Origin: an uncultured Chloroflexia bacterium
GTDB taxonomy: Bacteria; Chloroflexota; Limnocylindria; Limnocylindrales; CSP1-4
Assembly (NCBI GenBank): GCA_963744095.1
Contig: CAVUSH010000006.1
Location: forward strand, 389,670-453,669
Direction of reading: 5' to 3'
Length of the DNA stretch: 64,000 nucleotides
Both the position numbers and the translations under genes were made by a program. A model generated the notes under the pieces. It had not been told where the DNA came from, did not search any database, and was given only the letters and a program-made list of their open reading frames with translations. Positions 1-64,000 of the stretch are shown piece after piece (the first letter of the stretch is position 1; every line of letters begins with the position of its first letter).

Positions 1-1315
1 TCCGGCCGACCGGCCGGACGATGTCGTCGTAGAACCGGCTCGTCATCTCGTAGGGCCGGAAGAGCGGGCCGATCCCGCCCCCGTGACGGTCGAGCGCCCA
101 GTCGTGGGAGATGCCGAACTCGAACGTCGAGCCCGCCTCCGGGTGGATCTTGCAGAGGTCCTCCAGGGCCTGGGCGATGCGCTCGTTCTCGTCGAGCATG
201 CTGTAGGCCATGCTGTCCTGCTCCCAGGCGTAGGACGCGATGATCACGCCCTTGTCGATGTCCGGGTCCTGGCCCGCCGGCGTGTAGACGACGTTGCGGA
301 TGGCGAGGTCGGTCACGGTCACGCCGTGGGTGATGGCGTAGTCGTCGACCCACCAGCGGCGGCTGAACTGCATGAAGATCTTGTGGGCCCGGCCGTAGTA
401 GACGTTGCGGATCGTGAACCACTTGTCGATGTCGAGGCCGTTGATCTCCATGTGCCGGAGGAGCACGAAGGGGACGGTCAGGATGCACTCGTCGGCAGTG
501 ACCGATCCCGGGGTGCCCACGCTGTCCCTGAAGTGGACGACGACGTCGTCCCGGCGCTGCTCGATGGCGTGGACCTCGGCTCCGAGTCGCGTGTCGTTCA
601 GGAGCGCCGGGGCGAACGCGTCGGCGAGGGTGTCCGCCCCGGCGTCGATGTACTCCAGGTCCCCGAAGACGTCCTCGTGCCAGTGGGCGAACCACTCGAC
701 CAATGAGAAGTGGAAGCGCCCCTCGAGGTTGAAGAGCGGGCCCATCAGGGCGAGCGCCTGCTCGCTGACTCCACGCTCGACGAGGAAGCCCAGCAGGGAG
801 TAGCGGTCGTAGCGCTCGACGACGCGCTCCCAGCCGCCGGGCTCCGCCACGAGGTCGGTGAGCGGGCGCATCGCGTCGCGGAGGATCTCCGCCGGGGGCC
901 GGCCGCGCTCTCCGGGCGGCAGGTCGAAGTCGAAGCTGTCGGCGGTGAAAGCGCTCCGGCGCACGCTCCTGCCGTTCAGGTGGATGAACGTGTCCTGGTC
1001 CTCCATCCCGAACGGCGTCGTCGCGAGGCCGAACCGGTCGTGGATGAGGTGCTGGCCGAGCAGGTGCTGCCGCGGGAAGCGCATCGCCCCGAACTCGCCG
1101 TACATCCGGCCGGCGAACCCGCGATACGTGTAGATCCGCCCACCCAGCCGGTTGCGGGCCTCGAGGACGGTGACGCGGTGCCCCGCCTCCTTGAGCATGA
1201 GCCCGGCCGTGAGCCCGGCGATGCCGGCGCCCACGATGACGACGTGGCGGCGCTCCCCGGCGCGCGCCGGGAGGCCCTCGCGGAGGACGCCCAGCAGGTC
1301 GATGGTCGTGGCCAT
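1..1315 (-). CDS. flavin-containing amine oxidase / L-amino-acid oxidase family protein (about 438 N-terminal codons; C-terminus outside window)
   Basis: Hand translation of the minus strand from ATG 1315-1313 gives MATTIDLLGV...RHVVIVGAGIAGLTAGLMLKEAGHRVTVLEARNRLGGRIYTY... This carries the GxGxxG plus LEAxxRxGGR FAD signature and stays open to position 1. It is absent from the ORF track because no stop lies in the window. Confidence 0.8.
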   Translation of the reverse strand, partial: MATTIDLLGVLREGLPARAGERRHVVIVGAGIAGLTAGLMLKEAGHRVTVLEARNRLGGRIYTYRGFAGRMYGEFGAMRFPRQHLLGQHLIHDRFGLATTPFGMEDQDTFIHLNGRSVRRSAFTADSFDFDLPPGERGRPPAEILRDAMRPLTDLVAEPGGWERVVERYDRYSLLGFLVERGVSEQALALMGPLFNLEGRFHFSLVEWFAHWHEDVFGDLEYIDAGADTLADAFAPALLNDTRLGAEVHAIEQRRDDVVVHFRDSVGTPGSVTADECILTVPFVLLRHMEINGLDIDKWFTIRNVYYGRAHKIFMQFSRRWWVDDYAITHGVTVTDLAIRNVVYTPAGQDPDIDKGVIIASYAWEQDSMAYSMLDENERIAQALEDLCKIHPEAGSTFEFGISHDWALDRHGGGIGPLFRPYEMTSRFYDDIVRPVGR

Positions 1316-1498
1316 CGGCAAACCTTACGGGTGTCGTGCAAGCCCTCCGGGCGGGCGCCGGCCGGGGCCTGACGGGGCGGTGGAGGTCTGACATACCACC
1401 CGGGCCCCGGCCCCATACTCGCGGTGGGCCCCGCGGGCAGGCCGGATGTGTAGCGATCGCCGGCCACGAGACGGCCGACTCCGGGATGGGAGCAGCGC

Positions 1499-2569
1499 AT
1501 GAACGGAAGGGAGCGCATCCTCGCGGCGCTCGACGGCCGGGCGCCCGACCGGATCCCGCTCGCGCTCAGCTTCTACCACGTGGACGGCGCGGCCCTGGCA
1601 CCGCCCGGCGCCTGGCGCGACGACCTCGTCGACATCGGCTTCGTGGAGTTCCCCATCTCCACCGAAGAGGCGGACCTGCGGCGGCGGGCCCTGCCGCACC
1701 CGGGGGACACGCGTCTCGGCAGCCCGTCCCAGGCGGCGCGATACGCCCGCTGGCGGTACCACCCGGAGGCCCACCGGGGCGCCAATCCGCTGGAAGGCGC
1801 CCGCACGCTGGACGACCTCGAGCGCTTCCCGTTCCCCGACGTGAGCGGCCCCTATGTCGCCGACGGGCTGGCCCGCCAGGTGGCCCGGTTTCACGACCAG
1901 GGCCTGGCGGCGGGCGGCAACACGCCCCACCTCGGCGGCGAGCTCTTCGAGGCGGCCTGGCGCCTGCGCGGCCTGGAGAACTTCCTCCTCGACCTCGTCT
2001 CCCGCAAGGAGATGGCCCACTTCCTGCTCGACCGGCTCGCCGAGCTCGCCCGCCGGAACGCCACGACCCTGGCTCGGGCCGGAGTGGACGTCCTCGCCCT
2101 CGACGACGACGTCGGGATGCCAGGCACGATGATGATCAGCCCGGCGCTGTGGCGGGAGTTCTTCCGGCCCCGCCTGGCGGGGATCGTCGACGCGGCCCGC
2201 GCGGCGAAGCCGGATTTGCGCGTCATCTACCACAGCGACGGGCACGTGGAGCCGATCCTCGACGACCTGGTCGAGATCGGGATCGCGGGGGTCAACCCGG
2301 TCCAGCCCGAGCACATGGACGCAGCCCGCATCCGGCGCCGGTTCGGTCCGCGGCTTGCCCTGTGGGGCACGGTGGGCCGCCAGACGACGTTCGCCTTCGC
2401 CGGCCCCGCCGAGATCCAGCGTGAGGTTCGAGAGCGAATCGAGGCGCTCGGACCTGCCGGCCTGGTCCTCTGCCCCGCCTACGACATCGACGAGCCCGAC
2501 GTGCCGTGGGCCAACGTCGCGGCGTTCCTGGAAGCGGGCCTCGCGTGGGGAGCCATCGCTGAGCGATGA
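1499..2569 (+). CDS. uroporphyrinogen-decarboxylase (URO-D) family protein
   Basis: 356-aa ORF. ...VIYHSDGHVEPILDDLVEIGIAGVNPVQPEHMD... is typical of the URO-D/MtaA-like TIM-barrel family. The stop overlaps the next start (ATGA). Confidence 0.7.
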   Translation: MNGRERILAALDGRAPDRIPLALSFYHVDGAALAPPGAWRDDLVDIGFVEFPISTEEADLRRRALPHPGDTRLGSPSQAARYARWRYHPEAHRGANPLEGARTLDDLERFPFPDVSGPYVADGLARQVARFHDQGLAAGGNTPHLGGELFEAAWRLRGLENFLLDLVSRKEMAHFLLDRLAELARRNATTLARAGVDVLALDDDVGMPGTMMISPALWREFFRPRLAGIVDAARAAKPDLRVIYHSDGHVEPILDDLVEIGIAGVNPVQPEHMDAARIRRRFGPRLALWGTVGRQTTFAFAGPAEIQREVRERIEALGPAGLVLCPAYDIDEPDVPWANVAAFLEAGLAWGAIAER

Positions 2570-4368
2570 TGCGCGCTACGGTCGAGGTGGCGACCGGAGA
2601 GGAGGGCACAGGCATGGCGGCGACGACGGCCCGACAGAAGCGGCGCTCGGCGATGATCCTGGGGGGCCTCCTGCCCATCGTCCCGGCCCGCCTGCCCACC
2701 GACGTGATCGCCGGCGCGACGCTGGCGGCCCTCGCCATCCCCGAGGTGATGGGCTACACGAAGATCGCCGGCACGCCGGTGATCACCGGCCTCTACACGC
2801 TCCTCCTGCCGATCCTCGCCTTTGCCATCTTCGGGTCCTCGCGGCACCTCGTGGTGGGTGCGGACTCGGCCACGGCGGCGATCCTGGCCACCGGGCTCGT
2901 AGCGACGGGTGCTGCCGCCCAGTCGACGGAGTACGTCGAGCTGGCCTCGCTGGCCGCGCTCATGTGCGCGGTGCTGCTGATCGGGGCCCGCCTCCTCAAG
3001 CTCGGCTTCATCGCCAACTTCCTGTCCCGCAGCGTCCTGATCGGGTTCCTCACCGGCGTCGGCATCCAGGTCGCCATGGGCCAGGTGGGGGGCATGTTCG
3101 GGATCAGCGGTGAGACCGGGGGCACTGTCCAGAAGTTCACGGAGACGCTGGCGTCCATCCCGACGAGCACCAGCGTCCCGACGCTCGTCGTCTCGATCGG
3201 GGTCCTCGCGACGATCCTCGTGCTGGGCCGGGTCAACAAGGCGATCCCGGGCGCCCTGATCGCGGTGGTCGGGGCGATCGCGGCGAGCTACTTCCTCGAT
3301 CTTGCCGCGCGGGGCGTGACCGTGCTCGGGACGGTACCCGGCGGCCTGCCCTCGCTGAGCCTGCCGACCGCCGTCATCACCCAGGAGAACCTCGCGATCC
3401 TCCTGCCCACGGTGATCTCCCTGGTGATCGTCATCCTGGCGCAGAGCGCGGCGACGTCGCGCGCCTACGCCATGAAGTACGGCGACAGCTTCGACGAGAA
3501 CGTCGACCTCGTCGGCCTCGGCCTGGCGAACGCGGCGGCCGGCATCACCGGCACCTTCGTGGTGAACGGCAGCCCGACCAAGACCGAGATGGTCGACGGC
3601 GCGGGCGGGCGGAGCCAGGTCTCGCAGCTGACCGCGGGCGCGATCGTGGTCGCGGTCCTGCTCTTCCTCACCGGCCCGCTGGCCTACATGCCGAACGCTG
3701 TCCTCGCGTCGGTCGTCTTCATCATCGGCCTGCGCCTGGTCGACTACCGCGGGATGGCGGCCATCGCCCGCCTCCGCCCGGGGGAGTTCGCCGTCGCCCT
3801 GATCACCGCGGCGACGGTCGTGGTCGTCGGGGTGGAGCAAGGGATCATCCTGGCGATGGCGCTCTCGATCGTCGAGCACATCTACCACAGCTATCGCCCG
3901 TACGACACGCTTCTCGCCATGACGCCGGACGGCACGCCGGGCCCGGTCCCGCTCGCGGAGCGCGCCGAGGCGGCCCCCGGCCTGGCGATCTACCGCTTCG
4001 GGGCGAGCCTCTACTACGCGAACGGCAGCCGCTTCAGCGAGGAGATCATGGACGTCGCCGAGGGCGCCGATCCGCCGCTGCGCTGGCTCGGCGTCTCCGG
4101 CTCGTCGATCGGCGACATCGACTACTCGGGGGCCGACACGATCCGCCAGGTCCGGGAGGAGCTCGCCCGTGTCGGCGTCACGTTCGCGATCTGCGACGTG
4201 AACCCGAAGGTCCGCGGGCAGCTCGACGCCTACGGCCTGGACGAGACGATCGGGGTCGACCGGATCTTCGCCACCGCGTTCGACCTGCTGAAGGCCTACC
4301 GCGCCACGGCGGGGACGGCACCTTCGGACGCGGCGCCCGCCGCCGGGACACCGCCGCCGGAAGGCTGA
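2566..4368 (+). CDS. SulP-family anion (sulfate) permease with C-terminal STAS domain
   Basis: 600-aa ORF. SulP N-terminal signature DVIAGATLAALAIPEVMGYTKIAGTPVITGLYT, many TM segments, and a STAS-like C-terminus. An alternative start lies at 2614 (MAATTARQK). Confidence 0.9.
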   Translation: MMRATVEVATGEEGTGMAATTARQKRRSAMILGGLLPIVPARLPTDVIAGATLAALAIPEVMGYTKIAGTPVITGLYTLLLPILAFAIFGSSRHLVVGADSATAAILATGLVATGAAAQSTEYVELASLAALMCAVLLIGARLLKLGFIANFLSRSVLIGFLTGVGIQVAMGQVGGMFGISGETGGTVQKFTETLASIPTSTSVPTLVVSIGVLATILVLGRVNKAIPGALIAVVGAIAASYFLDLAARGVTVLGTVPGGLPSLSLPTAVITQENLAILLPTVISLVIVILAQSAATSRAYAMKYGDSFDENVDLVGLGLANAAAGITGTFVVNGSPTKTEMVDGAGGRSQVSQLTAGAIVVAVLLFLTGPLAYMPNAVLASVVFIIGLRLVDYRGMAAIARLRPGEFAVALITAATVVVVGVEQGIILAMALSIVEHIYHSYRPYDTLLAMTPDGTPGPVPLAERAEAAPGLAIYRFGASLYYANGSRFSEEIMDVAEGADPPLRWLGVSGSSIGDIDYSGADTIRQVREELARVGVTFAICDVNPKVRGQLDAYGLDETIGVDRIFATAFDLLKAYRATAGTAPSDAAPAAGTPPPEG

Positions 4369-4374
4369 GGGGCC

Positions 4375-5721
4375 ATGTCGCCGTTGCCATCGAGCGAAGA
4401 GCGTCGGAAGGCCGGCGCCGAGGCCAGGACCCGGGTGCCGCCGGCGGCCCACGGGGGCTGGCGGCCGGCACCCGACCGGCCCGATCCCGTCGGACTCCTC
4501 CAGGAGCAGGCCGCCACGCGGGTGCCGGATCTCGTCCCGATCCGCTACGGCCGGATGGCGGTCTCGCCGTTCACGTTCTTCCGGGGGGCCGCGCTGCCGA
4601 TGGCGGCCGACCTCGCTACGACGCCGGCCAGCGGCGTGATCGTCCAGCTCTGCGGCGACGCCCACCTCTCGAACTTCGGCCTGTTCGCGTCCCCCGAGCG
4701 CGACCTCGTGTTCGACATCAACGACTTCGACGAGACGCTCCACGGCCCGTTCGAGTGGGACGTGAAGCGCCTCGCCGCGAGCCTCGTGGCCGCCGGGCGC
4801 TCCCGCGGCTTCGCCGATCACCTCAGCCGGCACGCCGTCCTCCGCGCCGTGCAGTCCTACCGCGAACGCATGGCGGGGTACGCCGGGATGAGGGCGATCG
4901 ACGTCTACTACGCCCGGGTCGACGTCGCCGGGATCCTGGCCTACGTGGACAAGCGGGCGCGGCCGTTCCTCGAGCAGACGGCGAAGTCCGCCCTCCACCA
5001 CGACGCCCTCCACCAGCTCCCGAAGCTCACCGCAGTCGACGCGAAGGGCCAGCGTCGGATCGTCGACCATCCCCCGGTCATCACGCATCCCGCCGATCTC
5101 ACGACCGACGTCATCGCGGCGGCGATGGCGGGCTACCGCGACACGATCGCCGAGGACCGACGGGTGCTCCTCGACCGCTACGAGCTCGTCGACGCCGCCC
5201 GCAAGGTCGTCGGCGTCGGGAGCGTCGGGCTCGGCGCGTTCGCGGCGCTCCTGCTGGCCGACGACGATGACCCGCTCTTCCTCCAGGTCAAGCAGGCGGA
5301 GGCCTCGGTCCTGGAGCGGTTCCTGCCGCCCAGCAGCCAGCCGTCCCACGGGGCCCGCGTCGTGGCCGGGCAGCGTCGCCTCCAGGCGGCCAGCGACGCC
5401 CTGCTCGGCTGGACGGTCGGCACGGGCGGGCGCCACTGGTACGTCCGCCAGCTGCAGGACCAGAAGGGCGGGGCCGTGATCGACGCGATGACGGTGGATG
5501 ACCTCGTCACGTGGGGCGAGCTGTGCGGCTGGGCGCTCGCCCGCGGGCACGCCCGGTCGGGCCAGCCCGCCGAGATCGCCGGCTACCTCGGCGACGACAG
5601 GGCCTTCGACCACGCGATCAGCGACTTCGCGGTGGCCTACGCCGACCAGAACGAGCGGGACCATGCGGCCTTCGTCGCCGCCATCGAGGCTGGCCGGATC
5701 GCAGCCGAATCGGGAGTCTGA
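4375..5721 (+). CDS. DUF2252 domain-containing protein
   Basis: 448-aa ORF with IRYGRMAVSPFTFFRGAALPMAADLA...CGDAHLSNFG...FDINDFDET, as remembered for DUF2252. Confidence 0.8.
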   Translation: MSPLPSSEERRKAGAEARTRVPPAAHGGWRPAPDRPDPVGLLQEQAATRVPDLVPIRYGRMAVSPFTFFRGAALPMAADLATTPASGVIVQLCGDAHLSNFGLFASPERDLVFDINDFDETLHGPFEWDVKRLAASLVAAGRSRGFADHLSRHAVLRAVQSYRERMAGYAGMRAIDVYYARVDVAGILAYVDKRARPFLEQTAKSALHHDALHQLPKLTAVDAKGQRRIVDHPPVITHPADLTTDVIAAAMAGYRDTIAEDRRVLLDRYELVDAARKVVGVGSVGLGAFAALLLADDDDPLFLQVKQAEASVLERFLPPSSQPSHGARVVAGQRRLQAASDALLGWTVGTGGRHWYVRQLQDQKGGAVIDAMTVDDLVTWGELCGWALARGHARSGQPAEIAGYLGDDRAFDHAISDFAVAYADQNERDHAAFVAAIEAGRIAAESGV

Positions 5722-5747
5722 TCAGCCGACGGGCAAGGCCTGTCGGG

Positions 5748-6282
5748 TCAGGAGGTCCCCTGATCGTCGACGTCGTGGTCGACGAAGTAACGACGCCATG
5801 GCCCGCTGGCCGGGATGAACGCCTCCATGACGGCAGCGCTCAGCCTGGACGACGTGCATCAGGTCGTGGGCAGCCCATTCGTTGAGCAGCTCGCGCAGGG
5901 TGACCGGGCCAAGCTCGGCGTGACGCGCCGTGCGATCGAGATCCGCCTCGGTGACCGTGGCCAGGAGGGCCAGGCTCTCGGTCCGCAGGGCGGCGTGCCG
6001 GTCGGCCAGGAGTGTCGGGTCCGTGCCGGCGGTGATCGGCGTCGACTCCCTGTCGGGATCGAAGGCCGCGAAGGCCGGCCGGCCGGCCAGCAGCGCGCGC
6101 ACGCGGGCGGCGAAGACGACCGCCTCGGTGTCGGCCGCGTGGCCGAGGCACTGGAGGGCTGACCACTCGCCCGGTGCGGGCGGACGCAGGAGCAGCTCCC
6201 GGTCCAGGCCCGTGGCGAGCGCCCGCCAGCGGGCGGCGTCGACGCGCAGGATGGCGATGGTGCGGCTGACCACATCGGTCAC
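5748..6282 (-). CDS. DinB-family protein, reading frame broken by an apparent 1-nt insertion at ~5835
   Basis: GTG start at 6282 overlaps the upstream stop (GTGA). VTDVVSRTIAILRVDAARW...LLNEWAAHDLMHVVQAER is followed by a junk Arg-rich tail in frame. The +1 frame gives AVMEAFIPASGPWRRYFVDHDV... with a stop at 5750-5748. Confidence 0.75.
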
Positions 6283-6641
6283 GGCATGTGCGCCTCGTTC
6301 TCGGCGAGCCGGACCTTGACGATCTTCGTCACGAGTGCGGCGGGGATGGGGCTGTCTGCCGGGAAGCGGATCGTCCCCTTCCCCGCCAGGTAGGGCGTCA
6401 GCTCCTCCCCGAGTGCCTCGACGACCGCGCCGCTCGCGGGAAACAGGCTGTAGTGGTTCTTGAACGCGCCGTAGGACACGAGGAATTGACCGTGTGTCCT
6501 GAACGCCGGCATCTCGTAGGCGATCGTTTCCGTCGCTCCGGGGGCGGCGGCCTTGATCGTCTGCCGGAGCTCCTCCAGGGCGGCGCGCCGCTCTTCCGGG
6601 AAGGCAGCCAGGTAGTCCTCGACGCTGGTGGGTGCGGCCAT
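6279..6641 (-). CDS. DUF1801 (YdhG-like) domain-containing protein
   Basis: MAAPTSVEDYLAAFPEERRAALEELRQTIKAAAPGATETIAYEMPAFRTHGQFLVSYGAFKNHYSLFP... The RBS GGAGA lies 6 nt upstream of ATG 6641. Confidence 0.8.
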   Translation of the reverse strand: MAAPTSVEDYLAAFPEERRAALEELRQTIKAAAPGATETIAYEMPAFRTHGQFLVSYGAFKNHYSLFPASGAVVEALGEELTPYLAGKGTIRFPADSPIPAALVTKIVKVRLAENEAHMP

Positions 6642-6745
6642 GGCAGTCTCCTTCGGCGCGAGACAACGGTCCGAGGGATCCCCCGCGCCGGCGCCGCCTC
6701 GCGGCACGGGCGGCCTGATCTTGGAAGAGCCCGATCGCGAAGCTC

Positions 6746-7165
6746 CTATGCCTCGGGCGACGGGCGATGATCCGATGCGCTGGGCGCGGCACGGGCCGTG
6801 GTCACGACGCGCGCTCCGCAGCTCGGGCAGGTCCCCGCAAGGGCGGCCCGGCCATTCCGCATGACCACGGCCTCGGGATCGACCATCAGTACCGTCCGGC
6901 GCTCCCGCATGCAGTACGCCCGCGGGCCGGGTTCGGGACCGGTGGGCTCCTGGTCGGCGGCGTGGCCGGCCGCCAGGAGCTCCGCGACGAGACCTTCGAG
7001 CGCGAGGCGTCGCGCTCGGGCCTTGTCGAGCTGGCGGGCCCGCCTGGCCTCGACAGCGCGGACATCCGCGAGCTGCCGTTCGAGGCGGCGCAGCTGTCGC
7101 TTCGCCTCCTTCGAGCGCGCCCCGGCGCCCGGCGAGCGGACGGCCTTCGTGGTGCCCTTGGCCAT
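6746..7165 (-). CDS. hypothetical coiled-coil protein with C-terminal DUF5679-like zinc-ribbon
   Basis: Strong RBS (AGGAGGAGG) before MAKGTTKAV. The C-terminus YCMRERRTVLMVDPEAVVMRNGRAALAGTCPSCGARV resembles the DUF5679 ribbon, but its first CxxC is degenerate. Confidence 0.5.
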   Translation of the reverse strand: MAKGTTKAVRSPGAGARSKEAKRQLRRLERQLADVRAVEARRARQLDKARARRLALEGLVAELLAAGHAADQEPTGPEPGPRAYCMRERRTVLMVDPEAVVMRNGRAALAGTCPSCGARVVTTARAAPSASDHRPSPEA

Positions 7166-7337
7166 CTTGGCCTCCTCCTGCAATCGCCCTGGCTGCGGCT
7201 GAGCGGACAGCTCGGCGCTGCGAAGCGCGCGGCACCGCGAAGAGCTGGCGACCGTCCGGATCGTACGCCTGCCGGCCGGGGCCCGTGTGCAGAGGCTGGA
7301 GGCCCTATGGTGATGATCGTGGTCGGCGGCGGGCGAC

Positions 7338-7952
7338 GTGCCGACCCAGGCGCGGCTTGACAGAGGAGCAACCTTGTCCGTCCTCGACGAAGCGCCGCAC
7401 GTCCATGCCGACGATCGCGCCACGTGGCGGGCATGGCTGGAGGCGAACCACGCGACCGCCCGTGGTGCTTGGCTGGTGACCTGGCGGCCTCGGTCCGGCC
7501 GGGTCGGCCTGGACTACGAGGCCGCCGTGGAGGAAGCCCTGTGCTTCGGCTGGGTGGACAGCACCGGCGGCCAGGTGGACGACGAGCGCGGCAAGCTCTA
7601 CTTTGCGCCGCGCAAGCCGCGCAGCGTCTGGGCTGCGTCCAACAAGGCGCGCGTCGAGCGCCTGATCCGCGAGGGCCGGATGGCTCCGGCGGGCCTCGCC
7701 GCGATCGAGCGGGCGAGGGCGAACGGATCGTGGGAGATCCTGGATGCCGCCGAGCGGTTGGAGGTTCCGGGCGACCTCGCCGCGGCCCTCGAGAACCGCC
7801 CGCCGGCCGCCGTCAACTTCGCGGCGTTCCCTCCCTCGGCGCGCAAGATGCTGCTCGGCTGGATCGCGCTGGCGCGGCGCCCCGAGACTCGTGCGGCGCG
7901 GATCACGGAGATCGCGGAGGCGGCCGCCCGCGACGAACGCGCTCGGGGCTGA
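7338..7952 (+). CDS. YdeI/OmpD-associated family protein
   Basis: 204-aa ORF. WRAWLEANH...GAWLV...ALCFGWVDS...LYFAPRKPRSVWAASNKARVERLIREGRMAPAGL... is the typical YdeI fold signature. The true start may be internal. Confidence 0.75.
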   Translation: MPTQARLDRGATLSVLDEAPHVHADDRATWRAWLEANHATARGAWLVTWRPRSGRVGLDYEAAVEEALCFGWVDSTGGQVDDERGKLYFAPRKPRSVWAASNKARVERLIREGRMAPAGLAAIERARANGSWEILDAAERLEVPGDLAAALENRPPAAVNFAAFPPSARKMLLGWIALARRPETRAARITEIAEAAARDERARG

Positions 7953-8043
7953 CGCCGGGTCAGGAGCGGTGCCGGTCCGACGCCGGTGGGCTTCACCTTC
8001 TCCGATGGCTGCCGCCCCGCTGACTCGCCGTGCCGAGTCGAGC

Positions 8044-9216
8044 TCAGCGGGATGCGAGCTGTTCCTCATAGGCCTCGATCAAGTCGAACAGCTCGTCGGC
8101 CGCGTACTGCCGGTCGTAGTCGCCTTCACTGACCTGGCGCAGCACGCCAGCTTCCGCCAGGACCTTCAGGCCCTCCAGCGCTCGCTGGTGTCGAGCGCCG
8201 ATCGCGGCGCGCATGGTTGCGGCCGACGTGATCGGCTGGGCCGGGAGCAACGGGATGATGCGGGCTGCCGCTGAGTCGCGTCGTGGGCGTCCGGCCCGCT
8301 GGAACCATTCTGCTTCGAGCTCGGCGACGCGCGCGGCCAAGTCGACAGATAGCGCGGCGGCCCTGCCACACGCCCAGGCGAAGGAGGCGCACCAGGCGTC
8401 GATCCGCCCGTCGCGGAAGCCGATCAGCCCGTCGACATAGAGGTTTGCCCTGGAGGCGAGCACGATCGAGATCGGTGGGACGAACACCGGGGCCACGCCG
8501 CGACGGCGCAGGACCACGTGGATCAAGCATCGCCCGACGCGCCCGTTGCCGTCGATGAACGGGTGGATCGTCTCGAACTGTGCGTGCGCGATCGCCGCCT
8601 GGGCGACGGCCGGGAGATCGTCGCGGTTCATGAACTCGAGGAGATCGGCGATCAGCGGCTCGACCTGGTCCTCCGGCGGCGGCACGTAGCGGGCGTCGGA
8701 TGGGTTCTCCAGGCGGCCGCCGATCCAGTTCTGCTCGCGGCGGAAGGCCCCGGGCAGGACCCGGGCCGGTTCGTGGGCCATGAGGGTCCTGTGGACGGCC
8801 AGGACATCGGCCGCCGTGAGGTCCCGCGCGCTATCCCCGATGGCGATGGCCTCCTCCATGGCCACGACGTTGGCGGCCACGGCCCGCGCGGTTCCCCTGG
8901 CTGCTCGCGGGTCGATGAGCGCGCGCGCCAGGTTCCGCTGGCTGAGCTCGATCCCTTCGATGCGGCTCGACGCGATGGACTCCGACCGCAGGAGCAGCGC
9001 GCCGATGGCCTCGAGCCCGCGCACGCGGTCGTCGGAGTTGAGCCTGCCGACCGCGGTCTCGGCCTCGCTGATCAGCCTGGCGGTTTCGAAGCTGACGGCA
9101 GGCTGGATGGCGGCGATCGGGTCTGGGACGAAGGCGCGATAGGTGAAGAACTGGCGCGCCTTGCGGCCGCCCATCGCCCCCGGGTCACCTTCCCAGCGTC
9201 GGTCGATCCATGTCAC
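8044..9216 (-). CDS. Fic family protein (class II, N-terminal inhibitory helix)
   Basis: 390-aa ORF. Fic core HPFIDGNGRVGR is present. The Fic_N region carries SSRIEG, matching the [ST]xxxE[GN] motif. Confidence 0.9.
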   Translation of the reverse strand: MTWIDRRWEGDPGAMGGRKARQFFTYRAFVPDPIAAIQPAVSFETARLISEAETAVGRLNSDDRVRGLEAIGALLLRSESIASSRIEGIELSQRNLARALIDPRAARGTARAVAANVVAMEEAIAIGDSARDLTAADVLAVHRTLMAHEPARVLPGAFRREQNWIGGRLENPSDARYVPPPEDQVEPLIADLLEFMNRDDLPAVAQAAIAHAQFETIHPFIDGNGRVGRCLIHVVLRRRGVAPVFVPPISIVLASRANLYVDGLIGFRDGRIDAWCASFAWACGRAAALSVDLAARVAELEAEWFQRAGRPRRDSAAARIIPLLPAQPITSAATMRAAIGARHQRALEGLKVLAEAGVLRQVSEGDYDRQYAADELFDLIEAYEEQLASR

Positions 9217-9403
9217 AACCGTCGATCACCCTCGTGACTTTGACGCCTTAGTGAACCATAGCGACGTAATCCGTCATGGTCAACAAGCGGATTGACGCCG
9301 TTGGCGAGCTCGGCGGACATAGACCGAGGCGGGCTCGGAGGCCTGCCTCGCCCATCGATGCCACAACTGGAGGCTATCCTCCGATTCGGGGTAGAGTAAC
9401 GGT

Positions 9404-10075
9404 ATGGGAATCGCCGATGCCAGCAGGCCACTTCGGGTCGACGCCGAGCGGAACCGTGGACGGATCGTGCAGGCCGCGCAGGCAGCGTTCGCCGAGCGGG
9501 GTCTCGACGTGCCGCTCGAGGATGTCGCCGGGCGTGCCGGAGTCGGCATCGCCACCCTCTACCGGCGCTTTCCGGCCCGCGAGGACCTGATCGCCGCCTG
9601 CTTCGAGCGACGCGTCGCCGAATATGCCAACGCGGCCGAGGAGGCGCTGGAGGCTCCGGACGCCTGGGCGGGCTTCTGCGCCTACGTCGAGCGCGTCTGC
9701 GCGATGCAGGCCGCCGACCGCGGCTTGAAGGACGTGCTCACGAGGACGTTCCCCGACGCGAGGGCCATGGAGGCGCATCGGACCCGCGGCTACGAGCTGT
9801 CCGTCCGAATGATCGAGCGGGCCCAGGAAGCCGGAGCGTTGCGGGCCGACTTCGTCCCGGAGGACCTCGTCCTCCTGCTCATGGCCAATGCCGGTGTCGT
9901 CCAGGGCGCCGGCGAGGCCGCGCCCGATGCGTGGCGGCGGTTCGCCGCCCTCATGCTCGAGGCATTCCGCGCCGACGGCGCCAGCCCGCTGCCCGCACCG
10001 CCCACGCCGCGCCAGGTCATGCGGGCGATGCGGGGGATGAGCCGCATGACCGATACGCCAGGGAGCACACGATGA
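9404..10075 (+). CDS. TetR/AcrR family transcriptional regulator
   Basis: N-terminal HTH RNRGRIVQAAQAAFAERGLDVPLEDVAGRAGVGIATLYRRFPAREDL. Confidence 0.9.
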   Translation: MGIADASRPLRVDAERNRGRIVQAAQAAFAERGLDVPLEDVAGRAGVGIATLYRRFPAREDLIAACFERRVAEYANAAEEALEAPDAWAGFCAYVERVCAMQAADRGLKDVLTRTFPDARAMEAHRTRGYELSVRMIERAQEAGALRADFVPEDLVLLLMANAGVVQGAGEAAPDAWRRFAALMLEAFRADGASPLPAPPTPRQVMRAMRGMSRMTDTPGSTR

Positions 10076-10500
10076 CGCTCGCGTCCCACACGACACCCAC
10101 GGTGCCGGAGACATCCACCTCCGGCGAGGGATACCGGCCAGGCATCTGCAACATCGGACCTGCCGAGATCGCCCGGCGACGCCGGGCAGGGCACGTCGGG
10201 CTCGGTGCCGCGATCGTCCTGCTCGCCGGGCTCGTGGCAATCGGCGCACCGCCGCTCAGCCGGCTGCTCGTCGCCCTCCCGGCGGCCGGGGCGGCATCGG
10301 GGTATCTCCAGGCACGCTTCCGGTTCTGCGCCGGCTTCGGGTCACGGGGCATCTACAACTTCGACGAGCTCGGCCAGACGGTGCAGGTCGAGGACGCCGA
10401 GGCCCGGCGACGCGACCGCGCACGCGCGACCCAGATTGGTCTCGCCAGCGTCGCGATCGGCGCGGCCGTCGGCCTCATCGCGGTCGGCCTCCCGCGATGA
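10072..10500 (+). CDS. hypothetical membrane protein
   Basis: The ATG overlaps the tetR stop (ATGA). There are two hydrophobic segments (GLGAAIVLLAGLVAIG, GLASVAIGAAVGLIAVG), and the stop overlaps the next start. Confidence 0.6.
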   Translation: MTLASHTTPTVPETSTSGEGYRPGICNIGPAEIARRRRAGHVGLGAAIVLLAGLVAIGAPPLSRLLVALPAAGAASGYLQARFRFCAGFGSRGIYNFDELGQTVQVEDAEARRRDRARATQIGLASVAIGAAVGLIAVGLPR

Positions 10501-11123
10501 CCATCGACGAGCAGGGTGGCCCGGAGGCCGGGGCCATCACCGATCGTGTGGACGAGGTCGCGGCCGCCCTCCGCATGCACAACATCGAGGCGGTCGTCGT
10601 TGAGGACGGCGAGGCGGCGCGCGCGTTCGTCCTCGGCCTGATCCCCGAGGGCGCCGAGGTCCACTCCGGCAAGTCGAAGACGCTGGAGGACATCGGGCTC
10701 TACGCCGAGCTCGTCGACTCGGGCCGTTACGACCCCGTCCGGCCGCGCCTGGCCGCCATGGATCGGGCGACGCAGGGCCGCGAGATCCGCAAGCTCTCCG
10801 CCGCCCCGGACTTCATGCTGGGCAGCGTCGCCGCGATCACCGCAGACGGGACGCTCGTCGCGGCGTCGGCCACCGGCAGCCAGCTCGGTGCCTATGCCGC
10901 GGGCGCGGGGCGCCTGATCCTCGTCGTCGGCAGCCAGAAGCTCGTGCCCGACCTCGATGCCGCGATGCGACGGATCCGCGAGGTCGTGTTCCCCTGGGAG
11001 AACGACCGGGTCCGCGAGCGACTGGGCGTCGACACCTCCCTCGAGAAGGTCCTCCTGATCCTCGGCGAGTGGCGACCCGGACGCACCACCGTCGTGGTCG
11101 TCCGCGAGCCCGTCGGCGTCTGA
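10497..11123 (+). CDS. LUD (LutC/YkgG-like) domain-containing protein
   Basis: 208-aa ORF. ...DFMLGSVAAITADGTLVAASATGSQLGAYAAGAGRLILVVGSQKLVPDL... is typical of the lactate-utilisation LUD domain. Confidence 0.75.
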   Translation: MTIDEQGGPEAGAITDRVDEVAAALRMHNIEAVVVEDGEAARAFVLGLIPEGAEVHSGKSKTLEDIGLYAELVDSGRYDPVRPRLAAMDRATQGREIRKLSAAPDFMLGSVAAITADGTLVAASATGSQLGAYAAGAGRLILVVGSQKLVPDLDAAMRRIREVVFPWENDRVRERLGVDTSLEKVLLILGEWRPGRTTVVVVREPVGV

Positions 11124-11264
11124 CCGCGGGCAGCGATCGCCAGGTCAGGCCGGCATGACGTGCGCGTCGAGATCCAGCAGACCTACCCGCTTGCCGACGC
11201 CGCGGGCGCCTTCGCCGCCTTCACGGCCGGAACGCGCGGCAAGCTGGTCGTGACTGTCGGGTGA
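11124..11264 (+). pseudogene. C-terminal remnant of a zinc-type alcohol dehydrogenase / quinone oxidoreductase (MDR) gene
   Basis: With no start codon, the frame reads ...HDVRVEIQQTYPLADAAGAFAAFTAGTRGKLVVTVG-stop (TGA 11262-11264). This is the characteristic last ~35 residues of MDR oxidoreductases. Confidence 0.45.
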
Positions 11265-11350
11265 CCGGGCGTTCAGCGGCAAAGGCGGGACGCGAGGATC
11301 GCGTTCGGGGACCCAGGATCGTGACTTGACCCGGCCGCGAGAATCCCCGC

Positions 11351-12544
11351 ATGACGAACGCCGGTTGGGGCAGGGCGTTCGATGCCCGTCGCCTTGCCCA
11401 TCTCGAGCTCCAGATGTGGAAGGCCTACTATCGCCGCCAACCCGTCCGGCTGTTCGGCCTCCTCATCCTGGCCAACCGCGAACAGGCCCGCGTCGGCTGG
11501 ATCCGAGCGGTGGTCGCCGCGGCCTGGCTCGCCCGGGGCGCCGCACGGTTCGGGCGCTCGACCGGCGACTACGACCGCTTCCTCCCCGACGTCGTCCGCG
11601 GATATCGCGCTCTAGGCCTGCCCGATGGGGTCGACGCAGCCGGAGTCGCCCGACAGGAGCTGCGCTGGTGGGTCGTCCGGCGCGAGATCGGTCTCACGGC
11701 GGGCGAGGCGGCCGGTGAGGCGATCGCCGCGGTCTATGCGGCCCTCTACGGCCTGCCCGGAGCGGCCGTAGCGGAGGCTGGACGGCTGCGCGGGCGGGCG
11801 GCGGAGGTGCGTGATCGCGGCGCCGCCGACGACCCGGACGGGCCGGCGGGGCGGGGCCGGACGTACTGGCCGGAGGTCGCCCGGCTGCTCGACGCGTCGT
11901 ACCGCAGCCTGCGAACCGCGCTCGATGCCGCCCCGCCAGAGGCGCCAATGGACGCAGACGCCGCCACCCCGGCGAACGCGTACCGCTTCGTCACCCGCTG
12001 GCTCGTGCCGGCAGGGAGAGAGGAAGTCGCCGAGATCCTCGCCGATGCACCCGCGCTCGCCCGCTGGTGGCCGTCGGTCTACCTGCGCGTGACCGAGCTC
12101 GAGCCCGGTGACGAACGCGGCCTCGGGAAGGTCGTCGACCTCTGGACAAAGGGCTGGCTCCCGTACACGCTCCGCTGGCGCTTCCGGGTCACCGAGAGCG
12201 ATCCGCCGGCCGGCTTCGCGCTCGAGGCAACGGGCGACTTCGTCGGCCGGGGCGTCTGGCGGCTTTCGGAGGAGGAGCCGCCTGCCGGACTCGAGGGAGC
12301 CTGGACGATCGTCGAGTACGACTGGCGGATCCTCGCCGAAAAGGGCCTCCTGCGACGCCTGTCGTTCATCCTGCGCCCGGTGTTCGCGGCGAACCACCAC
12401 TGGGCGATGGCCCGCGGCGAGGAGAGCCTGCGGCTCGAGATCGCGCGACGGCACGCGAGGCGCGATCCCGCGCTGGCGGGCGCGATCCCGCCGCCGCCCG
12501 GCCCGACGTTCCAGCCACCATGGCGCAGCGCACACCCGGACTGA
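11351..12544 (+). CDS. two-domain protein: conserved hypothetical N-domain fused to an SRPBCC (polyketide cyclase/dehydrase-like) domain
   Basis: 397-aa ORF. The C-terminal half YRFVTRWLVPAGREEVAEILADAPALARWWPSVYLRV...GDFVGRGVWRL... is SRPBCC-like. Confidence 0.65.
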   Translation: MTNAGWGRAFDARRLAHLELQMWKAYYRRQPVRLFGLLILANREQARVGWIRAVVAAAWLARGAARFGRSTGDYDRFLPDVVRGYRALGLPDGVDAAGVARQELRWWVVRREIGLTAGEAAGEAIAAVYAALYGLPGAAVAEAGRLRGRAAEVRDRGAADDPDGPAGRGRTYWPEVARLLDASYRSLRTALDAAPPEAPMDADAATPANAYRFVTRWLVPAGREEVAEILADAPALARWWPSVYLRVTELEPGDERGLGKVVDLWTKGWLPYTLRWRFRVTESDPPAGFALEATGDFVGRGVWRLSEEEPPAGLEGAWTIVEYDWRILAEKGLLRRLSFILRPVFAANHHWAMARGEESLRLEIARRHARRDPALAGAIPPPPGPTFQPPWRSAHPD

Positions 12545-12599
12545 GCCCTGGATCCCGTCGCGCTCTTCAACTGAGCTGAGGGCCCTCGTGTAAAAGGGG

Positions 12600-12630
12600 C
12601 TTGACACGACGGTGGATGTCAAGCTACCTT
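12600..12630 (+). promoter_or_regulatory. promoter with embedded perfect inverted repeat, placed for a leaderless XRE mRNA
   Basis: CTTGACA(12600-12606)-N10-TGTCAAG(12617-12623) has perfect 7-bp arms. TTGACA -35, an 18-nt spacer and TACCTT (12625-12630) follow, with the ATG 7 nt downstream. Confidence 0.55.
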
Positions 12631-12637
12631 TCCATCC

Positions 12638-12841
12638 ATGCAGAACGACGTGCGGGAGCTGCGAACGGGCCGGGGCCTCCGCCAGGAGGACCTCGCGAAG
12701 GCGTTGAAGGTGTCGCGCCAGACCGTCAACGCGATCGAGACCGGGCGGTACCTGCCGTCGTTGCCACTCGCCTTCGCTCTCGCGCGCTACTTCGGCAAGC
12801 CGGTGGAGGAGCTGTTCCATGGAGACGACGATGGGCGCTAG
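12638..12841 (+). CDS. XRE-family helix-turn-helix transcriptional regulator (small, 67 aa)
   Basis: LRTGRGLRQEDLAKALKVSRQTVNAIETGRYLPSLPLAFALARYFGKPVEELF. Confidence 0.9.
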   Translation: MQNDVRELRTGRGLRQEDLAKALKVSRQTVNAIETGRYLPSLPLAFALARYFGKPVEELFHGDDDGR

Positions 12842-13208
12842 GTGGGGGATGCCGGCCCTCGGGCTGCTGCTGGGGGTGCTCCTCTTCGCGGCCTCGGCGA
12901 TCGGAGGCCAGCCAGTCCTGGGGCTCGGCATGCTCGCCGTCATGGCGGTCTACAGCGCGATCCTGGTCGTCTTCGGTGGCCGGAGCGAGACGATCGCCGT
13001 TCTAGGCGGTCGGCCGGCGGACGAGCGGTTCGCCTCGTTCGACATCCTGGCGACGGCGGTTGCCGGGATCGTCGCGATCATCGTCGCGATCGTCGGCTTC
13101 CTGTGGGCCATCGCCCACGGCCAGAGCGGCACCGACTTCGCCGTCGTCGCCGCCGCGGCCGGGATCGGCTACCTCGCTGCGATCATGTGGCTCCGCCGGC
13201 GGGGCTGA
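12819..13208 (+). CDS. membrane protein partner of the small XRE regulator
   Basis: 129-aa ORF with four hydrophobic segments. It overlaps the regulator's 3' end, and an alternative start lies at ~12831. Confidence 0.65.
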   Translation: METTMGARWGMPALGLLLGVLLFAASAIGGQPVLGLGMLAVMAVYSAILVVFGGRSETIAVLGGRPADERFASFDILATAVAGIVAIIVAIVGFLWAIAHGQSGTDFAVVAAAAGIGYLAAIMWLRRRG

Positions 13209-13227
13209 TCGAGGACCGCTTGCCGGC

Positions 13228-13680
13228 CTATGTGCCCGGAGAACAGCAGGCGCACCCGCCCTCGGCGGTTGCGACCACGGCGTAGGCAGCCTCGCAGCAT
13301 GGTCCGTCGAGGACCGCAAGGGACCGCTTCGGCCGTTCAAGGTGCCCGAGAAGCCCGGTCAGCCGGGCGTCGAGCGCCTGGAGCCCGGCGACCCGGGCGG
13401 CGATCTCGGCGCGCCGCTCGCCGATCAGCCGGGGCAGCTCGGCGGTCGCGTCCGAGCAGTGGCCGGAGTGGCACCAGCCGGCGATCCTGGCCGCATCCTC
13501 GAGCGGGACATCGAGCCGTCGCAGGTCGAGCAGCAGGCGCAGGTGCTCGACGTCCGCGTCGCCGTATTCGCGGTAGGCATTGTCCTTTCGACTCGCGCGC
13601 GGAAGCCAACCGGAACGCTCGTAGAAGCGGATCGTGTCGGTGGAGACGCCGACCTCCCGGGCGAGCTCGCCGATCCTCAT
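13228..13680 (-). CDS. MerR-family transcriptional regulator with Cys-rich C-terminus
   Basis: MRIGELAREVGVSTDTIRFYERSGWLP...YREY is a MerR HTH. The C-terminus carries CHSGHC and GPCC...GGCACC clusters. Confidence 0.9.
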   Translation of the reverse strand: MRIGELAREVGVSTDTIRFYERSGWLPRASRKDNAYREYGDADVEHLRLLLDLRRLDVPLEDAARIAGWCHSGHCSDATAELPRLIGERRAEIAARVAGLQALDARLTGLLGHLERPKRSLAVLDGPCCEAAYAVVATAEGGCACCSPGT

Positions 13681-13691
13681 GTGATCAGCAA

Positions 13692-13716
13692 ACCTTGGAG
13701 TGGGTCGGATGTCAAG
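13692..13716 (-). promoter_or_regulatory. MerR-type operator/promoter copy A (immediately upstream of merR)
   Basis: ACCTTGGAGTGGGTCGGATGTCAAG is 22/25 identical to 15658-15682. It contains CTTGACA on the coding strand and overlaps the VOC stop codon. Confidence 0.5.
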
Positions 13717-14104
13717 TGCTTACGCGGACCTCCGTCAACTCGTAGGTGTTGCCCTCGCTGTCCTTGAACCAGGCCGCCTTGGCGACCCCGAAGTCGGCCA
13801 GTCCGCCGACCATCCGGACTTCGCCGAGGTCGTACTCCTCGAACGTGATGCCGCGCCCGCGGAGATCGGCCATCACCGACTCGATGTCGTTGACCTCCCA
13901 GCCCGCGATCGTGTTCTTGGCGGTCCCGGCTGACGGCGTGGCGTACAGATACAGCCAGGTCTCGCCGGCGAAGCGATACCAGACACCACCCGGGTCCTCA
14001 TGTTCCGGCACGAGTCCAAGCCGTTCCTCGTACCAGCGGCGCGCCCGGCCGAGGTCGACGGCCGCTGCCCTAACGCTGATCGGGAACCGGCTCAACGTCG
14101 TCAT
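13712..14104 (-). CDS. VOC (glyoxalase/bleomycin-resistance) family protein
   Basis: 130-aa ORF. ...AAVDLGRARRWYEERLGL...GITFEEY...AAWFKDSEGNTYEL. Its start overlaps the upstream stop (ATGA). Confidence 0.8.
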   Translation of the reverse strand: MTTLSRFPISVRAAAVDLGRARRWYEERLGLVPEHEDPGGVWYRFAGETWLYLYATPSAGTAKNTIAGWEVNDIESVMADLRGRGITFEEYDLGEVRMVGGLADFGVAKAAWFKDSEGNTYELTEVRVST

Positions 14105-14559
14105 GACATCGCCGTCGCCGCGGCCGGTGCCGCCTCGAGCCGCTCCTTGAGGCGGACCAGCTCGGCGGCCTCACCCGCCCGGATCTCGCCCGCGAACAGT
14201 GGCTCGACGAGACGCATCAGCCCGGTCAGGCCCAGGGATCCTGCCCAGACCACCCTGGTGCTCTCCGGCCCGGTGGCTTCGAGGTCCATCGCCACCTCGC
14301 CCCGCATCGGGCCCGAGAGGACGCGGTAGGCGAGCCGACGTCCGGGCTCCGCCTCGGCGACTTCGAACTCGATCGTCTGGCGCCTCGGCCCGATCTTGAC
14401 GTTCTCATGCGCTCGGGCGCCGACCTCAGTCGACCGTCCCTGGACGATGCGTGCGTCGATGACGCTCATCCAGGTCGGATGGCGGTCGATGTCCGCGGCG
14501 TACTCCCAGACCTCCATTGCCGATCGATCAATCGTCTGCTCGCTCCGGAACGGGATCAC
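14101..14559 (-). CDS. SRPBCC family protein
   Basis: GTG 14559 overlaps the upstream stop (GTGA). VIPFRSEQTIDRSAMEVWEYAADIDRHPTWMSVI... Confidence 0.7.
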   Translation of the reverse strand: MIPFRSEQTIDRSAMEVWEYAADIDRHPTWMSVIDARIVQGRSTEVGARAHENVKIGPRRQTIEFEVAEAEPGRRLAYRVLSGPMRGEVAMDLEATGPESTRVVWAGSLGLTGLMRLVEPLFAGEIRAGEAAELVRLKERLEAAPAAATAMS

Positions 14560-15644
14560 CTCACGACCTCCCTCTGCTCGACGACCGGCAAGGCGCCGGC
14601 GATGACCGTGGCGAGGCGCGCGTATGCGGCCTCCTTGTCGACCCGCATCTGCTCGACCGCATCTGCGTCCGCGGGCGGTCCGCCCTGGCGGGCCCAGCGA
14701 AGCCGGAGCCGGGTGCCGCCGTCGGCCGGATCGAGATCGGCCGTGGACGCGACCGGACCGAGCCCGGGCACCGCGAGTCGCCAGGCGACGTGGTCGTAGG
14801 GCTGCCAGTCGACGATCTCCTCGAGCGTCGCGAGCCGGCCGGTCACGCACTGCGCGGTCGTTCCCACGCCTCGGCGCCCGCCGGCTGACGTCTCCTCGAT
14901 GACGAGCGGCCCTTCCCACAGCATCCGGAGCGCCGGCGACGTCAGATGAGCCCAGACGACCGACGGCTCGGCGGCCAGTGTCGCCTCGATGTCGAACGCC
15001 GCGTCGGTGTCGGCGATGTCGATGCGGCGCTCTCCGCCTTCCGCCTGCCAGCGAGCCTCGAGGTCCAGGGTGAAGGTGGCGACCCGGCCCAGGTGCTCGA
15101 TCAATTCCGCGCCCGACGTGAGCCCCAGGGCGTCTGGGTCGAGACCGAGGGCCTCAACCGCGGCGGAAGTGAAGAGCGCAAAGCCGTTGGCGCGCGCCTC
15201 GGTGGCCCCCGCGCCTTTCAGGAGCCGATGGACGAGGATGACGTCGGGTCCGGCCAGCTCGTCCCGGCCGGCAATGCGGCTGCGGACGAAGGCCCCGTGA
15301 TGGACGAAGAGCTTGAGGTCGAGGCGGGGAGCCAGCCGGCACGAGTTGCAGTCGCAGCTCGTGGCCTGGTCGATGCTCCTCAGCCGGCGCCGGAAGGCGA
15401 TGTAGGACGCCTCGATCGCGTCGACGAGGAGCGACCCGTCGGCCCGCCCGTCCTCGACGAAGAGGAAAGCGGCATCGCCCTCGAGCTTCGCCAGCCTGAA
15501 CGGCGGCTCCAGGCGGCCGACGATCGTCTCGAGGAGGTCGCCCGCGATGGCCGGCGCATGCTCGATCTCGCTCCGCGACAGGTAGGCGGTGTAGCCGGTC
15601 AGATCGGCGATGACGAGGAAGCCGGTCGCAGGGGACGCTGCCAT
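14556..15644 (-). CDS. DUF2652 (cyclase-fold) domain protein fused to an SRPBCC-like C-domain
   Basis: 362-aa ORF. FLVIADLTGYTAYLSRSEIEHA...LAKLEGDAAFLF...CDCNSC...LKLFVHHG. The C-terminal half PSVVWAHLTSPALRMLWEG... is SRPBCC-like. Confidence 0.75.
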   Translation of the reverse strand: MAASPATGFLVIADLTGYTAYLSRSEIEHAPAIAGDLLETIVGRLEPPFRLAKLEGDAAFLFVEDGRADGSLLVDAIEASYIAFRRRLRSIDQATSCDCNSCRLAPRLDLKLFVHHGAFVRSRIAGRDELAGPDVILVHRLLKGAGATEARANGFALFTSAAVEALGLDPDALGLTSGAELIEHLGRVATFTLDLEARWQAEGGERRIDIADTDAAFDIEATLAAEPSVVWAHLTSPALRMLWEGPLVIEETSAGGRRGVGTTAQCVTGRLATLEEIVDWQPYDHVAWRLAVPGLGPVASTADLDPADGGTRLRLRWARQGGPPADADAVEQMRVDKEAAYARLATVIAGALPVVEQREVVR

Positions 15645-15650
15645 GCGCAG

Positions 15651-15682
15651 ACTCTAGACCTTGGAGTCGGTCCAATGTCAAG
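15651..15682 (-). promoter_or_regulatory. MerR-type promoter/operator copy B for the DUF2652-SRPBCC-VOC-merR operon
   Basis: The coding strand reads CTTGACA (15682-15676), then a 19-nt spacer, TAGAGT (15656-15651), 6 nt and the ATG at 15644. The 19-nt spacer is the hallmark of MerR-dependent promoters. Confidence 0.6.
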
Positions 15683-15731
15683 ACGTGGAATCACGCGAAA
15701 CCGGCGCCTCGCGGTAGGCTGTCCCTTGCAC

Positions 15732-16013
15732 ATGACCGAGAGCCACGCGTTCCACGGCACCGTTCGATACTTCCGGGCCGAGCAGGGGTCCGGGTTGGCC
15801 GTCGTCGACGTCCCGCCGGATGTCACCGCCCGCCTTGGCGGACTGAAGCAGGTCCGTGTCCGGGCGCTGGTCAACGGCCAGCCCTTCGTCTCGAACACCA
15901 TGCCCGCCGGCGGCGGTCGGCTCGCGTTGAGCCTGAGCCGTCAGATCCTCGAAGCTTCGGGTCTGCACGTGGGTGACGAGGCCGACTTCGCGCTCGAGCG
16001 CCTGACGACGTAG
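15732..16013 (+). CDS. DUF1905 domain-containing protein
   Basis: MTESHAFHGTVRYFRAEQGSGLAVVDVPPDVTARLGGLKQVRVRALVNGQPFVSNTMPAGGGRLALSL... Confidence 0.75.
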   Translation: MTESHAFHGTVRYFRAEQGSGLAVVDVPPDVTARLGGLKQVRVRALVNGQPFVSNTMPAGGGRLALSLSRQILEASGLHVGDEADFALERLTT

Positions 16014-16051
16014 CGCGGCGACATCTCTCCGCCCCGCCGATCCCCGCACCC

Positions 16052-16589
16052 GTGTCGGCGGCCGGCTTCCTGGACCGCCGTATCATCGCCCGCGTGACCC
16101 GATACCCCGACGGCCTCGACGTCGAAGGGCCGGTGCAGGCCGAGCTGTTCGTCGTGTGGCTCGCCGATGATCACCTCGAGCTGACCGGCCCCTGCGGACC
16201 GGCTCCCTGGCTCCTCGAGCTCGGACGATGCCGATCACCCGGTCGAGGTCGTGACCCGGGTGGTGCGCGATGCGATCGGCGAACCGCTGCTGGTCCACTC
16301 GACGTCATGGCGGCGCGACCGTGACGCCGTGATCCTCAGCTTCGTCGTGGTCATCGACGGAGCGCTGGTCGGGTCGATGGCCAGTCTGCCGATCGAGCGA
16401 AGCGAGCTGGCCCGAGGCGAGGCCACAGCCGCTCCGCGCGAGATCGCGACCGCACAGGTCGTCGAGCACGGGCTGCGGCACATGGCCTGGCTGGCGAAGG
16501 ACGACCCCGCGGTCGCCGCGGAGCTCCCGGCCGGATGGCGCGACCTGCTGGCAGCGTATGTCCCCGAGCCGTTCCGCAACCTCGGCTGA
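16052..16589 (+). CDS. conserved hypothetical protein, frame broken by a 1-nt indel at ~16223
   Basis: ORF 16052-16324 reads sensibly to ...TGPCGPAPWLLELG and then turns Arg-rich. Frame +1 continues DDADHPVEVVTRVVRDAIGEPLLVHSTSWRRD..., which is ORF 16251-16589. Confidence 0.5.
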
Positions 16590-16600
16590 AGGAGAGCCCC

Positions 16601-16783
16601 ATGGACAACGAGACGATCACCGTGCGCTGCGTCTGCGGCTGGGAGACGACCGGATCGGAGGACGACGTCGTGGCAGCCACCGAGGAACACGGCCGCCGGC
16701 TGCACAACATGACGCCGACCCGCGAGGAGGTCCTCGCGATGGCGGTCGCGACGCCCGACCACCAGGAGAGCCCAGCCAGGTAG
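16601..16783 (+). CDS. DUF1059-like small protein
   Basis: RBS GAAGGAG lies 6 nt upstream of the ATG. MDNETITVRCVCGWETTGSEDDVVAATEEHGRRLHNMTPTREEVLAM. Confidence 0.6.
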   Translation: MDNETITVRCVCGWETTGSEDDVVAATEEHGRRLHNMTPTREEVLAMAVATPDHQESPAR

Positions 16784-16866
16784 CCCGGCGGCGTGTCCAT
16801 CCGGGCGAGCGCCATTCGTCGTGAGGTGACAGGCTGGACTGTGCCGGCCACCACGAGGAGCACCCC

Positions 16867-17229
16867 ATGCCGCGTTTCTTGCTTTCCGTCCACAGCGTCG
16901 ACGGCGAGGCCCGCGAGCCGATGACCGACGAGCAGATGCAGCACTCCTGGCAGGAGATCCAGGCCCTCGAGGCCGAGATGAAGTCGGCCGGAGCGTGGGT
17001 CTTTTCCGGCCGCCTGCACGACGCCGACACCGCAACCGTCGTGCGCCTGTCCGGCGGCGAGGTGCTGACGACGGACGGCCCGTTCGTGGAGGCGAAGGAA
17101 CACCTGGGCGGCTTCTACATCATCGAGGCGGCCGATCTTGACGCCGCGCTCGGCTGGGCGTCGAAGGTCACCCGCACGATCTCGGCGCCGATCGAGGTCT
17201 GGCCCTTCGCGGACACGGCCGGCGGCTGA
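16867..17229 (+). CDS. YciI-family (DGPF domain) protein
   Basis: ...TTDGPFVEAKEHLGGFYIIEAADLDAALGWASK... is the canonical YciI motif. Confidence 0.85.
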   Translation: MPRFLLSVHSVDGEAREPMTDEQMQHSWQEIQALEAEMKSAGAWVFSGRLHDADTATVVRLSGGEVLTTDGPFVEAKEHLGGFYIIEAADLDAALGWASKVTRTISAPIEVWPFADTAGG

Positions 17230-17232
17230 TCC

Positions 17233-18444
17233 TTGCCCGTCGTCGAGGAGGCGCTGGTCGGCCGGATCTTCCGCGAGGAGTCCGGTCGGTCGGTGGCCAC
17301 CCTGATCCGCATCTTCGGCGACATCGACCTTGCCGAGGACGCGGTCCAGGACGCCTTCGCCCTGGCCCTTCGGAAATGGCCCATCGCCGGCCTGCCGCCG
17401 AACCCGGGTGGCTGGATCACGACGACCGCGCGGAATCGAGCCATCGACCACCTGCGCCGCGAGGCGCGCGGGCGTGAGCTCCTTTCGGAGGTCAGCGAGG
17501 GCACCGACGAGCCGCCTGGAGAGGAGACCGGGCCCGTGCAGGATGACCGGCTCCGCCTCATCTTCACCTGCTGCCACCCCGCCCTTTCGCCCGAGGCGCA
17601 GGTCGCCTTGACGTTGCGCCTGCTCGGTGGCCTCACGACCGACGAGGTGGCTCGTGCCTTCCTGGTCGCCGAACCGGCGATGGCCAAGCGGATCGTTCGG
17701 GCCAAGCACAAGATCAAGGCCGCGCACATCCCGTATCGGGTCCCGTCCGAGGCTGAGCTGCCGGAGCGACTTCGTCCGGTCCTGGCCGTCCTCTACCTGA
17801 CCTACAACGCGGGCACGGGCGGACCCTCCGGCGACGACCTCCGCCAGGAGGCGATTCGACTCGCCCGTGCGATCGCCGGCCTGATGCCCGATGAGGCCGA
17901 GGTCGCAGGGCTGCTCGCGCTTCTCCTGTTGACCGAGTCGCGGTGGCAGGCCCGCTTCGCCGGCGACGGTTCGCTCGTCCTGCTTCGTGACCAGGATCGC
18001 CGTCTATGGGACCCGGCGATGATCGACGAAGGTCAGGCGATCGTCCGCGCCTGCCTTCGCCGCAACCACCCGGGCCCCTATCAGATCCAGGCTGCGATCA
18101 ACGCCGTGCACGCCGACGCCCGCTCGATCGAGGAGACGGATTGGAGCCAGATCCTCGCCTTGTACGACCAGCTGCTGGCAGTAGCGCCGACGCCCGTCGT
18201 TGCCATGAACCGCGCCATCGCCCTGGCCGAAGTCCGGGGTCCGGAGGCGGCGTTGACGATCCTCGACGACCTTGACCTCGACGACTACCACCTGTTTCAC
18301 GCCGCCCGGGCAGACCTCTTGCGACGGCTGGGGCGTCCCGATGACGCAGCCCGCGCCTACACCCGTGCGGCCGCCCTGGCGGCGACCGACGCCGAGCGCT
18401 CGTTCCTTCTTGGCCGCGTGGCAACGGCGCGATCAGGCAGCTGA
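17233..18444 (+). CDS. ECF-type sigma-70 family RNA polymerase sigma factor with long C-terminal extension
   Basis: The sigma region 2 is IFGDIDLAEDAVQDAFALALRKWP...NPGGWITTTARNRAIDHLRR. A region-4 HTH and a ~230-aa helical tail follow. It sits in the typical pairing with an upstream YciI gene. Confidence 0.85.
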   Translation: MPVVEEALVGRIFREESGRSVATLIRIFGDIDLAEDAVQDAFALALRKWPIAGLPPNPGGWITTTARNRAIDHLRREARGRELLSEVSEGTDEPPGEETGPVQDDRLRLIFTCCHPALSPEAQVALTLRLLGGLTTDEVARAFLVAEPAMAKRIVRAKHKIKAAHIPYRVPSEAELPERLRPVLAVLYLTYNAGTGGPSGDDLRQEAIRLARAIAGLMPDEAEVAGLLALLLLTESRWQARFAGDGSLVLLRDQDRRLWDPAMIDEGQAIVRACLRRNHPGPYQIQAAINAVHADARSIEETDWSQILALYDQLLAVAPTPVVAMNRAIALAEVRGPEAALTILDDLDLDDYHLFHAARADLLRRLGRPDDAARAYTRAAALAATDAERSFLLGRVATARSGS

Positions 18445-18475
18445 CACGAGCGGGCACGCGAGGATCGGTCAGCCC

Positions 18476-19171
18476 TCACGCCGGAAGCGCCATCCCTTCG
18501 CCCAGCGTCGGTGAGGCATGTCTTGCGAAGCGGCTCGGCCCGAGCCAGCGCGGGAAGCCGCGCACGAGATCGGCCGAGCCGTCGAGGTGGATGTCGCCCC
18601 TCGCGACGGCATCGGCGAACCGCGCGCGACCGAGCAGCACTTGCCCGAACGCCTTCTCGTCAACGGAGACGACGAGGTCGACCTCGCGCCCGGGGTCGTT
18701 GTAGCAGAGCTCCGGGTCCCCGCCGTCGAGGACGAGCCAGTAGATCTTCGGGTGGCCGGTGAACTCGAAGCGCACCGTGACCCGCCGCCCGGGAAGGCGC
18801 GCCGGATCGAGGAGCGATTGGACCGTCAGCATCAGGTAGGCGGGATCGCAGTCCTCCCGGCGCAGCTCGATCCAGTGCTGGGCCCAGATGCCGAGCTCGT
18901 TGAGGACGGTCTCGAGCTCGCGCCCGGCTGGCGTCGGGTGGTATTCCGAACCGCGTCCGGTCCGATTCGGCCGGCGCTCGATCACCCCGGCCTCCTCGAG
19001 CGTCCGCAGGCGCTGTGAGAGGAGGCTCTGCGAGATCCGCCCGACGTTCCGCTGGATCTCGCTGAAGTGGTGGTTCCCGAAGAGGACGATCTCGCGCAGG
19101 ATCAGCGGCGTCCACCGCTCCGCGATGACTTCGCTGGCGAGGGAGACCGGGCAGATCTGCTGGTAGCGCAC
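18476..19171 (-). CDS. HxlR-family winged-helix transcriptional regulator with extra C-terminal domain
   Basis: Starts at GTG 19171. ICPVSLASEVIAERWTPLILREIVLFGNHHFSEIQRNVGRISQSLLSQRLRTLEEAGVIER. Confidence 0.8.
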   Translation of the reverse strand: MRYQQICPVSLASEVIAERWTPLILREIVLFGNHHFSEIQRNVGRISQSLLSQRLRTLEEAGVIERRPNRTGRGSEYHPTPAGRELETVLNELGIWAQHWIELRREDCDPAYLMLTVQSLLDPARLPGRRVTVRFEFTGHPKIYWLVLDGGDPELCYNDPGREVDLVVSVDEKAFGQVLLGRARFADAVARGDIHLDGSADLVRGFPRWLGPSRFARHASPTLGEGMALPA

Positions 19172-19322
19172 GGCGCCAGTCTCTGCCCGACCCCGGGCGA
19201 CCGCAAGTGCAGAAATTGCACGAGCAACTCCAGTTGCTGCACTTGCCGCTGATGTCGAGGGCAGCCGAGGCTCCGTGTTGATCGTCGTCGTCGACGGCGA
19301 GGCACGGAGAGGAAGCTCGGAC

Positions 19323-19709
19323 ATGCAGCTCATCGTCGGGGTCCTGATGTGGCCGGTCATCAGCCTGCTCATCACCGGCGGACTCCACTTCACCGCCGAG
19401 GCCGTCTGGCCGGACCTGCGGAACACCTTCATCCCGCCCACCCTCGCCCCGCTGCTCCTGGCCTACGGGCTGTGGGTCGGCTATCGCACCGTCGATCGGG
19501 GCGGCACATACCTGCACGCCATCGTGTTCGCGGCGATCCTCGGCATCCTGCCGATCGTCCTCGACGTCGTCGGATTCGGCGTCATCCTCGGGCGCGGGAC
19601 ACAGGCCGGCACGCTCGCCGGCGTCTTCGGCTTCGGGATGATCCTCTTCGGCTCGCTGATCGGCAGCGGCTTCGCGCTCAGCCGCGAGTCGGGATCACCG
19701 TCGCGCTGA
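19323..19709 (+). CDS. hypothetical membrane protein (divergent from hxlR-like gene)
   Basis: MQLIVGVLMWPVISLLITGGL... There are four hydrophobic segments. Confidence 0.6.
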   Translation: MQLIVGVLMWPVISLLITGGLHFTAEAVWPDLRNTFIPPTLAPLLLAYGLWVGYRTVDRGGTYLHAIVFAAILGILPIVLDVVGFGVILGRGTQAGTLAGVFGFGMILFGSLIGSGFALSRESGSPSR

Positions 19710-19810
19710 GCCGACAGAAGGGCCGCCGGCCGGCGGCCGGGGGCCCCGATGCCCGGCGCCCGTGGTCCCGTTCGACAGGGCGCCGTCTGCGCAATCGCGA
19801 CGACGGGGGG

Positions 19811-20104
19811 ATGATGCGCGGGTCGCCTCCGGCGGCGTCTCGAACTGTGCGAGCGGAGCGTCTCGTGGCCTGCGTCCATCTCCCCGACTCGCTGCCGGTC
19901 CCCACGGGGAGCCGATGCGAGGAATGCGGCAGCACCATCAACCTGCGGATGTGCGGCACCTGCGGCCATGTCGGCTGCTGTGAATCACAGGCCGGCGACG
20001 CCCGCCGCCACGCCCTCTCCGAGGATCACCCGATCATCGTGTCGATGCCCGTCGGCTCGGGCTTCACGTGGTGCTACGCGGATAACGCGTACGTCCGCCG
20101 TTGA
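19811..20104 (+). CDS. UBP-type zinc-finger domain-containing protein
   Basis: CVHL...CEECGSTINLRMCGTCGHVGCCESQAGDARRHALSEDHPII. Confidence 0.75.
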   Translation: MMRGSPPAASRTVRAERLVACVHLPDSLPVPTGSRCEECGSTINLRMCGTCGHVGCCESQAGDARRHALSEDHPIIVSMPVGSGFTWCYADNAYVRR

Positions 20105-20171
20105 CGGGCACGTACCATGGCGCGCCGGCAATCTCTCGACGCAGCCGGAGGTCGAAAGGGGGGTGGGGGTC

Positions 20172-21158
20172 ATGGCTCAGGCGCCAGCGGCCGATCGGGT
20201 TCGCCCGGACCGCGCCACGCTCGCGGCCTTTGCGGGGGTCGTGCTGTTCGGCGGCGTCAACGCCATCGCGGTGAAGAAGAGCGTGGCGGAGCTCGCCCCC
20301 TTCTGGAGCGCCGGCCTCCGCTTCGTCGTCGCCGGCCTGCTGCTCGTGGCGATCGTCGTGGTGACGCGGAGATCGTTCCCGCGCGGCCGAAGCCTGGCGG
20401 GCGCGGCCCTGTACGGCGCCCTGGCCTTCTCGGCGAGCTTCGCGTTCATCTACCCGGCCCTTCGCGAGGTGCCGGCCGCCACGGGTTCGGTCCTGCTCGC
20501 GCTGGTGCCCCTCCTGACGTTCGGCCTCGCGATCCTGCACGGGCAGGAGCGCTTCCGCGCCCAGGGGCTCCTCGGCGCCCTCATCGCGGTCGCCGGCGTG
20601 GCCGTCGTCGTGGTCGACCAGCTGAGCGCCGCCGTCCCCCTGGGCCTGCTGCTCTCGTTCGTGGCCGGCGTCGCCTTCATCGCGGAGAGCGGCGTGATCC
20701 TGAAATGGGTCCCCCGCAGCGATCCCTTCGCCACCAACGCCGTGGCCATGCTGACCGGCAGCGCCTTCCTCCTGGCCATCTCGATCATCGCCGGAGAGAC
20801 GTGGGCGGTCCCCGCCGAGCCCGCGACGTGGGCGGCCATGGCCTACCTCGTGGTGTTCGGCTCGATCGTGATGTTCGGGCTCTACCTCTTCGCGCTCCGC
20901 CGCTGGACGGCGTCCGCCGTCTCGTACGTCACGCTCCTGATGCCGCTCGTCACGGTGCCGCTCGCGGCGCTGCTCACCTCGGAGTCGATCTCCCCATCGT
21001 TCCTGCTGGGCGGCGCCATCGCGCTGGGGGGCGTCTACGTGGGCGCCTTCCTCAGGATCCGGCCGCACCGGTCGTCGGCGACGAGCCTGCCCGAGTGCCT
21101 TCCGATCGATGCCTGTGCCGAGCCGGGGCCGGCCGCCGTCGAGCCGGCAGGGGCCTGA
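20172..21158 (+). CDS. EamA-family (DMT superfamily) transporter
   Basis: About 10 TM segments arranged as two EamA repeats. The start MAQAPAADR is codon 69 of ORF 19968-21158. Confidence 0.85.
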   Translation: MAQAPAADRVRPDRATLAAFAGVVLFGGVNAIAVKKSVAELAPFWSAGLRFVVAGLLLVAIVVVTRRSFPRGRSLAGAALYGALAFSASFAFIYPALREVPAATGSVLLALVPLLTFGLAILHGQERFRAQGLLGALIAVAGVAVVVVDQLSAAVPLGLLLSFVAGVAFIAESGVILKWVPRSDPFATNAVAMLTGSAFLLAISIIAGETWAVPAEPATWAAMAYLVVFGSIVMFGLYLFALRRWTASAVSYVTLLMPLVTVPLAALLTSESISPSFLLGGAIALGGVYVGAFLRIRPHRSSATSLPECLPIDACAEPGPAAVEPAGA

Positions 21159-21228
21159 CGGCGGATGCCGCGACGGCCTGAACCTGCGCTTCCCCGCTAG
21201 GCCAGGAGACTCGGGGCCGGGGCCCGAC

Positions 21229-21630
21229 TTATCGGGCTGGGGGTTCGTCGCGGCGGACCGTGGCGACCCGATCGATGCTCCGATCGAACGACGCGATCAC
21301 ACGGATGCCGGTCCGCTCCGCGCTCGCGATCAGGTAGGCGTCGGCGAAGTCGAGATGGTGCACCTCGTAGACCTCGACCGTTCGATGGAGCAGGTCGGCG
21401 TCGAGCACCCGGATGGCGGGGAAGGCCAGCACCGCGCGGAGGGTCGTCGCCACCTGCGCCCGTGGCGCCTCGTAGAACGACTCGAGGACGTAGGCCACCT
21501 CGGCGAGGATCAGGTCCGGCAGGAGCAGCTCGTCAGCGGCCGCGAGGTAGCGCGTCGCCCGGGCAGCGAGTTCCGGCGGATCGCCCGTGAAGTGTCGGAT
21601 CAGGACGTTGGCATCGACGAATGCCGTCAC
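21229..21630 (-). CDS. vapC: type II toxin VapC (PIN domain)
   Basis: MTAFVDANVLIRHF...LLPDLILAEVAYVL...LDFADAYLIASAERTG...IASFDRS carries the PIN acidic residues. It overlaps the antitoxin stop. Confidence 0.9.
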   Translation of the reverse strand: MTAFVDANVLIRHFTGDPPELAARATRYLAAADELLLPDLILAEVAYVLESFYEAPRAQVATTLRAVLAFPAIRVLDADLLHRTVEVYEVHHLDFADAYLIASAERTGIRVIASFDRSIDRVATVRRDEPPAR

Positions 21631-21875
21631 CGGCGCTCGGCGGCTCGGGACCGCCGCGTCTGGCGCAGGACCTCCGTCCAGGGCGTGCCTCGCCTGGCCG
21701 CGGGCACGCTCACCGAGCCCGCCATGGCGAGGAGATCCGGGGTTCGCGCGAGCACGGCGTGATCGCCCTCCACCCTGAACACGAGTCGATCCCCCTCTTC
21801 CAGGGCCAGTGCCTCGCGGACTGCGCGCGGCACCGTGACCTGGCCCTTGGAGCTGAGTCTCGCCGAGACTTCCAT
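21627..21875 (-). CDS. vapB: AbrB/MazE/SpoVT-family antitoxin (VapB)
   Basis: MEVSARLSSKGQVTVPRAVREALALEEGDRLVFRVEGD... Confidence 0.85.
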   Translation of the reverse strand: MEVSARLSSKGQVTVPRAVREALALEEGDRLVFRVEGDHAVLARTPDLLAMAGSVSVPAARRGTPWTEVLRQTRRSRAAERR

Positions 21876-22054
21876 GGCCTGCTCCTTACAATCGGACCCA
21901 CGTAAGGATACCACGGCGCGCTAACGAACCCCGGTGCGCCAACCACGAGTGGCCCCCTGCCGATCGACTCAGACATCGACCAGCGCGGAAGGCCACGTGT
22001 GATCCTGATCGGCCACGAAACGCGGCCGGTCACCTATTCCACCGCCAAGAGCCC

Positions 22055-22489
22055 TCAGGCGTCTCGGGCAGAGCGACCCCGAAGGTACCCATCAGCAGTC
22101 CGCAGCCCATTGCCGAAGCCCCAATCGACCACGATGTGGCTGAGCCACGCCAGCGCGGCCACGAGCCAGAACGGCGGCAGGATGCCGGCCGCGGCCAGGC
22201 CGAGCAGGGTCAGCGGCAGGACGGGCTGATGCATGGTGTTGAAGAGCGGCACCGCGCGCAGGGCCAGCTGGCCCTGCGCATGCGGCTGACGGATCCCCAC
22301 GAGGACCGTGAGGTGGGGCACGATCCCGAACACCAGGAGCGGGACAAGCCCGACATGAAAGGTGCGAGGCCTGCGCGTTGGCGAAGAGCGCGAGGCCGAG
22401 CCCTGGAACAAGCCAGCGTGCCGGAGGCGGAGGCGGAGCCTGCGGGGCCCGTCGACGTCGAGGGATCGAGTTCGGGCGATCGTCACCAT
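22055..22489 (-). CDS. DUF4260-like membrane protein
   Basis: The C-terminal LFNTMHQPVLPLTLLGLAAAGILPPFWLVAALAWLSHIVVDWGFGNGLRTADGY resembles DUF4260. ATG 22489 overlaps the corrected stop of the upstream DDN gene. The N-terminal ~45 aa are uncertain. Confidence 0.5.
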   Translation of the reverse strand: MVTIARTRSLDVDGPRRLRLRLRHAGLFQGSASRSSPTRRPRTFHVGLVPLLVFGIVPHLTVLVGIRQPHAQGQLALRAVPLFNTMHQPVLPLTLLGLAAAGILPPFWLVAALAWLSHIVVDWGFGNGLRTADGYLRGRSARDA

Positions 22490-22984
22490 GGCTGGACCGT
22501 GACCCCTGCGGGGCAAGGCTCGAGCACGACCACCGCCCGCTCCGTCGAGCGGCTCGCGGCGAGCGCGTCGAGGTCGTCGCCCCAGCCGGGGTAGTCGCGG
22601 AACTTCGCCCACAGCCGCTCGCGCTCCGCGCCCGCCGCGGCACGGGCTCGCACGGCGCGCGATCCGCCGGGCAGGTCGACCGTCGTCTCGGGACTGCGCC
22701 TGGAGGTTCAGCCACCACGCGGGCTCGGCATCGGCCCAGCCGTTCATGGCCAGCGTGACCAGGTTCTCGCCGTCCTCGTAGTACCCGACGATGACGACCC
22801 GTGGCTGGCCCGAGCGCCGCCCGAGCGTCGTGAGGCGCATCATCCCGAACCTGCCGCCGGCCTTCGGCCGCGTGAGGCCGATCCGCCCCCCGGTGAGTCG
22901 ATAGAGCGCGCGGTGGCCCACCCAGGCGATCCGAACGAACAGCCGTGGAGAGGTGCGAGGCGCCTGCTCGCGCACGGCGGTCAT
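22483..22984 (-). CDS. deazaflavin (F420)-dependent nitroreductase-family oxidoreductase (DDN-like), frame broken by an extra T at 22693
   Basis: ...LYRLTGGRIGLTRPKAGGRFGMMRLTTLGRRSGQPRVVIVGYYEDGENLVTLAMNGWADAEPAWWLNLQAQ is followed, after a +1 shift, by PETTVDLPGGSRAVRARAAAGAERERLWAKFRDYPGWGDDLDALAASRSTERAVVVLEP... Confidence 0.8.
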
Positions 22985-23742
22985 GCTGCGCCCGCCTTCG
23001 CCACGACGGCGATTGGCGACTGGGTGGCCGTCGCCGCCTTGACCTTGTCGCTCGCGTCGGACGTAAGCGCGGCCAGGGCCGACGGCTTGAAGTCCTTGAA
23101 GAGCAGGTACAGGCCCAGGAACGCCTCCCAGATGATCTCCGGGATGGTCGCGATGCCCTGCACCGCGCCGCCCTGCGGGATGACACCCAGCAGCACCGCG
23201 ACCCCGGAGGTGGCGAGCATCGCGCCGCCCACGACGCCGACCAGCGCCATGCGTCGCCCCACAAGACCGGAGCGGAACATCAGCCAGCCCAGGATCAGCC
23301 CGGTCCCGACGCCGTCGGCGAAGCCGGGGCCGAGCAGGAACGTCCAGTTGTGCATCGCGACGAGCGACTTGCCGATCGGGACGACCGATGCTGCGTTCGC
23401 GCTGGTGGTCTCATTGGCCAGGGTCGCGACCGTCAGGAGGCTGAGGAGGCCGACGGCGATGAAGCCGCATTCGACGAGACGAGCCGTGACGTACCCGAGG
23501 GCGAGGCCCTCGTTCTGCCGCTTGAGCAGCGGGAACAGGACGACGGCGCAGCCGATGTTGGTGATGATGAGCAGCAGCTCGAGGAACGCCCCCATGAACA
23601 CGCCGGTGTCGGGGTTGGCACTGAGGATGTAGGCGGGATCGGTCAGAACAGGTCCGTAGGCGAACACTGCTGCGATCGAGGTGATGAACGTCAGGATGAA
23701 GAGCACGCCCACGGCGAGGGCGGTCTTTCGGGAAGAGGTCAT
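22981..23742 (-). CDS. DUF4386 domain-containing membrane protein
   Basis: 253-aa ORF. MTSSRKTALAVGVLFILTFITSIAAVFAYGPVLTDPAYI...GAFLELLLIITNIGCAVVLFPLLKRQNEGLALGYV. The stop overlaps the DDN start. Confidence 0.75.
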   Translation of the reverse strand: MTSSRKTALAVGVLFILTFITSIAAVFAYGPVLTDPAYILSANPDTGVFMGAFLELLLIITNIGCAVVLFPLLKRQNEGLALGYVTARLVECGFIAVGLLSLLTVATLANETTSANAASVVPIGKSLVAMHNWTFLLGPGFADGVGTGLILGWLMFRSGLVGRRMALVGVVGGAMLATSGVAVLLGVIPQGGAVQGIATIPEIIWEAFLGLYLLFKDFKPSALAALTSDASDKVKAATATQSPIAVVAKAGAA

Positions 23743-23814
23743 GCTGGAAGTCCTTTCGTTGCGGTGGGACGCTGGATGCGTGCCATGTCGGTCTCCGTTT
23801 GGTCGTTCAACGAG

Positions 23815-24090
23815 CTATCGAGGGTCTGTGGTCGACGGCCCGGGCTGGTCGATGTCGACCCGCGTGACCGAGACCAGGGGCAGGCCCAGGTCACGAACGC
23901 GCTGGAGCAGCCCGTGGAGCGCCGCCTGGTCGGCGACAGAGCCGCGAATGACCGTGGTTCCGTCGCCCTGGTGGCTGACGGCAAGTCCGTCGAACCATGC
24001 GGCCCAGTGCTCGTCGAGGTGCCCGGTGAGCCGGATCTCGTAACGTCCGGCCTCGGGGCGATCGCCCTTCAACGTGTGTCGTTCGGTCAT
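23815..24090 (-). CDS. small uncharacterised 'DQAALHG' protein, copy S1 (91 aa)
   Basis: RBS AGGAG lies 5 nt upstream of ATG 24090. ...YEIRLTGHLDEHWAAWFDGLAVSHQGDGTTVIRGSVADQAALHGLLQRVRDLGLPLVSVTRV. Paralogous to 29153-29395 and 42666-42863. Confidence 0.7.
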   Translation of the reverse strand: MTERHTLKGDRPEAGRYEIRLTGHLDEHWAAWFDGLAVSHQGDGTTVIRGSVADQAALHGLLQRVRDLGLPLVSVTRVDIDQPGPSTTDPR

Positions 24091-24293
24091 CCCGCTCCTC
24101 ATGTGTGTTGCCTTCTGGATCTCCGGCCGGCAAACACCGACCTGAGTCACTCGAGACAACGTGGAGGCGGATGTGATGAGTGCGCATCACCACACGTGAT
24201 GAGCGGGGTGACAATTCGTCACCGAGACGAGCGAGAACCCGGGGTCGTCGATCCGACGTGCGGCGGCGGCTGGGCGCAGCCGGGGGCGAGGGG

Positions 24294-27045
24294 TCAGGCG
24301 GAGGGTCGGCCGGCCCGGGTGCGCGAGAGCAGGCCGAGCTCGGCGGCACGGCGGACGGCTGCCCTCCGGCTGTTCACGCCGAGCTTCGCGTAGATGTTCC
24401 TCGTGTGCGTCCGCACGGTGCTCAAGGACACCACCAGCTCGCGCGCGATGTCCGGGCCATCGAGCTCGCTGCCCAGGAGGCGCAGGACCTCGAGCTCCCG
24501 CTCGCTGAGCGGTTCGATCAGCGGCTGTTCGACAAGCGTTCGTCCCTCGGCGGGCGCGACAGCGGCAAGGAGTCGGCGCACATAGCGCGAGGCGTTCCGC
24601 TGCTTCGCCGCCAGCTTCAGCAGCGCCGCCATGGGCGGTCCTTCGTCGACGACGACGCGGACGTAGCCCTCCGGCTCGGCCATCGCCAGCGCACGATGCA
24701 GCGACGCAAGCGCACCCGGCACATCGTCGTGGGCGCGACGGGCGAGCGTCAGCAGGACCAGGATCTCGATGACGCTCCCGTTTCGACCACCTTCCTCCGC
24801 AGCTGCCAGCAGGCGCTCCAGGAGCTCCGTTGCCTCTCTGGTGGCGCGTGCGGAACGGTCGTGCGCTCCCTCGGCCAGAAGCAACCTGGCCAGCGTGGCG
24901 TGCTCGAGCTCGTGGACGTAGCTGAGCTCGTCGGCAGCGGAGAGACCGCGCTCGCGCGCCCACTCGGAAGCCTCCGCCAGCCTCCCCTGGGCGATCCACA
25001 CGCGTGCCTTCAGGGCAGCGACGGGGCGCACGTCCGGGGAGAAGTCGCCGACGTAGAGACGCTCGGCCTCGGTGAGCAGCTCGAGCGCCCCGTCCAGGTC
25101 GCCCTGTGCCTGCCGGATCGCGGCCAGGGCGACGCGCGACCGATAGCGGTTCTGGGGCAGGCCGTTCTCCTCGCCCAGCGCCCCGGCCTCCGACAGGTGG
25201 CGCCTGGCGCCCTCGAGGTCGTCCCGCTCGCGGAGGATGGTGCTGATCCCGACGTGCATGTCCGCCGCGCCCCGCAGCACATGGCCACCCTGCCCGGTGG
25301 CGAGCGCCAATCCCCGCTCGAAGACGCGCAGCGCCTCGCCCAGGCGACCCTGGGCGAGCCGGATGTCGGCCAGGGCGAGCGCGCAGCCGATGACGTCCGA
25401 GAGGTGACCGGCCTTCTCCAGGCTCGCCATCGCAGCCGCGTACCAACGGGACGCTTCCTCGAGATCCCCGCTCGTCCAGGAGGCGAGCGCCAGGAGCCCG
25501 GCTGCGCCTCCACGGGCAAGGTGCTCGTCCTCGCCGACGAGGTCGAGCGCCCGCCTGGCATGGGCCACGGTGCCGGCCGCATCGCCGAGGATGAGGGCCT
25601 GGCCGGCGCGGTGCACGGCGACCGAGCCCGGCAATCGGCGGAACGCCGCCTCGTCGACGACGACCATGGAGCCCGCACCTTCGCCCGGGCCAACCACGGT
25701 CCCGTCCATCGCGCCGAGCCACCGCTCGGCGTCCCGCAGCCGCTCCTCGACCCCCTCGACCTCGCCCCTGACGAGGAGCGACCCGGCGTACGCGTTGCTC
25801 AGCACGGGCCGGACCCGGAGCAGCTCGTCGGGGAGCGCCTCGAGCCACCGGCGCAGCGTGGCCTCCCGTCGATGCTGGGTCGTCGCCGGGATCGCCAGCT
25901 CCACGAGGTCCGCCGCCCGCTCGAAGTCCTCGGCGGCGATCGCATGGTCGATGGCCTCCGACCGTTCGCCGTTCTCCTCGTACCAGTCGCTCGCCCGCCC
26001 GTGAAGCACCTGGGCGCGGCCGGGCTGCTCGTCCAGGAGGCGCGCTCGCAGCACGTCGGCAAAGAGCTGGTGGTAGCGATACCACCGGCGGCGGTCGTCG
26101 AGCGGGACCAGGAACAGGTTTCCCCGATCGAGCGCCTCCAGCATGGCGTTGCCGCCATCCTCGCCGGTGACGGCATCGCACAGCGGGCCGCTCAGGCGGT
26201 CCAGGACGGAGGTCTGCAGCAGGAAGCTCCGGACGTGATCGGGTTGACGGTGCAGGACCTCTTCGACCAGGTAGTCGACGATGTAGCGGTCGTCCCCGGC
26301 GAAGCCGGCGATGAAGCCCGCGACGTCCTCGCGCCCCTGGATCGAGAGCGCGGCCAGCTGGAGGGCGGCGATCCAGCCCTCGGTGCGCGCCTCCAGGGCG
26401 GCGACATCGCTCGCCGTCAGGGCCAGCCCCATCGCCTCGTTGAGGTACGCGGCGGCCTCGTCCGGGGTGAAGCGCAGGTCGGCGGCGCGGATCTCGACGA
26501 GCTCGCCCCGCGCCCGCAGGCGGGCCAGCGGCAGCGCCGGATCGGCGCGGGTGGTGATCACCAGGTGCAGCCGCGGGGGGAGGTGCTCCAGCAGGAACGC
26601 CATCCCCTCGTGGATGTCGGGCACGTCGACCTCGTGGTAGTCGTCGAGCACCAGCACGACGTCCTGCGGCACCGCGCTGAGCTCGTTGAGCAGCGTCGCA
26701 AGGACCGTCTCGATCGGCGACTGGCCCGAGTCCAGGAGTGGGAGCCCACTCGCGCCGACCCCGGGTGCCACCGACTGCAGCGCGGTGATCAGGTACGTCC
26801 AGAACAACACGGCCTGGTTGTCACCGGGGTCGAGCGAAAGCCACGCCGTGGACCGTTCACCGGCCGGCGCGGCCGCCAGCCACTCGGCCAGCAGCGTCGT
26901 CTTGCCGAAGCCGGCCGGCGCGGAGATGAGCGTCAGCTTCGACTCGGCGCCGCGGTCCGAGGCGTTCGCTCAGTCTCGGACGTGCGACCAGGCCGCGTCG
27001 CAGCCTGGGGACGAAGAGCTTGGTCTCGAGCAGCGGGCTGGCCAT
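24294..27045 (-). CDS. MalT/LuxR-type STAND transcriptional regulator #1 (P-loop NTPase + helical repeats + LuxR HTH), frame broken at ~26957
   Basis: MASPLLETKLFVPRLRRGLVARPRLSERL is followed, after skipping one G, by DRGAESKLTLISAPAGFGKTTLLAEWL, which runs into the 838-aa ORF 24294-26810. The C-terminal LSERELEVLRLLGSELDGPDIARELVVSLSTVRTHTRNIYAKLGV is a LuxR/GerE HTH. Confidence 0.85.
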
Positions 27046-27067
27046 GTCCCTCATGTTCGCGCGATGC

Positions 27068-27836
27068 TCAGCCCGCCGTCCAGCCGCTGTCGGCGGCGAT
27101 GACCGCGCCGCTCACGTCGGAGGCTTCGTCGGACGCCAGCCACGAGATCAACGTGGCGATCTCGTCGGGCTGGGCCATCCGCGTGCCCGACGCGTGGATC
27201 CGCGCGAGCCGCTCGAGGCCCCACTGGCTCCTCGGGTACCCGGTCGTCGCGATGTTCGTGGCGACCCCGCCCGGGCACACCACGTTGCAGCGGATGCCCT
27301 CGGACTGATACGTCCAGGCGACGCTGCGGGTGTAGCCGATGAGCGCGTGCTTGCTCGTCGTGTACGCACAGCCCGCGGTGCCGCCCCGCAGGCCGCCGGC
27401 GGACGAGACGTTGACGATCGAGCCCGACTTCCGGGCCATCATCAGCGGGAGGACGCTGCCGGCCCAGCAGCATCGGGCCGGTCACGTTGACGGCGAGCAC
27501 CCGCGCCCAGGTCTCGTCATCGACCTCGTGCGCCGGCAGGAAGAAGTCCATGATCCCCGCCACGTTGGCGAGGACGTCGATTCGGCCGTGGGCTGCCACC
27601 AGCCCATCGACCGCCGCGTCGACGTCGGCTCGTTCGGTGACGTCACCCTTGCGGAGCGTCACGTCGACGCCGGCGGTCGCGAACTCATCGGCCGCGAGCG
27701 CGAGCCCCTCTTCGTTCACGTCGATCCCGTGGACGTTCGCACCCTCCCGGGCGAACCGAAGGGCCGTCGCCCGACCGATGCCGTACGCCGCACCGGTCAC
27801 GAGGACCACGCGGCCGGTGTGACGGGTGGTGTCCAT
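27068..27836 (-). CDS. SDR-family oxidoreductase, frame broken at ~27458
   Basis: MDTTRHTGRVVLVTGAAYGIGRAT...NVAGIMDFF...VNVTGPMLLGR is followed, after a +1 shift, by SVLPLMMARKSGSIVNVSSAGGLRGGTAGCAYTTSKHALIGYT..., which carries the YxxxK catalytic motif. Confidence 0.85.
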
Positions 27837-27864
27837 GCTGGCCCTCCTCGAAAGGGTGCGCTGC

Positions 27865-28737
27865 TCAGGCGGCCATCCCTTCCGGGGCGGCCCTGACACG
27901 CTGATCCTGGGTGATGTGCCCGCCGTTCGCGAGCGCCACGGCCCCCACCACGAGCCAGTATCCTGCGCCGTTGGCGATCAGGGACAGGAACATCTGCTCC
28001 CCTGAGATCGCCTCGGAGGTGAGGACGAGCGCGCCGACGACGATCGGCATGTGCATGAGCATCACCACCAGGAGGCTCTGGGTGCGGTCATAGACCCACA
28101 CCATCAGCACCCGGTACGGGAGCAGCCACGAGAAGAGCATCGCGGCCATGAAGAGCGCCGGCGGGATCCCACCGGAGGAGGCTGCACTGCCGGCGAAGAG
28201 CGGGAAGTGCCACGCCCCCCACAGCACGCCCATGATCAGCCCAGTGCCAAGAACGCCATGTCGCAGCCGCAACCTGGGCGTGGCGAAGCCTGTCCAGCCA
28301 AGCTCCTCGAAGACGGGGACGATCAGCCCGACCGCGATGCCGGACAGCAGCAGGCTCGCCTTGTCCTCCGCCGTGACGATGGCGGGGAGAAACGCCGGGG
28401 AGGTGAGCGACAGCGCGAGCAGGGTCAGGATCGTCACCAGCGGCGCGGTGAGGAGCGCCACCGCGTACCAGCGCAGGCCAACGCGCCAACGGCGGAGCCG
28501 CGACAGTAGGTCACGCCAGCCCGCTCTCCCGTCGACGAGGCCCGTCAGGACGACACCGGCCAGGCTGGGACCCAGGAGTGACGCGAAGCCCGCGAGGGCG
28601 AATGACGGGCTGGTCGAAGTCGTCTCGAGGAAGCCGCCAGGGCCGACGACGAGGAGGATGGCGCCCCAGGAGATGGCAAACGCCAGGGCGTAGTAGGTCA
28701 GTACTGGATGCTTCTTGACGAAAGCCTTGACAGTCAT
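27865..28737 (-). CDS. CPBP-family intramembrane glutamic endopeptidase (CAAX protease-like)
   Basis: MTVKAFVKKHPVLTYYALAFAISWG...VPVFEELGWTGFATPRL...GAWHFPLF. The EExxxR-like and H motifs are embedded in TM helices. Confidence 0.8.
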   Translation of the reverse strand: MTVKAFVKKHPVLTYYALAFAISWGAILLVVGPGGFLETTSTSPSFALAGFASLLGPSLAGVVLTGLVDGRAGWRDLLSRLRRWRVGLRWYAVALLTAPLVTILTLLALSLTSPAFLPAIVTAEDKASLLLSGIAVGLIVPVFEELGWTGFATPRLRLRHGVLGTGLIMGVLWGAWHFPLFAGSAASSGGIPPALFMAAMLFSWLLPYRVLMVWVYDRTQSLLVVMLMHMPIVVGALVLTSEAISGEQMFLSLIANGAGYWLVVGAVALANGGHITQDQRVRAAPEGMAA

Positions 28738-29150
28738 CGTGCTGTCTCCTGACTGCCGGAGCACGCGTTCGCGACACGGCCGAAGAACGGGGTCGGGCGC
28801 CAGCCCTGGGCGAGCGTCGCCCAGAGCAGGACGGCGTCGATCGCGAGACCAGGCAGCGTCCACGGGGTGACGAAGATCGTGAGCACGATCGCCGAGGCCA
28901 CCGAGGCGACGACGATGAGCGGCTTCCACAGGGACCGCCCGAACCCCGTGGCCGTCACCGCGGCGAGCAGGTAGGCGACGAAGGTCACGAGCACGAGCGC
29001 GATCCCGACCGTGCGGACCGCGTCAGAGCTGGCTCCAACGCCGGTGACGAGCCACGGATCGGCCGCGACGAACGGCCAGGCCGGGCCGCAGATGTACCCG
29101 ATGTGGATGCCGGCGTGAACGACGAGGAACAGCGCGAGCACGAGCGACAT
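28734..29150 (-). CDS. hypothetical 4-TM membrane protein
   Basis: 138-aa ORF MSLVLALFLVVHAGIHIGYI... Its architecture and N-terminal HxxIHxG motif resemble those of 50728-51132. Confidence 0.6.
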   Translation of the reverse strand: MSLVLALFLVVHAGIHIGYICGPAWPFVAADPWLVTGVGASSDAVRTVGIALVLVTFVAYLLAAVTATGFGRSLWKPLIVVASVASAIVLTIFVTPWTLPGLAIDAVLLWATLAQGWRPTPFFGRVANACSGSQETAR

Positions 29151-29152
29151 GA

Positions 29153-29395
29153 CTAGCCTCCTGTGGGGGACGACGATGGGATGGCGACGGTCTCGACCGA
29201 GATCAGCGACAGGCCGAGGTCCCGGATCGCGGCGAGGAGCCCATGGAGGGCGGCCTGGTCGGCCAGCTCGCCGCTGACGAGGGTCGTTCCGTCGGGCTCC
29301 GTCGCCACCGTGAGATCAGCCAACAAGGTCGACCAGGCCGGCGCGAGCTCGCCCTGGACCCGCACTCGGATCTGGTAGCGGACCGAGTGACTCAT
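29153..29395 (-). CDS. small uncharacterised 'DQAALHG' protein, copy S2 (80 aa)
   Basis: RBS GGAGG lies 6 nt upstream of ATG 29395. MSHSVRYQIRVRVQGELAPAWSTLLADLTVATEPDGTTLVSGELADQAALHGLLAAIRDLGLSLISVETV. Confidence 0.7.
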   Translation of the reverse strand: MSHSVRYQIRVRVQGELAPAWSTLLADLTVATEPDGTTLVSGELADQAALHGLLAAIRDLGLSLISVETVAIPSSSPTGG

Positions 29396-29471
29396 CGGGG
29401 ACCTCCGTATGCTCCGGTCCTGTGGGCCGGATCTCATGACGGAGCGTGCCGCTCAACCCCCCACCCGCACA

Positions 29472-29487
29472 TCCATCCCGGGATGGA
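29472..29487. promoter_or_regulatory. 16-bp perfect palindrome in the divergent S2 / LuxR#2 intergenic region
   Basis: TCCATCCCGGGATGGA is its own reverse complement. It lies 77 nt from the S2 ATG and 150 nt from the LuxR#2 ATG. A near-palindrome GGTTGAATTCGAACC follows at 29494-29508. Confidence 0.45.
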
Positions 29488-29636
29488 CCAGGGGGTTGAA
29501 TTCGAACCGCAGCCCTGTTGGGCTCCGGTTCGGGCGAAGTGGCGTCGAACGGCACTGTGCGACCGGGATCTCCGCCCTGACACTTCCGGAGATCCGTACC
29601 CGGCCCCGCGCCCCTACTGGAGGGCTGACCGTCACG

Positions 29637-31792
29637 ATGGAGATGCCAGGGCGAGATGCCCTGATCACGACGAAGCTCGGCGTCCAGGCGCGGGGCAGGC
29701 GTTACGTCGATCGCGAGCGACTGCGGGCCCGACTCGACGACGCAGCCGAGGCTCGACTCGTGCTCGTCTCGGCGCCCGCCGGCTTCGGCAAGAGCACCCT
29801 GCTCGCCGACTGGCTGGGTCAGCCGGGCGTGCGGGGCGCGTGGGTGTCGCTCGACGCGCGCGACAACGACATCGTCCGCTTCGCTCGCTATCTCGCGGCG
29901 GCCACGGCACGCCTCGCCGGGAACACGGAGGACACTCGCGGCGTTCGACGCCGGGTCCTTCGATCCCGAGCTCGCCCTCGCGCACGTTCTCGACCGCGTC
30001 GCGGCGGCCGGAGACGGCGCCGTCCTGGTGCTCGACGATTACCACCTGATCGACGAGCCGGCGGTTCACCGGTTCGTCGCGTCGCTCGTCGAGCGCCTCC
30101 CCCCGCCGGCCCGCGTCGCGATCGCCACGCGCGCCGATCCGCCGCTCCCGCTCGCCCGCCTGCGCGCCCGCGGCGAGCTCCTCGAGGTTCGCGCCGACGA
30201 CCTCCGCTTCACGGCGGCCGAGGCGACCGCGCTCGTGCGGTCGACCGGCGTCGAGCTCACCTCCGCGGAGGTCGAGGCGCTCACCGACCGAACGGAGGGG
30301 TGGGCGGCGGCGTTGTGGCTGGCGGCGGTCTCGCTGCGCGGCCGACCCGACCATGCCGAGCTGGTGCGGCGGTTCGGAGCGAGCCACCGCTACATCCTCG
30401 ACTACGTCGTCGAGGAGGTCCTCGCCGCGCTGCCGCCCGAGACCCAGGAGTTCCTCCTGCGGACCTCGATCCTCGACCGCCTCTGCGGTCCCCTGTGTGA
30501 GGCGGTCACAGGCGAACGCGACGGCCAGGCGCGACTCGAGGAGCTCGAGCGCGCGAACCTCCTCATCACCCCGCTCGACGACGAGCGGCGCTGGTATCGC
30601 TATCACGCGCTCTTCGCCGAGATCCTCCGCGCCCGGTTGCGGATGCTCCACCCGAACGAGGTCCCCGAGCTGCACGCGAGGGCCTCCGCCTGGCACGAGG
30701 AGCGAGGGGATGACGACGAGGCGATCGGCCATGCCCTCCTCTCGGGCGATCTCGAGCGCACGAGCCAGATCATCGCCATCGCCTCGGGCCGCCACGTCAG
30801 CGCGGGCGAGCTCAGCACCGTGCGGCGGTGGCTCGACGCCCTGCCGCCGGAGGTCGTCCGCGGCCACGCCCAGCTCAGCACGTCGTACGCCTGGTGCCTC
30901 GTCCTCGCTGGCGAGACCGAGGGCGTCGCCGAGCGGCTCGCCGACGCCGAGCGGGCGCTCGCCGACGGACGCGACGGCGGCCCGACGATGCGGCTGGCGA
31001 TCCCGACGCAGCTCGCCCTCCTCCGCTCGCAGCTGGCCGCGCTCGAAGGGGACAGCGCCACCGCGATCGCGCAGGCGCGCCTCGCGCGCGACGCTCGTCC
31101 CGGCTGGGCTGCCGGCGCAGACGGAGGCAACCCTGCGAGGCACGGCGACCGTGCTGCTGGGCTTCGCTCTCGTCCGTGCCGGCGATCTCGACGCGGCCGC
31201 GGAGGCCTACGAAGCCGCGCTGCCCGACCTGCGAGCCGGCGGCAACCGCTTCGCCACCGGCCGCGCGATCGGCGACCTGGCCAGGATCGCGATGAAGCGC
31301 GGCGATCCCGAGCGTGCGCTGCGGCTGTGCGAGGCGGAGCTCGAGCGGACCCCGAGGGAGTCGGCCGCGACCGACAGCCCAGCGGTCTGGGCCGTCATGG
31401 CCAGCGCCCAGGCCGAGCTCGGGCAGGCCGAGCTCGCCGAGGCCACCGCCCGTCGCGCCCTCGAGCTCGCGACCGCCAGCGGCGACGCGCCCTGCGCCCG
31501 GCTCGCCCGGGCGACGCTCGAGCGCATCGGCCCACTGCTCGCGAGCGGGGGCCCCGATCCCCATCGACGCGAGGGGGCGGGTCGCGACGGTCCGGTCGAA
31601 GCGCTGACCGGCCGCGAGCTCGAGGTCCTGCGCCTGGTCGCCCTCGGGCGGTCCAACAGCCAGGTCGCGACCGAGCTGTTCGTGACCGTGGGCACCGTCA
31701 AGTCGCACGTCCACACGATCTCGGGCAAGCTCGGGGCGGCGAACCGGACCGAGGCCGTGGCCCGCGGTCGGCAGCTCGGCCTGCTCGGCTGA
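29637..31792 (+). CDS. MalT/LuxR-type STAND transcriptional regulator #2, frame broken twice (~29937 and ~31093)
   Basis: The protein reads through three frames. First: MEMPGRDALITTKLGV...LVLVSAPAGFGKSTLLADWL...GNTEDT. Second: AAFDAGSFDPELALAHVLD...LVLDDYHLI...TEGWAAALWL...AIAQARLARD. Third: LVPAGLPAQTEATLRG...LTGRELEVLRLVALGRSNSQVATELFVTVGTVKSHVHTISGKLG. Confidence 0.85.
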
Positions 31793-31936
31793 CGCTCGCG
31801 TGCTCGCCGCTCGCCCCTCCCGGCGCAGAATCAACCAGCGCGTCCGTCCAACGATGGATGCGCCGGGTGCCGGTTGAGCCGCAGGGTGATCTCCATCAGC
31901 GATCGCCTCGATCGACCGCACTGGAGAGATGGTCCG

Positions 31937-32485
31937 ATGAGCACGAATGGAATGACCGCGCTGCCGGCGAGCACGTCCCGCAGTGCAGCGGACGAGAGGC
32001 TCGCGGGCGGATCCCGCCTGAGCTGCGAGGCGGTCTGGGAGGCGCTCGCGAAGGCCTCCTTCGCCGTCGTCAGCCACGTCAACGCCGCGGGTGAGCCTCG
32101 ATCGAGCGGCGTCGTGTACGGGGTTGCCGATCGGCGCATGTACGTCGCCGTCGCCGCGGATGGCTGGAAGGCGCGCCAGGTCGTGACCGGCCAGGAGGTC
32201 GCGGTCACCGTGCCGGTCCGTCGCGGCGGCATCCTCGCCCTGCTCGTTCCCATCCCCCCGGCCACCATCACCTTCCATGCCAGGGCGACGGTCCACCCGG
32301 CGGGTTCGCTCGACATCGGATCCGTCTCGAAGGAGCTCGAGAAGCTCGTGCCCGAGGCGCGGAAGGACGGGAGCTGCGTCATCGAGCTCGTGCCGGAAGG
32401 CCGGTTCCTGACGTACGGCATCGGCGTGTCGCTGATGGAGATGGCCAACCCGGCGCGCGCGCTTGCCCGCGTGCCCGTCGCGTAG
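31937..32485 (+). CDS. pyridoxamine 5'-phosphate oxidase-family (FMN/F420-binding split-barrel) protein
   Basis: ...CEAVWEALAKASFAVVSHVNAAGEPRSSGVVYGVADRRMYVAVAADGWKARQV... The start was chosen at the ATG preceded by GGAGAG. Confidence 0.65.
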   Translation: MSTNGMTALPASTSRSAADERLAGGSRLSCEAVWEALAKASFAVVSHVNAAGEPRSSGVVYGVADRRMYVAVAADGWKARQVVTGQEVAVTVPVRRGGILALLVPIPPATITFHARATVHPAGSLDIGSVSKELEKLVPEARKDGSCVIELVPEGRFLTYGIGVSLMEMANPARALARVPVA

Positions 32486-32502
32486 GCGAGAGGAGACCCA
32501 CC

Positions 32503-33168
32503 ATGAAGCTGCTGATCGCCGTGTCATCGAAGCACGGCAGCACGAGGGAGATCGCCGAGTCGATCGGCGAGACCGTCCGTGAGACGGGCATCGAGGTCGA
32601 CGTCGTCGACGCCCAGGACGTCGAGTCCGTCGCTCCGTACGACGCCGTCATCGTCGGGAGCGCGGTCCACTGGGGCCGTTGGATGGGGCCCGCTCGCGAC
32701 CTCGTCAACGGCTCCGCGGATGCGCTGCGCACGCGCCCCGTGTGGCTGTTCTCGAGCGGGCCTCTCGGGCGCGACATCGTGGATCCCGCCGACGCTGCCG
32801 AGGGCAACAAGCTCCTCGAGCTCGTCGGGGCGAGGGAGCATCGGGTCTTTCCCGGCAAGGCGGACAAGCAGCAGCTCGGCTTCGTCGAGCGGCGGATCGT
32901 CTCGATGGTCAAGTCGCCCTGGGGCGACCATCGCGACTGGCCCGCCATCCGCGAGTGGGCCGCGTCGATCGCCGGGGAGCTCACGACGGTCCCGGCCGGC
33001 AGCCGGAGCCTGACGCTCATCGACCTGTGTCGGCCGCGCTCGGCCGTGGCGCTCGCGCTCAGGTCGTGCACGAAGCGCTGCGCTGCGACCGCCATCGTCT
33101 CGCTCAGGCCGGCTCCTCGCGACGAACCGTCGAGACCCGATCGATGCTCCGGTCGAACGACGCGATGA
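32503..33168 (+). CDS. flavodoxin-domain protein (HemG-like), C-terminal ~55 aa probably read-through
   Basis: MKLLIAVSSKHGSTREIAESIGETV...YDAVIVGSAVHWGRWMGPA...RPVWLFSSGPLG...REWAASIAGEL. The tail after that has no family character and runs antisense into the vapC remnant. Confidence 0.7.
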   Translation: MKLLIAVSSKHGSTREIAESIGETVRETGIEVDVVDAQDVESVAPYDAVIVGSAVHWGRWMGPARDLVNGSADALRTRPVWLFSSGPLGRDIVDPADAAEGNKLLELVGAREHRVFPGKADKQQLGFVERRIVSMVKSPWGDHRDWPAIREWAASIAGELTTVPAGSRSLTLIDLCRPRSAVALALRSCTKRCAATAIVSLRPAPRDEPSRPDRCSGRTTR

Positions 33169-33247
33169 CGCCGACCCCGGTTCGTTCCGCGCTCGCGACC
33201 AGGTAGGCGTCGGCGAAGTCAAGCCGGTGGACCTCGTAGACACTCAC
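33104..33247 (-). pseudogene. vapC (PIN) 3' remnant
   Basis: VSVYEVHRLDFADAYLVASAERTGVGVIASFDRSIDRVSTVRREEPA-stop parallels residues ~85-133 of the intact VapC at 21229-21630 (VEVYEVHHLDFADAYLIASAERTGIRVIASFDRSIDRVATVRRDEP). The N-terminal two-thirds and the antitoxin are missing. Confidence 0.7.
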
Positions 33248-33294
33248 CGAAGAGAGCCGGCAGGACGCCCCGGAGCCGGGGCCGAGGTCAGGAT

Positions 33295-33741
33295 CTAGCT
33301 GGGCGGCTGCTCCCCCGGCGGCGGGGCGGCGGGAGGTGTCACGACCGGCGGGGCGGCGACTGGGGTTGGCGGGGGCGGTGCTGCCACCGGCGGGGCGACC
33401 GGAGGTGGCGCCGCGGTCGGCCCGCCACCTGACACGGCCGCGGCGGCGGTCGCATAGCCCGGCACCCGATTGCGATTCACGGCTGCCTGAGCGTAGTGCG
33501 TGAGGTCGACGAACAGGCCGAGGGCGATCCACAGCCAGTCCCAGCCCTCGATGCCACCCTTCGTCCACACGAGCATGTACATCACGGTGGTGAACGGGAG
33601 GAAGATGATGCCCAGCAGCGGGACGAGCCAGGCGTCACCCCAGACGACGGGCCAGCGGTCACTGAAGATCCAGGCGAGGACCAGCACCACCCGCGGCGCG
33701 AACGCGATGCCCATCGCCAGCAGGCACCCGAGCAGGATCAT
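33295..33741 (-). CDS. hypothetical membrane protein with Pro/Ala-rich C-terminal tail
   Basis: RBS GGAGGGA lies 5 nt upstream of ATG 33741. MILLGCLLAMGIAFAPRVVLVLAWIF... has 3 TM segments, followed by PPPVAPPVAAPPPPTPVAAPPVVTPPAAPPPGE. Confidence 0.65.
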   Translation of the reverse strand: MILLGCLLAMGIAFAPRVVLVLAWIFSDRWPVVWGDAWLVPLLGIIFLPFTTVMYMLVWTKGGIEGWDWLWIALGLFVDLTHYAQAAVNRNRVPGYATAAAAVSGGGPTAAPPPVAPPVAAPPPPTPVAAPPVVTPPAAPPPGEQPPS

Positions 33742-34158
33742 CGGTTCCCTCCTTCCGTGTCGAACGGCGTCAGGCGGGGCGACCTTGGCAACCCATGGGC
33801 AGGTCGTCGTGCATCGGGGCCTCGCGTGACGCATATTCACGGTCGCAGCGACGCCTCGTCAAGGTCGAGAGCCGAAAGTCACGGCCCCCGGACCGGGAAT
33901 TGACGTGTCGATCTCGAGGCGACCACCCGCGTCATCCGGCGCCGGCGCCTCGCGGCGCGGTCGTGCAGGGCGAAGTGACAGGTCGGCCGGACGCACCGGA
34001 TGTCCGCCAGGCGGACAAGACCGAACCGCCGTACAGCTCGGGTCGAGCGAATCGCAGGGGAGCATCTGACCGCCCCCATCGACCGCCCGAGCGTCTAACG
34101 TTCTATCCGTGATGGATCCGACCATCAGGCCACCCGCTCAGGGACGAGGAGGTCCTGT

Positions 34159-34788
34159 TTGATGGCAAAGCACGAGCCAAAGTACGAGCCCCTCAGCCGT
34201 CACCTCAGCGCCGCGTCCCACGCCGTCGTGATGTCGTTCGACGAGATCGGTCGACTCGTCGGAGGGCTGCCGCCGAGCGCGTACCGCTATCCCACGTGGT
34301 GGGCGAACGACCTTGGCGGCCGACACGTTCAGGCGCACGCTTGGCTCGATCACGGGCGCCGTGTCGTGGCGGTCGATCTTGACCGACAGGTCGTCCGGTT
34401 CTCTTCCGGCCAGAACGGAGAAGCCCCAGAGACCTACCCAGCGACCCAAGACCCGCGCCTGCACGAGACCCGGAGCATCGAGCCGTACCCGAACAGCAGC
34501 CCGATGGAGGGACAGGTCGTGACCGAGGAGACACAGACAGCGTGGCCGTGCCCGAAGGACGGGACTGCCATGCAGCCCATGGGGCGACGCGGACGCGGCG
34601 GGGCGTGGCGGTGCCCGACGTGTCGGGGCGTCTTCGTCGACGTGGAGGCGATGCGGCGCGGGCGCGGGGCGCAACCACCGAAGTGGTCGCCGGTCGTCAC
34701 GAGCGTGCTGATGAGCCTGCTGGCGACGTTCGTGGTCCGGCGGCTTCGGCGACGGTCGCGCAAGCCTCCCTCGCCGCCCCCCGGCTAG
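34159..34788 (+). CDS. hypothetical protein: DUF7662-like N-domain + TFIIB-type zinc ribbon + C-terminal TM anchor
   Basis: RBS GAGGAGG is present. KYEPLSRHLSAASHAVVMSFDEIGRLVGGLPPSAYRYPTWWAN... is followed by WPCPKDGTAMQP...WRCPTCRGVFVD and then VVTSVLMSLLATFVV. Confidence 0.55.
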   Translation: MMAKHEPKYEPLSRHLSAASHAVVMSFDEIGRLVGGLPPSAYRYPTWWANDLGGRHVQAHAWLDHGRRVVAVDLDRQVVRFSSGQNGEAPETYPATQDPRLHETRSIEPYPNSSPMEGQVVTEETQTAWPCPKDGTAMQPMGRRGRGGAWRCPTCRGVFVDVEAMRRGRGAQPPKWSPVVTSVLMSLLATFVVRRLRRRSRKPPSPPPG

Positions 34789-34962
34789 TCTCCCTCCGGC
34801 CCCCGGCTCCGCACCGGGCGCTCCGCTCTCCTCGGAGGATGGGACGCGCACCGGGCGTCCGGGGGTCGAGGACAACGGCAAGGGCCGAGGGTTGTGCGGC
34901 GCCCCTGTCCGGGGAGTTCAGGCTGCGTCGGCTGCCGAGAGCGGACCCAACCCACAGATCGC

Positions 34963-35037
34963 TGGAGCCGACACTCGGATTTGAACCGAGGACCTGCTGT
35001 TTACGAAACAGCTGCTCTACCGCTGAGCTATGTCGGC
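34963..35037 (-). tRNA. tRNA-Thr (anticodon CGT), CCA encoded
   Basis: The reverse complement GCCGACA-TA-GCTC-AGCGGTA-GAGC-A-GCTGT-TTCGTAA-ACAGC-AGGTC-CTCGG-TTCAAAT-CCGAG-TGTCGGC-T-CCA folds as a 75-nt cloverleaf. The anticodon loop is TT-CGT-AA. Confidence 0.9.
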
Positions 35038-35088
35038 GCGGCAGCCAATCTACCACGCCTCCGGCCCTTCGGCCGGAACGGCACCACC

Positions 35089-38000
35089 TCAGCCGCCGAT
35101 GCCGAGCCCGCCCTCGATCGCTGCCGCCTCCTCGAGCTCGGCCGGGGTCGCGGCGCCGTGCCGTCCCAGGAGCCGGATCGCGCGCGAGACCCACCACGGG
35201 GCCCCTGCCTCGCGGGCATGCCCCAGGGCGTCGCGGGCCAGGCGGGCCGCCGCGGCGCTGCCGGAAGCCTCCGCCCCGGCCAGCCACGAGCCGACGAGCG
35301 CCCGCGAGGCGCGCAGGAGAGGCCGGGCGTCGTCCGAGCCCGGGCGGCGGCAGGCGCTCGACCATCGTCCGGGCAAGCTCCACTCGGCCGGCCACGACCG
35401 TCGCCTCGATGATCCGCTCGACCGCCGCGAGCCACTCGGGCGAATCGTCGTCGAGCGCGAGCCCCGCCATGAGCGTCTCGTCGTCGAGCGCCGGCGGGGA
35501 GCCGAGCCCGGCGTCGGCCAGGCGCAGGTCCACCCCCGCGTGCTGCACGGTGCCGTACGGGCTGTGGGGGAACGAGGCCTCGTGCTCGGCGAACCACGCG
35601 GCGGCCCACTCGAGCGTGGCGCGGTCGCCCCGGGCGTCGGCCATCGGCGTCAGCGCGAACCAGGTGCGGACCGCCGCCCGGTCGTAGCGGAAGCGCACGG
35701 CGAGCTCGAGCCCGGCCCGGGCCGCGGCGACGCCCGCGTCCCAGTCTCCGCCCCTGAGCGCGCGGCTCGCCCGGATCAGCCCGATCCAGCAGAGCCGCTC
35801 GCTGAGCCCGCGCGCCTCGGCCATCGCCTCCGCCTCGTCGAGGAGCCGGGCCGCCGCGGCCGGGTCGCGTTCGGCGACGAGGTCCGACGCGGCCGACAGG
35901 GCCGCCGACGGCCTCGCTCCAGCGGCCGAGGGCGCGCGCCTCGCGCGAGAGGGCCACCCAGTCGTCGGCCGCCTCCAGGTCGAGGTTCGCCGCGAACGCG
36001 AGGCGGAGCCGCCGGGCCTCGAAGATCAGCACCCGGTCGCCGGTCGCGATCGCGGCCTCGAGCACGTCCGCGGATTCGCGGTAGACCGCCGCGTAGTCGT
36101 TGGAGACGCCCTCGATCCCCCGGAGCCGGGCGAGCAGGAGCGGCACGGCATCGGGGCTGTCGCGGCCGACGACGCCGATCGCCTCCTCGGCGATCGCGAG
36201 GGCCTCGGCGAAGCGGATCTGCTCGTAGCGCGCACGCGACAGCGCGGCTGAGGCGAGCGCGAGCTCGCGGCGGGCGCCGGCTGCGGCGGTGGGCGTTCCG
36301 CCGGCCGCGGTGCCAGGCGTCGCGCCGGCTGCCCCGAGCGCCGCGCGGGCGATCTCGGTTGCGGTCCCGAACGCGACGGCCGCCTCCTCGAGATCGCCGG
36401 CGCCGACGATCGCTTCGCCCACTCGCCGCCAGCGGCGGGCGAGGTCGGCGCCGGCGTCGGGCTTCGTCAGGTTCACCGAGCGCCGGAAGAGCTCGGCCGC
36501 CCCGGCGCGGGCGCCCAGGCCGAGTGCACGATCGCCGGCCCGCTCGATCCAGCCGGCGGCGAGGGACGCGGCCGCCGCGCGATCCAGCCCCGCGGCGACC
36601 TGCCCGGCGAGAGCCGGCGCTTCCGCCAGGGCATCGGCGTAATGGCCGCCGATGGCGGCCGCCAGCTCGTCGGCGCGCTCGCCGGCCACCGCCTCGAGCC
36701 AGCGCGCCGAGCGCACGTGCAGCTCGGCCCGCTCGGCCCGCCCGAGGCTCGCGTAGCCCGCGTCCCGCAGCAGCGCGTGGCGGAAGGCGAGCTCGCCCCC
36801 GACGATCGGCGCCGCGTAGGGTCCTGCGACGATGCCTCGCCGGCCGAGCGCCGCCGCCGCGTCGGACGGCGCGTCGATGCCGAGCGTGGGGAGGACGTCG
36901 ACCGGGAACCGGCGGCCGCAGACGGATCCGCGGCGGGCGGCCAGGCGTGCCGGCCCGGGGAGGTCGTCGAGCTGCGCGGCGTAGACGGCCTGGACGGTGG
37001 GCGGGAGGAGCACCTCGTCGGGATCGACGGCCAGCCGGACGCCGCCCCCGTCGGTCTCGACGAGGATCCCGGCGCCGACCCAGGCCCGCAGCAGCTCCTC
37101 GATGAAGAGGCAGTTCCCGTCCGACCGGGCGGCGATGCGCTCCGCGAGGACGTCCGGCAGCGCGGATCCGGTCAGCTCGTCGACGAGGGCCCGCGCGTCG
37201 GACGCGCCCAACGTCGGCAGCTCGATCCGCTCCCAGCCGGTGGCCAACGAGCCGACCTCGAGCACGCTCGGGCGGCCCGTGGCGACCACGAGCCTCCCCG
37301 ACGCAGGCGACGCCTCGCCCGCCGCCTCGAGGAACGCGAGCACGTCGCGACCAGCCCAGTGGAGGTCCTCGACGATCCAGGCCTGCGGTCGTCGTGCCGC
37401 CAGGGCGTCGAGGGCCTGGAGCCAGCTCGTGAAGAGGTCGGCGCGATCCGCGGTGGGCGCCGAGGGCGTTGGCGCCGCGGGCCCGCCGACCGTCCCCGGC
37501 TCGCCGACCGCGTCGAGCAGGTCTCGCACGTGCTCGACGACCGTGGCAGCCCGGCCCGGTGAGACGGCGGCGGCGAGCGCCGACTCGCAACCGGTCGAAA
37601 CGATCCTGCGCGGGCCGTCGCCCGGGGGCGTGCGGGGCGCGGCGGCCGACCCCGGACCCGTGCCCAGGGCCGCCGTCACGAGCCGAGCGATCGGGGCGAA
37701 CGGCGCCCCCGCCTCGGCGGTGACCCGGACCCGCAGCACGGACCAGCCCGACGTCGGGTCGAGGGTCGCCGCGAACTCCTCGACGAGCCTGGTCTTCCCG
37801 ACACCGGGCGGCGCGAGGATGAGCACCCGTGGCGCAGCCCCGGCGGCGGCCTGCTCGGCTGCCGATCGGAGTGCCGCGAGCTCGGTGGAGCGGCCCTGGA
37901 TGCGGTGCCCGCAGGCGCCCCATCGCGAGCTCGCGCGACGGCTCGCTGCGGACCGCGACGGCGCGTGAGGCCCGGACCGGCTCGGCCTTCCCCTTGAGCA

Positions 38001-38520
38001 CGAGGGCCGTCGGCGGATCGAGCTGGACGGCGCCGGCGACGGCGAGGGCGGTCACCTCGCCGACGAGCATCGTCCCGGGCTCGGCGGCGGCCTGCAGCCG
38101 GGCCGCGACGTTCACGACGTCGCCGCTGAGCCTTCCCTCGTCGGGACCGCCGGCCGCGACCACGACCTCGCCCGTGTTCACGCCGACCCGCAGGCGGAGG
38201 TCCTCGGCGTCGAGGCCGAGGCGCGCCCCGAGGTCGCCGATCGCGTTCAGCAGGGCGAAGCCGGCCGAGATGGCCCGCACGGCGTCGTCGTCCTCCGTCC
38301 TGGGGACGCCGAACGCCGCCATCGCCGCGTCGCCGATGAACTTCTCGAGGCGGCCGCGGTACCGCCCGACGACGTCGCGGACGGCGGCGAAGTAGGCGTC
38401 CTGGACGATGGCGAGGTCGTCGGGATCCAGCCGCTCGGCCAGCGAGGTGAACCCGACGAGGTCGGCGAACAGGACCGTGACGATCCGCCGTTCGGGCCCG
38501 GAGACGGGTGTCGACTCCAT
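35089..38520 (-). CDS. class III adenylate/guanylate cyclase domain fused to AAA/STAND P-loop ATPase and TPR-like repeats; frame broken three times (~37905, ~35900, ~35341)
   Basis: The cyclase domain is RRIVTVLFADLVGFTSLAERL...EKFIGDAAMAAFG...GVNTGEVVV...GDVVNVAARLQ. After a +1 shift it continues RIQGRSTELAALRSAAEQAAAGAAPRVLILAPPGVGKTRLVEEF... A long helical region follows, joined through two more +1 shifts to ...LLRASRALVGSWLAGAE...EEAAAIEGGLGIGG-stop at 35089. Confidence 0.85.
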
Positions 38521-38662
38521 CGGGGGACTGTAGCGAGGCCCGCGGTCGCCGTCGATGCGTCCCAAACGGGCTTCGCCGACCAGGCATGCCGCGCTCGATC
38601 CACCGCCCGGCGCCCGTTTCCCCGAGGCGGGGCGGGTAGCGGCGCTCTATGGTTCTCGCGTG

Positions 38663-39781
38663 ATGGCGGACGCAGCATCCGCAGGGGCGATCGCGAGCGC
38701 GCCGGGCGGAACGCCGGCCCGTCCACCGCCGAGCCGTCGGGCGATCGTGGGTCGCGCGCTCGTGCTTGTCGGTCTCCTCGTGTTCGTGTTCGGGATCGTG
38801 CTGCCCCGAGTGGTCGACTACGGGGCCGTGCGCGCCGCGCTCGCGGCGCTGACTCCCGGGCAGCTCGCGCTTCTCGGCGCCACCAGCGCGGTCGCCTACG
38901 TCGCCAACGCGGGCCCCGCCCGCATCCTCGTGCCGGGGCTATCCTGGCCGCGCGCGGTCGGGTCGGACCTGGCCGCGCGCGCGGTCGTCAGCACAGTGCC
39001 CGGGCCGACCGACTTCGCCACGCGGTTCGTCCTGTACCGCCAGTGGTCGATCCCCACCGACGTCGCGAGCGCCGGGATCGTCCTGGCAGCCCTGTTCGAG
39101 ACGTTCTCCTGCCTCGTCCTGCCGGTGATCGCCATCGTCGGCGTGCTCGTCACCGGTCATCCGACCCAGTCGCGTGCGCTCCTGCTCGCCCTGATCGGAC
39201 TCGTCGTGCTGGTCGCCGCGGCGGTCCTGCTGGTCTCCGTCGTGCGCTCGGAGAGCCTCGCGCGGAGGCTGGGCGGCTGGCTCGACCGGATGGCCCAGCG
39301 CACCTGGAAGCTCCTCCGGAAGACGCCGCCAACGGGCATCGTCGAGGGCATGCTGGACCTGCGTGAGCGCTCGAAGGCCATGCTCACGCAGCACGGTTGG
39401 CCGGGCTTCGCCGCAGCAGTGGTCGCCAGGCTCGCCTGGTTCGTCGTGCTCGAGGTCGCCCTCTGGTGCGTCGGGGTCGGCCCGGATGTCCTCCCGCCGT
39501 CGGCCGTGCTGGCGGCGATGGCGGTGGTCGGGATCGTGTCGCTGGTGCCCATCACGCCGGGAGCCGTGGGCGTCACCGAGGTCGCCTACATCGGCATCCT
39601 GTCGAGCGTGGCCGGGTCGGGGATGACCGAGCAGCTCACCGCCGCCGTGATGCTGTTCCGGATCGCCCAGTGGTTCATGCCGATCCCGATCGGGTGGGTC
39701 CTTCTGCTCGCGATGCGGCGGGGCCACTGGGGCGAGCTGCTCAGCGGCCCTGGCGTGGCCCCGACGCCGTCCTCGAGCTGA
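38663..39781 (+). CDS. lysylphosphatidylglycerol-synthase-TM-region / flippase-like (UPF0104) membrane protein
   Basis: About 8 TM segments. ...LVPITPGAVGVTEVAYIGIL...AAVMLFRIAQWFMPIPIGW... is typical of UPF0104. The exact start is uncertain. Confidence 0.75.
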   Translation: MADAASAGAIASAPGGTPARPPPSRRAIVGRALVLVGLLVFVFGIVLPRVVDYGAVRAALAALTPGQLALLGATSAVAYVANAGPARILVPGLSWPRAVGSDLAARAVVSTVPGPTDFATRFVLYRQWSIPTDVASAGIVLAALFETFSCLVLPVIAIVGVLVTGHPTQSRALLLALIGLVVLVAAAVLLVSVVRSESLARRLGGWLDRMAQRTWKLLRKTPPTGIVEGMLDLRERSKAMLTQHGWPGFAAAVVARLAWFVVLEVALWCVGVGPDVLPPSAVLAAMAVVGIVSLVPITPGAVGVTEVAYIGILSSVAGSGMTEQLTAAVMLFRIAQWFMPIPIGWVLLLAMRRGHWGELLSGPGVAPTPSSS

Positions 39782-39895
39782 GGGACCGCGCGCCGGTCGC
39801 GGGCGGCAACTCTCAACGCGGCCCCGGCCGCTGTTCGTCGCGATCACCGGCTCGCGACCGTTGCTGCCGGGCCACCCGCGTGCAACGATGACGGC

Positions 39896-42556
39896 ATGGG
39901 TGCTCCGGAGGAGCCGGTCGGCGTTCGCGCTCCTGGCGTCGTCGCACGAAGAGCGCTGTATGCGCGCCTGTCTGCCGGAGCTTCCGCTGGCGTAACGCTC
40001 GTCTCGGCGCCGCCCGGCAGCGGGAAGACCGTGCTGCTTCGCTCGTGGATCGATGAAGCGGGGCTCCGCGCCCGAACAGCCTGGGTGCTGGTCGAGCGCC
40101 ACGAACGCGACGCCCAGCGCTTCTGGCTGTCGGTCGTCGAGCAGCTGCGCTCCGCGGTCGGCGAGGACGGCGTCGTGCAGAAGGTCGCGCCGACCCCGGA
40201 GTTCGACGGCGACGGGCTCGTGCGGCGCCTCATCTCGGACCTCGAGGCGCTCGATGAGCCCGTCGTGCTCGTGATCGACGATCTGCACGAGCTGGTCTCG
40301 CCGGATGCGCAGGCGCAGCTGGAGCTGCTGATTGCGCGACGGCCGCGGTTGCTGTACGTGGTCCTTGCCACACGCCATGACCCCTCCCTGGGACTCCATC
40401 GCCTGCGCCTCGCCGGCGAGCTGACCGAGCTCCGAGCCGCCGACCTCCGGCTCTCGGCGGACGAGGCGCGGCAGCTGCTCGATGCCTCTGCGGTCGAGCT
40501 GTCCGCCGAGGCCGCCGCCGTCCTCCTGGCGCGGACCGAGGGGTGGGCCGCGGGCCTGCGGCTCGCCACGATGTCGCTCGCCGGTCACCCTGACCCCGAG
40601 CGGTTCGTCGCCGAGTTCGCCGGCAGCGAGCGGACCGTGGCGGACTACCTGCTCGCCGAGGTCCTCGAGCGCCAGCCCGAAGGGGTCAGGCAGCTCCTGC
40701 TCCGCACCTCGATCCTCGAGCGGGTCTGCGGCCCGCTCGCGGACCGCCTCACCGGCGCGAGCGGCTCGGAGCGGACGCTCCTCGAGCTGGAGGACTCGAA
40801 CGCGTTCGTCGTCGCGGTCGACCGTGAGCGCTCGTGGTTCCGCTACCACCCGCTGTTCGCGGATCTCCTGCTCCTGGAGCTTCGGCGCAGCGAACCCGAT
40901 GCCATCAGGGATCTGCACCTGGCCGCCGCCGACTGGCTCGCCGAGCATGGGCACGCCGTCGATGCGATCCGCCACGCCCAGGCCGCCGGTGACTGGGAGC
41001 GCGCAGGGCGCGTGCTCGCCGACCATGGTCTCAGCCTCTCCCTCAACGGACACGTCGCGACCATCGGCGCCCTGCTCGCAGCCTTCCCCGCCGATGCGCT
41101 GTCGAATCCGGAGCTGGCCGCGCTCCTCGCCTTCGTCGAGCTGACGCAGCACTCCCTCGGGACGGCGGCCGCGTACATCGCGCTGGCCGAACGACGTGCT
41201 TCGGAGGTCCTCGCCGAACGGCAGCGTCAATTCGCGGTCGTGCTCGCGGTCGTCAGGCTGGAGCTCGCCCGCCGGCGCGGTGATCTCGAGTCGGCGCTCC
41301 GCGAGGTGGGTCCGCTGCTCGAACCCGTCGAGGCGGACTCGATGACCGAGCTGACGCTGGGCAACGACGCGCGGGCGCTCGCGTTGATGAACCTCGGGAT
41401 CGTCGAGCTGTGGTCGTTCAGGCTTGACGACGCCGAGCGACACCTGGAGCAGGGCCTGGCGCTCGCGCGGCTGATCGACAGGCCCTACGTCCAGATCGGC
41501 TGTCTCGCGCATCTCGGGCTCGACGCCGCCCGACACTCGCTCGCGCAGGCACGGCAACGATGCGAGGAGGCGATCGCGATCGCGGAGGCACACGGCTGGG
41601 CGACCGACCCGATCGCCTGCACCGCGTTGGCGATGATGGCCTTGGCCGAGGCGGCGCAGGGCCGATTCGAGGAGGGAAGCCGCTGGCTCGACCGAGCCGA
41701 GCACTCGATCCGGGCAGAGCCTGACCCCGCCACGGCCCTGTTCGTGCACTTCGTGCGCGGCGAGCTGCACGTCGGCGAGGGCCGGTTCGGAGAGGCGCTC
41801 GGCGAATTCCGTGCCGCTGCGCGGCTCCAGGACGTGCTGGCCACCTCGCACGCGCTGACCGGCCCGGCCAGGGTATCGATCGCCCAGACACAGCTGCGGA
41901 TGGGCGACCTGACCGGTGCACGGGCCACGGTCGCCAGCCTGACCGAGCGGGACCACGAGTTCGGTGAGGCGCGGACGGCCCTCGCCGCGATTCGACTCGC
42001 GGAGGGCGATTCCACGGCGGCCGTCGCAGCGCTCGCGCCGGTGCTCGACGGGACGTTGCCGGTCGTCCGCGCCGGGACCGTGGTCCAGGCGCTGCTGCTT
42101 GATGCGGTCGCACGCGACCAGCTCGGCGACCGCGTGACGGCGGAGCGCGACATCGAGCGCGGTCTGGACATCGCCGAACCCGACTCGCTCGTCTTCCCGT
42201 TGGTCGTGGTGCCGGCGCGCGACCTCCTCGAGCGGCATCCCCGGCACCGGACGGCGCACGCCGCCCTGCTGGCCGACCTCCTCAGCGTCCTCGGCGGGTC
42301 GTCGCTCCCGCCCCGTGGCCGCGAGCCCGTGACGCCGTCCGAGCCGCTCAGTGAGAGCGAGCTCCGAGTGCTCCGCTTCCTGCCGAGCAACCTTTCCGCG
42401 GGCGAGATCGCCGGTCAGCTCTACGTGTCGACGAGCACCGTCAAGACCCACATGCGCCACATCTACGAGAAGCTGGACGCGCATCGGCGCACCGAGGCTG
42501 TGGATCGCGCGCGGGACCTGGGGCTGCTCGGACCATCGGCGCGATCGGGTCGCTAG
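39896..42556 (+). CDS. MalT/LuxR-type STAND transcriptional regulator #3 (intact, 886 aa)
   Basis: Walker A VTLVSAPPGSGKTVLLRSW. LVIDDLHEL, TEGWAAGLRLA and long helical repeats follow. The C-terminal LSESELRVLRFLPSNLSAGEIAGQLYVSTSTVKTHMRHIYEKLDA is a LuxR HTH. Confidence 0.9.
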   Translation: MGAPEEPVGVRAPGVVARRALYARLSAGASAGVTLVSAPPGSGKTVLLRSWIDEAGLRARTAWVLVERHERDAQRFWLSVVEQLRSAVGEDGVVQKVAPTPEFDGDGLVRRLISDLEALDEPVVLVIDDLHELVSPDAQAQLELLIARRPRLLYVVLATRHDPSLGLHRLRLAGELTELRAADLRLSADEARQLLDASAVELSAEAAAVLLARTEGWAAGLRLATMSLAGHPDPERFVAEFAGSERTVADYLLAEVLERQPEGVRQLLLRTSILERVCGPLADRLTGASGSERTLLELEDSNAFVVAVDRERSWFRYHPLFADLLLLELRRSEPDAIRDLHLAAADWLAEHGHAVDAIRHAQAAGDWERAGRVLADHGLSLSLNGHVATIGALLAAFPADALSNPELAALLAFVELTQHSLGTAAAYIALAERRASEVLAERQRQFAVVLAVVRLELARRRGDLESALREVGPLLEPVEADSMTELTLGNDARALALMNLGIVELWSFRLDDAERHLEQGLALARLIDRPYVQIGCLAHLGLDAARHSLAQARQRCEEAIAIAEAHGWATDPIACTALAMMALAEAAQGRFEEGSRWLDRAEHSIRAEPDPATALFVHFVRGELHVGEGRFGEALGEFRAAARLQDVLATSHALTGPARVSIAQTQLRMGDLTGARATVASLTERDHEFGEARTALAAIRLAEGDSTAAVAALAPVLDGTLPVVRAGTVVQALLLDAVARDQLGDRVTAERDIERGLDIAEPDSLVFPLVVVPARDLLERHPRHRTAHAALLADLLSVLGGSSLPPRGREPVTPSEPLSESELRVLRFLPSNLSAGEIAGQLYVSTSTVKTHMRHIYEKLDAHRRTEAVDRARDLGLLGPSARSGR

Positions 42557-42665
42557 GCCGACCGCTCACGCCGGGCGCCCCGGTGGTCACTCTCACACGA
42601 TCCGGTGGATGCGCGCTCATCCCGCCGACCACGACGTTGTGCCCGTGGACGAACACTTTGGGCCG

Positions 42666-42863
42666 ATGCATTACGTGATCCGGGTCCGCGGAGTCCTGGG
42701 CGACAGGCTGCTCACAGCATTCCCCGGGCTCCGGTCACGCACGGATCGTGGCGACACCGTTCTCGCTGGGGCGCTGGCAGACCAGGCGGCGCTGCATGGG
42801 GTCCTGGCGCAGATCGAGGCGCTCGGGCTCGAGCTCATCGAGGTCCGTCGCTCGAGCCGCTGA
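42666..42863 (+). CDS. small uncharacterised 'DQAALHG' protein, copy S3 (65 aa)
   Basis: MHYVIRVRGVLGDRLLTAFPGLRSRTDRGDTVLAGALADQAALHGVLAQIEALGLELIEVRR. Confidence 0.7.
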   Translation: MHYVIRVRGVLGDRLLTAFPGLRSRTDRGDTVLAGALADQAALHGVLAQIEALGLELIEVRRSSR

Positions 42864-43016
42864 CGGTCCCGCCGCGAGCCGCGATCACGCGGAGCGCCGC
42901 GGCTCAGCCGAACGAAAGGAATTGGTCGGATCGGACGACGCCCGCTCATCCGGGCGAGCGGGACGCTCCATCCGACGTCGCGAACCTCGCGACCTAGGGA
43001 AAGGAGCCACGAAGAC

Positions 43017-43841
43017 GTGGGCAACAAGATCCTGGTCTCTGTGTTCGACTCTGAGCGAACAGCATTCGAGGGGCTGACCGCCCTCAAGGACCTGCACCGG
43101 GACGGCGAGGTCACCCTGTATGCGTCGACCGTGATCGCCAAGGATGCCTCGGGGACCGTGTCGGTCCGCCAGGCGGCGGATCGCGGGCCGATCGGGACGC
43201 TCGTGGGCATTGTCACGGGCGGCCTCGTCGGGCTGCTCGGTGGCCCGGCCGGCGTCGCCGTGGGCGCATACGTCGGCGGCTTCGGCGGGCTGATGTACGA
43301 CCTGTTCAAGGCCGGCGTGAGCATGGACTTCGTCGACGAGGTCTCGGCCTTGCTGATCCCGGGCACGGCCGCCGTCGTCGCGGACATCGACGAGATGTGG
43401 GTGACGCCGATCGACATGCGCCTCGGAGCGTTGGGCGGGACGACGTTCCGTCGCCTCCCCGGTGAGGTCATCGACACGGAGCTCATCCGCGAGACCGACG
43501 CCGCGCGGATGGAGCTCGATCAGCTCCGCGCCGAGCTTCGGGAGTCCTCGGCCGAGGCGAAGGCGAACCTGGAGAAGGCGATCGACGGGCAGCGGCGCAA
43601 GCTGGAGGCCCTGGACGATCGCATCGGCACGGCGCTCGGCCAGCAGAAGGCCGAGTTCGAGGCGCGCCTCGCCACGCTGCGCGAGCAGCAGGCCAAGGCG
43701 CGTGAGAGCAAGCGGCAGCAGATCGAGGCCCGCACGACTGAGCTGAAGGCGTCGCACGAGGCGCGCACGGCGAAGCTCGAGGAGGCCCGCCGGCTCGCGA
43801 AGGAGTCCGTCAAGGCCACGATCGAGGCGCTCAAGCCCTGA
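43017..43841 (+). CDS. DUF1269 domain-containing membrane protein with C-terminal coiled coil
   Basis: MGNKILVSVFDSERTAFEGLTALKDLHRDGEVTLYASTVIAKDASGTVSV... is followed by a Gly-rich TM region and then a long Glu/Lys/Arg/Ala heptad-like tail. Confidence 0.75.
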   Translation: MGNKILVSVFDSERTAFEGLTALKDLHRDGEVTLYASTVIAKDASGTVSVRQAADRGPIGTLVGIVTGGLVGLLGGPAGVAVGAYVGGFGGLMYDLFKAGVSMDFVDEVSALLIPGTAAVVADIDEMWVTPIDMRLGALGGTTFRRLPGEVIDTELIRETDAARMELDQLRAELRESSAEAKANLEKAIDGQRRKLEALDDRIGTALGQQKAEFEARLATLREQQAKARESKRQQIEARTTELKASHEARTAKLEEARRLAKESVKATIEALKP

Positions 43842-44069
43842 CCAGGGGCGAGCGTGGCGGGGCCACCGGGGTGCGTGCAGCCTCCGGTGGCCCCGCTGTT
43901 GATTCGCGGACGGAGCTGAGCCACTCGCCAGGGTGCTGCCGCGAAGTCGGCGGCGGAGGGCGTGCCAACCGGGCTGACCGAATCGGCCGGATCGTGTGAC
44001 GACCACTCATCCCTGCGGAACGGACGCTTCGTCCACCACTCAAGGTTCAATCGAAAGGAGAAGGTTCTC

Positions 44070-44633
44070 ATGCTTGGTTTGGTGACCCGCGACTGGTGGG
44101 TCTTCGCTTTCCGGGGCATCGCCGCGATCGTGTTCGGCGTCCTCGCATTCATCTGGCCGGAGACGACGCTCACGGTGCTCGTCTACCTGTTCGGCGCCTA
44201 CGTCCTCGTCGACGGCGTCGCACTGCTGGTCGCGCTCGTTCGCGGCGACGCGGTCGCGCGGCGTCACGCCTGGGCGGTGGGGGTCATGGGCGTCCTCGGC
44301 ATCGTCGCCGGCGTCGTCACCTTCGTGTGGCCGGGCCTGACGGCCATGTCGCTGCTCTATCTCGTCGCCTTCTGGGCGATCGCGATGGGCACGTTCCAGG
44401 TCGTCGGGGCCGTCGCACTCCGGCGCGAGATCGACAACGAGTTCTGGATGGGACTCGGCGGCGTGGCGTCGATCGTGTTCGGCGCGCTGCTCGTCGCCTC
44501 CCCTGGCGACGGGCTGATCTCGCTCGTGTGGCTGGTCGGGCTCTGGTCGGTCGTGTTCGGGGTCTCGAGCCTCGGCCTCGCCTATCGCCTCCATGAGATC
44601 GGCGCGGCGCTGCCCAAGCCCGCTGCGCACTGA
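44070..44633 (+). CDS. HdeD/DUF308-family membrane protein
   Basis: RBS AAAGGAGAAGG is present. RDWWVFAFRGIAAIVFGVLAFIWPETTLTVLVYLFGAYVLVDGV... shows repeated DUF308 units. Confidence 0.8.
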   Translation: MLGLVTRDWWVFAFRGIAAIVFGVLAFIWPETTLTVLVYLFGAYVLVDGVALLVALVRGDAVARRHAWAVGVMGVLGIVAGVVTFVWPGLTAMSLLYLVAFWAIAMGTFQVVGAVALRREIDNEFWMGLGGVASIVFGALLVASPGDGLISLVWLVGLWSVVFGVSSLGLAYRLHEIGAALPKPAAH

Positions 44634-44766
44634 CCCGCATCCGGGCCATGGCGTCCACGAGGGCCACATGTGCCGGACGACCAACGGTGGGCAGGACACG
44701 AGCGCGGTGGGAGCGGCGGCAACGCCGCTCCCACCGCTGAGCCGACCGAGCCAGGGAGAGCGAAAG

Positions 44767-45870
44767 ATGCCCGATGATCGCCGCGACGATACGTCCAGCG
44801 CGGACCGGCTGATCCGGTCCGCCGGTCCGTTCATGGCGCTCGGCGGCTTCGTGCTCGTCCTCGTCGGGGCGCTCGGCGTCCACGAGGTGGCTTCGCTCGT
44901 CGTCCCGGTGATGTTCGGCCTCTTCATCGCCCTCACCGCCTGGCCGATGGTCGGCACGCTCGAGCGCCGTGGCGTGCGGCACGGATTCGCCCTGGCGGGG
45001 GCGATCGTGGTCGTCCTCGCCGTCATTGTCCTTGCGGCCGGCATCGCCGCGCTCTCGGTGGGCGAGCTCGTGGTCCAGATCCCCAAGTACGAGAGCCGCC
45101 TGAGCGCGGCACTCGCGGATCTTCGCGATCTCCTGGCGCAGCTCCCGATTGGCGTCGATCCCGGCGCCATCACTGCGATCATCTCGCCGGAGCAGGTCTT
45201 CGCATTCGTCCGGCCAGTGGCGTCGTCCGTCTCCGAGGCCGGCGGCGCGCTGTTCGTCCTCGCCCTCACCATGATCTACGCGCTCGCCGGCGGGACGTCC
45301 TTCCGGGCGCGGGCGGCTGCGGCCTTCGGCGAGCAGCATGCGCTCCTGCTCGGCACGGAGCGGTTCGCCACCGACCTGCGGCGCTACCTCGTCGTGCGCG
45401 CCAAGCTCGGCCTGTTCGCCGCGGTGCTCTCGTTCGTGCTCCTGTTCGTGCTCGGCGTGCCGTTCCCCATCCTGTGGGCGATCCTCGTGTTCGCCGCCAG
45501 CTTCATCCCGAACATCGGCACCATCATCGCCGTCATCCCGCCGACGATCCTCGCCTTCCTCGATAGCGGGCCGGGGGCGGCGGCGATGGTGATCGTCGGC
45601 TACACACTCATCAACCTCGCCCAGGACCAGTTCCTCCAGCCGGTGGCCATGGGGAGCGAGCTCAACCTGAGCCCGCTGGTCGTCTTCATCGCCGTCATCG
45701 TATGGGCGTGGATCCTCGGCCCGGCCGGCGCGCTCCTCGCGGTCCCCCTGACGGTCGGGCTGGTCATGGTCCTCGAGGCGTTCCCGTCCTCGCGGGGCTT
45801 CGCGGCCCTGCTCCGCGACAAGGTGGAACCGCAGCCCGGGATCGTCGATGAGGCAGCGGCGCCGGGATGA
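44767..45870 (+). CDS. AI-2E family transporter (PerM/UPF0118)
   Basis: ...FIPNIGTIIAVIPPTILAFLDSG...QDQFLQPVAMGSELNLSPLVVFIAVIVWAWILGPAGALLAVPLT. Confidence 0.85.
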   Translation: MPDDRRDDTSSADRLIRSAGPFMALGGFVLVLVGALGVHEVASLVVPVMFGLFIALTAWPMVGTLERRGVRHGFALAGAIVVVLAVIVLAAGIAALSVGELVVQIPKYESRLSAALADLRDLLAQLPIGVDPGAITAIISPEQVFAFVRPVASSVSEAGGALFVLALTMIYALAGGTSFRARAAAAFGEQHALLLGTERFATDLRRYLVVRAKLGLFAAVLSFVLLFVLGVPFPILWAILVFAASFIPNIGTIIAVIPPTILAFLDSGPGAAAMVIVGYTLINLAQDQFLQPVAMGSELNLSPLVVFIAVIVWAWILGPAGALLAVPLTVGLVMVLEAFPSSRGFAALLRDKVEPQPGIVDEAAAPG

Positions 45871-45899
45871 GCGGCCGCGGAGTGAGCCAGAGCGGGCCC

Positions 45900-45985
45900 G
45901 TCTGCGACTCGAACGCCAGCAGCGGGTGCCCGGTCGCGACCGCGGCCTCGAGCACCGTCCCTGACTCCCCGTAGACCGCCGTGGA
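45900..45985 (-). pseudogene. short remnant of a paralogue of the cyclase/ATPase/TPR gene
   Basis: The minus-strand frame reads TAVYGESGTVLEAAVATGHPLLAFES. Compare AAVYRESADVLEAAIATGDRVLIFEA encoded at ~36020-36100. The DNA is about 75% identical over ~80 nt, and there is no start or continuation. Confidence 0.35.
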
Positions 45986-46041
45986 TCCGCGCCGCGGCGA
46001 CGGAGACTGGCTACGATCGGGCTCCGCCGCAGGGAGTCGAC

Positions 46042-46819
46042 ATGGAAGCGCAGCAGCCGAACCACCCCGCCGAGCCGCCCGCTTCTCCGATGCCTCCCGC
46101 CCCTCCGATGCCCCTGGAGGGGACCGAGTGGCGGCTGACCGACTACCTCGGGCCCGCGGGGGCGCTCGTCCCCGTCGCCGGGGACATCATGGCGACGGCA
46201 ACGTTCGACGGCGGGGCCGTGGCCGGCAGCACGGGCTGCAACCGCTACCACGGCACCTACGTCGCCGACGGGGACGCGCTCTCGGTCGGCCCCCTGGCGA
46301 TGACGATGATGGCCTGCGAGCCGGAACGGACGGCGGTCGAGCGGGCGTTCACGGGCGGGCTCGCGGCTGCCGTCGCCTACGCGATCGACGGCGGGACGCT
46401 GGTGCTGACCGGCGCCGACGGCCGGGTCGTCCTGCGATTCCGGGCCGCCACGGCGCTGCCACTCGTCGGGACGCGCTGGATTGCCACCGGCATCAACAAC
46501 GGGCGCGGCGGCGTGGTGAGCGCCTTCGAAGGCGCCGAGGTCTCCGCAGTGTTCGGGCCCGACGGCCGCGTCACGGGCTCCGGCGGCTGCAACCGGTGTC
46601 GGTGGCCCGTACGCGATCGACGGCGAGTCGCTCGCGATCGGCCCGCTGGCGACCACGAGGAAGGCCTGCCCGGGGCCCGAGGGGGTCGGCGAGCAGGAGT
46701 CCGCCTACTTCGCGGCGCTCGGCCGGGTCGCGACCTGGTTGATCCGCGAGGGCCAGCTCGAGCTCCGCGCCGCGGACGGCGCCCTCCAGGTGGCATTCCG
46801 CGCGGCCGACGCCGGGTAA
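46042..46819 (+). CDS. tandem META-domain (HslJ-like) protein, frame broken by an extra T at 46597
   Basis: The first META domain is GTEWRLTDYLG...STGCNRYHGTYVADGDALSVGPLAMTMMAC. The second is TRWIATGINNG...GSGGCNR followed, after a +1 shift, by VGGPYAIDGESLAIGPLATTRKACPGPEGVGEQESAYFAAL... The stop is TAA 46817-46819. Confidence 0.8.
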
Positions 46820-47090
46820 CCAACCGGCTGCGTGCCGGGTGGCCGCGCCGCCGGGTGGCCGCGGTTCGGGGGCGGTCTCGCCGGTGACGGCGCCCGCAAT
46901 TGACACCATCGAACGATTCCGCAGCTTCCGTGCTCACGATTCCCGCCGAGGTCGCCGGTCGGCGAATGTCCACGCTCGGGCATCAGGGATCCGATCGATG
47001 GGATCGATTGCGCCGTCCGCCCGACCGGGCGGGCGACGGCTGGCAGCGAGCTCGACGGCGCCCCACCGGCCCGCCGTCGCAGAACGGGTC

Positions 47091-47139
47091 TTGACACGGC
47101 GGCCCAAGGCCGGTATATATCGCGCCACGATATATCGTG
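47091..47139 (+). promoter_or_regulatory. near-consensus promoter plus 14-bp perfect palindrome (candidate PadR operator)
   Basis: TTGACA (47091-47096), a 17-nt spacer and TATATA (47114-47119). The palindrome CACGATATATCGTG sits at 47126-47139, over the expected transcription start. ATATATCG is also directly repeated at 47114 and 47130. Confidence 0.6.
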
Positions 47140-47163
47140 AAGCGTAAGAAAGGTCCTCCACAC

Positions 47164-47487
47164 ATGGTCACGCCGCTCCCGGAGCTCGGCCGGTTCGCCG
47201 AGCCGGCGCTCCTCATCATGGTCAGCCTGTCCGACGGTCCCAAGCACGGCTACGCGATCATGGCCGACGTCGAGAAGGGGACCGGGCGGCCGATGGGTCC
47301 CGGGACCCTCTACGCGGCCTTGGCCCGGCTCGAGGAGCGCGGCTTCGTCGAGGCGCTCCCACCCGTCGATCGGCGGCGGCCGTATCGCCTGACGGCACTG
47401 GGTGCCACCACGGTTGCCGAGCAGCTCCGCGAGCTGTCGGCCTTCGCCGAGCTCGGCCTGCGCCGGCTCGGGCAGTCACCCGGCTGA
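47164..47487 (+). CDS. PadR-family transcriptional regulator
   Basis: ...ALLIMVSLSDGPKHGYAIMADVEKGTGRPMGPGTLYAALARLEERGFVEAL...RRRPYRLT. Confidence 0.9.
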   Translation: MVTPLPELGRFAEPALLIMVSLSDGPKHGYAIMADVEKGTGRPMGPGTLYAALARLEERGFVEALPPVDRRRPYRLTALGATTVAEQLRELSAFAELGLRRLGQSPG

Positions 47488-47503
47488 CAGGGCGACGCGT
47501 CCC

Positions 47504-48262
47504 ATGATCGCCCTCCTCCTCCGCCTCTATCCCGCCGGCTGGCGTGCCCGCTACGGCGACGAGTTCGGGGCGCTCCTCGCGGAGCGGCCCCTGGGCCCGT
47601 TCGACGTGGCCGACGTCCTGCTCGGCGCGCTCGATGCCCACCTCCACCTGCGGGGGCTGGGCTCCTGGTCCGAACATCGAAGGGGGTTCCCCATGTCGCT
47701 CCGCCTCGGAGGGATTGCCGCCGCGATCGGCGGTGCCATGTTGTTTGCCGGCTTCCTGTGGACCGTGGCCGACCCCGCGGACCAGGATCCCGGCGGCGCC
47801 CTCGGCCTGCTCGGGTCGATCGTGCTTCTCATCGGCCTGACCGGGCTCAGCGCGTTCCAGGCCCGCACCCACCGGGCTCTCGTTTGGGCGGCGTTCGCGC
47901 TGCCGGCCCTCGGCGGCGTCCTGACGGCGGCCGGCCTCCTCCAGATGGGCCTGGTCGGCGACCAGCCCGTCGCGGGGATCTACGGCTGGAGCCTTCTCAT
48001 CATCGGGTTGATCGCGATCATCGTGGGCTCGCTGCTGTTCGCGATCGCGACGTATCGAACGGCCGCCCTGCCGCGCTCGGGGGCGGCGATCCTGGGGATC
48101 ACCGCGGCCGTCTCGGTGGTCTCGTTCGTTACTGCCTCGAGCCTTGCCGGAGCTCAGCCCGTCCTGGAGGCCGGGCTCGGTGCGTTCGCGCTCGGCTGGG
48201 TCGTCCTCGGCCTGCAGGCGATCCGCCTGGATCGCCCGGTCATGGCCACAGGAGCCGCCTGA
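47504..48262 (+). CDS. PadR-associated membrane protein, paralogue A1
   Basis: MIALLLRLYPAGWRARYGDEFGALLAERPLGPFDVADVLLGALDAHLHL... is followed by 6 TM segments. Confidence 0.75.
   Translation: MIALLLRLYPAGWRARYGDEFGALLAERPLGPFDVADVLLGALDAHLHLRGLGSWSEHRRGFPMSLRLGGIAAAIGGAMLFAGFLWTVADPADQDPGGALGLLGSIVLLIGLTGLSAFQARTHRALVWAAFALPALGGVLTAAGLLQMGLVGDQPVAGIYGWSLLIIGLIAIIVGSLLFAIATYRTAALPRSGAAILGITAAVSVVSFVTASSLAGAQPVLEAGLGAFALGWVVLGLQAIRLDRPVMATGAA
47505..47725 (+). repeat. ~220-bp near-identical direct repeat, copy 1 (5' end of paralogue A1)
   Basis: About four mismatches to 49003-49223 (offset 1498 bp). The remainders of the two genes are only moderately similar. Confidence 0.8.
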
Positions 48263-48349
48263 CCGACGCGACCTACGGGGGCAGCGGCGCCCGGATTGCC
48301 TGCGCGGTGATCGAACCCGACTGAAGGAGCAACGGGAGGGGGGACTCAG

Positions 48350-48979
48350 GTGCCAGTCGTGGCTCGCTCGTTGACGGCATCGCCGTTCGGCTCGAACCGC
48401 CTGCTCGGGCTGGCCGGCATCGTCGGCGGCGCCGTCCTGCTCGTCGCGTTCGTGGTCGACATCGCCCCGGAGCTCAATTCCCTGCGGCTGATCCTCTACA
48501 ACGTCGGCGCGGTTGCGATCATCGCAGCGGTCCACCTTCTCCAATCGCCGATCGCCCCCAGGCTGGCGCTCCTCGGTGCGGTGCCGGCGCTCGTCGCCAA
48601 CGTGGGGCACCTCGTGATGATCGTCCTCGCGACAGGCCGGCCCGAGCCGATCGGCGCCGGCGCCTTCGGGCTCGTCTACTTCTGGGTCACGATGGCGATG
48701 TGGCTGACCGATGCCTGGTTCGGGGTCGTGACCCTCCGGCTCGGCGTCGTGTCACGGGTCGGGGCGCTGACCCTGGCGATCGGATCCGTGCTCGCGTTCA
48801 CGGGGCTGGATCGCCTCGGGCTCGTGTCCTCCGCCAGTCCGACCGTCTTCAACACCCTCGCGCTCGCCGGCATCGCCGTCCACGGGATCGGCTGGATCCT
48901 CCTCGGGATCGACGTCGCGACGCGACGGCAAGCTCTCGCGTCGCCACAACACGACGGGGCTCCGGATGGCTGGCCCTGA
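48350..48979 (+). CDS. hypothetical 6-TM membrane protein
   Basis: 209-aa hydrophobic ORF between the two paralogues. It overlaps the next start by 14 nt. Confidence 0.65.
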   Translation: MPVVARSLTASPFGSNRLLGLAGIVGGAVLLVAFVVDIAPELNSLRLILYNVGAVAIIAAVHLLQSPIAPRLALLGAVPALVANVGHLVMIVLATGRPEPIGAGAFGLVYFWVTMAMWLTDAWFGVVTLRLGVVSRVGALTLAIGSVLAFTGLDRLGLVSSASPTVFNTLALAGIAVHGIGWILLGIDVATRRQALASPQHDGAPDGWP

Positions 48980-49766
48980 GCGGACCGACAGGGCGCGTCC
49001 CCTGATCGCCCTCCTCCTCCGCCTCTATCCCGCCGGCTGGCGTGCCCGCTACGGCGACGAGTTCGGGGCGCTCCTCGCGGAGCGGCCCCTGGGCCCGTTC
49101 GACGTGGCCGACGTCCTGCTCGGCGCGCTCGACGCCCACCTCCACCTGCGGGGGCTGGGCTCCTGGTCCGAACACCGAAGGGGGTTCCCCATGTCGCTTC
49201 GCCTCGGAGGGATCGCCGCCGCCGCCGGCGGCGTCCTCATCCTCACCGGGTGGGTCTGGGCCGGGCTGGACCCGGCCGACTCTGATCCAGGCTTCTGGTT
49301 CTTCCTGGCCGGCATGATCGCCCTGCTGGTCGGCCTGACCGGCCTCAGCGCCTTCCAGGCCCGCACCCACCCGGCCCTCGTCTGGGCGGCGTTCCTCGTG
49401 CCGGCGATCGGCGGCGCAGTCATGACGCTCGGCCTCATCGCCATGACCGTGTCTCCCGACCGTCCGCTCGTCGGCGACTGGGCAGGCTGGAACTTCTTCT
49501 TCCTCGGCCTGCTGACCACCGTGGCCGGGTCGTTCCTGTTCGCGGTCGCCACGCTCCGGACCCGGGCCCTCCCGCGCGCCGGGGCCGCATTCCTCGCGAT
49601 CGCCTCCGGACTCGCGCTCCTGTCGTTCGTCGGGTCCATGGGCCTGGGCGACTGGCTCCAGCCGGTCTTCATCGCCGGCTTCCTCGCCTTCCCGGTCGGC
49701 TGGATCGTCATGGGCCTCCAGGCAATCCGCCTGGATCGACCCGGCATTGCCACCGGCGCCGCTTGA
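48966..49766 (+). CDS. PadR-associated membrane protein, paralogue A2
   Basis: ...PLIALLLRLYPAGWRARYGDEFGALLAERPLGPFDVADVLLGALDAHLHL... The C-terminal GLQAIRLDRPGIATGAA parallels A1. Confidence 0.75.
   Translation: MAGPERTDRARPLIALLLRLYPAGWRARYGDEFGALLAERPLGPFDVADVLLGALDAHLHLRGLGSWSEHRRGFPMSLRLGGIAAAAGGVLILTGWVWAGLDPADSDPGFWFFLAGMIALLVGLTGLSAFQARTHPALVWAAFLVPAIGGAVMTLGLIAMTVSPDRPLVGDWAGWNFFFLGLLTTVAGSFLFAVATLRTRALPRAGAAFLAIASGLALLSFVGSMGLGDWLQPVFIAGFLAFPVGWIVMGLQAIRLDRPGIATGAA
49003..49223 (+). repeat. ~220-bp near-identical direct repeat, copy 2 (5' end of paralogue A2)
   Basis: See 47505-47725. Confidence 0.8.
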
Positions 49767-49873
49767 CGGCGGGGCCTGGAGACCGCCAGCGTCCAGGCGA
49801 TCGCTCGATGCCCGGTCCGGCAGCCGGAGCATCGCCTTGACATCAGATGCGTTGCATGTGAGCATCACGCATC

Positions 49874-50110
49874 ATGTCGCGTACCACGATCGACATCGAC
49901 CCGACGATCCTGCGCCAGCTGAAGGCGCGCCAACGCCGCGAAGGGAAGACCCTGGGCCGTCTCGTCTCCGAGCTCCTGAGCACGGCGATGCAGGCGGAGG
50001 GCGAAGTTCCGCCGCCCCCCGCCCCGCTGGCCTGGTCATCGCGCCCGATGCGGGCGCTGGTCGACCTCGAAGACCCGGAGGCGGTGCGCCGGGCCCTCGA
50101 CGTCGGATGA
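49874..50110 (+). CDS. vapB: type II antitoxin VapB (ribbon-helix-helix type)
   Basis: MSRTTIDIDPTILRQLKARQRREGKTLGRLVSELL. Upstream lie TTGACA (49837-49842) and the inverted repeat GATGCG-N16-CGCATC (49846-49873). Confidence 0.8.
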   Translation: MSRTTIDIDPTILRQLKARQRREGKTLGRLVSELLSTAMQAEGEVPPPPAPLAWSSRPMRALVDLEDPEAVRRALDVG

Positions 50111-50541
50111 GCTACACGATCGACGCGAACGTCCTCGTGTACGCCTCGGACGAGTCGAGCCCGGTCCACGCGCGGGCCCGGGCTTTCGTCCAGCGCCTCG
50201 CAGACGGCCCGGAGATCGCCTACCTCTTCTGGCCGACGGTCATGGCCTACCTGCGGATCGCGACCCACCCCGCCGTCTTCGCCCGCCCGCTGACCGCCGT
50301 CGAGGCGATCGGCAACGTCGAGCAGCTCCTGGTCCGACCGCACGTCCGGACCACCGGGGAGCAGGAGGGTTACTGGGATCGCTTCCGCGAGGTGGCCGAC
50401 GACGCGATGCCCACCGGGAACCTGGTCCCGGACGCGCACGTCGTCGCGCTGATGCTGGAGAACGACGTGCGGACGATCTGGACGCGCGACCGCGATTACC
50501 GTCGATTCCCGCGCATCGAGGTCCGCGACCCCTTCGCGTAG
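50107..50541 (+). CDS. vapC: type II toxin VapC (PIN domain)
   Basis: The ATG overlaps the vapB stop (ATGA). MSYTIDANVLVYASDESSPVHARA...LVPDAHVVALMLENDVRTIWTRDRDYRRF. Confidence 0.85.
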   Translation: MSYTIDANVLVYASDESSPVHARARAFVQRLADGPEIAYLFWPTVMAYLRIATHPAVFARPLTAVEAIGNVEQLLVRPHVRTTGEQEGYWDRFREVADDAMPTGNLVPDAHVVALMLENDVRTIWTRDRDYRRFPRIEVRDPFA

Positions 50542-50727
50542 GGCGCCCGTCGCGGGCGCACCCGCGCCAGGGGCCGCCTGCGCGGCTGCCCCCGCTCGCA
50601 CCCGCGCCCGGCGCGGCCCTGCCGGCGCCGGGCCTTCCGACCCGGCGAAAGCGTCCGTCCGCCACTGGCCCGGGCGTCCGACGGCCCGCGACCATCCGGC
50701 CCTCAGGTTCCCGCAGCAGGACCGCCC

Positions 50728-51132
50728 GTGCTCGTCCGACTCGTCATCGCCGGCCTTCTCCTGGCCCACGGCGCCATCCACGCCGGCTTCGTCTCGAAGC
50801 GCCCGCCGCAGAAGCCCGGCGCACCGCCGTGGCCGTTCGACCTCGGGCGGTCGTGGCTGCTGACGCGCCTCGGCGCTCCTGCCGGCACGGTGCGCCTCCT
50901 GGGCCTCGCCCTGGTGGCGGCGACAATCGGCGGGTTCGCGCTGGCGGCGCTCGCCACGCTCGGCCTTCTCCCGGCCGATGCCTGGGGGCCGACGGTGGTC
51001 GTCGGATCGTCGACCTCGCTGGCCCTCCTGCTGATCGGCTTCCACCCCTGGCTGATCGCGGGCGTGGCCATCGACCTCCTGCTTCTCTGGGTCGCCCTCG
51101 TGGCGGCCTGGAACCCCGACCTGCTCGTCTGA
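50728..51132 (+). CDS. hypothetical 4-TM membrane protein (similar architecture to 28734-29150)
   Basis: MLVRLVIAGLLLAHGAIHAGFV... 134 aa. Confidence 0.6.
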   Translation: MLVRLVIAGLLLAHGAIHAGFVSKRPPQKPGAPPWPFDLGRSWLLTRLGAPAGTVRLLGLALVAATIGGFALAALATLGLLPADAWGPTVVVGSSTSLALLLIGFHPWLIAGVAIDLLLLWVALVAAWNPDLLV

Positions 51133-51158
51133 TCCGCTCTTGCAGTAGAGGTGCACCG

Positions 51159-51702
51159 ATGCGCGCGCTGGTTGTCTTCGAGTCGATGTTCGGCAACACT
51201 GAGGTGATCGCCCGCGCGATCGCGGAGGGGCTCGCCGCGAACGCGTCCGTCGAGGTGGTCGAGGTGGGCGCCGCGCCCGCGAGCCTCCCGGCCGACCTCG
51301 ATCTCCTGGTGGTCGGCGGCCCGACGCACGCCCACGGGATGTCGAAGCCGGAGTCACGCGCGGATTCGGCGCGGCGCGCCGGCGACCGTCTCGTGTCGAG
51401 GGGCAGCGGGATCCGCGAGTGGCTGGAGTCGCTGCAGGGCGGCTCCGCGACGGTCGCGGCCGCGGCCTTCGACACCCGGATCAAGGGCCCCGGCATTCTC
51501 TGGGGCTCCGCCGCGAAGAGCGCCGACAAGCTGCTCCGCGGGCTCGGCCTTCGCGTGGCGGCGCGGGCCAGAGAGCTTCCTCGTCGATGGGCCGACCGGA
51601 CCGCTCTTCGACCGCCTGGTCGACGGCGAGACGGATCGCGCCCGCCGGTGGGGCGAGGCGCTCGGGCTCAAGGTCCGCGGCCGGGTGCCGACCGCACGCT
51701 GA
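51159..51702 (+). CDS. flavodoxin-family protein, frame broken at ~51564-51570
   Basis: MRALVVFESMFGNTEVIARAIAEGL...LLVVGGPTHAHGMS...KLLRGLGLRVAA is followed, after a +1 shift, by PESFLVDGPTGPLFDRLVDGETDRARRWGEALGLKVRGRVPTAR-stop (51700-51702). Confidence 0.8.
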
Positions 51703-51789
51703 CCCGCCCTGCGCGGGCCGCGCAGGCGCTGCGCGGGGCGCGCGGCCGCCGCTCGGCCCGACGCCGTCCAGCCCGACGCCGCCCAGCCG

Positions 51790-52827
51790 CTACGCGGTGC
51801 CGCGCCGCGTGTGCAGGACCACCCGCGTGAACGGGATCCGGATCTCGCGGAAGACCTCGATCGAGACGAGGAAGCCCGCGAACAGGAAGACGACGCCCAG
51901 GAGCTCGCCGAGGAAGAATGCCTCGGTCGCCCCGAAGCGCGCCAGGCTGCCCGTCAGCGACGGGAAGAACCCCCCGAGCGCGATGAGGATCGTGGCCGGG
52001 ACGCGCGAGTTCAGCTCGCCCCGGAAGAGAGCCCCGATCGCGCCGGGGATCGAGGCGACGAGGTTGACGGTGATGGCCACGGGCGCGATCGCCAGGTTGA
52101 CGAGGAAGGGTCCAACGCCCCGGTCGCGCCGCAGGTCGTAGCGGACCAGGCGACGCTTCGGGATGAAGACGTAGGTCGAGTAGAGCGCGCCGAGGACCAG
52201 GGCGAACCCGCCGGTGATGTTGAAGAACGGCGTCAGCAGGCGGACGTAGCCGGGGAAGAGCTCGCCGCTGGGGATGCCGGTTGCCGTGTCCAGGGCGTAA
52301 CCAGGTGCGGCGAGCGGCGCGAGCGCCACCATCGGGATGGAGGCCAGGGTCCCGGCGACGATCAGCCCGCCGGCCAGGCGAGCCCAGCCGCCCTTCGCCC
52401 GGTAGGTCTCCACGCCGATCGCCACGGCTGCGATGACGGCGATCAGGAGGTAGACGTACGGGGACGCGCCGCTGTCGGGGTAGTCGTTCTTCCGCCAGGA
52501 GAGGAACGTGAAGAGGCCGGCGAGGACGACGGAGACGGCCGCGCCGTAGCCGAAACGCGTCTTCGCGAGCAGGTACATCGTGCCAAGGCCCAGCCAGCCG
52601 GCCACCCAGACGGCGCCGGTCAGATACCAGGCGCGGTAGAGCGGCTCGCTCCAGCCGAATGCGCCGCCCAGGAACTCCGTCCCCGCCGCGACGCCGTACA
52701 TGAGCATGCCGAGCGTCCAGATCAGCTGGTACGGCTTCCTGCGCTCACGCCACTGGTCAAGGAGGAAGAGCGCGAAGACGAAGCTCAGCAGGGACGACGC
52801 GAACGGGAGGAAGACGTTCGGCTCCAT
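51790..52827 (-). CDS. hypothetical polytopic membrane protein (~10 TM)
   Basis: MEPNVFLPFASSLLSFVFALFLLDQW... 345 aa of hydrophobic ORF. Confidence 0.65.
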   Translation of the reverse strand: MEPNVFLPFASSLLSFVFALFLLDQWRERRKPYQLIWTLGMLMYGVAAGTEFLGGAFGWSEPLYRAWYLTGAVWVAGWLGLGTMYLLAKTRFGYGAAVSVVLAGLFTFLSWRKNDYPDSGASPYVYLLIAVIAAVAIGVETYRAKGGWARLAGGLIVAGTLASIPMVALAPLAAPGYALDTATGIPSGELFPGYVRLLTPFFNITGGFALVLGALYSTYVFIPKRRLVRYDLRRDRGVGPFLVNLAIAPVAITVNLVASIPGAIGALFRGELNSRVPATILIALGGFFPSLTGSLARFGATEAFFLGELLGVVFLFAGFLVSIEVFREIRIPFTRVVLHTRRGTA

Positions 52828-53100
52828 GGCCCTCTTCTCCGCCGGGCGACCCCTGGGACGCGGGGGACGCGGGGGACGCTGGTGGACCGCCCGGCTCTGC
52901 GTGGGCTCCGACACCTCAGGAGCCCGACTGGACCGAACGGTAGGTTCGGCGCCGGGGCGCCTCAATGTGCCCGGCGATCCGACTTTGGCGCGCAGCCGGA
53001 CCATTCGGGGGGTATCGGCCGATAGAGCGATGCCGTTCGCCGCGTCCGAGACCGCGTCATCCGGGGCTCGCGGTCACCAGCAGCGCGACCAGGCAGCACA

Positions 53101-54849
53101 TCAGGCGATCCCACCCTCGGCGGCGAGCTGCTCGGCGGCCTCCGCCGGGAGCCAGAACCAGCGCAGGTGCTCGAAGTCCGGACCAACGGGGAGGGGTCCC
53201 GCCACGCCTTCCGGCGTGGGCGGGGGCGTGGCGAGAAGGGCCCGCGCCTCCTCCAGGTAGGCGCCGAGGCGCGACTCCGGCTCGCGGTGGCGATGGGCCG
53301 CGTACCGCATGGCCCCCTTCTCGTAGCGGACGCCCAGGAGCGAGAGCGGCGGTTCCACGGTGCCGCCGCGATGGAGCCAGAGCCCGGTGAGCGGGTCGAA
53401 GCGGTACTGCGGCAGGAGGCGCCAGCCCTCGCGGGCGACCAGGTCGACCGACTCGAGCACGAAATCGAAGACGGCCTCGCTGATGAAGTAGTTGAAGTTG
53501 ACCCGGACCCAGCCCGGCTTGATCCCCTCGCAGCCGCGGGCGATCTCGCGCTCGAACTCGCGGGAGCGCTCCAGGTCGATCCCGAGGAGCCGGTGGCCGT
53601 ACGGCCCGGCGCACGAGCAGCCGCCGCGGGCCTGGATGCCGAAGAGGTCGTTGAGGAGCGCGACGACGTAGTTGTGGTGGAGGTAGCGGCCCTCGTGGCG
53701 GACGACGAACGAGACGATCGACAGCCGGGGGAGGGCCGGGTTGCCCAGGATCTCCAGGGCCGGGTTCGCCCGCCAGCGCTCGATCGCCCGGCGGATGAAG
53801 TCCTCCTCGCGCTCCCGGATCGCGGCCACGCCGACGGCTTCCTTGAGCTGGAAGACGAGGCCGGCCCGGATCAATTCGACGATCGCCGGCGTGCCGCCCT
53901 CCTCCCGGTGCTCCACGTCGTCGAGGTAGACGTGCTCGGTGGGGTTGACGTAGGCGACGGTGCCGCCGCCGGGCACCGTGGGGACGCGATTGCGGAAGAG
54001 GTCGCGGCGGGCGACGAGGATGCCCGGCGTGCCGGGCCCGCCGATGAGCTTGTGGGGCGAGATGAAGATCGCGTCCTTGGTGTCGAGGGCGGCGTCGGCC
54101 GGGTCGCCGTCGGACGGGGAGCCGTCGGGCGCCGGCCGCCGCGGCGCCATCTCGACCTCGACGTACGGCGCGCTGGCGGCGAAGTCCCAGAACGAGAGCG
54201 CGCCGTGGCGGTGCAGCAGGACCGAGATCGCCCGCGTGTCGGACAGGATGCCGGTGACGTTGGAGGCCGCCGAGAAGCTGCCGATCCGCAGCGGCCGGCC
54301 GGCGTGGCGGACCAGCTCGGCCTCCAGGCGGGCGAGGTCGATTCGTCCGTCGGCGTCCTCCGGGATCGTGATGACGTCGGCGATCGACTCGCGCCAGGGG
54401 AGCTCGTTGCTGTGATGCTCGTAGGGGCCGATGAAGACGACCGGGCGCTCCGCGGCGGGGATCCGGGCGGCCAGGCCGTACCGCTCGTCCAGCTCGGCCG
54501 GGAGCCGCAGCCCCAGGACGTGGACGAGGCGGTCGATGGCGGCGGTCGAGCCGGACCCGACGAAGATGACGACGTGCTCGTCGGTCGCCCCGACGGCGTC
54601 CTTCACGATCTGGCGCGCCTCGGCCCGGAAGCGGGTCGTCTGGAGCCCGGTGCCCGACGATTCGGTGTGGGTGTTCGCGTACAGGGGAAGCACGGCGTCG
54701 CGGAGGTAGTCCTCGATGAAGGTGAGGCTCCGGCCGGACGCGGTGTAGTCCGCGTACGTCACCCGGCGCACGCCGAACGGGCCGGCCACGGCCTCGTCGT
54801 CGCCGACGACGGAGCGGCGGATGGTCTCGATGAGGGGGGTCGCGTCCAT
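53101..54849 (-). CDS. aminotransferase class V-fold PLP-dependent enzyme (cysteine desulfurase/selenocysteine lyase-like, long form)
   Basis: 582-aa ORF. ...VTYADYTASGRSL...YANTHTESSGTG...VIFVGSGSTAAID...FSAASNVTGIL...FISPHKLIGGPGTPGILV. Confidence 0.8.
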   Translation of the reverse strand: MDATPLIETIRRSVVGDDEAVAGPFGVRRVTYADYTASGRSLTFIEDYLRDAVLPLYANTHTESSGTGLQTTRFRAEARQIVKDAVGATDEHVVIFVGSGSTAAIDRLVHVLGLRLPAELDERYGLAARIPAAERPVVFIGPYEHHSNELPWRESIADVITIPEDADGRIDLARLEAELVRHAGRPLRIGSFSAASNVTGILSDTRAISVLLHRHGALSFWDFAASAPYVEVEMAPRRPAPDGSPSDGDPADAALDTKDAIFISPHKLIGGPGTPGILVARRDLFRNRVPTVPGGGTVAYVNPTEHVYLDDVEHREEGGTPAIVELIRAGLVFQLKEAVGVAAIREREEDFIRRAIERWRANPALEILGNPALPRLSIVSFVVRHEGRYLHHNYVVALLNDLFGIQARGGCSCAGPYGHRLLGIDLERSREFEREIARGCEGIKPGWVRVNFNYFISEAVFDFVLESVDLVAREGWRLLPQYRFDPLTGLWLHRGGTVEPPLSLLGVRYEKGAMRYAAHRHREPESRLGAYLEEARALLATPPPTPEGVAGPLPVGPDFEHLRWFWLPAEAAEQLAAEGGIA

Positions 54850-54969
54850 CCGCGGATCGTAGCCCCCGCCGAGCGAGCGCTGGCGGCGACACTGCGGCCG
54901 CCATCGCGGCGCCGGGCGTGCCCACTGCGAGCCGCTCGCGAGCTCGGCGCATCCGCCGCGGAGCGTGGG

Positions 54970-56234
54970 TCAGGCGAGCCCGCGGCCCTTCTCGAGGACG
55001 ACCTGGAGGTCCTGGGTCACGCCCGTCGCGAAGCTCGCCTCGCTGATCGCCAGGTAGTAGTCCCACATCCGGATGAACTCCTCGTCGAAGCCCATCGCCC
55101 GGACCGTGTCGAGCCGTTCGAGGAAGCGCGCCCGCCAGGCCCGGAGCGTCCGGACGTAGTGCGGGGCGATGTCCTCGACGTCCCGGATGAGCAGGCGCGT
55201 TCGATGGGTCGACCGTTCAATGACCGCCAGGGACGGCAGGAGGCCGCCCGGGAAGATGTAGGTCTGGATCCAGTTGGCGCGACGGCGCTGCGGCTCGTAG
55301 GCGACGTCCGGGAAAGTGATCGTCTGGAGGCTCATCCGGCCACCCGGACGGAGCGCCCGGTCGCACGCTTCGAAGAAGGCGGAGTAGAACTCCGCCCCCA
55401 CGGCCTCCAGCATCTCGATCGAGACGATCGCGTCGTACGTGCCCCGGATGTCGCGGTAGTCGCGCAGCTCGACGCTGACGCGCTCTGCGAGGCCCGCGTC
55501 ACGGACCCGCTCGGTCGCCAGCGCATGCTGGGCCTGCGAGATCGTGATCGTGGTCACGCGGCAGCCCAGCTCGCCGGCGGCGTAGAGGGCGAAGCCGCCC
55601 CAGCCGGTGCCGATCTCCAGGACGTGCTCGCCGCCGCGCAGGCCCGCCCGTTCGGCGATGACCGCGTACTTGGTGCGCTGGGCATCGGCCAGCGACTGCC
55701 CGGGCGTGGCGAAGACGGCGCTCGAATACGTCATCGACTCGTCCAGGAAGAGCCGGTAGAAGTCGTTGCCCAGGTCGTAGTGGGCGGCGATGTTGCGCCG
55801 GCTCTGCCCGACCGTGTTCCGGCGAGCGCGGTGGGCCATCGTCCGCTGGATCCGCACGGGGAGGCGCCACCACCCGCCCGAAAGGGCGAGCGCGTCGCGG
55901 TTGAGCGCCGCCACCCGGAACAGGGCCGGCAGGTCGGGGCTCGACCAGAGGCCGTCCATGTAGGCCTCGCCCGCACCGATGTCGCCGGCCAGCAGGAGGC
56001 GGGCCACGGCCGTCGTGTCGTGGATGTGCATCTGCGCCGCCTGGTCGGAGGCGCGTCGCCGAAGACCCGGCGCGAGCCGTCGGGCAGGACGATCGTCAGG
56101 CGTCCGACGTGGATCCGCCGCGCGGCGCTGAGCATGACCCGCCGGGCGACGCGCTCGACGAAGCGATCGACCAGGCGATCGGCGCGCGAGCCCCGGCGCG
56201 CTCCGGACCGCCTCGCCGCGGCGCCTTCGCTCAT
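54970..56234 (-). CDS. cyclopropane-fatty-acyl-phospholipid synthase (Cfa)-family SAM-dependent methyltransferase, frame broken at ~56050 (behaves as a 1-nt deletion)
   Basis: MSEGAAARR...RIHVGRLTIVLPDGSRRVFGDA is followed, after the shift, by SDQAAQMHIHDTTAVARLLLAGDIGAGEAYMDGLW...HYDLGNDFYRLFLD...VLEIGTGWGGFALYAA... Confidence 0.85.
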
Positions 56235-56971
56235 CGCGCCATCTGGCTGCGCCGGAAGAGCTCCGTGCCCCGCGTCCAGAGGCGCAGGGCGTGCCACAGG
56301 ATCAAGCCCATCGTCCGGTGGGAGAGCAGCGGGTGGCGCAGCAGCATCCGGGCCAGCGTCCGATCGGTCAGCCGCTTTCGGCGCAGGACCAGGCTCGCGC
56401 TGAGCACCTGCTCCTGGCCCTGCCGCTCGTCGATGGCGATGCGCACGCCATCGTGATCGTCGCGGACGTGCACCGTGTACCGGCCCTCCATCCCGATGAA
56501 CGGTGACACGAAGAACGCCTTCTCCATCGAGCCCACGAAGCGATCCCCCTCCCTCTCGGGGTGGAGCGTGTACAGGTGCCGCTCGCCGAAGGTGTTGTGG
56601 ACCTCCACGATCACGACCCGGAGGATGCCACGCGCGTCGCGGCAGAGGAAGAAGCTCGCCGGGTTGAAGACGTACCCGAGGACCCGCAGGCTCGTGATCA
56701 GCGTCACGCGCCAACCCTCGGGATCCAGGCCCTCCGAACGAAGGTGCGCCCGGACGTCGACGTCGATGTCGCGGGACGGGACCACCAGGTGGTCCTCGTC
56801 CCGGAACGTCACGACGTTCGCCCGGTTGCGGCTCACCAGGCGCAGCCGGCCGATGACGTCGTCGAGCTCGGCGAGGTCCAGGGCGAAGTAGAAGACGTCA
56901 TGCTCGAGCTCGTAGACTCGAGGGCGCGCCCGGCGATGGCGGACCTTGCCCTCGAGGAGATGCGACCTCAT
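56231..56971 (-). CDS. DUF1365 domain-containing protein
   Basis: [33 protein letters not shown]...[13 protein letters not shown]...[15 protein letters not shown] overlaps sit at both ends. Confidence 0.85.
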
Positions 56972-58297
56972 GCAGCGCGCTCCGCGTCGCCCGCGTCGGC
57001 GTCGGCGTAGGCCGTGTCACCGTCGGCTTCGGCGTCCGCCCGCCCGGCCGCCATCAGCATCTCGGCGACCTCGAAGCCCGAGCGGCAGCCGTCCTCGTGG
57101 AAACCGTACCCGAGGTGTGCGCCGGCGTACCAGGTCCGCAGGTGGCCCTGCAGGTCGCGGATCCCCACCTGGGCGTCGAGCGTCCTGAACGTGTACATCG
57201 GGTGGCTGAAGGCGCGCTCGACGATCACGTGCTCCGGGCTGATCGCCTCGCCGGGGTTGAGCGAGACGCAGTACTGGACTGGGCCGGGGAGCGACTGCAG
57301 GCGGTTCATGTGGTACGTCATCGTGAGGGCGTCGCCGGGGAGCCGGCAGTCCGCGGTACGCACGTTCCACGAGGCCCGGGCGTGCGGGCTGGCCGGCAGG
57401 ATGCTCTCGTCCGTGTGCAGGACGACATGGTTCATCGAGTACTCGAAGCCGCCCAGCACGTCGCGCTCGCCCGCGTCCGCGTCGGCCAGGAGGCGGAGGG
57501 TGTCGTCGGCATGGGTCGCCATGACGACGGCGTCGAATCGCTCCGAGCGGCCGCCGGCTGTCCGGACGGTGACCCCGCGGGAATCGCGGAGGACACCGGC
57601 CACCGGATCGCCGGTCCGCACCGAGCCCGCGGGCAGGGCCTCGACGATCCGGGCCACGTATTCCCGCGACCCGCCGCGGATCACGCGCCACTGCGGCGCG
57701 TTGCCGTAGCCGATCAGCCCATGGTTGTCGAGGAAGTGGAGGAGGTAGTCGACGGGGAACTCCAGGGCCCGATCCGCCCCGGTCGACCAGACGGCCGAGG
57801 TGATCGGGACCAGGAAGTGCTCCCGGACGCCGCGCCCGTAGCGGTGCTCGTCCATCCAGCCGCCGAGGGTCGCCCGGGTGCGCTCCGGCGCGTCCAGCGT
57901 CTGTCGGGCGTCGCGGTAGAAGCCGGGCGATGTCGGCGAGCATCCGCAGGTGGGTCGGCCGGCCGAGCAGCGAGGCATTCGGGAAGATGCCGCGGGCGCC
58001 GCGCGAGCTGAAGCTGATCCGGCAGGCGTCGCAGGCCGAGCCGAGCGACATGTCGCTCGGTTGCGTGGCGACCCCGAGCTCGGCAAGGAGCCCGACGAAG
58101 CGCGGGTAGGTGCGCTCGTTGTAGACGATGAACCCGGTGTCGACCGGTACCGGTCCGGCGTCCGTCTCCACGGTCACGGTCTTCACGTGGCCGCCGGCGA
58201 CGGGATCCTGCTCGAAGAGGGTGACCCGGTGGTCCCGGCGCAGCGCGTAGGCGGCGGTGAGCCCGCTGACGCCCGCTCCGACGATCGCGATCTTCAT
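56968..58297 (-). CDS. NAD(P)/FAD-dependent oxidoreductase (amine-oxidase/desaturase-like), frame broken at ~57922
   Basis: [41 protein letters not shown]...[11 protein letters not shown] is followed, after a +1 shift, by [29 protein letters not shown]...[13 protein letters not shown]...[13 protein letters not shown]. Confidence 0.85.
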
Positions 58298-58755
58298 CGG
58301 TCCGTCCCTCGGCGCGTCGCGGCGCGCTCGTCGAGCGCGCGCTGCATGCCGTCGCGCGCCTGGCGGGCGACTTTCGCGAAGGCGCCGCCGGCGAAGGGAG
58401 CCACCAACCGCTTCACGCCGCGGAGCCGGATGTCCGCCGTGTAGTCGATCCGGGTGCCCTCCGGCGTCGCCTCGAACCGGATGTCGTCGACGGCCGAGAG
58501 ACCGGAGCCCTCGCCGGCCAGCACGACGCGGCGCAGCGGCTCGAGGGCCGTGACGCGGTACTCCATGCTCGCGACGCCGCCGCCCATCCGCACGCCGAGG
58601 CGATAGCGCGCCCCGATGGCGACGGGCCCCGGGTCGAGCCGCTCAGAGGTGGCGACGCCGGGGTCCCAGTCCTTCGTGTTCGCGAAATCGGCGACGAAGG
58701 CGAACGCCTCGTCGAGGGGCAGGGGAGTCTCGATGCGCTCGTTCAGCGTGGTCAT
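58294..58755 (-). CDS. SRPBCC family protein (first gene of the lipid-modification operon)
   Basis: [34 protein letters not shown]... The stop overlaps the oxidoreductase start (ATGA). Confidence 0.8.
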
Positions 58756-58791
58756 GTTGCATCCTGTACAGAGTTCGTATAAGGTATGCGA

Positions 58792-58834
58792 AGCCTACGG
58801 CCACGCAGGCGGTCGTGTCAAGTGTTCGTACAAT
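58792..58834. promoter_or_regulatory. back-to-back promoters of the SRPBCC operon (minus) and the heliorhodopsin operon (plus)
   Basis: Minus strand: TTGACA (58821-58816), an 18-nt spacer and TAGGCT (58797-58792). Plus strand: TACAAT at 58829-58834, 28 nt before the heliorhodopsin ATG. The region is locally AT-rich. Confidence 0.5.
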
Positions 58835-58862
58835 GTTGTGAAGAGCAGAGGGAGAGCGGGAG

Positions 58863-59750
58863 ATGACGCACGTCGAGGCCACTGGAGCCGACCCGGCGCA
58901 GCTGGGGGCAGCCGCCCGCTCAGCCACGCCCGCGAACCACGCCGCGCCGGCGGCGATCGATCTGGCGGCGATCGATCCCGCGCGTGCGCGCGGACTTCAC
59001 CGCTGGAACGTGGTGCTCGCGGGTCTCCACGCGGTGCAGGGCCTGGCGATCCTGGCAATCTCGTTCGCGAAGAGCCCGGTCGTCTCCGCGCCGGTGGTGA
59101 GCAGCTATCTCACCTTCGACACCGCGACGAGCACCCTCGTCCCCGCCCAGCGCGCGCTCTTCGACCTCCCGATCGGGCCCGCCGTCGCGCTCTTCTTCTT
59201 CCTCAGTGCGATCGCCCACTTCGCCGTCGCGTTCCCGGCGCGCCGCTGGTACGAACGCAGCCTCGCGCGCGGCCAGAACCCGGCCCGCTGGATCGAGTAC
59301 GCCCTCTCGTCGAGCGTGATGATCGTCGTCATCGCGACGCTGTCGGGGATCCAGGAGGTCGGGACGCTCGTCGCGATCTTCGGCATCAACGCGGCGATGA
59401 ACCTCTTCGGCTGGAGCATGGAGGCCGCGAACGAGGGCCGGACGCGCGTCCAGTGGCTCCACTACGTCTTCGGGTGCATCGCCGGTGCCGTCCCGTGGAT
59501 CGTCATCACGATCGCGCTCTGGACCGCCGCGACCGCGCCCGGCGCCGCGCCCATCCCCGGCTTCGTGATCGCGATCTTCGTCTCGCTCTTCATCAGCTTC
59601 AACGTCTTCGCGATCAACATGGTCCTGCAGTACCGGAAGACGGGTCGCTGGGCCGACTACCTCTACGGCGAGCGCGCGTACATGCTCTTCAGCCTCGTGG
59701 CAAAGACCCTCCTCGCCTGGCAGGTCTTCGCCGGTACCCTGCGGCCGTAG
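58863..59750 (+). CDS. heliorhodopsin
   Basis: 295-aa 7-TM ORF. NPARWIEYALSSSVMIVVIA, FGINAAMNLFGW, FGCIAGAVPW and GERAYMLFSLVAKTLLAWQVFAGTLRP closely parallel the remembered HeR 48C12 segments RWVEYSLSSSVMIVLIA, FGCIAGIVPW and GERAYIVLSLVAKSALAWQIFSGTLIP. Both the counter-ion Glu and the Schiff-base Lys are present. Confidence 0.9.
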   Translation: MTHVEATGADPAQLGAAARSATPANHAAPAAIDLAAIDPARARGLHRWNVVLAGLHAVQGLAILAISFAKSPVVSAPVVSSYLTFDTATSTLVPAQRALFDLPIGPAVALFFFLSAIAHFAVAFPARRWYERSLARGQNPARWIEYALSSSVMIVVIATLSGIQEVGTLVAIFGINAAMNLFGWSMEAANEGRTRVQWLHYVFGCIAGAVPWIVITIALWTAATAPGAAPIPGFVIAIFVSLFISFNVFAINMVLQYRKTGRWADYLYGERAYMLFSLVAKTLLAWQVFAGTLRP

Positions 59751-59751
59751 C

Positions 59752-60747
59752 GTGGATCTTCGACCGCTGATCGATGCCGGCCTCGAGATCTCGGTCGTCG
59801 GCAGCTTCACCCGGATCGGGCCCGCGGTCCGGCGGCGGCTCTTCGGCTGGTCGCCAGCGCCCGCTGGCGCGCTGGCCGGCCGGACCGTGCTCGTCACCGG
59901 GCCGACGTCCGGGCTCGGCCGGGCCGCGACCCACGTGCTCGCCGGCCTCGGGGCGCGGGTGGTCCTCGTGGGACGCAGCCAGGAGCGGCTGGCACGCCTC
60001 CGCGACGAGCTGATCCGGGTCCACGGCGAGGATCGCTTTCCCGTGGTCGTCGCCGACATGGGCTCGCTCGCCTCGGTGCGGGCCGCGGTCGCCCGTGTTC
60101 TCGCGACGGAGCCGCGCCTCGACGTCCTGGTCGACAACGCCGGGGCGATCTACCCGGAGCGGATCGAGGGGCCGGACGGGATCGAAGCGACCCTGGCCGT
60201 CCTCGTGGTCGGCCCCTTCGCGCTGGTCGCCGGGCTGCAGCCGCTCCTGGGCCGGACGGCCGGCTCGCGCGTGATCGCCGTGACGTCGGGTGGCATGTAC
60301 ACGCAGCGCCTCGACCTCGACGACCTGCAGTGCCGCGTTGGCGGCTTCTCCGGCGCCCGCGCCTACGCCCGGGCGAAGCGGGCCCAGGTCGCGCTCGTGC
60401 GGGAGTGGGCGCGCCGCCTCGCCGGCATGTGCGTTCCGGCGTCCGGCGTTGCGTTCACGGCGATGCACCCGGGGTGGGCTGACACACCGGGCCTCGCGGA
60501 GTCCCTGCCGGGCTTCCACCGGCTGATGCGCCCCCTCCTCCGCACGGCCGCGGAAGGCGCCGACACGATCGCCTGGCTCGCCACCCATCCCGACCCCGCG
60601 TCGACGAGCGGTCGGCTCTACCTGGATCGCCGGCCGCGCCCGTTCGACCGCGCCCCGGCGACGCGGCTCTCGGCGCACGATCGCCGGCGGCTCTGGGACG
60701 AGGTGGTGGAGCTGAGCGGGGAGCCGGATCCGACACCCGCCGGCTGA
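59752..60747 (+). CDS. SDR-family oxidoreductase (RDH/DHRS12-like subgroup)
   Basis: The GTG start lies 1 nt after the heliorhodopsin stop. GRTVLVTGPTSGLGRA...LVDNAGAI...VTSGGMY...YARAKRAQVAL...MHPGWADTPGL. Confidence 0.85.
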   Translation: MDLRPLIDAGLEISVVGSFTRIGPAVRRRLFGWSPAPAGALAGRTVLVTGPTSGLGRAATHVLAGLGARVVLVGRSQERLARLRDELIRVHGEDRFPVVVADMGSLASVRAAVARVLATEPRLDVLVDNAGAIYPERIEGPDGIEATLAVLVVGPFALVAGLQPLLGRTAGSRVIAVTSGGMYTQRLDLDDLQCRVGGFSGARAYARAKRAQVALVREWARRLAGMCVPASGVAFTAMHPGWADTPGLAESLPGFHRLMRPLLRTAAEGADTIAWLATHPDPASTSGRLYLDRRPRPFDRAPATRLSAHDRRRLWDEVVELSGEPDPTPAG

Positions 60748-60825
60748 CGCGACGCTGGTCGTTCGCCACGCCTGGCGGTCGAGCGCGTTTCACCCGGCTC
60801 GATCAGCGCCCGTGAGGCCGCTGCC

Positions 60826-61030
60826 GGGGCGAGTGCCCCTGTCGCGGATCAGCCGCGCCGACTCACCGCCGCGGCGATGGCCGCCGCGGCCGGGGCGAGT
60901 GCCCCCGTCGCGGATCAGCCCGCGCCGACTCACCGCCGCGGCGATGGCCGCCGCGGCCGGGGCGAGTGCCCCCGTCGCGGATCAGCCCGCGCCGACTCAC
61001 CGCCGCGGCGATGGCCGCCGCGGCCGGGGC
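60826..61030. repeat. tandem repeat, 3 copies of a 66-67-bp unit, abutting the litR-like stop codon
   Basis: GGGGC unit starts fall at 60826, 60892, 60959 and 61026. The unit is GGGGCGAGTGCCCC(C)GTCGCGGATCAGCC(C)GCGCCGACTCACCGCCGCGGCGATGGCCGCCGCGGCC. Confidence 0.9.
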
Positions 61031-61978
61031 TCAGCGGCGCCGGCTCACGACCTCTGCGACAGCCGCCGCCGCGGCCACCACGTGGTCGGGCAGCACCAGA
61101 ATCCTGCCGCCCGGGGCAAGCTCCGGCCCGGCGGCGGCGCCCCCGACGGCGATGATCGGGACCGCCTGCGCCTGGAGCGCCGCGACCACGGCAGCCGCGG
61201 CCTCGCGGTCGGCCACAACGACCACCCCGATGACCGCGGCGCGCGCGCGCGACTTCCTGAAGACGTCGACCCAGCCCTCGACCGTCACGTCGGGCCCGAG
61301 GTAGAGCACGCCGACGCCGCGACGGCGGAGCGCGGCGGCGAAGGCCAGGGCTCCGAGCTCGTGGCGCGCACCGGGCGGCAGCCCGACGACGACGGACGGG
61401 CGGGTCGGGATCCCGGCGGCCTGGTAGATCGCGGCGAGGCGCCGACCGGCGGCGGCACTCGCGGCGTGCTCGGCCGCCACGCTGAGCGTGCCCGCCGCCC
61501 ACGCGTCGCCGAGGGCCGCGGCTGCGGGAAGGAGAATGTCGTCGACGACCGCCTCGAACGATCCCGCGGCGAGGATGGCATCGAGGGCCGCCTCGGTGTC
61601 GGCGGGCGACGCGGATTCCGCGGCGGAGACGAACCGGTCGATCAGCCGGGCCCGATGGACGGCCGCCCCGGACGCCCCGGCGGGTTCGGCAGGCTGCGGG
61701 CCCGCGAGCGCGCCCGCGCGTCGGTCCGGAGGCGGCGCGACCACCCGGTCCTCGACGGCCACCTCGCCCGCCGAGATCGCGCGCGCTGCTTCCGACGCCG
61801 TCCAGCCAGATTCGACGAGCGCCCGCATCGTGAGCAGGACCCCGATCGTCGCGTCGTCGTAGAGCCGGTATCCGGCGGCCGTGCGGGTCGGCTTGACCAC
61901 GCCGTAGCGCCGCTCCCAGGCCCGGATGAGGGGAGCGCCAACGCCTGAGCGTGTCGAGGCTTCCTTGATGGTGTACAT
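61031..61978 (-). CDS. MerR-family regulator with C-terminal cobalamin-binding domain (CarH/LitR-type light-responsive regulator)
   Basis: The N-terminal MerR HTH is MYTIKEASTRSGVGAPLIRAWERRYGVVKPTRTAAGYRLY. The helical-bundle motif W-x9-EH (DAWAAGTLSVAAEHA) is present. The Rossmann B12 motif RHELG (xHxxG) is followed by GVGVLYLGPDV. Confidence 0.8.
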   Translation of the reverse strand: MYTIKEASTRSGVGAPLIRAWERRYGVVKPTRTAAGYRLYDDATIGVLLTMRALVESGWTASEAARAISAGEVAVEDRVVAPPPDRRAGALAGPQPAEPAGASGAAVHRARLIDRFVSAAESASPADTEAALDAILAAGSFEAVVDDILLPAAAALGDAWAAGTLSVAAEHAASAAAGRRLAAIYQAAGIPTRPSVVVGLPPGARHELGALAFAAALRRRGVGVLYLGPDVTVEGWVDVFRKSRARAAVIGVVVVADREAAAAVVAALQAQAVPIIAVGGAAAGPELAPGGRILVLPDHVVAAAAAVAEVVSRRR

Positions 61979-62066
61979 GGTATGTCCAACCCTAGCACGA
62001 GATCAACCCTCCGCACAACGGGGAGGCTGGTCATCGCGTGACACCAGGGATGCGCCGCCGCCGAAT

Positions 62067-62212
62067 GCCCGGCACGTCACCATGCCGGCTGGCTGCCCGG
62101 CACGTCACCATGCCGGCCGGCTGGCTGCCCGGCACGTCACCATGCCGGCCTGGCTGCCCGGCACGTCACCATGCCGGCTGGCTGCCCGGCACGTCACCAT
62201 GCCGGCCGGCTG
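62067..62212. repeat. tandem repeat, 5 copies of a 28-32-bp unit between the XRE-like gene and litR
   Basis: The core GCCCGGCACGTCACCATGCCGG starts at 62067, 62095, 62127, 62156 and 62184. Copy 5 encodes the last codons and the TGA of the gene at 62194-62991. Confidence 0.9.
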
Positions 62213-62991
62213 CCGGCGGCGGAACGGGGTCCCGTCACGCTCGGCGGCCGTCGCCAGGCGAACACGCGCGTCGTGGCCACGTCGCACCAGACGAGGCCGG
62301 TACCCCGGGGCGCCGGAGCCCCCGAGACGAGGGCGCGCACCCATCCGGCCGACGAGCCCGGGAAGCGCGCAGCGAACACCTCCGGGTAGCGGGCGACGAG
62401 TGCCCGGTTCCTGGCCGTCGCCCGCACGAGCCAGACCAGGCCGACGTCACCTGCCGTGTCGCCCCAGCGAGCCGTCGCGAGGGCCTCGGCCTCCGCCCGC
62501 TTCCTGTCGCTGGATCGCGCTGAAGCGCCGACGTCGCCGATCGTGTTCCAGCATTCGACGAGAAGAAGCCGCCGCCTGGCAGGATCCTCCAGCCCGACGT
62601 CGGATGATCGCCACGGCTCACTCGGCCTCGTTGCGAGCTCGAAGCTCAGCCCGTACCCGGCCACCCGGCCAAGCCGAAGCACGAGCTCCTGCATTCCCAG
62701 GTGAGGCGCGTCGCTGGTCTCACCGGCGACGTTCCGCTGGAGCACTACCACGAGTGGCCGGTCCACGGCCAGTCCGATCCGCTGCCACGCGTCCAGCGTC
62801 AACCCGGCGCCGTGACCGCGTTCGGCGCGGCTGATCGACTGGCGGGCAAGCCCCACACGCGCGCCGAGCTGCTGCTGCGTGAGGCGCTTCGCAACGCGCC
62901 CCGCCCTGACCTCGCCCCCGAGACGGGCGCATTGCTCCCTGGCGCGGCGCTCGGCTTCGACCGAGAGGCTGGTGCGGATCCGGGTCGGCAT
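62194..62991 (-). CDS. XRE-family HTH protein with uncharacterised ~170-aa C-terminal domain
   Basis: Starts at MPTRIRTSL. The HTH is RVAKRLTQQQLGARVGLARQSISRAERG. The C-domain ...FELATRPSEPWRSSDVGLEDPARRRLLLVECWNTIGDVGA... could not be assigned to a family. Confidence 0.65.
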   Translation of the reverse strand: MPTRIRTSLSVEAERRAREQCARLGGEVRAGRVAKRLTQQQLGARVGLARQSISRAERGHGAGLTLDAWQRIGLAVDRPLVVVLQRNVAGETSDAPHLGMQELVLRLGRVAGYGLSFELATRPSEPWRSSDVGLEDPARRRLLLVECWNTIGDVGASARSSDRKRAEAEALATARWGDTAGDVGLVWLVRATARNRALVARYPEVFAARFPGSSAGWVRALVSGAPAPRGTGLVWCDVATTRVFAWRRPPSVTGPRSAAGSRPAW

Positions 62992-63254
62992 GACCGCTCC
63001 ATGATCATCTCCGGCACTTGCCTGCGCCGTATCCGGGCTGGCGGTGACGGCGTCCTCCCCCGGGCCTGCCCGCGCCGGCACGCACGGCACGCGGGGCACG
63101 ATTGGACGTTCACATGCTCGTGGAGCGGGCACGGGGCGGCACAAGCCCCTGGCCTCGGAGGCAGGGGGCGGCGCAAGCCACTGGCCGTGGAGCCAGGGGG
63201 CGCCGATACCCTGGATCTGCTCATGGAGCGGTCACGGCGAAACACAGCCGGCGC

Positions 63255-63412
63255 GGGCCCCCAGCCGCCGGGCCGCGCGGGCCGCCAGCCGCCGGGCCGC
63301 GCGGGCCGCCCACCGCCGCGGGCCGCCAGCCGCCGTGGGCCGCCAGCCGCGGGCTGCCAGCCGCCGCCGGCCGCCAGCCGCCAGCCCGCGGGCCGCCAGC
63401 CCCCGGGCCGCG
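63255..63412. repeat. degenerate GC-rich short tandem repeats (GGGCCGCCAGCCGCC-like, ~8 units)
   Basis: Read directly from the sequence. The array is intergenic, between the XRE-like gene and the ABC ATPase gene. Confidence 0.6.
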
Positions 63413-63607
63413 CGCGATCCGCGGGAGGGTCGGAGGGCAGGGTCGATCAGGCCCATCGGTCCCATGTGCATCGGGCCGACCCGCCCTGACGACCCCGGGG
63501 GCGCGGGCGGTACGCTGGCCTCGGCCGCCCCGCCCTGACGCCGTCCCGCTCGCGGCGCTACGCTCGCCGGCAGCCACGCCGCGCGCCCGCACCGGAGCCG
63601 ACCACGC

Positions 63608-64000
63608 ATGAGTCTCGTGATCACCGACCTCCAGAAGTCGTTCGGGGAGGTTCGGGCCCTCGACGGGATCAGCTTCTCCGTCGACCCGGGCCAGGTCTTC
63701 GGCTTCCTCGGCGCCAACGGCGCCGGCAAGACGACGGCGATGCGGATCGTCCTCGACATCCTCCGCGCGGACGCCGGCACCGTGACCTGGAAGGGTCGCC
63801 CCTCGACGGAGCTGCCGCGCCGCACCTTCGGGTACCTGCCCGAGGAGCGCGGGCTCTACCCCCGGATGAAGGTGCTGGACCAGCTCGTCTTCTTCGCCGG
63901 CCTGTACGGCGTGCCCCGGAAGACGGCCGAGAAGGAGGTTCGCCACTGGCTGGCCCGCTTCCGCGTTCCCGAGTACGCCGACCGCCGCGCCGAGCAGCTC
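63608..64000 (+). CDS. ABC transporter ATP-binding protein (N-terminal part; continues beyond window)
   Basis: Hand translation from ATG 63608: MSLVITDLQKSFGEVRALDGISFSVDPGQVFGFLGANGAGKTTAMRIVLDIL...YLPEERGLYPRMKV, which contains the Walker A motif. Confidence 0.9.
   Translation, partial: MSLVITDLQKSFGEVRALDGISFSVDPGQVFGFLGANGAGKTTAMRIVLDILRADAGTVTWKGRPSTELPRRTFGYLPEERGLYPRMKVLDQLVFFAGLYGVPRKTAEKEVRHWLARFRVPEYADRRAEQL

What the first reader, a model, noticed from the sequence alone, without database searches (positions are those of the whole stretch)
22055..45870. Three paralogous modules: MalT/LuxR-type STAND regulator, small 'DQAALHG' protein, membrane-protein operon
Module 1: LuxR#1 (24294-27045, minus strand) is followed by S1 (23815-24090), DUF4386, an F420-type DDN reductase and a DUF4260-like protein. 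The last three are linked by overlapping stops and starts.

Module 2: LuxR#2 (29637-31792, plus strand) is divergent from S2 (29153-29395), a 4-TM protein, a CPBP protease and an SDR. This operon runs straight into LuxR#1.

Module 3: LuxR#3 (39896-42556, plus strand) is followed by S3 (42666-42863), DUF1269, HdeD/DUF308 and an AI-2E transporter.

In all three modules the small protein is the first gene next to the regulator and the cargo is dominated by integral membrane proteins. I know of no described function for this regulator/small-protein pairing. The recurrence suggests the small protein is a functional partner, such as a co-sensor, chaperone or anti-activator, rather than a passenger.
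Basis: inference. Interest (0 to 1): 0.65.

Follow-up and report, generated by a model that had tools for sequence, protein, structure and literature searches.

The report
Small protein paired with MalT-type regulators
Three large MalT/LuxR-type regulators in this window each sit beside a small protein of an unnamed but very large family; the pairing recurs across several bacterial phyla together with a regulator-specific promoter, so it is a real, undescribed regulatory unit whose small-protein function is still unknown.

Summary
The window has exactly three MalT-like LAL regulators and three paralogous small 'S' proteins, each next to one regulator. S has no Pfam, NCBIfam, PADLOC or PDB-sequence match, yet the family has 13,657 cluster representatives.

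Of 84 S genes in 80 genomes from at least six phyla, 39 lie directly beside such a regulator and 27 more within 3 kb. Conversely, 26 of 50 LuxR#3-like regulators have an S nearby.

S usually follows a conserved promoter: heptamer boxes in a 7-2-7 palindrome, flanking direct copies, then a -10 box. The start codon often lies 6-7 nt after the -10, implying a leaderless mRNA. Box sequence changes together with the regulator's DNA-recognition helix.

S is predicted to have a ferredoxin/ACT-like fold. Cargo varies; S and the regulator stay.

Whether S acts on the regulator is not shown. Natural fusions join S to cargo proteins, never to the regulator.

Corrections:
- LuxR#1, LuxR#2, the SDR and the DDN carry 1-nt frame breaks, probably assembly errors.
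- S3 probably starts at 42645.
- The nearest relatives are Chloroflexota MAGs, not Actinomycetota.

The parts
24294..27054 (-). LuxR#1: MalT-like LAL regulator with P-loop NTPase, MalT-type TPR sensor and GerE HTH domains. The reading frame is broken by one extra base near 26959.
   Evidence: Pfam TPR_MalT 1e-70 and GerE. NCBIfam MalT 1e-103, below the equivalog cut-off. The N-terminus MRDMASPLLETKL... and the GFGKT motif lie in two frames. Indel against L005. A related contig lacks a base at 26958.
24158..24213 (-). P_S1: heptamer-box promoter. Reads TGTCACC-N4-TCATCAC-GT-GTGGTGA-N7-TCATCAC-N9-CACGTT, with the last hexamer as the -10-like box.
   Evidence: nhmmer promoter profile hit at 24220-24146, E=2e-14, the only one in the window. 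The strict 7-2-7-N7-7 architecture occurs only here in the window. Coordinates.
23815..24090 (-). S1: 91-aa small protein with SD GAGGAG 5 nt upstream. An in-frame GTG at 24150 would give a leaderless 111-aa form.
   Evidence: 78-79% identical orthologues follow LuxR#1 orthologues in L001 and L005. dN/dS 0.44.
22981..23742 (-). DUF4386 membrane protein, the commonest gene found after S in other genomes.
   Evidence: Pfam DUF4386 1.5e-39. DUF4386 is the next gene in 15 of 38 operonic cases.
22055..22984 (-). F420H2-dependent quinone reductase (DDN, N-terminal part, frame broken at 22693), followed by a DUF4260-like membrane protein.
   Evidence: Pfam F420H2_quin_red 2e-10 and DUF4260 3.5e-5, partial. 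An intact 163-aa orthologue is present in L005. Indels listed.
27068..27836 (-). SDR oxidoreductase, last cargo gene of module 2 (one frame break). Its stop lies 13 nt before the LuxR#1 ATG.
   Evidence: Pfam adh_short 3.6e-28 on the N-terminal part. The C-terminal part is in another frame. Junction sequence.
27865..28737 (-). CPBP (Rce1-like) intramembrane protease.
   Evidence: Pfam Rce1-like 1.5e-13. Cluster c14 recurs in 5 loci.
28734..29150 (-). 4-TM membrane protein with no known family. Its start lies 2 nt after the S2 stop codon.
   Evidence: No Pfam hit. Hydrophobic translation.
29153..29395 (-). S2: 80-aa small protein with SD GGAGG. An alternative leaderless ATG at 29437 would give 94 aa.
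   Evidence: A 69% identical homologue in L074 lies between a LuxR#2-like gene end and the homologue of window gene 31874-32485.
29443..29500 (-). P_S2 region in the divergent S2/LuxR#2 intergenic space. It holds the 7-2-7 palindrome TCCATCC-CG-GGATGGA at 29472-29487.
   Evidence: Read directly from the sequence. It is weaker than P_S1 and is not found by the S1-type profile.
29637..31792 (+). LuxR#2: shorter MalT-like LAL of about 720 aa, divergent from S2. It is spread over three reading frames.
   Evidence: Frame plot. tblastn pieces. Three-frame translation with GFGKS, DDYH, RTEGW and a GerE HTH. A related contig lacks one base at 31092.
39896..42556 (+). LuxR#3: intact 886-aa MalT-like LAL regulator.
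   Evidence: Pfam AAA_16, TPR_MalT and GerE. NCBIfam MalT 9e-86, below cut-off. An 886-aa orthologue is present in L081.
42593..42638 (+). P_S3: TCACACG-ATC-CGGTGGA-N7-TCATCCC-N9-GACGTT. Same layout as P_S1 but with different boxes.
   Evidence: Aligned with L081, L082, L083 and the L086-L142 group. Coordinates.
42645..42863 (+). S3: probably 72 aa, starting at GTG 42645, 6 nt after the -10 box (leaderless). The finding's ATG 42666 lies inside this ORF.
   Evidence: Homologues are 72 or 84 aa. L081 has no ATG at the equivalent of 42666. Promoter geometry.
43017..43841 (+). DUF1269 protein with a Gly-zipper and a long C-terminal helix.
   Evidence: Pfam DUF1269 1.3e-7. Same position in L081.
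43962..44633 (+). DUF308/HdeD-like membrane protein. The likely start is near 44067.
   Evidence: Pfam DUF308 2e-29. The L081 homologue is 188 aa.
44593..45870 (+). AI-2E/PerM family transporter. The true start may be near 44767.
   Evidence: Pfam AI-2E_transport 1.4e-45. Same position in L081.

Best explanation
Each module is a self-contained MalT-type (LAL) signal-response unit.

The regulator side. The regulator's GerE-type HTH recognises module-specific heptamer boxes. Two boxes form a 7-2-7 or 7-3-7 inverted repeat, with further direct copies upstream and one copy 9-11 nt before a -10 box. From these boxes the regulator controls a promoter whose first product is usually S, often from a leaderless mRNA. 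A variable set of membrane proteins and oxidoreductases follows.

The S side. S is a small cytoplasmic ferredoxin/ACT-like domain. I propose it is the system's built-in adaptor or feedback element. It would be made as soon as the regulator fires and would couple the state of the cargo, or of a ligand, back to the regulator. This is how MalK, MalY and Aes restrain MalT, and how PspA restrains PspF. S would do this either free or tethered to cargo.

What is shown and what is inferred:
- Shown by comparative sequence evidence: the conserved pairing, the promoter architecture, the covariation of box and recognition helix, and the fold class.
- Inferred: that the regulator activates rather than represses.
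- Inferred, and least secure: that S acts on the regulator.
For: The pairing:
- Of 84 S genes in 80 genomes, 39 lie directly beside a MalT-like LAL (36 of them upstream on the same strand). Another 27 lie within 3 kb, and 10 have none in the locus. The genomes span Chloroflexota, Actinomycetota, Spirochaetota, Bacillota, Bacteroidota and Acidobacteriota. Plasmids of a cyanobacterium and of Streptomyces show the same context.
- Reciprocally, 26 of 50 LuxR#3-like LALs have S in their flanks. In 16 it is directly downstream with a 72-112 bp gap, and in at least 4 it is divergent, as in module 2.

S stays with the regulator, not the cargo:
- The regulator and S are constant while the cargo varies.
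- In 19 of 68 cases S is followed by an opposite-strand gene, so it can be the only adjacent target.
- S1, S2 and S3 orthologues sit next to orthologues of their own regulators.

The promoter:
- The profile hits directly upstream of S in 28 loci, including 5 that were not used to build it.
- The architecture w-N2-rc(w)-N7-w with at most 2 mismatches occurs in 21 of 87 upstream regions and in 0 of 435 shuffles.
- Box type tracks the recognition helix: TCACCAC-type boxes go with LNTLRTHTKNIY, and AACAACAC-type boxes go with VKGHNRRIF.
- A start codon lies 6-7 nt after the -10 box in about 20 of 26 such promoters.

S itself:
- The fold is beta-alpha-beta-beta-alpha-beta, with core pLDDT about 86.
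- The best structural neighbours are ACT and other regulatory ferredoxin-like domains.
- dN/dS is 0.30-0.44.
- Fusions of S to membrane proteins (S-DUF6326, S-4TM-S) fit a tethered cytoplasmic adaptor.
Against: - There is no direct evidence of S-regulator contact.
- No S-LAL fusion was seen among the best 150 family representatives or in the 80 loci. Fusions are to cargo, including soluble Zn-ADH and SnoaL-like enzymes.
- About half of related LALs have no S within 1-4 kb. Some loci have two or three LALs and one S. S is therefore not obligatory for this regulator class.
- The same box promoters also precede S-less operons encoding MMPL, MFS or DUF2306 proteins.
- One box lies between the -35 and -10 positions. 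That placement could equally suit repression.
- The structural matches are weak (Foldseek E >= 0.012, TM 0.43-0.53) and the fold is generic.
- No transcript data could be found.
Confidence: 0.4

Rival explanations
1. S is a cargo-side accessory domain. It would serve the proteins encoded downstream, for example by binding a ligand, regulating them, or helping them assemble or anchor at the membrane. It would have no effect on the regulator. Its link to LALs would exist only because this class of operons is LAL-controlled.
For: - S is naturally fused to the N-terminus of DUF6326 membrane proteins in three separate 50%-identity clusters.
- S is also fused to a Zn-ADH (P0353, and again in L059) and to a SnoaL/DUF4440 protein.
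- Some proteins have two S domains flanking four TM helices.
- In 38 of 68 cases S is followed within 200 bp by a same-strand gene, most often DUF4386.
- About half of related LALs lack S.
Against: - The fused or adjacent partners belong to unrelated families, both membrane and soluble. It is hard to see one accessory function serving all of them.
- S stays with the LAL while cargo is exchanged.
- In 19 of 68 cases no same-strand gene follows S.
- Where no LAL gene is in the locus, S can still carry LAL-type boxes, as in L042 and L063.
Confidence: 0.33
2. S is itself an effector. It would be a small ligand-binding or cofactor-free catalytic protein that sequesters or converts the compound that triggers the regulator. 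Dimeric ferredoxin-like proteins such as ACT, ABM or tautomerase-type proteins are the model. The rest of the operon would handle the products.
For: - The fold is ferredoxin/ACT-like.
- Conserved polar residues (R/Y in strand 1, the DGTT turn, D-Q-x-x-L-H-G at the start of helix 2, and R-D-L-G) could form a pocket.
- The cargo is rich in quinone and xenobiotic-type oxidoreductases: DDN, Zn-ADH, SDR and flavodoxin.
Against: - There is no Pfam match to ACT, ABM, the tautomerase family or any other family, even at E <= 10.
- S3-type members have a core of only about 65 aa.
- No conserved catalytic signature was recognised.
Confidence: 0.15
3. Modules 1 and 2 are decaying. The frame breaks in LuxR#1, LuxR#2, the SDR and the DDN would be real pseudogenising mutations, leaving only module 3 functional in this organism.
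For: There are six or more 1-nt frame breaks within about 17 kb, counting the cyclase-STAND gene. Module 2 is absent from the closest relative, L005.
Against: - GC3 and the coding signal continue across every break.
- The nearest MAG has its own different 1-nt indels in the same genes.
- Related-strain short-read contigs lack the extra base at 26958 and at 31092.
- This pattern is typical of long-read consensus errors.
Confidence: 0.12

Closest known systems
MalT regulon of Escherichia coli, including its negative effectors MalK, MalY and Aes
   Same: - The regulator is a STAND ATPase with a P-loop NTPase, winged helix, TPR-like sensor and GerE/LuxR HTH. NCBIfam MalT scores 1e-86 to 1e-104.
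- Target promoters carry several short asymmetric boxes close to or overlapping the -35 region.
- From established knowledge, MalT is held in check by proteins of its own regulon. That is the logic proposed here for S.
   Different: - These regulators score below the MalT equivalog cut-off (288-348 bits against 537) and are not maltose regulators.
- The boxes are heptamers in a 7-2-7 palindrome plus direct copies, not GGA(T/G)GA MalT boxes.
- The conserved small partner S has no counterpart in the mal system. No interaction has been shown.
LAL regulators (large ATP-binding LuxR family) of actinomycete antibiotic clusters, such as PikD, NysRI-III and FscRII-IV
   Same: Same domain architecture and size, typically 900-1000 aa (PMC9774167). 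Several paralogues are often clustered and arranged in cascades.
   Different: - Those regulators sit in biosynthetic gene clusters.
- Here the regulated genes are small membrane proteins of unknown function, oxidoreductases and transporters.
- No S-like partner is described in that review, and four full-text searches found none.
NarL/GerE-type '7-2-7' heptamer operator arrangement
   Same: A GerE-family HTH, with two heptamers in inverted orientation separated by 2 bp (S1: TCATCAC-GT-GTGGTGA; S2: TCCATCC-CG-GGATGGA), plus extra single heptamers.
   Different: - The regulator is a STAND ATPase, not a response regulator.
- The heptamer sequences are different.
- Binding is inferred only from conservation and from covariation with the recognition helix.
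PspF-PspA feedback circuit
   Same: The first gene of the regulator-controlled operon would encode a small cytoplasmic protein that feeds back on an AAA+-type activator and communicates with membrane proteins of the same regulon. This is the proposed logic.
   Different: There is no sequence or fold relationship. PspF is a sigma-54 enhancer-binding protein. For S this remains a hypothesis.
ACT and related small ferredoxin-like regulatory domains
   Same: Predicted beta-alpha-beta-beta-alpha-beta fold of about 65 residues. ACT domains of RelA, HisG, AHAS and homoserine dehydrogenase are among the best structural neighbours.
   Different: There is no sequence-profile match. Foldseek E >= 0.012 and TM 0.43-0.53. 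The conserved motif ADQAALHG lies at the start of helix 2, not at the ACT ligand loop.

Membership tests
MalT-like / LAL STAND regulators | N-terminal P-loop NTPase with Walker A (GxxGxGKT/S) and a DDxH Walker B region | tested here: met
   Pfam AAA_16 and AAA_22 in LuxR#3. GFGKTT, GFGKST and LVLDDYH are read in LuxR#1 and LuxR#2.
MalT-like / LAL STAND regulators | MalT-type TPR/superhelical sensor domain | tested here: met
   TPR_MalT 1.2e-70 in LuxR#1 and 7.7e-11 in LuxR#3. The L081 orthologue has WHD_MalT and TPR_MalT. LuxR#2 has a shortened version.
MalT-like / LAL STAND regulators | C-terminal GerE/LuxR helix-turn-helix | tested here: met
   GerE 1e-12 to 8e-14. All three HTH sequences were read.
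MalT proper (NCBIfam NF003420 equivalog) | Score above the curated equivalog cut-off of 537 bits | tested here: not met
   288.6 and 347.9 bits. These are relatives of MalT, not orthologues.
MalT-like / LAL STAND regulators | ATP- and inducer-dependent oligomerisation and transcription activation | not testable with these tools
   Needs biochemistry.
ACT domain (for S) | Match to an ACT sequence profile | tested here: not met
   No Pfam hit for any of 51 S members, even at E <= 10.
ACT domain (for S) | beta-alpha-beta-beta-alpha-beta fold | tested here: met
   AF2 model with elements E15-22, H27-33, E37-40, E45-52, H55-68, E72-78. ACT domains are among the top Foldseek hits, but E >= 0.012.
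ACT domain (for S) | Small-ligand binding at a dimer interface | not testable with these tools
   No ligand or oligomer prediction is available.
Any curated protein family (for S) | Hit in Pfam-A, NCBIfam, PADLOC or PDB sequences | tested here: not met
   PGAP and JGI mostly call it 'hypothetical protein'; JGI labels two short S3-like members 'class 3 adenylate cyclase'.
STAND anti-phage defence systems (Avs-type and others) | Match to defence-system models, with an effector domain instead of an HTH | tested here: not met
   PADLOC gives only weak P-loop and HTH matches for the LALs and nothing for S. The C-terminus is a DNA-binding HTH.
GerE-type 7-2-7 operator | Two inverted heptamers separated by 2 bp upstream of the controlled gene | tested here: met
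   Present at P_S1 and P_S2, with a 7-3-7 variant at P_S3. Enriched against shuffles. Protein binding was not tested.

The most novel reading that the evidence does not exclude
S is a dedicated LAL-binding switch domain. Free, or tethered to membrane cargo, it would sequester or release its cognate MalT-type regulator. It would thereby report membrane or xenobiotic stress through a previously unrecognised, very widespread two-part sensor. The family has more than 13,000 clusters, mostly in Chloroflexota and Actinomycetota but reaching Spirochaetota, Bacillota and Cyanobacteria. Module-specific heptamer codes would keep paralogous units insulated from each other.
Probability: 0.3. Interest if true: 0.75.

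Novelty: new variant of a known kind. Interest (0 to 1): 0.6.

Why it matters
LAL/MalT-type regulators are numerous in soil bacteria, yet outside antibiotic clusters their signals and targets are mostly unknown.

This analysis supplies several things:
1. It defines a large protein family that has no name or Pfam model: 13,657 representatives at 50% identity.
2. It shows the family is the hallmark first gene of a specific class of LAL regulons.
3. It gives a readable operator code that predicts which promoter each paralogous regulator controls.
4. It links a set of membrane-protein families of unknown function (DUF4386, DUF6326, DUF2306, DUF4395, DUF4260, DUF1269, DUF308) to one common regulatory logic.
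5. It names culturable hosts where the system can be tested: Streptomyces anulatus, Acaryochloris marina, Planococcus glaciei and Promicromonospora.

If S proves to modulate the regulator, it would be a new partner class for STAND transcription factors.

Tried and rejected
- Sequence and profile searches for S found nothing: Pfam, NCBIfam, PADLOC and PDB sequences.
- Foldseek against the PDB gave only generic ferredoxin-like matches.
- I tested whether S is a miniature class III cyclase domain. The lead was a JGI label ('class 3 adenylate cyclase') on two S3-like proteins and the cyclase-STAND gene in the window. hhalign gave probability 0.6%, so this is rejected.
- My first ORF clustering merged S with Zn-ADH and membrane proteins. 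That came from over-extended ORFs and read-through. I redid it with stricter coverage.
- I looked for S-LAL fusions in the 80 loci and among the best 150 family representatives. None were found.
- The consensus sigma-70 promoter and terminator scans and Rfam found nothing relevant in the modules.
- I looked for RNA-seq runs to test expression and transcription starts. None were available.
- DNA runs hold only related strains, so the frame breaks could be addressed only indirectly.
- The window's own S3 protein was not in the contig index, so the source record was not identified.
- I did not run a complex prediction of S with a LAL. The structure tool takes one chain, reports no interface measures, and would not accept paired rows from the loci.
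- Four full-text searches found no description of the S family or the pairing.

Full report
**1. What is in the window**

The window is about 72% G+C, so I called genes by third-position GC and a frame plot.

- S1 (24090..23815, minus strand, 91 aa), S2 (29395..29153, minus strand, 80 aa) and S3 (42666..42863, plus strand) are real paralogues. They are 46-47% identical and share an invariant ADQAALHG-x-L-x5-LGL-x-L-x2-V stretch.
- tblastn finds exactly three S-like genes and three large LuxR genes in the 64 kb, always side by side.
- The regulators are MalT-like LAL proteins with AAA_16, TPR_MalT and GerE domains. NCBIfam MalT scores 1e-86 to 1e-104, which is below the equivalog cut-off.
- Only the regulator+S pairs are paralogous. 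The cargo genes are unrelated.

**2. Corrections**

- LuxR#1 is split by one extra base near 26959.
- LuxR#2 runs through three frames, with breaks near 29.9 kb and near 31.09 kb.
- The SDR, the DDN (extra base at 22693) and a neighbouring cyclase-STAND gene are broken in the same way.

The coding signal continues across each break. The closest public relative, L005, is a MAG labelled uncultured Chloroflexia and is 89% identical in DNA. It has its own, different 1-nt indels in the same genes. Short-read contigs of related strains lack one base at 26958 and at 31092. I therefore read these breaks as probable consensus errors, not proven.

S3 more likely starts at GTG 42645, giving 72 aa:
- Homologues are 72 or 84 aa long.
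- The L081 orthologue has no ATG at the position equivalent to 42666.
- GTG 42645 lies 6 nt after the -10 box.

The nearest relatives of all three modules are Chloroflexota MAGs rather than Actinomycetota.

**3. Is the pairing conserved?**

Nearly all are short and unnamed or called 'hypothetical protein'.

- *From S to the regulator.* I fetched 80 genomic loci through a conserved S peptide. They span Chloroflexota, Actinomycetota, Spirochaetota, Planococcus, Bacteroidota and Acidobacteriota. Of their 84 S genes:
  - 36 have a MalT-like LAL immediately upstream on the same strand.
  - 3 more are adjacent in other orientations.
  - 27 have one within 3 kb, usually with one gene in between.
  - 8 have one further away.
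  - 10 have none in the locus.
- *From the regulator to S.* I fetched 80 metagenome loci through LuxR#3-like regulators. Of the 50 with enough downstream sequence:
  - 16 have S directly downstream, mostly with a 72-112 bp gap.
  - 10 have S elsewhere in the locus. At least 4 of these are divergent just upstream of the regulator, which is the module-2 layout.
  - 24 have none. Some of those are truncated flanks of loci whose near-identical relatives do have S.
- *Module-level conservation.*
  - Module 3 is conserved gene for gene in L081: LAL 886 aa, S, DUF1269, DUF308, AI-2E.
  - Module 1 is conserved in L001 and L005.
  - An S2-like gene follows a LuxR#2-like gene end in L074.
- *Cultured carriers.* An Acaryochloris marina plasmid and Streptomyces anulatus plasmids show the same context.

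**4. What travels with the pair**

I clustered ORFs from the 80 loci.
- The LAL and S are constant. The same-strand cargo varies: DUF4386 (the commonest), Zn-ADH-type oxidoreductases (27 loci), DUF2306, DUF6326, DUF4395, CPBP proteases, beta-lactamase-like hydrolases, an MBOAT-like small membrane protein, NAD(P)H-binding proteins, DDN, and MFS, MMPL and ABC transporters.
- S is followed within 200 bp by a same-strand gene in 38 of 68 cases.
- It is followed by an opposite-strand gene in 19 of 68 cases. S with its regulator can therefore stand alone.

**5. The promoter**

The space upstream of S carries a conserved layout. A typical example is AATCACCAC-N3-AATCACCAG-AT-GTGGTGAT-N6-CTCACCAC-N9-TATTCT. 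This is two direct heptamers, an inverted one that forms a 7-2-7 palindrome with the second, a further direct copy, and then a TAnnnT-type -10 box.

- A profile of this region hits directly upstream of S in 28 loci, 5 of which were not used to build it. It hits the window only at 24220-24146, with E=2e-14.
- The pattern w-N2-rc(w)-N7-w with at most 2 mismatches occurs in 21 of 87 S upstream regions and in 0 of 435 shuffles.
- The heptamer differs between clades: TCACCAC, TCATCAC, TCCCCAC, TCCCCTA, or AACAACAC with GTGTCT. It is kept in all copies within one promoter.
- The heptamer changes together with the GerE recognition helix...LNTLRTHTKNIY against ...VKGHNRRIF. This is the evidence that the neighbouring LAL reads these boxes.
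- In about 20 of 26 such promoters an ATG, GTG or TTG lies 21-22 nt after the last box. That is 6-7 nt after the -10 box, which implies a leaderless S mRNA.

In the window:
- P_S1 (24158-24213, minus strand) is a textbook case.
- P_S3 (42593-42638) has the same layout with other boxes.
- P_S2 has a 7-2-7 palindrome (29472-29487) but a less clear remainder.
- The three regulators have three different recognition helices. This fits three insulated units.

The same promoter type also precedes S-less operons (MMPL, MFS, DUF2306), some of them divergent from the LAL. When a small membrane protein (cluster c6) sits between the LAL and S, the promoter precedes that gene instead.

**6. What S is**

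- AlphaFold2 with a 51-sequence alignment gives a beta-alpha-beta-beta-alpha-beta domain. Mean pLDDT is 76, about 86 in the core, with disordered tails.
- Foldseek finds only generic ferredoxin-like neighbours: ACT domains, acylphosphatases, microcompartment shell proteins and HMA domains. E is at least 0.012 and TM is 0.43-0.53.
- S has no signal peptide or membrane segment.
- dN/dS is 0.30-0.44, with helix 2 and strand 4 nearly invariant.
- Among the 150 best family representatives there are natural fusions:
  - S-DUF6326, in three clusters.
  - S-Zn-ADH, also seen in L059.
  - S-SnoaL/DUF4440.
  - S-4TM-S.
  - Tandem S-S.
- No fusion joins S to a LAL.

**7. Interpretation**

Well supported: each module is a MalT-type regulator together with a promoter built from its own heptamer code, and the first product of that promoter is normally S.

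Less certain is what S does. I favour an adaptor or feedback role acting on the regulator.
- S stays with the regulator whatever the cargo is.
- S can be the only adjacent target.
- S is made first.
- S can be tethered to membrane proteins.
- MalT is restrained by MalK, MalY and Aes, and PspF by PspA, which offers a working analogy.

The main rival is that S is a cargo-side accessory domain. It is nearly as likely, because the fusions are all to cargo and because half of the related regulators lack S. A third reading is that S is a small ligand-binding or catalytic effector. None of the three can be settled without interaction or genetic data.

**8. Novelty**

The regulators are a known kind. 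I found no prior description of the following:
- the S family;
- its tight linkage to a class of LAL regulons across phyla;
- the operator and leaderless-promoter architecture;
- the common regulatory frame for many DUF membrane proteins.

This rests on full-text searches, on curated family libraries, and on public records, which call S 'hypothetical protein' apart from two JGI 'class 3 adenylate cyclase' labels. I rate it a new variant of a known kind, with moderate to high interest.

Noticed in passing
window 27040-27075 and the whole minus-strand run 29437..22055: The S2 operon (S2, 4-TM, CPBP, SDR) ends 13 nt before the LuxR#1 start codon. No terminator-like site was found. LuxR#2 could therefore drive LuxR#1 expression, which in turn drives P_S1. 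That would be a two-step cascade on one strand.
   Followed up: partly
window 27052-31935 compared with L005: The closest relative, L005, has module 1 and the genes at 31935-33000, but it lacks all of module 2 and has the flanks in a different relative orientation. The modules behave as insertable and invertible cassettes. Recombination between paralogous LAL genes is one possible cause.
   Followed up: partly
window 35028-38565, minus strand: A large class III adenylate/guanylate cyclase fused to an AAA_16 STAND ATPase lies between modules 2 and 3. It is spread over three reading frames like the other broken genes. No GerE domain was detected.
   Followed up: partly
window 34963-35037, minus strand: The only RNA gene found in the window is a tRNA-Thr (anticodon CGT). 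It lies right at the end of the cyclase-STAND gene and next to the variable module region.
   Followed up: no
window 22693, 26959, about 27460, about 29930, about 31092, and 35-38.6 kb: There are many single-base frame breaks in otherwise well-conserved genes. The related MAGs L001, L002 and L005 show the same kind of defect at other positions. This suggests long-read consensus errors throughout this genome record.
   Followed up: partly
window 38555-39781 (plus strand) and L081 2146-3183: An LPG_synthase_TM-family membrane protein sits directly upstream of LuxR#3 in the window and in L081. Synteny of module 3 therefore extends upstream of the regulator.
   Followed up: no
window 31874-33168 (plus strand): Two genes follow LuxR#2 on the same strand: a 203-aa protein with no Pfam hit and a Flavodoxin_5 protein. 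In L074 the homologue of the first gene follows an S2-like gene. In L005 both precede LuxR#1. They seem to belong to the same mobile regulon.
   Followed up: partly
L018 7770-9035 and L059 7953-9209: In Promicromonospora sp. MEB111 the S ORF reads in frame, without a stop, into a sugar-phosphate isomerase-like gene. In a Chloroflexota MAG it reads into a Zn-ADH. These may be real fusions or lost stop codons.
   Followed up: partly
L014, L016, L019, L021, L024, L028, L057, L070, L073: Many loci carry two or three LAL genes, in tandem or flanking, around a single S operon. This hints at heteromeric or hierarchical LAL sets.
   Followed up: no
L028 7231-7306; L006 11196-11257; L009 12054-12120; L040 4329-4261; L038 5232-5174: Additional LAL-box promoters lie in front of S-less genes (MBOAT-like, MMPL). 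Some of them are divergent from the LAL gene.
   Followed up: partly

Follow-up and report, generated by a model that had tools for sequence, protein, structure and literature searches.

A heliorhodopsin (HeR) gene lies in what we read, with a probability of roughly 0.6, as a light-response island under the control of a class I (adenosyl-B12) CarH/LitR repressor, in which HeR would be a later-added member of the regulon. The recurrence of the arrangement of HeR with a lipid-modification cluster, together with the operator pattern, confirms that it is more than a product of chance. Lipid-protection clusters switched by light are a known type, and finding HeR in one of them gives a concrete and testable lead on the role of heliorhodopsins. 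This tie between HeR and a LitR-controlled lipid cluster appears to be undescribed in the literature searched. To this extent it agrees with the first-pass annotation, which was aware of no described system joining heliorhodopsin, B12-based light regulation and lipid remodelling. LitR control of an SDR/FAD-oxidase/ufaM cluster was already shown experimentally in Pseudomonas (PMC9758184) and a link between HeR and lipids was already hypothesised (bioRxiv 10.1101/2021.02.16.431466).

The window, that is the whole 64-kb stretch of DNA analysed, comes from a high-GC soil bacterium of the Chloroflexota, of Limnocylindrales type. All gene assignments were supported by Pfam and NCBIfam HMM searches, which bears out the domains proposed earlier (heliorhodopsin, SDR, CarH/LitR, FAD oxidase, DUF1365 and Cfa-like). 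The orientations were also as first described, with the lipid operon divergent from HeR-SDR and litR convergent with the SDR gene. On the minus strand, the leftward operon starts with an SRPBCC/START-like lipid-binding protein (58294..58755; Pfam Polyketide_cyc2, E=5.6e-19), a gene absent from the earlier gene list. It continues with a UfaD-type FAD-dependent amine-oxidase/phytoene-desaturase-like oxidoreductase split over two frames (56968..58297; NAD_binding_8 and Amino_oxidase on both halves), an intact UfaO-type DUF1365 protein (56231..56971; matched along the entire Pfam DUF1365 profile with E=2.3e-71) and a frameshifted Cfa/CMAS-family SAM methyltransferase resembling UfaM and RSP1089 (54970..56234; Pfam CMAS, E=5.8e-86, with scores under the cut-offs of the NCBIfam cyclopropane fatty acid synthase models). 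The SRPBCC/UfaD, UfaD/UfaO and UfaO/Cfa junctions are 4-nt ATGA overlaps, the methylase ATG overlapping the UfaO stop.

On the plus strand, HeR (58863..59750, 295 aa; Pfam E=1.3e-94; NCBIfam HeR 317 bits, cut-off 100) aligns to TaHeR 6IS6 with E=3.9e-63. It carries the retinal lysine K281, the counter-ion glutamate E145, His56 and His119, behind a variable N-terminal extension of 44 aa. The classical SDR oxidoreductase (59752..60747; Pfam adh_short, E=1.5e-22) starts 1 nt past the HeR stop and shows the TGxxxGxG, NAG and YxxxK motifs. The class I LitR/CarH-type regulator (61031..61978, minus strand; Pfam MerR_1, B12-binding_2 and B12-binding) combines a MerR HTH with a four-helix bundle that carries Wx9EH and a Rossmann B12 domain whose His ligand lies in 'ARHELG'. 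Its motif residues align with those of the Thermus LitR/CarH structures 3WHP and 5C8D (E=2e-35), and the NCBIfam CarH equivalog model matches it with E=4e-40 and 138 bits, far under the cut-off of 400.

Support for LitR control comes from the intergenic region between HeR and the SRPBCC gene. A putative rightward HeR-SDR promoter (58757..58783, plus strand; -35 TTGCAT at 58757-58762, 15-nt spacer, -10 TATAAG at 58778-58783) encloses a predicted CarH-type operator, site 1 (TGTACAgagttCGTATA, 58765-58781). In 22 related loci this element reads TTGCAT-N16-TATAAT with TGTAnA-N5-TGTAnA conserved. The putative leftward SRPBCC-ufa promoter (58792..58832, minus strand) has its -35 TTGACA (reverse complement of 58816-58821) 18 nt from a -10 TAGGCT (reverse complement of 58792-58797), and this -35 is contained in predicted site 2 (TGTCAAgtgttCGTACA, 58816-58832), where GTCAAG-tGT-TGTAc is conserved across loci and relaxed-motif matches also fall. 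In the litR promoter region (61972..62035, minus strand), an operator-like repeat (reverse complement TGGACATACCATGTACA, 61972-61988) with one mismatch to the 17-nt pattern lies over the start codon. A -10-like TAGGGT precedes the ATG by about 10 nt and points to a transcript that is almost leaderless. Farther upstream, the -35/operator of litR is weak in the window and well conserved in relatives; alignment of 27 litR upstream regions gave a conserved TGTAGAacacTTGTCCA-N~17-TAgCGT-N10-ATGTACA, and many loci have motif matches at -42 and +2 of litR. Coding constraint could account for the conservation of the half-site over litR ATG-TAC-ACC.

The published CarH repeat, nnnnTnnACAn, equals the motif in reverse complement; CarH operators have an 11-bp repeat period and overlap -35 and -10 elements, a TTGACA -35 inside a direct repeat being a known design (PMC9304148). 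The strict 17-nt pattern, with 0 matches expected in 64 kb, occurred nowhere but between HeR and the SRPBCC gene and at the start of litR. The relaxed pattern gave 70 matches in 1.37 Mb against about 3 estimated by chance, nearly all of them upstream of HeR or at litR, and a three-repeat score of >=9 was reached in 21/22 window-type loci and in 2% of background windows. The earlier proposal that LitR controls both operons thus gains strong in-silico support, from CarH-type 11-bp direct repeats that overlap promoter elements both within 58756-58862 and at litR. Such control is not universal, because the operator is absent from six module loci, four without HeR (L090, L091, L094, L097) and two with it (L056, L080).

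On the proposed mechanism, AdoCbl-bound LitR would oligomerise in the dark on tandem 11-bp TGTnnA (= TnnACA) repeats. In the rightward promoter, site 1 would cover the spacer together with the -10; in the leftward SRPBCC-ufaD-ufaO-cfa promoter, site 2, 51 bp away, would cover the -35. Comparable repeats would lie on either side of the nearly leaderless promoter of litR itself. Photolysis of the B12 cofactor by light of less than about 600 nm would release the repressor, so that all three units would be transcribed. We infer LitR binding and light induction, together with the lipid product and any direct contact between HeR and an enzyme. The leftward operon would be the counterpart of a furan-fatty-acid-type cluster, which comprises UfaD desaturase, UfaO oxygenase and a methylase of the Cfa/UfaM family and shields membranes against singlet oxygen; O2-dependent furan-ring formation by the UfaO family (DUF1365) has been characterised (PMC7380195).

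The comparison of HeR neighbourhoods proposed with the first-pass annotation covered 80 species-level Limnocylindrales HeR loci, with module genes counted within 10 kb. UfaO, UfaD, Cfa, SRPBCC and SDR recur near HeR in 27/80 loci, in several gene orders and between flanks that vary by locus (Nramp, MFS, DEAD helicase, aminotransferase). LitR is present in 25/80, and about 50/80 have neither module nor operator. Loci with HeR and module genes fall into at least five layouts. The window type (n=22) is joined by SDR-DUF4397-HeR (L039, L042) and SDR-HeR (L080). L046 has the order HeR-LitR with both genes on the same strand, and in L076 LitR diverges from an SRPBCC-NAD fusion, behind which HeR follows. 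The SRPBCC gene is kept at the same position in 27 loci.

Contigs without HeR indicate the order of events. In six of them (L090, L091, L094, L097, L098, L105), an orthologous SDR with 58-74% identity is directly divergent from SRPBCC-UfaD-UfaO-Cfa. Because the same SDR stands directly opposite the lipid operon there, HeR is seen as an addition to an older module: the ancestral layout is HeR-less, and HeR would later have entered the gap that separates the SDR gene from the shared promoter. From this position HeR would be induced by light as part of the LitR regulon. In the best explanation, the lipid module includes both the SDR and the SRPBCC protein. The first-pass annotation had assigned the SDR to HeR as its own, which the orthologues opposite the lipid operon contradict; their presence without HeR speaks against an SDR acting as HeR accessory.

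Of the other explanations, the one that survives best, although we consider it unlikely, is that the lipid module has in HeR a partner or regulator gated by light. HeR might, for instance, bind SDR, SRPBCC or UfaO at the membrane and enable fatty-acid modification only under illumination, by analogy with the HeR pairs formed with glutamine synthetase and photolyase. This explanation corresponds to the mechanistic model first put forward for this region and is compatible with LitR control. HeR does adjoin different module components according to the layout, namely SDR (window type, L080), an SRPBCC-NAD(P) fusion with which it shares overlapping stop and start codons (L076) and an NmrA-DUF2867 fusion (L080), and the same fusions belong to an extended HeR-less cluster (L098). 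L056 and L080 join HeR to the module without litR gene or operator, and the association occurs in separate branches of the HeR tree. Regulation of operon partners by HeR has precedents in two reports (PMC9529153, PMC9769723), and a lipid-remodelling hypothesis for HeR is published (bioRxiv 10.1101/2021.02.16.431466). Against this, most related HeRs are located elsewhere in the genome, and in L049, L055 and L071 HeR stands alone with a perfect three-repeat operator beside sugar-transport genes. Moreover, frameshifts break the lipid operon in the window and L001, its degradation is heavy in L008 and L022, and L070 has lost it by deletion, whereas HeR is intact in 28/28 loci. The idea that HeR acts on or with the lipid enzymes is therefore weakened, since their operon decays or is lost in close relatives that retain HeR.

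The two frame disruptions noted earlier in the window were confirmed against an intact relative (L002, with an unbroken UfaD orthologue of 431 aa) as one 1-bp indel in each gene. An insertion at ~57922 affects the FAD oxidase. A deletion at ~56055 in the N-terminal part of the methylase separates 60 N-terminal codons (ATG at 56234 to ~56055) from the C-terminal 353 (ORF 54970-56031). These frameshifts probably leave the lipid operon of the window without activity, which fits the erosion seen in close relatives.

It is improbable that the SDR, possibly with the SRPBCC protein as carrier, serves the chromophore as a retinol/retinal oxidoreductase supplying or recycling retinal for HeR with no blh nearby. 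The SDR belongs to a PRK06197/protochlorophyllide-reductase/retinol-dehydrogenase-like branch (NCBIfam PRK06197, E=5e-36, under the model's cut-off), and such a branch also includes retinol dehydrogenases. Its start immediately behind HeR, its identity of only 24% to SDRs of proteobacterial clusters, the lack of crt and blh genes in the 64-kb window and the frequent lack of blh in HeR genomes (bioRxiv 10.1101/2021.02.16.431466) would suit this role. However, the orthologues facing the lipid operon have no HeR within 7-10 kb, and SDRs are standard in UfaD/UfaO clusters of HeR-free Proteobacteria.

Least credible is inherited synteny with neither regulation nor function shared and the TGTA-rich intergenic region a mere AT-rich promoter region: although all recurrences in the data reached come from one Chloroflexota order and a sigma-70 scan of 54800-62300 under strict rules found no promoter, it is opposed by the distinct gene orders and unrelated flanks, by the presence of the 11-bp-phased motif at the promoter of litR, which is unlinked, and ahead of HeR in other settings, by the identity of this motif with the CarH repeat and by its near-zero chance expectation.

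Several known systems resemble the light-response island proposed here. HeR-partner operons (AbHeR-glutamine synthetase, PMC9529153; TfHeR-photolyase, PMC9769723) likewise pair HeR with a soluble enzyme and share the themes of light, oxidative stress and lipids. In contrast to them, the window has an identifiable regulator and a predicted operator, and any HeR-enzyme interaction in it is hypothetical. DegV, DUF2177 and DUF1295 are statistical HeR neighbours, and from neighbour statistics HeR had been proposed to be linked with oxidative stress, with neighbours that bind cobalamin and with lipid remodelling; the covered part of the neighbour table has no rows for DUF1365, CMAS, SRPBCC or the window-type SDR (bioRxiv 10.1101/2021.02.16.431466).

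The Rhodobacter sphaeroides operon RSP1091-1087 (UfaD, UfaO, Cfa-like RSP1089, RSP1088, SDR RSP1087) belongs to the sigmaE-ChrR singlet-oxygen regulon and produces furan fatty acids together with UfaM, its in-operon paralogue RSP1089 being dispensable for them (PMC7380195). Both run from FAD oxidoreductase through DUF1365 to a methylase of the Cfa family, include an SDR and are tied to a photo-oxidative stress signal, in agreement with the singlet-oxygen connection first suggested for the homologues. The regulator is an ECF sigma/anti-sigma pair in Rhodobacter and a B12 photoreceptor in the window, where the SDR comes from a different subfamily and is transcribed divergently. The window operon is further distinguished by its leading SRPBCC gene, the embedded HeR and two frameshifted genes.

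In Pseudomonas putida and P. mendocina, the light-inducible PplR1/PmlR1 cluster (class II LitR; phrB, SDR, FAD oxidoreductase, ufaM) shows 25-33-fold induction of ufaM by light and a TGTACA half-site (PMC9758184); the annotated order in Salinivibrio is MerR-phrB-NTF2-SDR-FAD-DUF1365-CFA. Pseudomonas and the window share a LitR-family MerR repressor beside an SDR/FAD-oxidase/Cfa-type lipid cluster and TGTA(C/T)A half-sites over promoter elements, with light derepression shown in the former and inferred for the latter. The Pseudomonas LitR, of class II, lacks B12 and has its repression lifted by a LOV protein, whereas the window LitR, of class I, has a complete B12 domain. The half-sites are spaced by N12 in Pseudomonas and form 11-bp tandem repeats in the window; the former cluster has no rhodopsin and the latter no photolyase.

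The CarH (LitR) proteins of Thermus thermophilus, Bacillus megaterium and Myxococcus are AdoCbl photoreceptors that repress carotenoid genes (PDB 5C8D, 3WHP; PMC9304148, PMC10442372). The window LitR shares their domain architecture, Wx9EH and His lower ligand, with Ala at the position of Thermus CarH His132, and its predicted operators are likewise tandem 11-bp TnnACA repeats over -35 and -10 elements. Autoregulation, as in CarH, is likely. CarH targets crt genes, whereas the predicted targets in the window are rhodopsin and lipid-modification genes, and two separated two-repeat sites would here serve one bidirectional promoter, unlike in CarH.

The seven genes between 54970 and 61978 are best understood as one class I LitR/CarH regulon unit, a reading to which we give a probability of roughly 60%. 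Light would derepress litR itself, the pair formed by heliorhodopsin (HeR) and a short-chain dehydrogenase (SDR), and a furan-fatty-acid-type lipid operon, the last two from overlapping divergent promoters; HeR would be a later recruit, co-regulated with the rest.

All domain assignments of the first-pass annotation passed Pfam on HMM search. In this window of 71% G+C, the minus strand carries genes for an SRPBCC/START-like protein (58294-58755), an FAD amine-oxidase-like protein of UfaD type (56968-58297), a DUF1365 protein of UfaO type (56231-56971) and a CMAS/Cfa-family methylase (54970-56234), tightly packed in an operon with 4-nt ATGA overlaps. A gap of 107 bp separates this lipid operon from the plus-strand HeR gene (58863-59750), recognized by Pfam and NCBIfam, and the SDR gene follows 1 nt later on the same strand (59752-60747). 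The MerR+B12 regulator LitR (61031-61978, minus strand) is convergent with the SDR gene. Two lipid genes had been described as frame-disrupted, and comparison with the intact orthologues of the related locus L002 bore this out, with a 1-bp insertion near 57922 in UfaD and a 1-bp deletion near 56055 in the Cfa methylase. Both frames are whole in most relatives, and the indels of the window may be assembly errors.

The identity of the rhodopsin is clear. HeR matches Pfam PF18761 over profile positions 1-242 of 242 with 316.5 bits (cut-off 26.7) and NCBIfam NF038020 with 317 bits (curated cut-off 100), and it aligns end to end with the solved structure TaHeR 6IS6. This alignment retains the retinal Schiff-base lysine K281 (TM7, SLVAKT) and the counter-ion glutamate E145 (TM3, RWIEYA), and His56 and His119 likewise align. 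Its closest relatives, at 68-90% identity, come from metagenome-assembled genomes labelled Candidatus Limnocylindrales or Chloroflexota.

The regulator combines MerR_1, B12-binding_2 and B12-binding domains in Pfam, corresponding to a helix-turn-helix, a four-helix bundle and a Rossmann B12 domain, and both domains align to Thermus LitR/CarH (E=2e-35). In the Thermus protein TtCarH, the Wx9EH motif is formed by Trp131, Glu141 and His142, the lower axial ligand is His177, and His132 is the upper ligand of the bis-His cobalamin adduct of the light state (PMC10442372). The window protein keeps the Wx9EH motif, GDAWAAGTLSVAAEH aligning to GEAWHRGEIGVAEEH, as well as the cobalt-ligating lower axial histidine (PPGARHELG versus PPGERHEIG). 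It differs from Thermus CarH in having alanine at the His132 position (W-A, not W-H). His132 lies outside the family signature and the alanine is a real difference, so that the photochemistry after Co-C cleavage may differ. The score against the NCBI CarH equivalog NF052513 was 137.7 bits, below the cut-off of 400; by its predicted architecture the window LitR is a class I member of the LitR/CarH family, not a strict equivalog.

Alignment of the HeR/SRPBCC intergenic regions of 22 loci revealed two conserved blocks. Block 1 adjoins the SRPBCC start and reads on the HeR strand TTGCAT-N16-TATAAT, with TGTAnA-N5-TGTAnA filling the spacer and the -10 element in the 22 loci. In the window, the putative HeR-SDR promoter on the plus strand comprises TTGCAT (58757-58762) and TATAAG (58778-58783), with the repeats at 58765-58781, and is off-consensus. 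Block 2 (58816-58832, TGTCAAgtgttCGTACA) contains TGTCAA, the reverse complement of a perfect -35 TTGACA; read leftward, this -35 is followed by an 18-nt spacer and TAGGCT, giving a putative lipid-operon promoter. Common to the litR upstream regions of 27 loci are TGTAGAacacTTGTCCA, which covers a -35-like element, a -10 of the form TAgCGT about 10 nt before the litR ATG, and a further repeat across the start codon; the position of the -10 suggests a near-leaderless transcript. The corresponding operator-like site of the window lies at 61972-61988, and its half-site over ATG-TAC-ACC may be constrained by coding. A strict scan of 54800-62300 for promoters and terminators gave no hit, so cross-species conservation is the basis of the promoter calls.

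Published CarH operators consist of three or four tandem 11-bp repeats nnnnTnnACAn placed over the -35 or -10 element, and TTGACA often lies inside a repeat (PMC9304148). As TGTnnA is the reverse complement of TnnACA, the phase, sequence and placement of our repeats all match these operators, and the predicted sites at 58765-58781, 58816-58832 and 61972-61988 have the form of CarH-type operators conserved across loci. A strict 17-nt operator pattern, for which 0 occurrences are expected in the window, matched only in the HeR/SRPBCC intergenic region and at litR. With a relaxed pattern, 1.37 Mb of loci contained 70 matches where our base-composition estimate predicts about 3; nearly all of the 70 lie upstream of HeR or at litR. 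We also scored three consecutive repeats (maximum 12), taking as threshold a score of at least 9, which is reached by 2% of random windows. The threshold was attained in 21 of 22 loci of the window type, in three of five rearranged loci, and in four of five loci of a group in which HeR stands beside sugar-transport genes.

In L049, L055, L066 and L071, HeR adjoins genes for a sugar ABC transporter, a GH3 protein and an aldo/keto reductase, with neither lipid module nor LitR nearby. Three tandem 11-bp TGTnnA repeats with a TTGACA -35 lie about 70-190 nt upstream of HeR in these loci, scoring a perfect 12 in L049, L055 and L071 and 10/12 in L066. HeR thus appears as a recurrent operator target even away from lipid genes. 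The motif is missing from L056 and L080, which carry HeR and the module, and from L090, L091, L094 and L097, which carry the module only. A universal LitR operator upstream of HeR was ruled out, the motif being missing in about 45 of the 80 HeR loci.

These 80 loci, all of the Limnocylindrales/Chloroflexota lineage, came from a scan of 185,579 species genomes and were classified by tblastn of the window proteins. The first-pass annotation had made its proposal depend on recurrence of the neighbourhood around other heliorhodopsins, which holds in part: the association is found in 27 loci and in several gene orders (22 with the exact window layout, five in which HeR has the lipid operon and SDR nearby in a different order), but two loci have LitR without the lipid operon, about 50 have neither within 10 kb of HeR, and all HeR loci returned by the scan belong to one order. 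Among the other layouts, L039 and L042 have a minus-strand DUF4397 gene between SDR and HeR; L080 has SDR directly followed by HeR; L046 carries lipid operon and SDR on one strand and HeR-LitR on the other; and in L056 the SDR gene is about 2.9 kb from HeR. The genes flanking the island vary from locus to locus. In L076 (7437-10768), the gene divergent from LitR encodes a 488-aa SRPBCC-NAD(P) fusion, in which SRPBCC is joined to an NAD(P)-binding (NmrA/epimerase-like) domain, and its stop codon overlaps the start of HeR; operator repeats occupy the LitR/fusion intergenic region, and Ufa genes are absent within 10 kb. On a neighbour-joining HeR tree, loci with the association fall into a large paraphyletic group and no fewer than two other branches. 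In the part of the neighbour table of a 2021 survey (Chazan et al.) that covers 876 actinobacterial and 232 Chloroflexi HeRs, there are no DUF1365, CMAS or Polyketide_cyc2 rows; the table being pre-filtered and truncated, this is only weak evidence that the association is absent outside this clade.

The first-pass annotation had gone further and had HeR working on or with the lipid enzymes. HeR does repeatedly neighbour different components of the module, at times without LitR, yet this idea, which we hold to be rather unlikely, is weakened by loci where HeR stands alone and by lipid-operon decay. For a frameshift census, 28 island loci (the window and a subset of L001-L080) were searched with intact reference proteins. 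HeR was in one frame in all 28, whereas UfaD, Cfa or UfaO was split over frames or strongly diverged in eight (the window, L001, L008, L013, L014, L022, L036 and L046); LitR was split in two and SDR in one. Differences in gene length would not by themselves produce so strong an imbalance between HeR and the lipid genes, but assembly errors may lie behind some of the indels, as long-read bins make up many of the genomes. The close relative L070 (short-read MEGAHIT contig, HeR 89% identical) has lost the entire SRPBCC-UfaD-UfaO-Cfa operon by deletion. What remains there, around 900-1500 of L070, is some 60 nt from the 5' end of SRPBCC, the two operator blocks and HeR, next to the aminotransferase gene found after Cfa in the window. 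These comparisons suggest that the subclade of the window can do without the lipid operon but retains a light-regulated HeR, which argues against an obligatory partnership between HeR and the enzymes. They also caution that HeR and the lipid genes may be tied by regulation and not by mechanism.

In a more specific and quite speculative proposal, HeR would exert light-gated control over a membrane-protection pathway of the furan-fatty-acid type, acting on top of LitR induction. LitR would have the proteins made in the light, and HeR would then activate or scaffold SDR, SRPBCC and the Ufa enzymes at the membrane or, alternatively, pass lipid substrates to the enzymes through its fenestration. 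If true, this would constitute a two-photoreceptor feed-forward circuit and give HeR its first physiological role in lipid chemistry.

The SDR had been attributed to HeR as its own partner, an attribution that we abandon. Scanning metagenome contigs with the window DUF1365 protein gave 25 loci. Those with a close UfaO (at least 71% identity) resemble the window, and seven more distant ones (L090, L091, L094, L097, L098, L105 and L106) have an orthologous SDR, with 58-74% identity, beside SRPBCC-UfaD-UfaO-Cfa, in most cases divergent from the lipid operon. In four of the seven, neither HeR nor LitR was found within 7-10 kb of flank. As its orthologues adjoin the lipid cluster in Chloroflexota contigs lacking HeR, the SDR belongs to the lipid module. 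From these gene orders, HeR is best seen as an addition to an older lipid module, inserted upstream of SDR in loci of the window type but downstream in L080. An extended HeR-less module, L098 (6777-16023), has SDR and SRPBCC divergent from UfaD-UfaO-Cfa, an NmrA-DUF2867 fusion and a 264-aa protein without Pfam match; the palindromic TGTACAAAGTTTGTACA at 14547 comes next, ahead of an SRPBCC-NAD(P) fusion gene, and LitR was not detected in the locus. Beside HeR, the NmrA-DUF2867 type of fusion also occurs in L080 and the SRPBCC-NAD(P) type in L076. That the SDR supplies the chromophore of HeR is very unlikely, because it stays with the lipid operon where HeR is absent. Purely inherited synteny is likewise a very unlikely explanation of the island; recurrence exceeds frozen synteny, yet is limited to one order.

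Other features of the window were recorded alongside. A 67-bp unit repeated 3.2 times at 97% identity (60817-61030) occupies the interval from the SDR stop to the convergent litR stop; it was absent from all 108 fetched loci, and a role as structured terminator was rejected, its fold being no better than shuffles (z = -0.98). Just upstream of litR, a 28-bp unit (TGCCCGGCACGTCACCATGCCGGCTGGC) is repeated 5.1 times (62066-62214). In many related loci a divergent MFS transporter gene with a CATGGTGAC-like start region begins about 100 nt from litR; the window lacks it and has the 28-bp repeats in its place. Several more G+C-rich tandem arrays with periods of 7-49 bp lie at 63128-63568, where the ORFs look spurious. 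A second, small MerR-family regulator without B12 domain (13228-13680) and a nearby DUF2652 + SRPBCC protein (14556-15644) both lack the TGTnnA operator. An amine-oxidase/protoporphyrinogen-oxidase-like flavoprotein, cut by the window edge, stands beside a protein with a partial uroporphyrinogen decarboxylase (URO-D) domain at 1-2569, and both may be tetrapyrrole-related. Two large MalT-like LuxR-family regulators (TPR_MalT + GerE; 24294-26810 and 39896-42556), one with an AAA ATPase domain, and a tRNA-Thr (CGT) at 34963-35037 are also present. A search of the 64-kb window for other light genes (crt, blh, photolyase, B12 riboswitch) found none.

The function of heliorhodopsins has been an open question since 2018, with leads from two partner studies, each in a single organism, and from one survey of neighbour statistics. 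The island is of moderate interest since it allows the question to be approached through a defined regulator and operator, together with a candidate pathway. HeR stands here behind a recognizable and conserved predicted photoreceptor operator, in a module already known from Proteobacteria for its UfaD/UfaO chemistry and for its regulation by light or singlet oxygen. The regulon reading predicts that LitR is DNA-bound in the dark and freed by light, that the HeR and lipid operons are light-induced, that the cluster has a specific fatty-acid product, and that HeR either does or does not bind the module proteins. If true, the targets of CarH/LitR regulons would include a rhodopsin as well as carotenoid genes, and this in an uncultured lineage that is abundant in soil and fresh water. 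The suggestion that no such system had been described stands in part: the literature searched yielded no paper linking heliorhodopsin to DUF1365, CarH/LitR regulation or furan/cyclopropane fatty acids, but LitR control of Ufa-type genes (PMC9758184) and CarH operators (PMC9304148) are known, and ties of HeR to lipid remodelling and photo-oxidative stress, with cobalamin-binding neighbours, have already been proposed (bioRxiv 10.1101/2021.02.16.431466).

The lipid operon itself has known counterparts. In Rhodobacter sphaeroides, RSP1091 (UfaD) and RSP1090 (UfaO) make a furan fatty acid out of a methylated fatty-acid precursor, and the Cfa-like gene and SDR of the RSP1091-1087 operon are dispensable for this product (PMC7380195). 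The order FAD-oxidoreductase/DUF1365/Cfa-like is the same in the window, so the putative photo-oxidative lipid defence of the first-pass annotation is best named a furan-fatty-acid-type cluster. The methylase is assigned at the family level (CMAS), and our claim is neutral between UfaM-type and RSP1089/Cfa-type orthology. The UfaO and UfaD genes, which adjoin and overlap in the window, are also annotated as a pair in Azospirillum, Salinivibrio (L082) and Acinetobacter. These plasmid and chromid copies have a common core and varying accessories: ChrR and a sigma factor in Azospirillum; a MerR regulator, photolyase, NTF2 and SDR in Salinivibrio; lipocalin, desaturase and DUF1295 in Acinetobacter. 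Orthology of the window SDR to the proteobacterial cluster SDRs (RSP1087-type) was dropped as generic similarity, with 24% identity to the Salinivibrio protein and a match to the Azospirillum one confined to a 35-residue cofactor-binding stretch.

The closest parallel in regulation comes from Pseudomonas, where a LitR-family repressor controls a cluster of SDR, FAD oxidoreductase and ufaM, the latter light-induced 25-33-fold, through operator half-sites TGTACA (PMC9758184). Clusters of this type use a class II LitR with a LOV partner, whereas the window LitR is class I, and they include a photolyase, unlike the window. They share with the window and with Salinivibrio L082 a LitR-family regulator beside SDR, FAD oxidoreductase and Cfa/UfaM genes. 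On the strength of the Pseudomonas regulon and the annotated clusters, the combination of LitR, SDR and Ufa-type lipid genes is a known light-inducible module.

Follow-up and report, generated by a model that had tools for sequence, protein, structure and literature searches.

The cellular roles of heliorhodopsins (HeRs), a family of retinal-binding light sensors reported from monoderm prokaryotes, have been established in a few cases only, where the HeR acts on glutamine synthetase, on photolyase or on an ABC transporter. Surveys of gene neighbourhoods have previously recorded oxidative-stress genes, "cobalamin-binding proteins", MerR regulators and SDRs near HeRs, as statistical categories. 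The 64-kb stretch of DNA analysed here (hereafter, the window) carries a HeR gene, and the question raised by this locus is how the production of the protein may be controlled and with which of its neighbours it may act.

In a one-genome-per-species collection, 364 HeR-related stretches were counted, and the best 80 of them, which were used for all locus comparisons and are referred to by L-numbers, come without exception from Chloroflexota MAGs. On sequence grounds, the host is a Limnocylindria-type member of the Chloroflexota and not an actinobacterium, despite a GC content of about 72%. Chloroflexi have been listed among the HeR-bearing phyla (PMC8612252). An exact-sequence look-up of this HeR in public assemblies returned no record. 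Since HeRs are common in the clade (364 related stretches), the gene taken alone is an ordinary one. The informative part is its context, which was absent from the first-pass annotation and comprises a CarH/LitR gene, CarH-type repeats, and an SDR together with a furan-fatty-acid-like cluster.

Identity and predicted topology of the heliorhodopsin

The first-pass annotation had assigned the ORF to the heliorhodopsins and had placed it exactly (Table 1). The ORF shows a GC3 of 0.93 (genome GC, 72%), and a purine-rich Shine-Dalgarno sequence, GAGGGAGAGCGGGAG, is located immediately 5' of the ATG. The Pfam heliorhodopsin model PF18761 was matched over its full length (positions 1-242 of 242) with a score of 316.5 bits (cutoff, 26.7), and the NCBIfam HeR equivalog NF038020 gave 317.1 bits (cutoff, 100). 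Both assign the protein to the heliorhodopsins and to no other 7-TM family, in accordance with the earlier assignment. The search of the PDB led to TaHeR (6is6, E=3.9e-63) and 48C12 (6su3, E=7.8e-57), and because full-length identity to these solved HeR structures amounts to 45-47% (46.7% to TaHeR, 44.9% to 48C12), membership of the family can be considered settled.

The residues of the chromophore site point in the same direction. K281 in TM7 is aligned with the Schiff-base Lys of 48C12 (K241) and TaHeR (K238), and E145, the single counter-ion Glu in TM3, with E107 and E108 of the same proteins, so that the Lys and Glu singled out by the first-pass annotation do match the Schiff-base Lys and the counter-ion. 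All four peptide blocks quoted there were found in the translation, and the 48C12 strings given for comparison agree with the solved 48C12 sequence in the alignment. The His pair of TM1 and TM2, H56 and H119, corresponds to H23 and H80 of 48C12; in HeRs this pair has been linked to the formation of the M intermediate (Chazan et al.). Every one of the 48C12 residues H23, S76, H80, N101, W105, E107, S237 and K241 is conserved. As far as sequence can tell, the ORF is confirmed as a genuine, intact and full-length heliorhodopsin.

Seven hydrophobic segments were recovered (approximately residues 47-70, 101-126, 141-163, 164-186, 198-221, 231-256 and 270-293), in keeping with the seven helices claimed earlier. 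The side made up of the N-terminus and loops L2-3, L4-5 and L6-7, predicted to be cytoplasmic, carries 15 Lys and Arg residues versus 3 on the opposite side. By the positive-inside rule the N-terminus is predicted to lie inside, which fits the inverted topology of heliorhodopsins. An Ala/Pro-rich N-terminal extension of about 45 residues, also predicted to be cytoplasmic, is variable among relatives.

Table 1. Coordinates of the genes and candidate control elements of the HeR locus (positions of the window).
Feature	Position	Strand	Details
HeR CDS	58863..59750	+	295 aa; ATG 58863, TAG 59748-59750
SDR-family oxidoreductase CDS	59752..60747	+	331 aa; GTG start; Pfam adh_short 80.5 bits
CarH/LitR class-I-type regulator CDS	61031..61978	-	315 aa; MerR-type HTH + AdoB12-binding module
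SRPBCC (Polyketide_cyc2) CDS	58294..58755	-	153 aa; Pfam 69.3 bits; first gene of divergent operon
ufaD-like FAD/NAD amine-oxidase-type gene	56968..58297	-	Pfam NAD_binding_8 + Amino_oxidase on both halves
ufaO-like DUF1365 CDS	56231..56971	-	246 aa; Pfam DUF1365 240.3 bits
ufaM-like CMAS-family SAM methyltransferase gene	54970..56234	-	Pfam CMAS 287.7 bits
Divergent control region	58756..58862		107 bp; 54% GC vs genome 72%; inferred promoters + CarH-type repeats
Candidate operator O1	58765..58785	-	two repeats, 11-bp spacing, TATACG-n5-TGTACA
Candidate operator O2	58816..58842	-	repeats TTCACA / TGTACG / TTGACA
Inferred HeR promoter	58757..58783	+	-35 TTGCAT (58757-62), 15-nt spacer, -10 TATAAG (58778-83)
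Inferred SRPBCC-ufa promoter	58792..58821	-	-35 TTGACA (58821-58816), 18-nt spacer, -10 TAGGCT (58797-58792)
carH start region	61972..61994	-	-10 TAGGGT (61994-61989) + double repeat TGGACA-tacca-TGTACA (61988-61972)

Genes surrounding the heliorhodopsin

The GTG start of the SDR gene lies one base past the HeR stop (the junction reads CCG TAG C GTG), and the SDR is therefore probably co-transcribed with HeR. The best NCBIfam match of its product, PRK06197, reached 124 bits and is under the cutoff, and the PDB matches are generic (a citronellol-catabolism dehydrogenase and protochlorophyllide reductases). A retinol/retinal dehydrogenase supplying the chromophore was considered for this protein and set aside as low-probability speculation, the NCBIfam and PDB matches being generic only. 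The order HeR-then-SDR is retained in about 22 loci (tblastn; best 80 of 364). All synteny statements rest on tblastn, because the GC3-based gene caller mis-called some genes (e.g. CMAS and DUF1365 in L002).

Upstream of HeR and divergent from it lies an operon headed by the SRPBCC gene, in which successive genes overlap via ATGA, as SRPBCC does with the ufaD-like gene. A CMAS methylase, an FAD/NAD desaturase-type protein and a DUF1365 protein, that is, the gene set of the furan fatty acid pathway, are encoded here together. UfaM, UfaD and UfaO (a DUF1365 protein) have been described to make furan fatty acids on the acyl chains of membrane phospholipids, with a proposed role in protection against membrane-damaging agents (PMC7380195). 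The ufaM-like gene product matched NCBIfam CFA-synthase models with 301 and 271 bits, under their cutoffs.

Two genes of this operon do not have intact reading frames. In the ufaD-like gene one extra base at 57922 breaks the frame, with 89% identity to the intact L002 orthologue on either side, and in the ufaM-like gene a single nucleotide that L002 has is missing near 56055, which changes the frame; these frameshifts may be due to sequencing error. The complete arrangement is retained in 26-28 of the 80 loci (best 80 of 364). In L068 the entire ufa block is deleted, and HeR and its operator are retained. Because of this deletion and the frameshifted ufaD- and ufaM-like genes of the window, HeR does not seem to depend on its ufa neighbours.

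The remark of the first-pass annotation on the lack of retinal biosynthesis genes holds as well, since no carotenoid/retinal genes (crt/blh) were found among the approximately 50 called genes of the 64-kb window by Pfam and NCBIfam. The CrtI superfamily (amine oxidases) is represented in the window by the ufaD-like gene and by a gene at 2..1324 on the minus strand only. The latter was tried as CrtI and rejected (crtI_fam, 34.7 bits vs a cutoff of 238.1), its FAD-binding N-terminus alone giving a match. The Rfam search of the whole window yielded a single tRNA; neither a cobalamin riboswitch nor one of another class was detected around the HeR locus. A pair encoding a 622-aa cysteine-desulfurase-like protein and a 427-aa protein was considered as encapsulin cargo and shell but found no support, the cargo model giving 62.6 vs 800 bits; the 427-aa protein has no Pfam or NCBIfam match.

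A CarH/LitR-like regulator and its candidate operators

The regulator gene is situated 1.3 kb downstream of HeR and is convergent with the HeR-SDR pair. Its product exceeds the Pfam cutoffs of MerR_1 (53 bits) and of B12-binding_2 (35.9 bits), but the Rossmann-type B12-binding model is matched with 27 bits, below the gathering threshold of 32.1. Similarity to CarH of T. thermophilus (3whp/5c8d) extends across both domains (E~2e-35). The Wx9EH motif, WAAGTLSVAAEH, is aligned with that of T. thermophilus CarH, and so is the axial His (PPGARHELGA vs PPGERHEIGA), although the E/DxHxxG motif reads ARHELG, the acidic residue being Ala. The best NCBIfam match is TransRegCarH (NF052513), and since the score is 137.7 bits vs a cutoff of 400, the protein is named CarH/LitR-like rather than an equivalog. 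Judged by its domains and motifs, it is a full-length candidate AdoB12 photoreceptor-repressor of the CarH/LitR class I type.

The operator of CarH has been described as 3-4 tandem 11-bp direct repeats, nAnnTnnACAn, spread over the -35 and -10 elements (PMC8156234). TnnACA repeats with 11-bp spacing are found both in the divergent control region and at the carH start, and occur as triplets in relatives. In the window they are degenerate, TATACG and TGTACG standing in place of TnnACA, and the conserved A (position 2) of the published repeat is offset by one position. An 18-nt operator pattern has two matches in the entire 64 kb, where 0 would be expected, and both of them fall within the control region.

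A strict sigma-70/terminator scan of 58200-62400 returned zero sites, hence the promoters were inferred by phylogenetic footprinting. The inferred HeR promoter reads TTGC-N16-TGTATAAT in relatives, and its spacer and -10 are overlapped by O1, which is conserved in 22 syntenic loci. For the SRPBCC-ufa genes, the inferred promoter includes two blocks, GTCAAG and A...TA, which are kept in at least 80% of 23 aligned sequences, and its -35 coincides with the last repeat of O2 (TTGACA). The double repeat at the carH start is present in the window and 26 loci. Because its second repeat contains the ATG, carH appears to be transcribed into a leaderless mRNA and to be subject to autoregulation at this site.

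Occurrence of the repeats in related genomes

Upstream of HeR, the double repeat was matched 44 times in 20.8 kb (32 of the 80 loci), compared with 2 matches in the remaining intergenic DNA examined (114 kb), where it is about 120-fold rarer; local shuffles gave a mean of 0.31. An operator PWM built from the syntenic loci was applied to the 58 loci left out of its building, and gave 13 matches in the 15.7 kb upstream of HeR vs 6 in 894 kb elsewhere.

Among related MAGs, no fewer than five further genomic settings were found in which HeR is preceded by the repeats, and these stand before HeR with no ufa or carH gene nearby in L048, L051, L054, L063, L065, L069, L073, L078, L080, L045 and L039. 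In L048, L051, L054, L065, L069 and L073, three tandem 11-bp repeats extend over TTGACA-17-TAnnnT, an arrangement which agrees with the published design of the CarH operator (PMC8156234). Repeats are absent from the ufa/SDR clusters that have no HeR between SRPBCC and SDR (L039, L041, L055, L079), and in L039 and L041 the HeR located elsewhere carries repeats of its own. Since repeats precede HeR and are missing from ufa/SDR clusters into which HeR is not inserted, HeR would be a core member of the CarH (light-induced) regulon.

Control by CarH is not universal in the clade, because about 30 of the 81 HeR loci have neither the repeats nor a second upstream motif, and about 18 of the 81 carry this different, ECF-like motif. 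The latter, ATCC-N17-GAAG, was tried as an RpoE/ChrR singlet-oxygen promoter, for which the published consensus is TGATCC-N16-CGTA (PMC5507510). The -35 half alone resembles the consensus, and the motif is left as ECF-like and unproven.

Proposed role and alternative explanations

The locus is best explained, with a probability of about 0.7, by a functional, non-pumping HeR of the sensory type which is under the light control of CarH together with photoprotective genes. The protein would bind retinal via K281; E145 would serve as the counter-ion, and protons would be accepted internally by the H56/H119 group. HeR would head the HeR-SDR pair and have its 107-bp control region in common with the divergent SRPBCC/ufaD/ufaO/ufaM-like operon, itself presumably of the furan-fatty-acid type and serving in singlet-oxygen defence. 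In the dark, AdoB12-bound CarH/LitR would sit on the TnnACA repeats over both promoters and over the start of its own gene. On exposure to UV, blue or green light, AdoB12 would be photolysed, the repressor would be released, and HeR and the photoprotective genes would be made. Production of HeR is thus probably restricted to the light and accompanied by expression of membrane-protection genes, and HeR would most likely serve as a slow-photocycle switch modulating a partner protein, the co-transcribed SDR being the first candidate.

The identity of the partner is speculative. According to one proposal, which refines the last step of the above explanation and does not exclude it, light-activated HeR regulates the SDR allosterically: it would bind the enzyme via its cytoplasmic loops or N-terminal extension and alter the enzyme's activity while in a long-lived photo-intermediate, in the manner of the HeRs that act on glutamine synthetase, photolyase and an ABC transporter. 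We treat this as a tentative possibility, in favour of which speak the single base between the two genes, their adjacency in about 22 loci (with the order swapped in L079), and the occurrence of other NAD(P) oxidoreductases (aldo-keto reductase, NmrA-like) next to HeR in relatives. Moreover, the bacterial HeR partners characterised so far are all operon-encoded with HeR (PMC9529153, PMC9769723, PMC11109279), and the ten groups of recurrent HeR operons include one named "SDR family oxidoreductase" (PMC11109279). On the other hand, at least 11 loci have HeR and the operator with no adjacent SDR, the SDR is ancestral in the ufa cluster even where HeR is lacking (L039, L041, L055, and the clusters of Pseudomonas and Rhodobacter), and searches of NCBIfam and PDB for its substrate gave generic matches only. 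A two-photoreceptor cascade, in which CarH as a B12-based light sensor would gate production of the retinal-based sensor HeR and HeR would then tune the SDR and/or the furan-fatty-acid enzymes by ongoing illumination, seems rather doubtful; the CarH regulon of Limnocylindria-type Chloroflexota would in that case have HeR as its core target, the one that defines it.

It appears unlikely that HeR takes part directly in the light-dependent remodelling or repair of membrane lipids with the ufaD/ufaO/ufaM-like enzymes, for instance by presenting or sensing acyl chains via its lateral fenestration. The common control region in 26-28 of the best 80 loci (of 364) would suit such a role, and so would the formation of furan fatty acids, with their proposed protective role, on membrane phospholipids (PMC7380195) and the lipid role which Chazan et al. 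proposed on the basis of neighbourhood statistics and of lipid bound in crystal structures. Against it stand the frameshifted or deleted ufa genes next to a persisting HeR and operator, the lack of ufa neighbours at most HeR loci of the clade (best 80 of 364), and the lack of the operator in ufa clusters into which HeR is not inserted. We also know of no HeR with demonstrated enzymatic activity. Passive linkage, where the repeats would serve carH and ufa only or be ordinary promoter elements, with HeR constitutive and the synteny merely inherited, is quite improbable. Shared gene order could indeed reflect descent, given the close relationship of the syntenic loci (their HeRs are 72-90% identical), and the conserved sequence partly coincides with -35/-10 hexamers. 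However, the repeats stand before HeR in several unrelated contexts lacking ufa and carH, are some 120-fold rarer in other intergenic DNA, and are missing from the ufa/SDR cluster when HeR is elsewhere. A light-driven ion transporter (pump or channel) similar to the viral V2HeR3 is highly improbable. The fold and the chromophore site are compatible with transport, yet the protein has its nearest characterised relatives in TaHeR and 48C12, keeps their internal proton-accepting His pair and single counter-ion, and resides in a regulatory/enzymatic operon context with zero energy-coupling genes. To our knowledge, neither 48C12 nor TaHeR transports ions. The precedent comes from one HeR subgroup, that of giant viruses, which is described as transporting protons (PMC9448325).

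The preferred explanation, CarH control of a sensory-type HeR, turns the neighbourhood statistics of HeRs into a specific and testable model. It predicts light-induced HeR expression via a B12 photoreceptor with a defined DNA target, and narrows the candidate partners down to the SDR and the Ufa enzymes. In the literature searched, no paper names heliorhodopsin together with CarH. If the model is true, HeR is linked to the protection of membranes from photo-oxidation, and a heterologous system becomes available in which it can readily be tested; if the cascade is true as well, the response to photo-oxidative membrane stress would be the concrete physiological setting of heliorhodopsins. Should the model fail, the gene is another ordinary HeR.

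Comparison with known systems

With 48C12 and TaHeR the protein shares the Schiff-base Lys, the single Glu counter-ion, the His pair and the Ser/Asn cluster, as well as the C-terminal motif LVAK..LAWQ.F.GTL. Q213 of 48C12 is replaced by Met, as it is in TaHeR. It differs from both in the N-terminal extension of about 45 residues, rich in Ala and Pro, and in its high-GC, Limnocylindria-type Chloroflexota host.

Regulatory HeRs with operon-encoded partners are AbHeR (glutamine synthetase), TfHeR (photolyase) and OcHeR (the OmrDE ABC transporter) (PMC9529153, PMC9769723, PMC11109279). Like these, the present HeR belongs to a tight operon with an enzyme gene, although the candidate partner here is an SDR. 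"SDR" and "MerR-family regulator" are both counted among the ten recurrent HeR-operon groups (PMC11109279). In contrast to the latter group, the MerR-type neighbour of the window is convergent with HeR rather than in the same operon, and is predicted to be of the B12-photoreceptor type.

The regulator resembles the class I CarH/LitR proteins of T. thermophilus, Bacillus megaterium and Myxococcus xanthus in its MerR-type domain followed by a four-helix-bundle/Rossmann B12 module, in the Wx9EH motif and axial His, and in its candidate operators, tandem 11-bp TnnACA repeats over the -35/-10 and over its own promoter. It departs from them in falling under the NCBI CarH equivalog cutoff and in its ARHELG version of E/DxHxxG. 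Known CarH regulons consist mainly of carotenoid genes, whereas here the regulator would act on the genes for a heliorhodopsin and an SDR and on a furan-fatty-acid-like operon.

The closest parallels to the enzymes of the locus come from three published clusters: R. palustris RPA2571-2569 has the order ufaD-ufaO-ufaM seen here (PMC7380195), a light-induced phrB-SDR-FAD oxidoreductase-ufaM cluster of Pseudomonas is controlled by a LitR-family protein (PMC9758184), and the RpoE/ChrR singlet-oxygen regulon is built from an equivalent gene set (PMC5507510). The protein families of the clusters governed by the class II LitR of Pseudomonas and by RpoE/ChrR of Rhodobacter sphaeroides (phrB-SDR-FAD oxidoreductase-DUF1365-ufaM; in the latter species with UfaD, UfaO and UfaM) are also met at this locus, and, as in Pseudomonas, the genes may be under a light switch of the LitR family, here a candidate one. 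In contrast to these two clusters, an SRPBCC gene heads the operon, two genes are frameshifted, and the regulator is of class I (B12-based), unlike the LOV-associated class II LitR of the one and the ECF sigma factor of the other. The 64-kb window yielded no photolyase; the position held by the photolyase in the Pseudomonas cluster is occupied here by the heliorhodopsin.

Identity of the heliorhodopsin gene

The open reading frame which the first-pass annotation had proposed as a heliorhodopsin (HeR) gene was recovered with exactly the predicted extent (see Table), and its third-codon-position GC of 0.93 fits the expectation for a real gene in a window of 72% GC. A purine-rich ribosome-binding stretch lies 5' of the ATG. 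The sole Pfam match of the deduced protein is PF18761 Heliorhodopsin (316.5 bits, cutoff 26.7), with the entire model covered, and the NCBIfam HeR equivalog NF038020 scores 317.1 bits (cutoff 100). The PDB sequence search returned heliorhodopsins only, with TaHeR (6is6, 3.9e-63) and 48C12 (6su3, 7.8e-57) sharing 46.7% and 44.9% identity, respectively, over the aligned region. Full-length identity to solved HeR structures at this 45-47% level is decisive for family membership, and the initial assignment is supported. The four peptide blocks quoted in that assignment are all present in the translation, and the 48C12 strings set against them agree with the solved sequence in the PDB alignment.

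The PDB chain numbering reproduces the published K241/E107 of 48C12 and, once a 6-residue tag is allowed for, K238/E108 of TaHeR; on this basis K281 and E145 align with the Schiff-base lysine and the counter-ion, as had been claimed. The conserved His pair corresponds to H56 and H119, and further conserved residues include S115, N139, W143, Y146, S149-151, S277 and W286. Hydropathy analysis gave seven segments, in agreement with the seven helices noted earlier. With 15 Lys+Arg on the N-terminus/L2-3/L4-5/L6-7 side and 3 on the opposite side, the charge distribution predicts the inverted topology of the family, N-terminus inside. No record of the exact protein was found in public assemblies. 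The best 80 of 364 confirmed relatives from a one-genome-per-species collection (68-90% HeR identity) all come from MAGs of Chloroflexota, with labels such as Limnocylindrales or "uncultured Chloroflexia". The window is accordingly assigned to a Limnocylindria-type Chloroflexota, a clade in which HeR is common.

The earlier observation that no retinal or carotenoid genes are visible in the window stands: none of the ~50 called genes scanned against Pfam and/or NCBIfam matched the phytoene synthase, lycopene cyclase, polyprenyl synthase or carotenoid oxygenase families. This fits a report that blh is rare both in the vicinity of HeR and in HeR-only genomes (bioRxiv 10.1101/2021.02.16.431466). 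Two genes of the amine-oxidase superfamily occur, the ufaD-like gene and one at the window start, the latter scoring no more than 34.7 bits against crtI_fam (cutoff 238.1).

Features of the window
Feature	Position	Strand	Remarks
Amine-oxidase-superfamily gene	2..1324	-	
MalT/LuxR-type STAND regulator, large	24294-26969	-	AAA_16 + TPR_MalT + GerE
tRNA gene	34966-35037	-	
MalT/LuxR-type STAND regulator, large	39782-42556	+	AAA_16 + TPR_MalT + GerE
427-aa gene	51790-53073	-	next after 622-aa gene
Class-V aminotransferase/cysteine-desulfurase-like gene	53101-54969	-	622 aa; after CMAS gene; long N-terminal extension
CMAS-family methyltransferase gene (ufaM-like)	54970..56234	-	fourth of divergent operon
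DUF1365 gene (ufaO-like)	56231..56971	-	third of divergent operon
FAD/NAD amine-oxidase-type gene (ufaD-like)	56968..58297	-	second of divergent operon
SRPBCC gene	58294..58755	-	first of divergent four-gene operon, 107 bp from HeR
Putative SRPBCC-ufa promoter		-	TTGACA-18-TAGGCT
Putative HeR promoter		+	TTGCAT-15-TATAAG; relatives TTGC-N16-TGTATAAT
HeR gene	58863-59750	+	295 aa; start ATG 58863, stop TAG 59748-59750
SDR oxidoreductase gene	59752..60747	+	one base after HeR stop (TAG C GTG)
Tandem array	60817-61030		67 bp x 3.2 copies, 97% match; between SDR and carH stops
MerR-HTH + B12-binding gene (carH)	61031..61978	-	315 aa; convergent with SDR
Tandem array	62066-62214		28 bp x 5.1 copies; 88-236 bp upstream of carH

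Neighbouring genes and the CarH/LitR-like regulator

The four genes divergent from HeR are linked by ATGA overlaps, and the order of the FAD enzyme, DUF1365 and CMAS genes is the ufaD-ufaO-ufaM order of the furan-fatty-acid pathway (PMC7380195). The 622-aa protein weakly matches an encapsulin family-2A cargo model (62.6 vs 800 bits), and no family match was obtained for the 427-aa protein; among the relatives, this pair sits downstream of the ufa-like genes in the closest ones alone (L001, L002, L068).

The regulator beyond the SDR gene matches Thermus thermophilus CarH/LitR across both domains (3whp, 5c8d; E ~2e-35), and the Wx9EH and axial-His (GARHELG vs GERHEIG) motifs align. The NCBI CarH model is its best match, yet the 137.7 bits obtained are below the equivalog cutoff of 400, and the protein is therefore designated only as CarH/LitR class-I-like. 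The two tandem arrays flanking carH, whose units have no copies elsewhere in the window, may represent terminator/insulator hairpins or VNTRs; each 28-bp unit holds a CCGGCA...TGCCGG hairpin.

Control region and candidate CarH operators

The HeR/SRPBCC intergenic region has 54% GC compared with 72% overall. In an alignment of the window with 22 syntenic loci, the following blocks were shared by 80% or more of the sequences: TTGC, CC-TGTnnA, TTTGTAnAAnnT, A...TA and GTCAAG.G...G. Two overlapping, face-to-face promoters may be placed here, their positions being inferential since a strict consensus scan found no promoter. Both are overlaid by TGTnnA words spaced 11 bp apart, which read TnnACA on the minus strand, and the 18-nt pattern TGTNNANNNTTYGTANAA has exactly two matches in the 64-kb window (58765 and 58816), where none is expected by chance. 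Published CarH operators consist of tandem 11-bp direct repeats nAnnTnnACAn, three in Thermus or four in Bacillus, which overlap the -35 and/or -10 (PMC8156234); the window repeats agree in core and spacing, whereas their upstream A is offset by one base.

Of the five matches of a relaxed repeat pattern in the window, two fall within the control region and another on the carH start (TGGACAtaccATGTACA). The arrangement at the latter, a TAnnnT -10 directly followed by TnGACA-n5-TGTACA, is conserved in 26 related loci; the first repeat is non-coding and the second contains the ATG, suggesting that carH is leaderless and autoregulated.

A weight matrix built from syntenic loci only and scanned on the 58 loci not used for building gave 13 matches in 15.7 kb upstream of HeR and 6 in 894 kb elsewhere, five of the latter in L053, L074 and L075, where a CarH-like gene lies 1.2-2.4 kb upstream of HeR. 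A simple double-repeat pattern matched 44 times in 20.8 kb of HeR upstreams (32 of 80 loci), against 2 matches in 507 intergenic regions elsewhere (114 kb) and a mean of 0.31 (maximum 3) in locally shuffled HeR upstreams. Six loci with genes around HeR unrelated to those of the window (L048, L051, L054, L065, L069, L073) carry three tandem repeats, e.g. TGTACAtaccc TTGACAgagta TGTACA, the middle one being a perfect -35 with TAnnnT 17 nt later, which is the textbook CarH layout. No such repeats were found in the SDR/SRPBCC intergenic regions of the four loci in which SRPBCC has SDR instead of HeR as its immediate divergent neighbour (L039, L041, L055, L079), while in L039 and L041 the HeR gene, one gene further on, has its own. 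Together with the carH start, these independent comparisons indicate that the repeats accompany HeR and carH rather than the ufa cluster. Judged by these sequence patterns, the HeR gene of the window likely belongs to a CarH-type light-induced regulon (probability roughly 0.7).

A different bipartite motif, ATCC-N17-GAAG, precedes HeR in ~18 loci, and ~30 loci have neither. In its ATCC-N17-GAAG(A/G) form, ~115-185 nt before the HeR Pfam-domain start (L015, L017, L020, L021, L024, L034, L035, L036, L038, L040, L043, L046, L049, L050, L077, L079), it looks like an ECF-sigma promoter, although only the -35 half is common to the RpoE/ChrR singlet-oxygen consensus TGATCC-N16-CGTA. L048, L051, L054, L069 and L073 have in common a conserved hairpin of high GC content in the HeR 5' UTR, CACGGGC(c/t)GT(c/t)GCCCCGTG, which lies ~20-45 nt ahead of the ATG, after the CarH-type promoter and before the ribosome-binding site. 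The window lacks this hairpin.

Frameshifts and loss of the ufa-like genes

Compared with the 88-89% identical orthologues of L002, the ufaD-like frame is broken by one additional C (57922) and the ufaM-like frame by a 1-nt deletion close to 56055, while HeR, SDR, carH, SRPBCC and DUF1365 have intact frames. In L068 (HeR ~89% identical; L068:1-2123 vs window 53782-59662) the equivalent of window ~54866-58695 is deleted, removing ufaM, ufaO, ufaD (except for a 44-nt remnant) and most of SRPBCC, while the operator repeats and HeR are kept. Hence, HeR can do without the ufa genes, which may be decaying in this sub-lineage. Same-strand high-GC3 ORFs overlap in different frames, in pairs or triplets, elsewhere in the window (12605-13208, 27865-29452, 47095-48262, 48311-49766), which suggests further frameshifts (either indel errors or pseudogenes), so that plain indel errors explain the two ufa frameshifts just as well as decay. 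A possible further frame change at 54918-54968, at the N-terminus of the 622-aa gene, may be a start-codon issue.

Possible function

In heliorhodopsins light isomerises retinal on the TM7 lysine, the Schiff-base proton goes to an internal acceptor group and the resulting intermediate lasts seconds; in three bacterial HeRs this long-lived state modulates proteins of the same operon. The acceptor group includes the His pair (Chazan et al.). In the dark, AdoB12-CarH would occupy the repeats and block both divergent promoters as well as that of carH; upon illumination its release would allow joint expression of HeR-SDR and the SRPBCC-ufa operon, and HeR, once made, could signal to a partner that illumination persists. 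The foremost candidate for this partner, if only a tentative one, is SDR.

A membrane-lipid or oxidative-damage role has been proposed for HeR (Chazan et al.), and a direct role of this HeR alongside the lipid (ufa) enzymes, which are its divergent neighbours here, is improbable and less likely than partnership with SDR because of the limits of the context. Besides the ufa frameshifts and the L068 deletion, these limits include retention of the full arrangement in only 26-28 of the best 80 loci; elsewhere HeR adjoins genes for DUF4397, fumarase, aldo-keto reductases, PAS histidine kinases and others. Ion transport is a very remote prospect for the protein; 48C12 and TaHeR are not known to perform net ion transport.

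Recurrent HeR neighbours in related genomes are DUF4397 (L039, L041, L045, L053) and various families of NAD(P)-dependent oxidoreductases, among them aldo-keto reductases (L034, L063, L069) and NmrA-like NAD-binding proteins (L075, L079). In L075 a gene for an SRPBCC-plus-NmrA-like fusion lies divergent from carH and directly abuts the HeR start, the end of its ORF coinciding with the first base of the HeR ORF.

Comparison with known systems

The HeR of the window falls in an established family, and its neighbours, too, all represent known types. DNA photolyase, cobalamin-binding and PAS proteins are among the HeR neighbours described by Chazan et al., B12-binding ones near only ~2% (18/876) of HeRs in their actinobacterial set; "MerR family regulator" and "SDR" are among ten HeR-operon groups (PMC11109279), and Bulzu et al. 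argued that HeR is a photo-oxidative-stress sensor. No paper naming both "heliorhodopsin" and "CarH" was found in the literature searched, and the operator-level link which would place HeR among the CarH regulon targets of this clade appears undescribed. Although the HeR gene itself is ordinary, its context provides a concrete, testable handle on the question of HeR function. The same FAD enzyme/DUF1365/CMAS trio plus an SDR constitutes the conserved proteobacterial singlet-oxygen regulon (PMC5507510) and also the Pseudomonas LitR-controlled cluster, which is induced 25- to 33-fold by light (PMC9758184). The latter has a photolyase at the position where the window has HeR, and this insertion of HeR into a LitR-type photoprotection cluster likewise appears undescribed.
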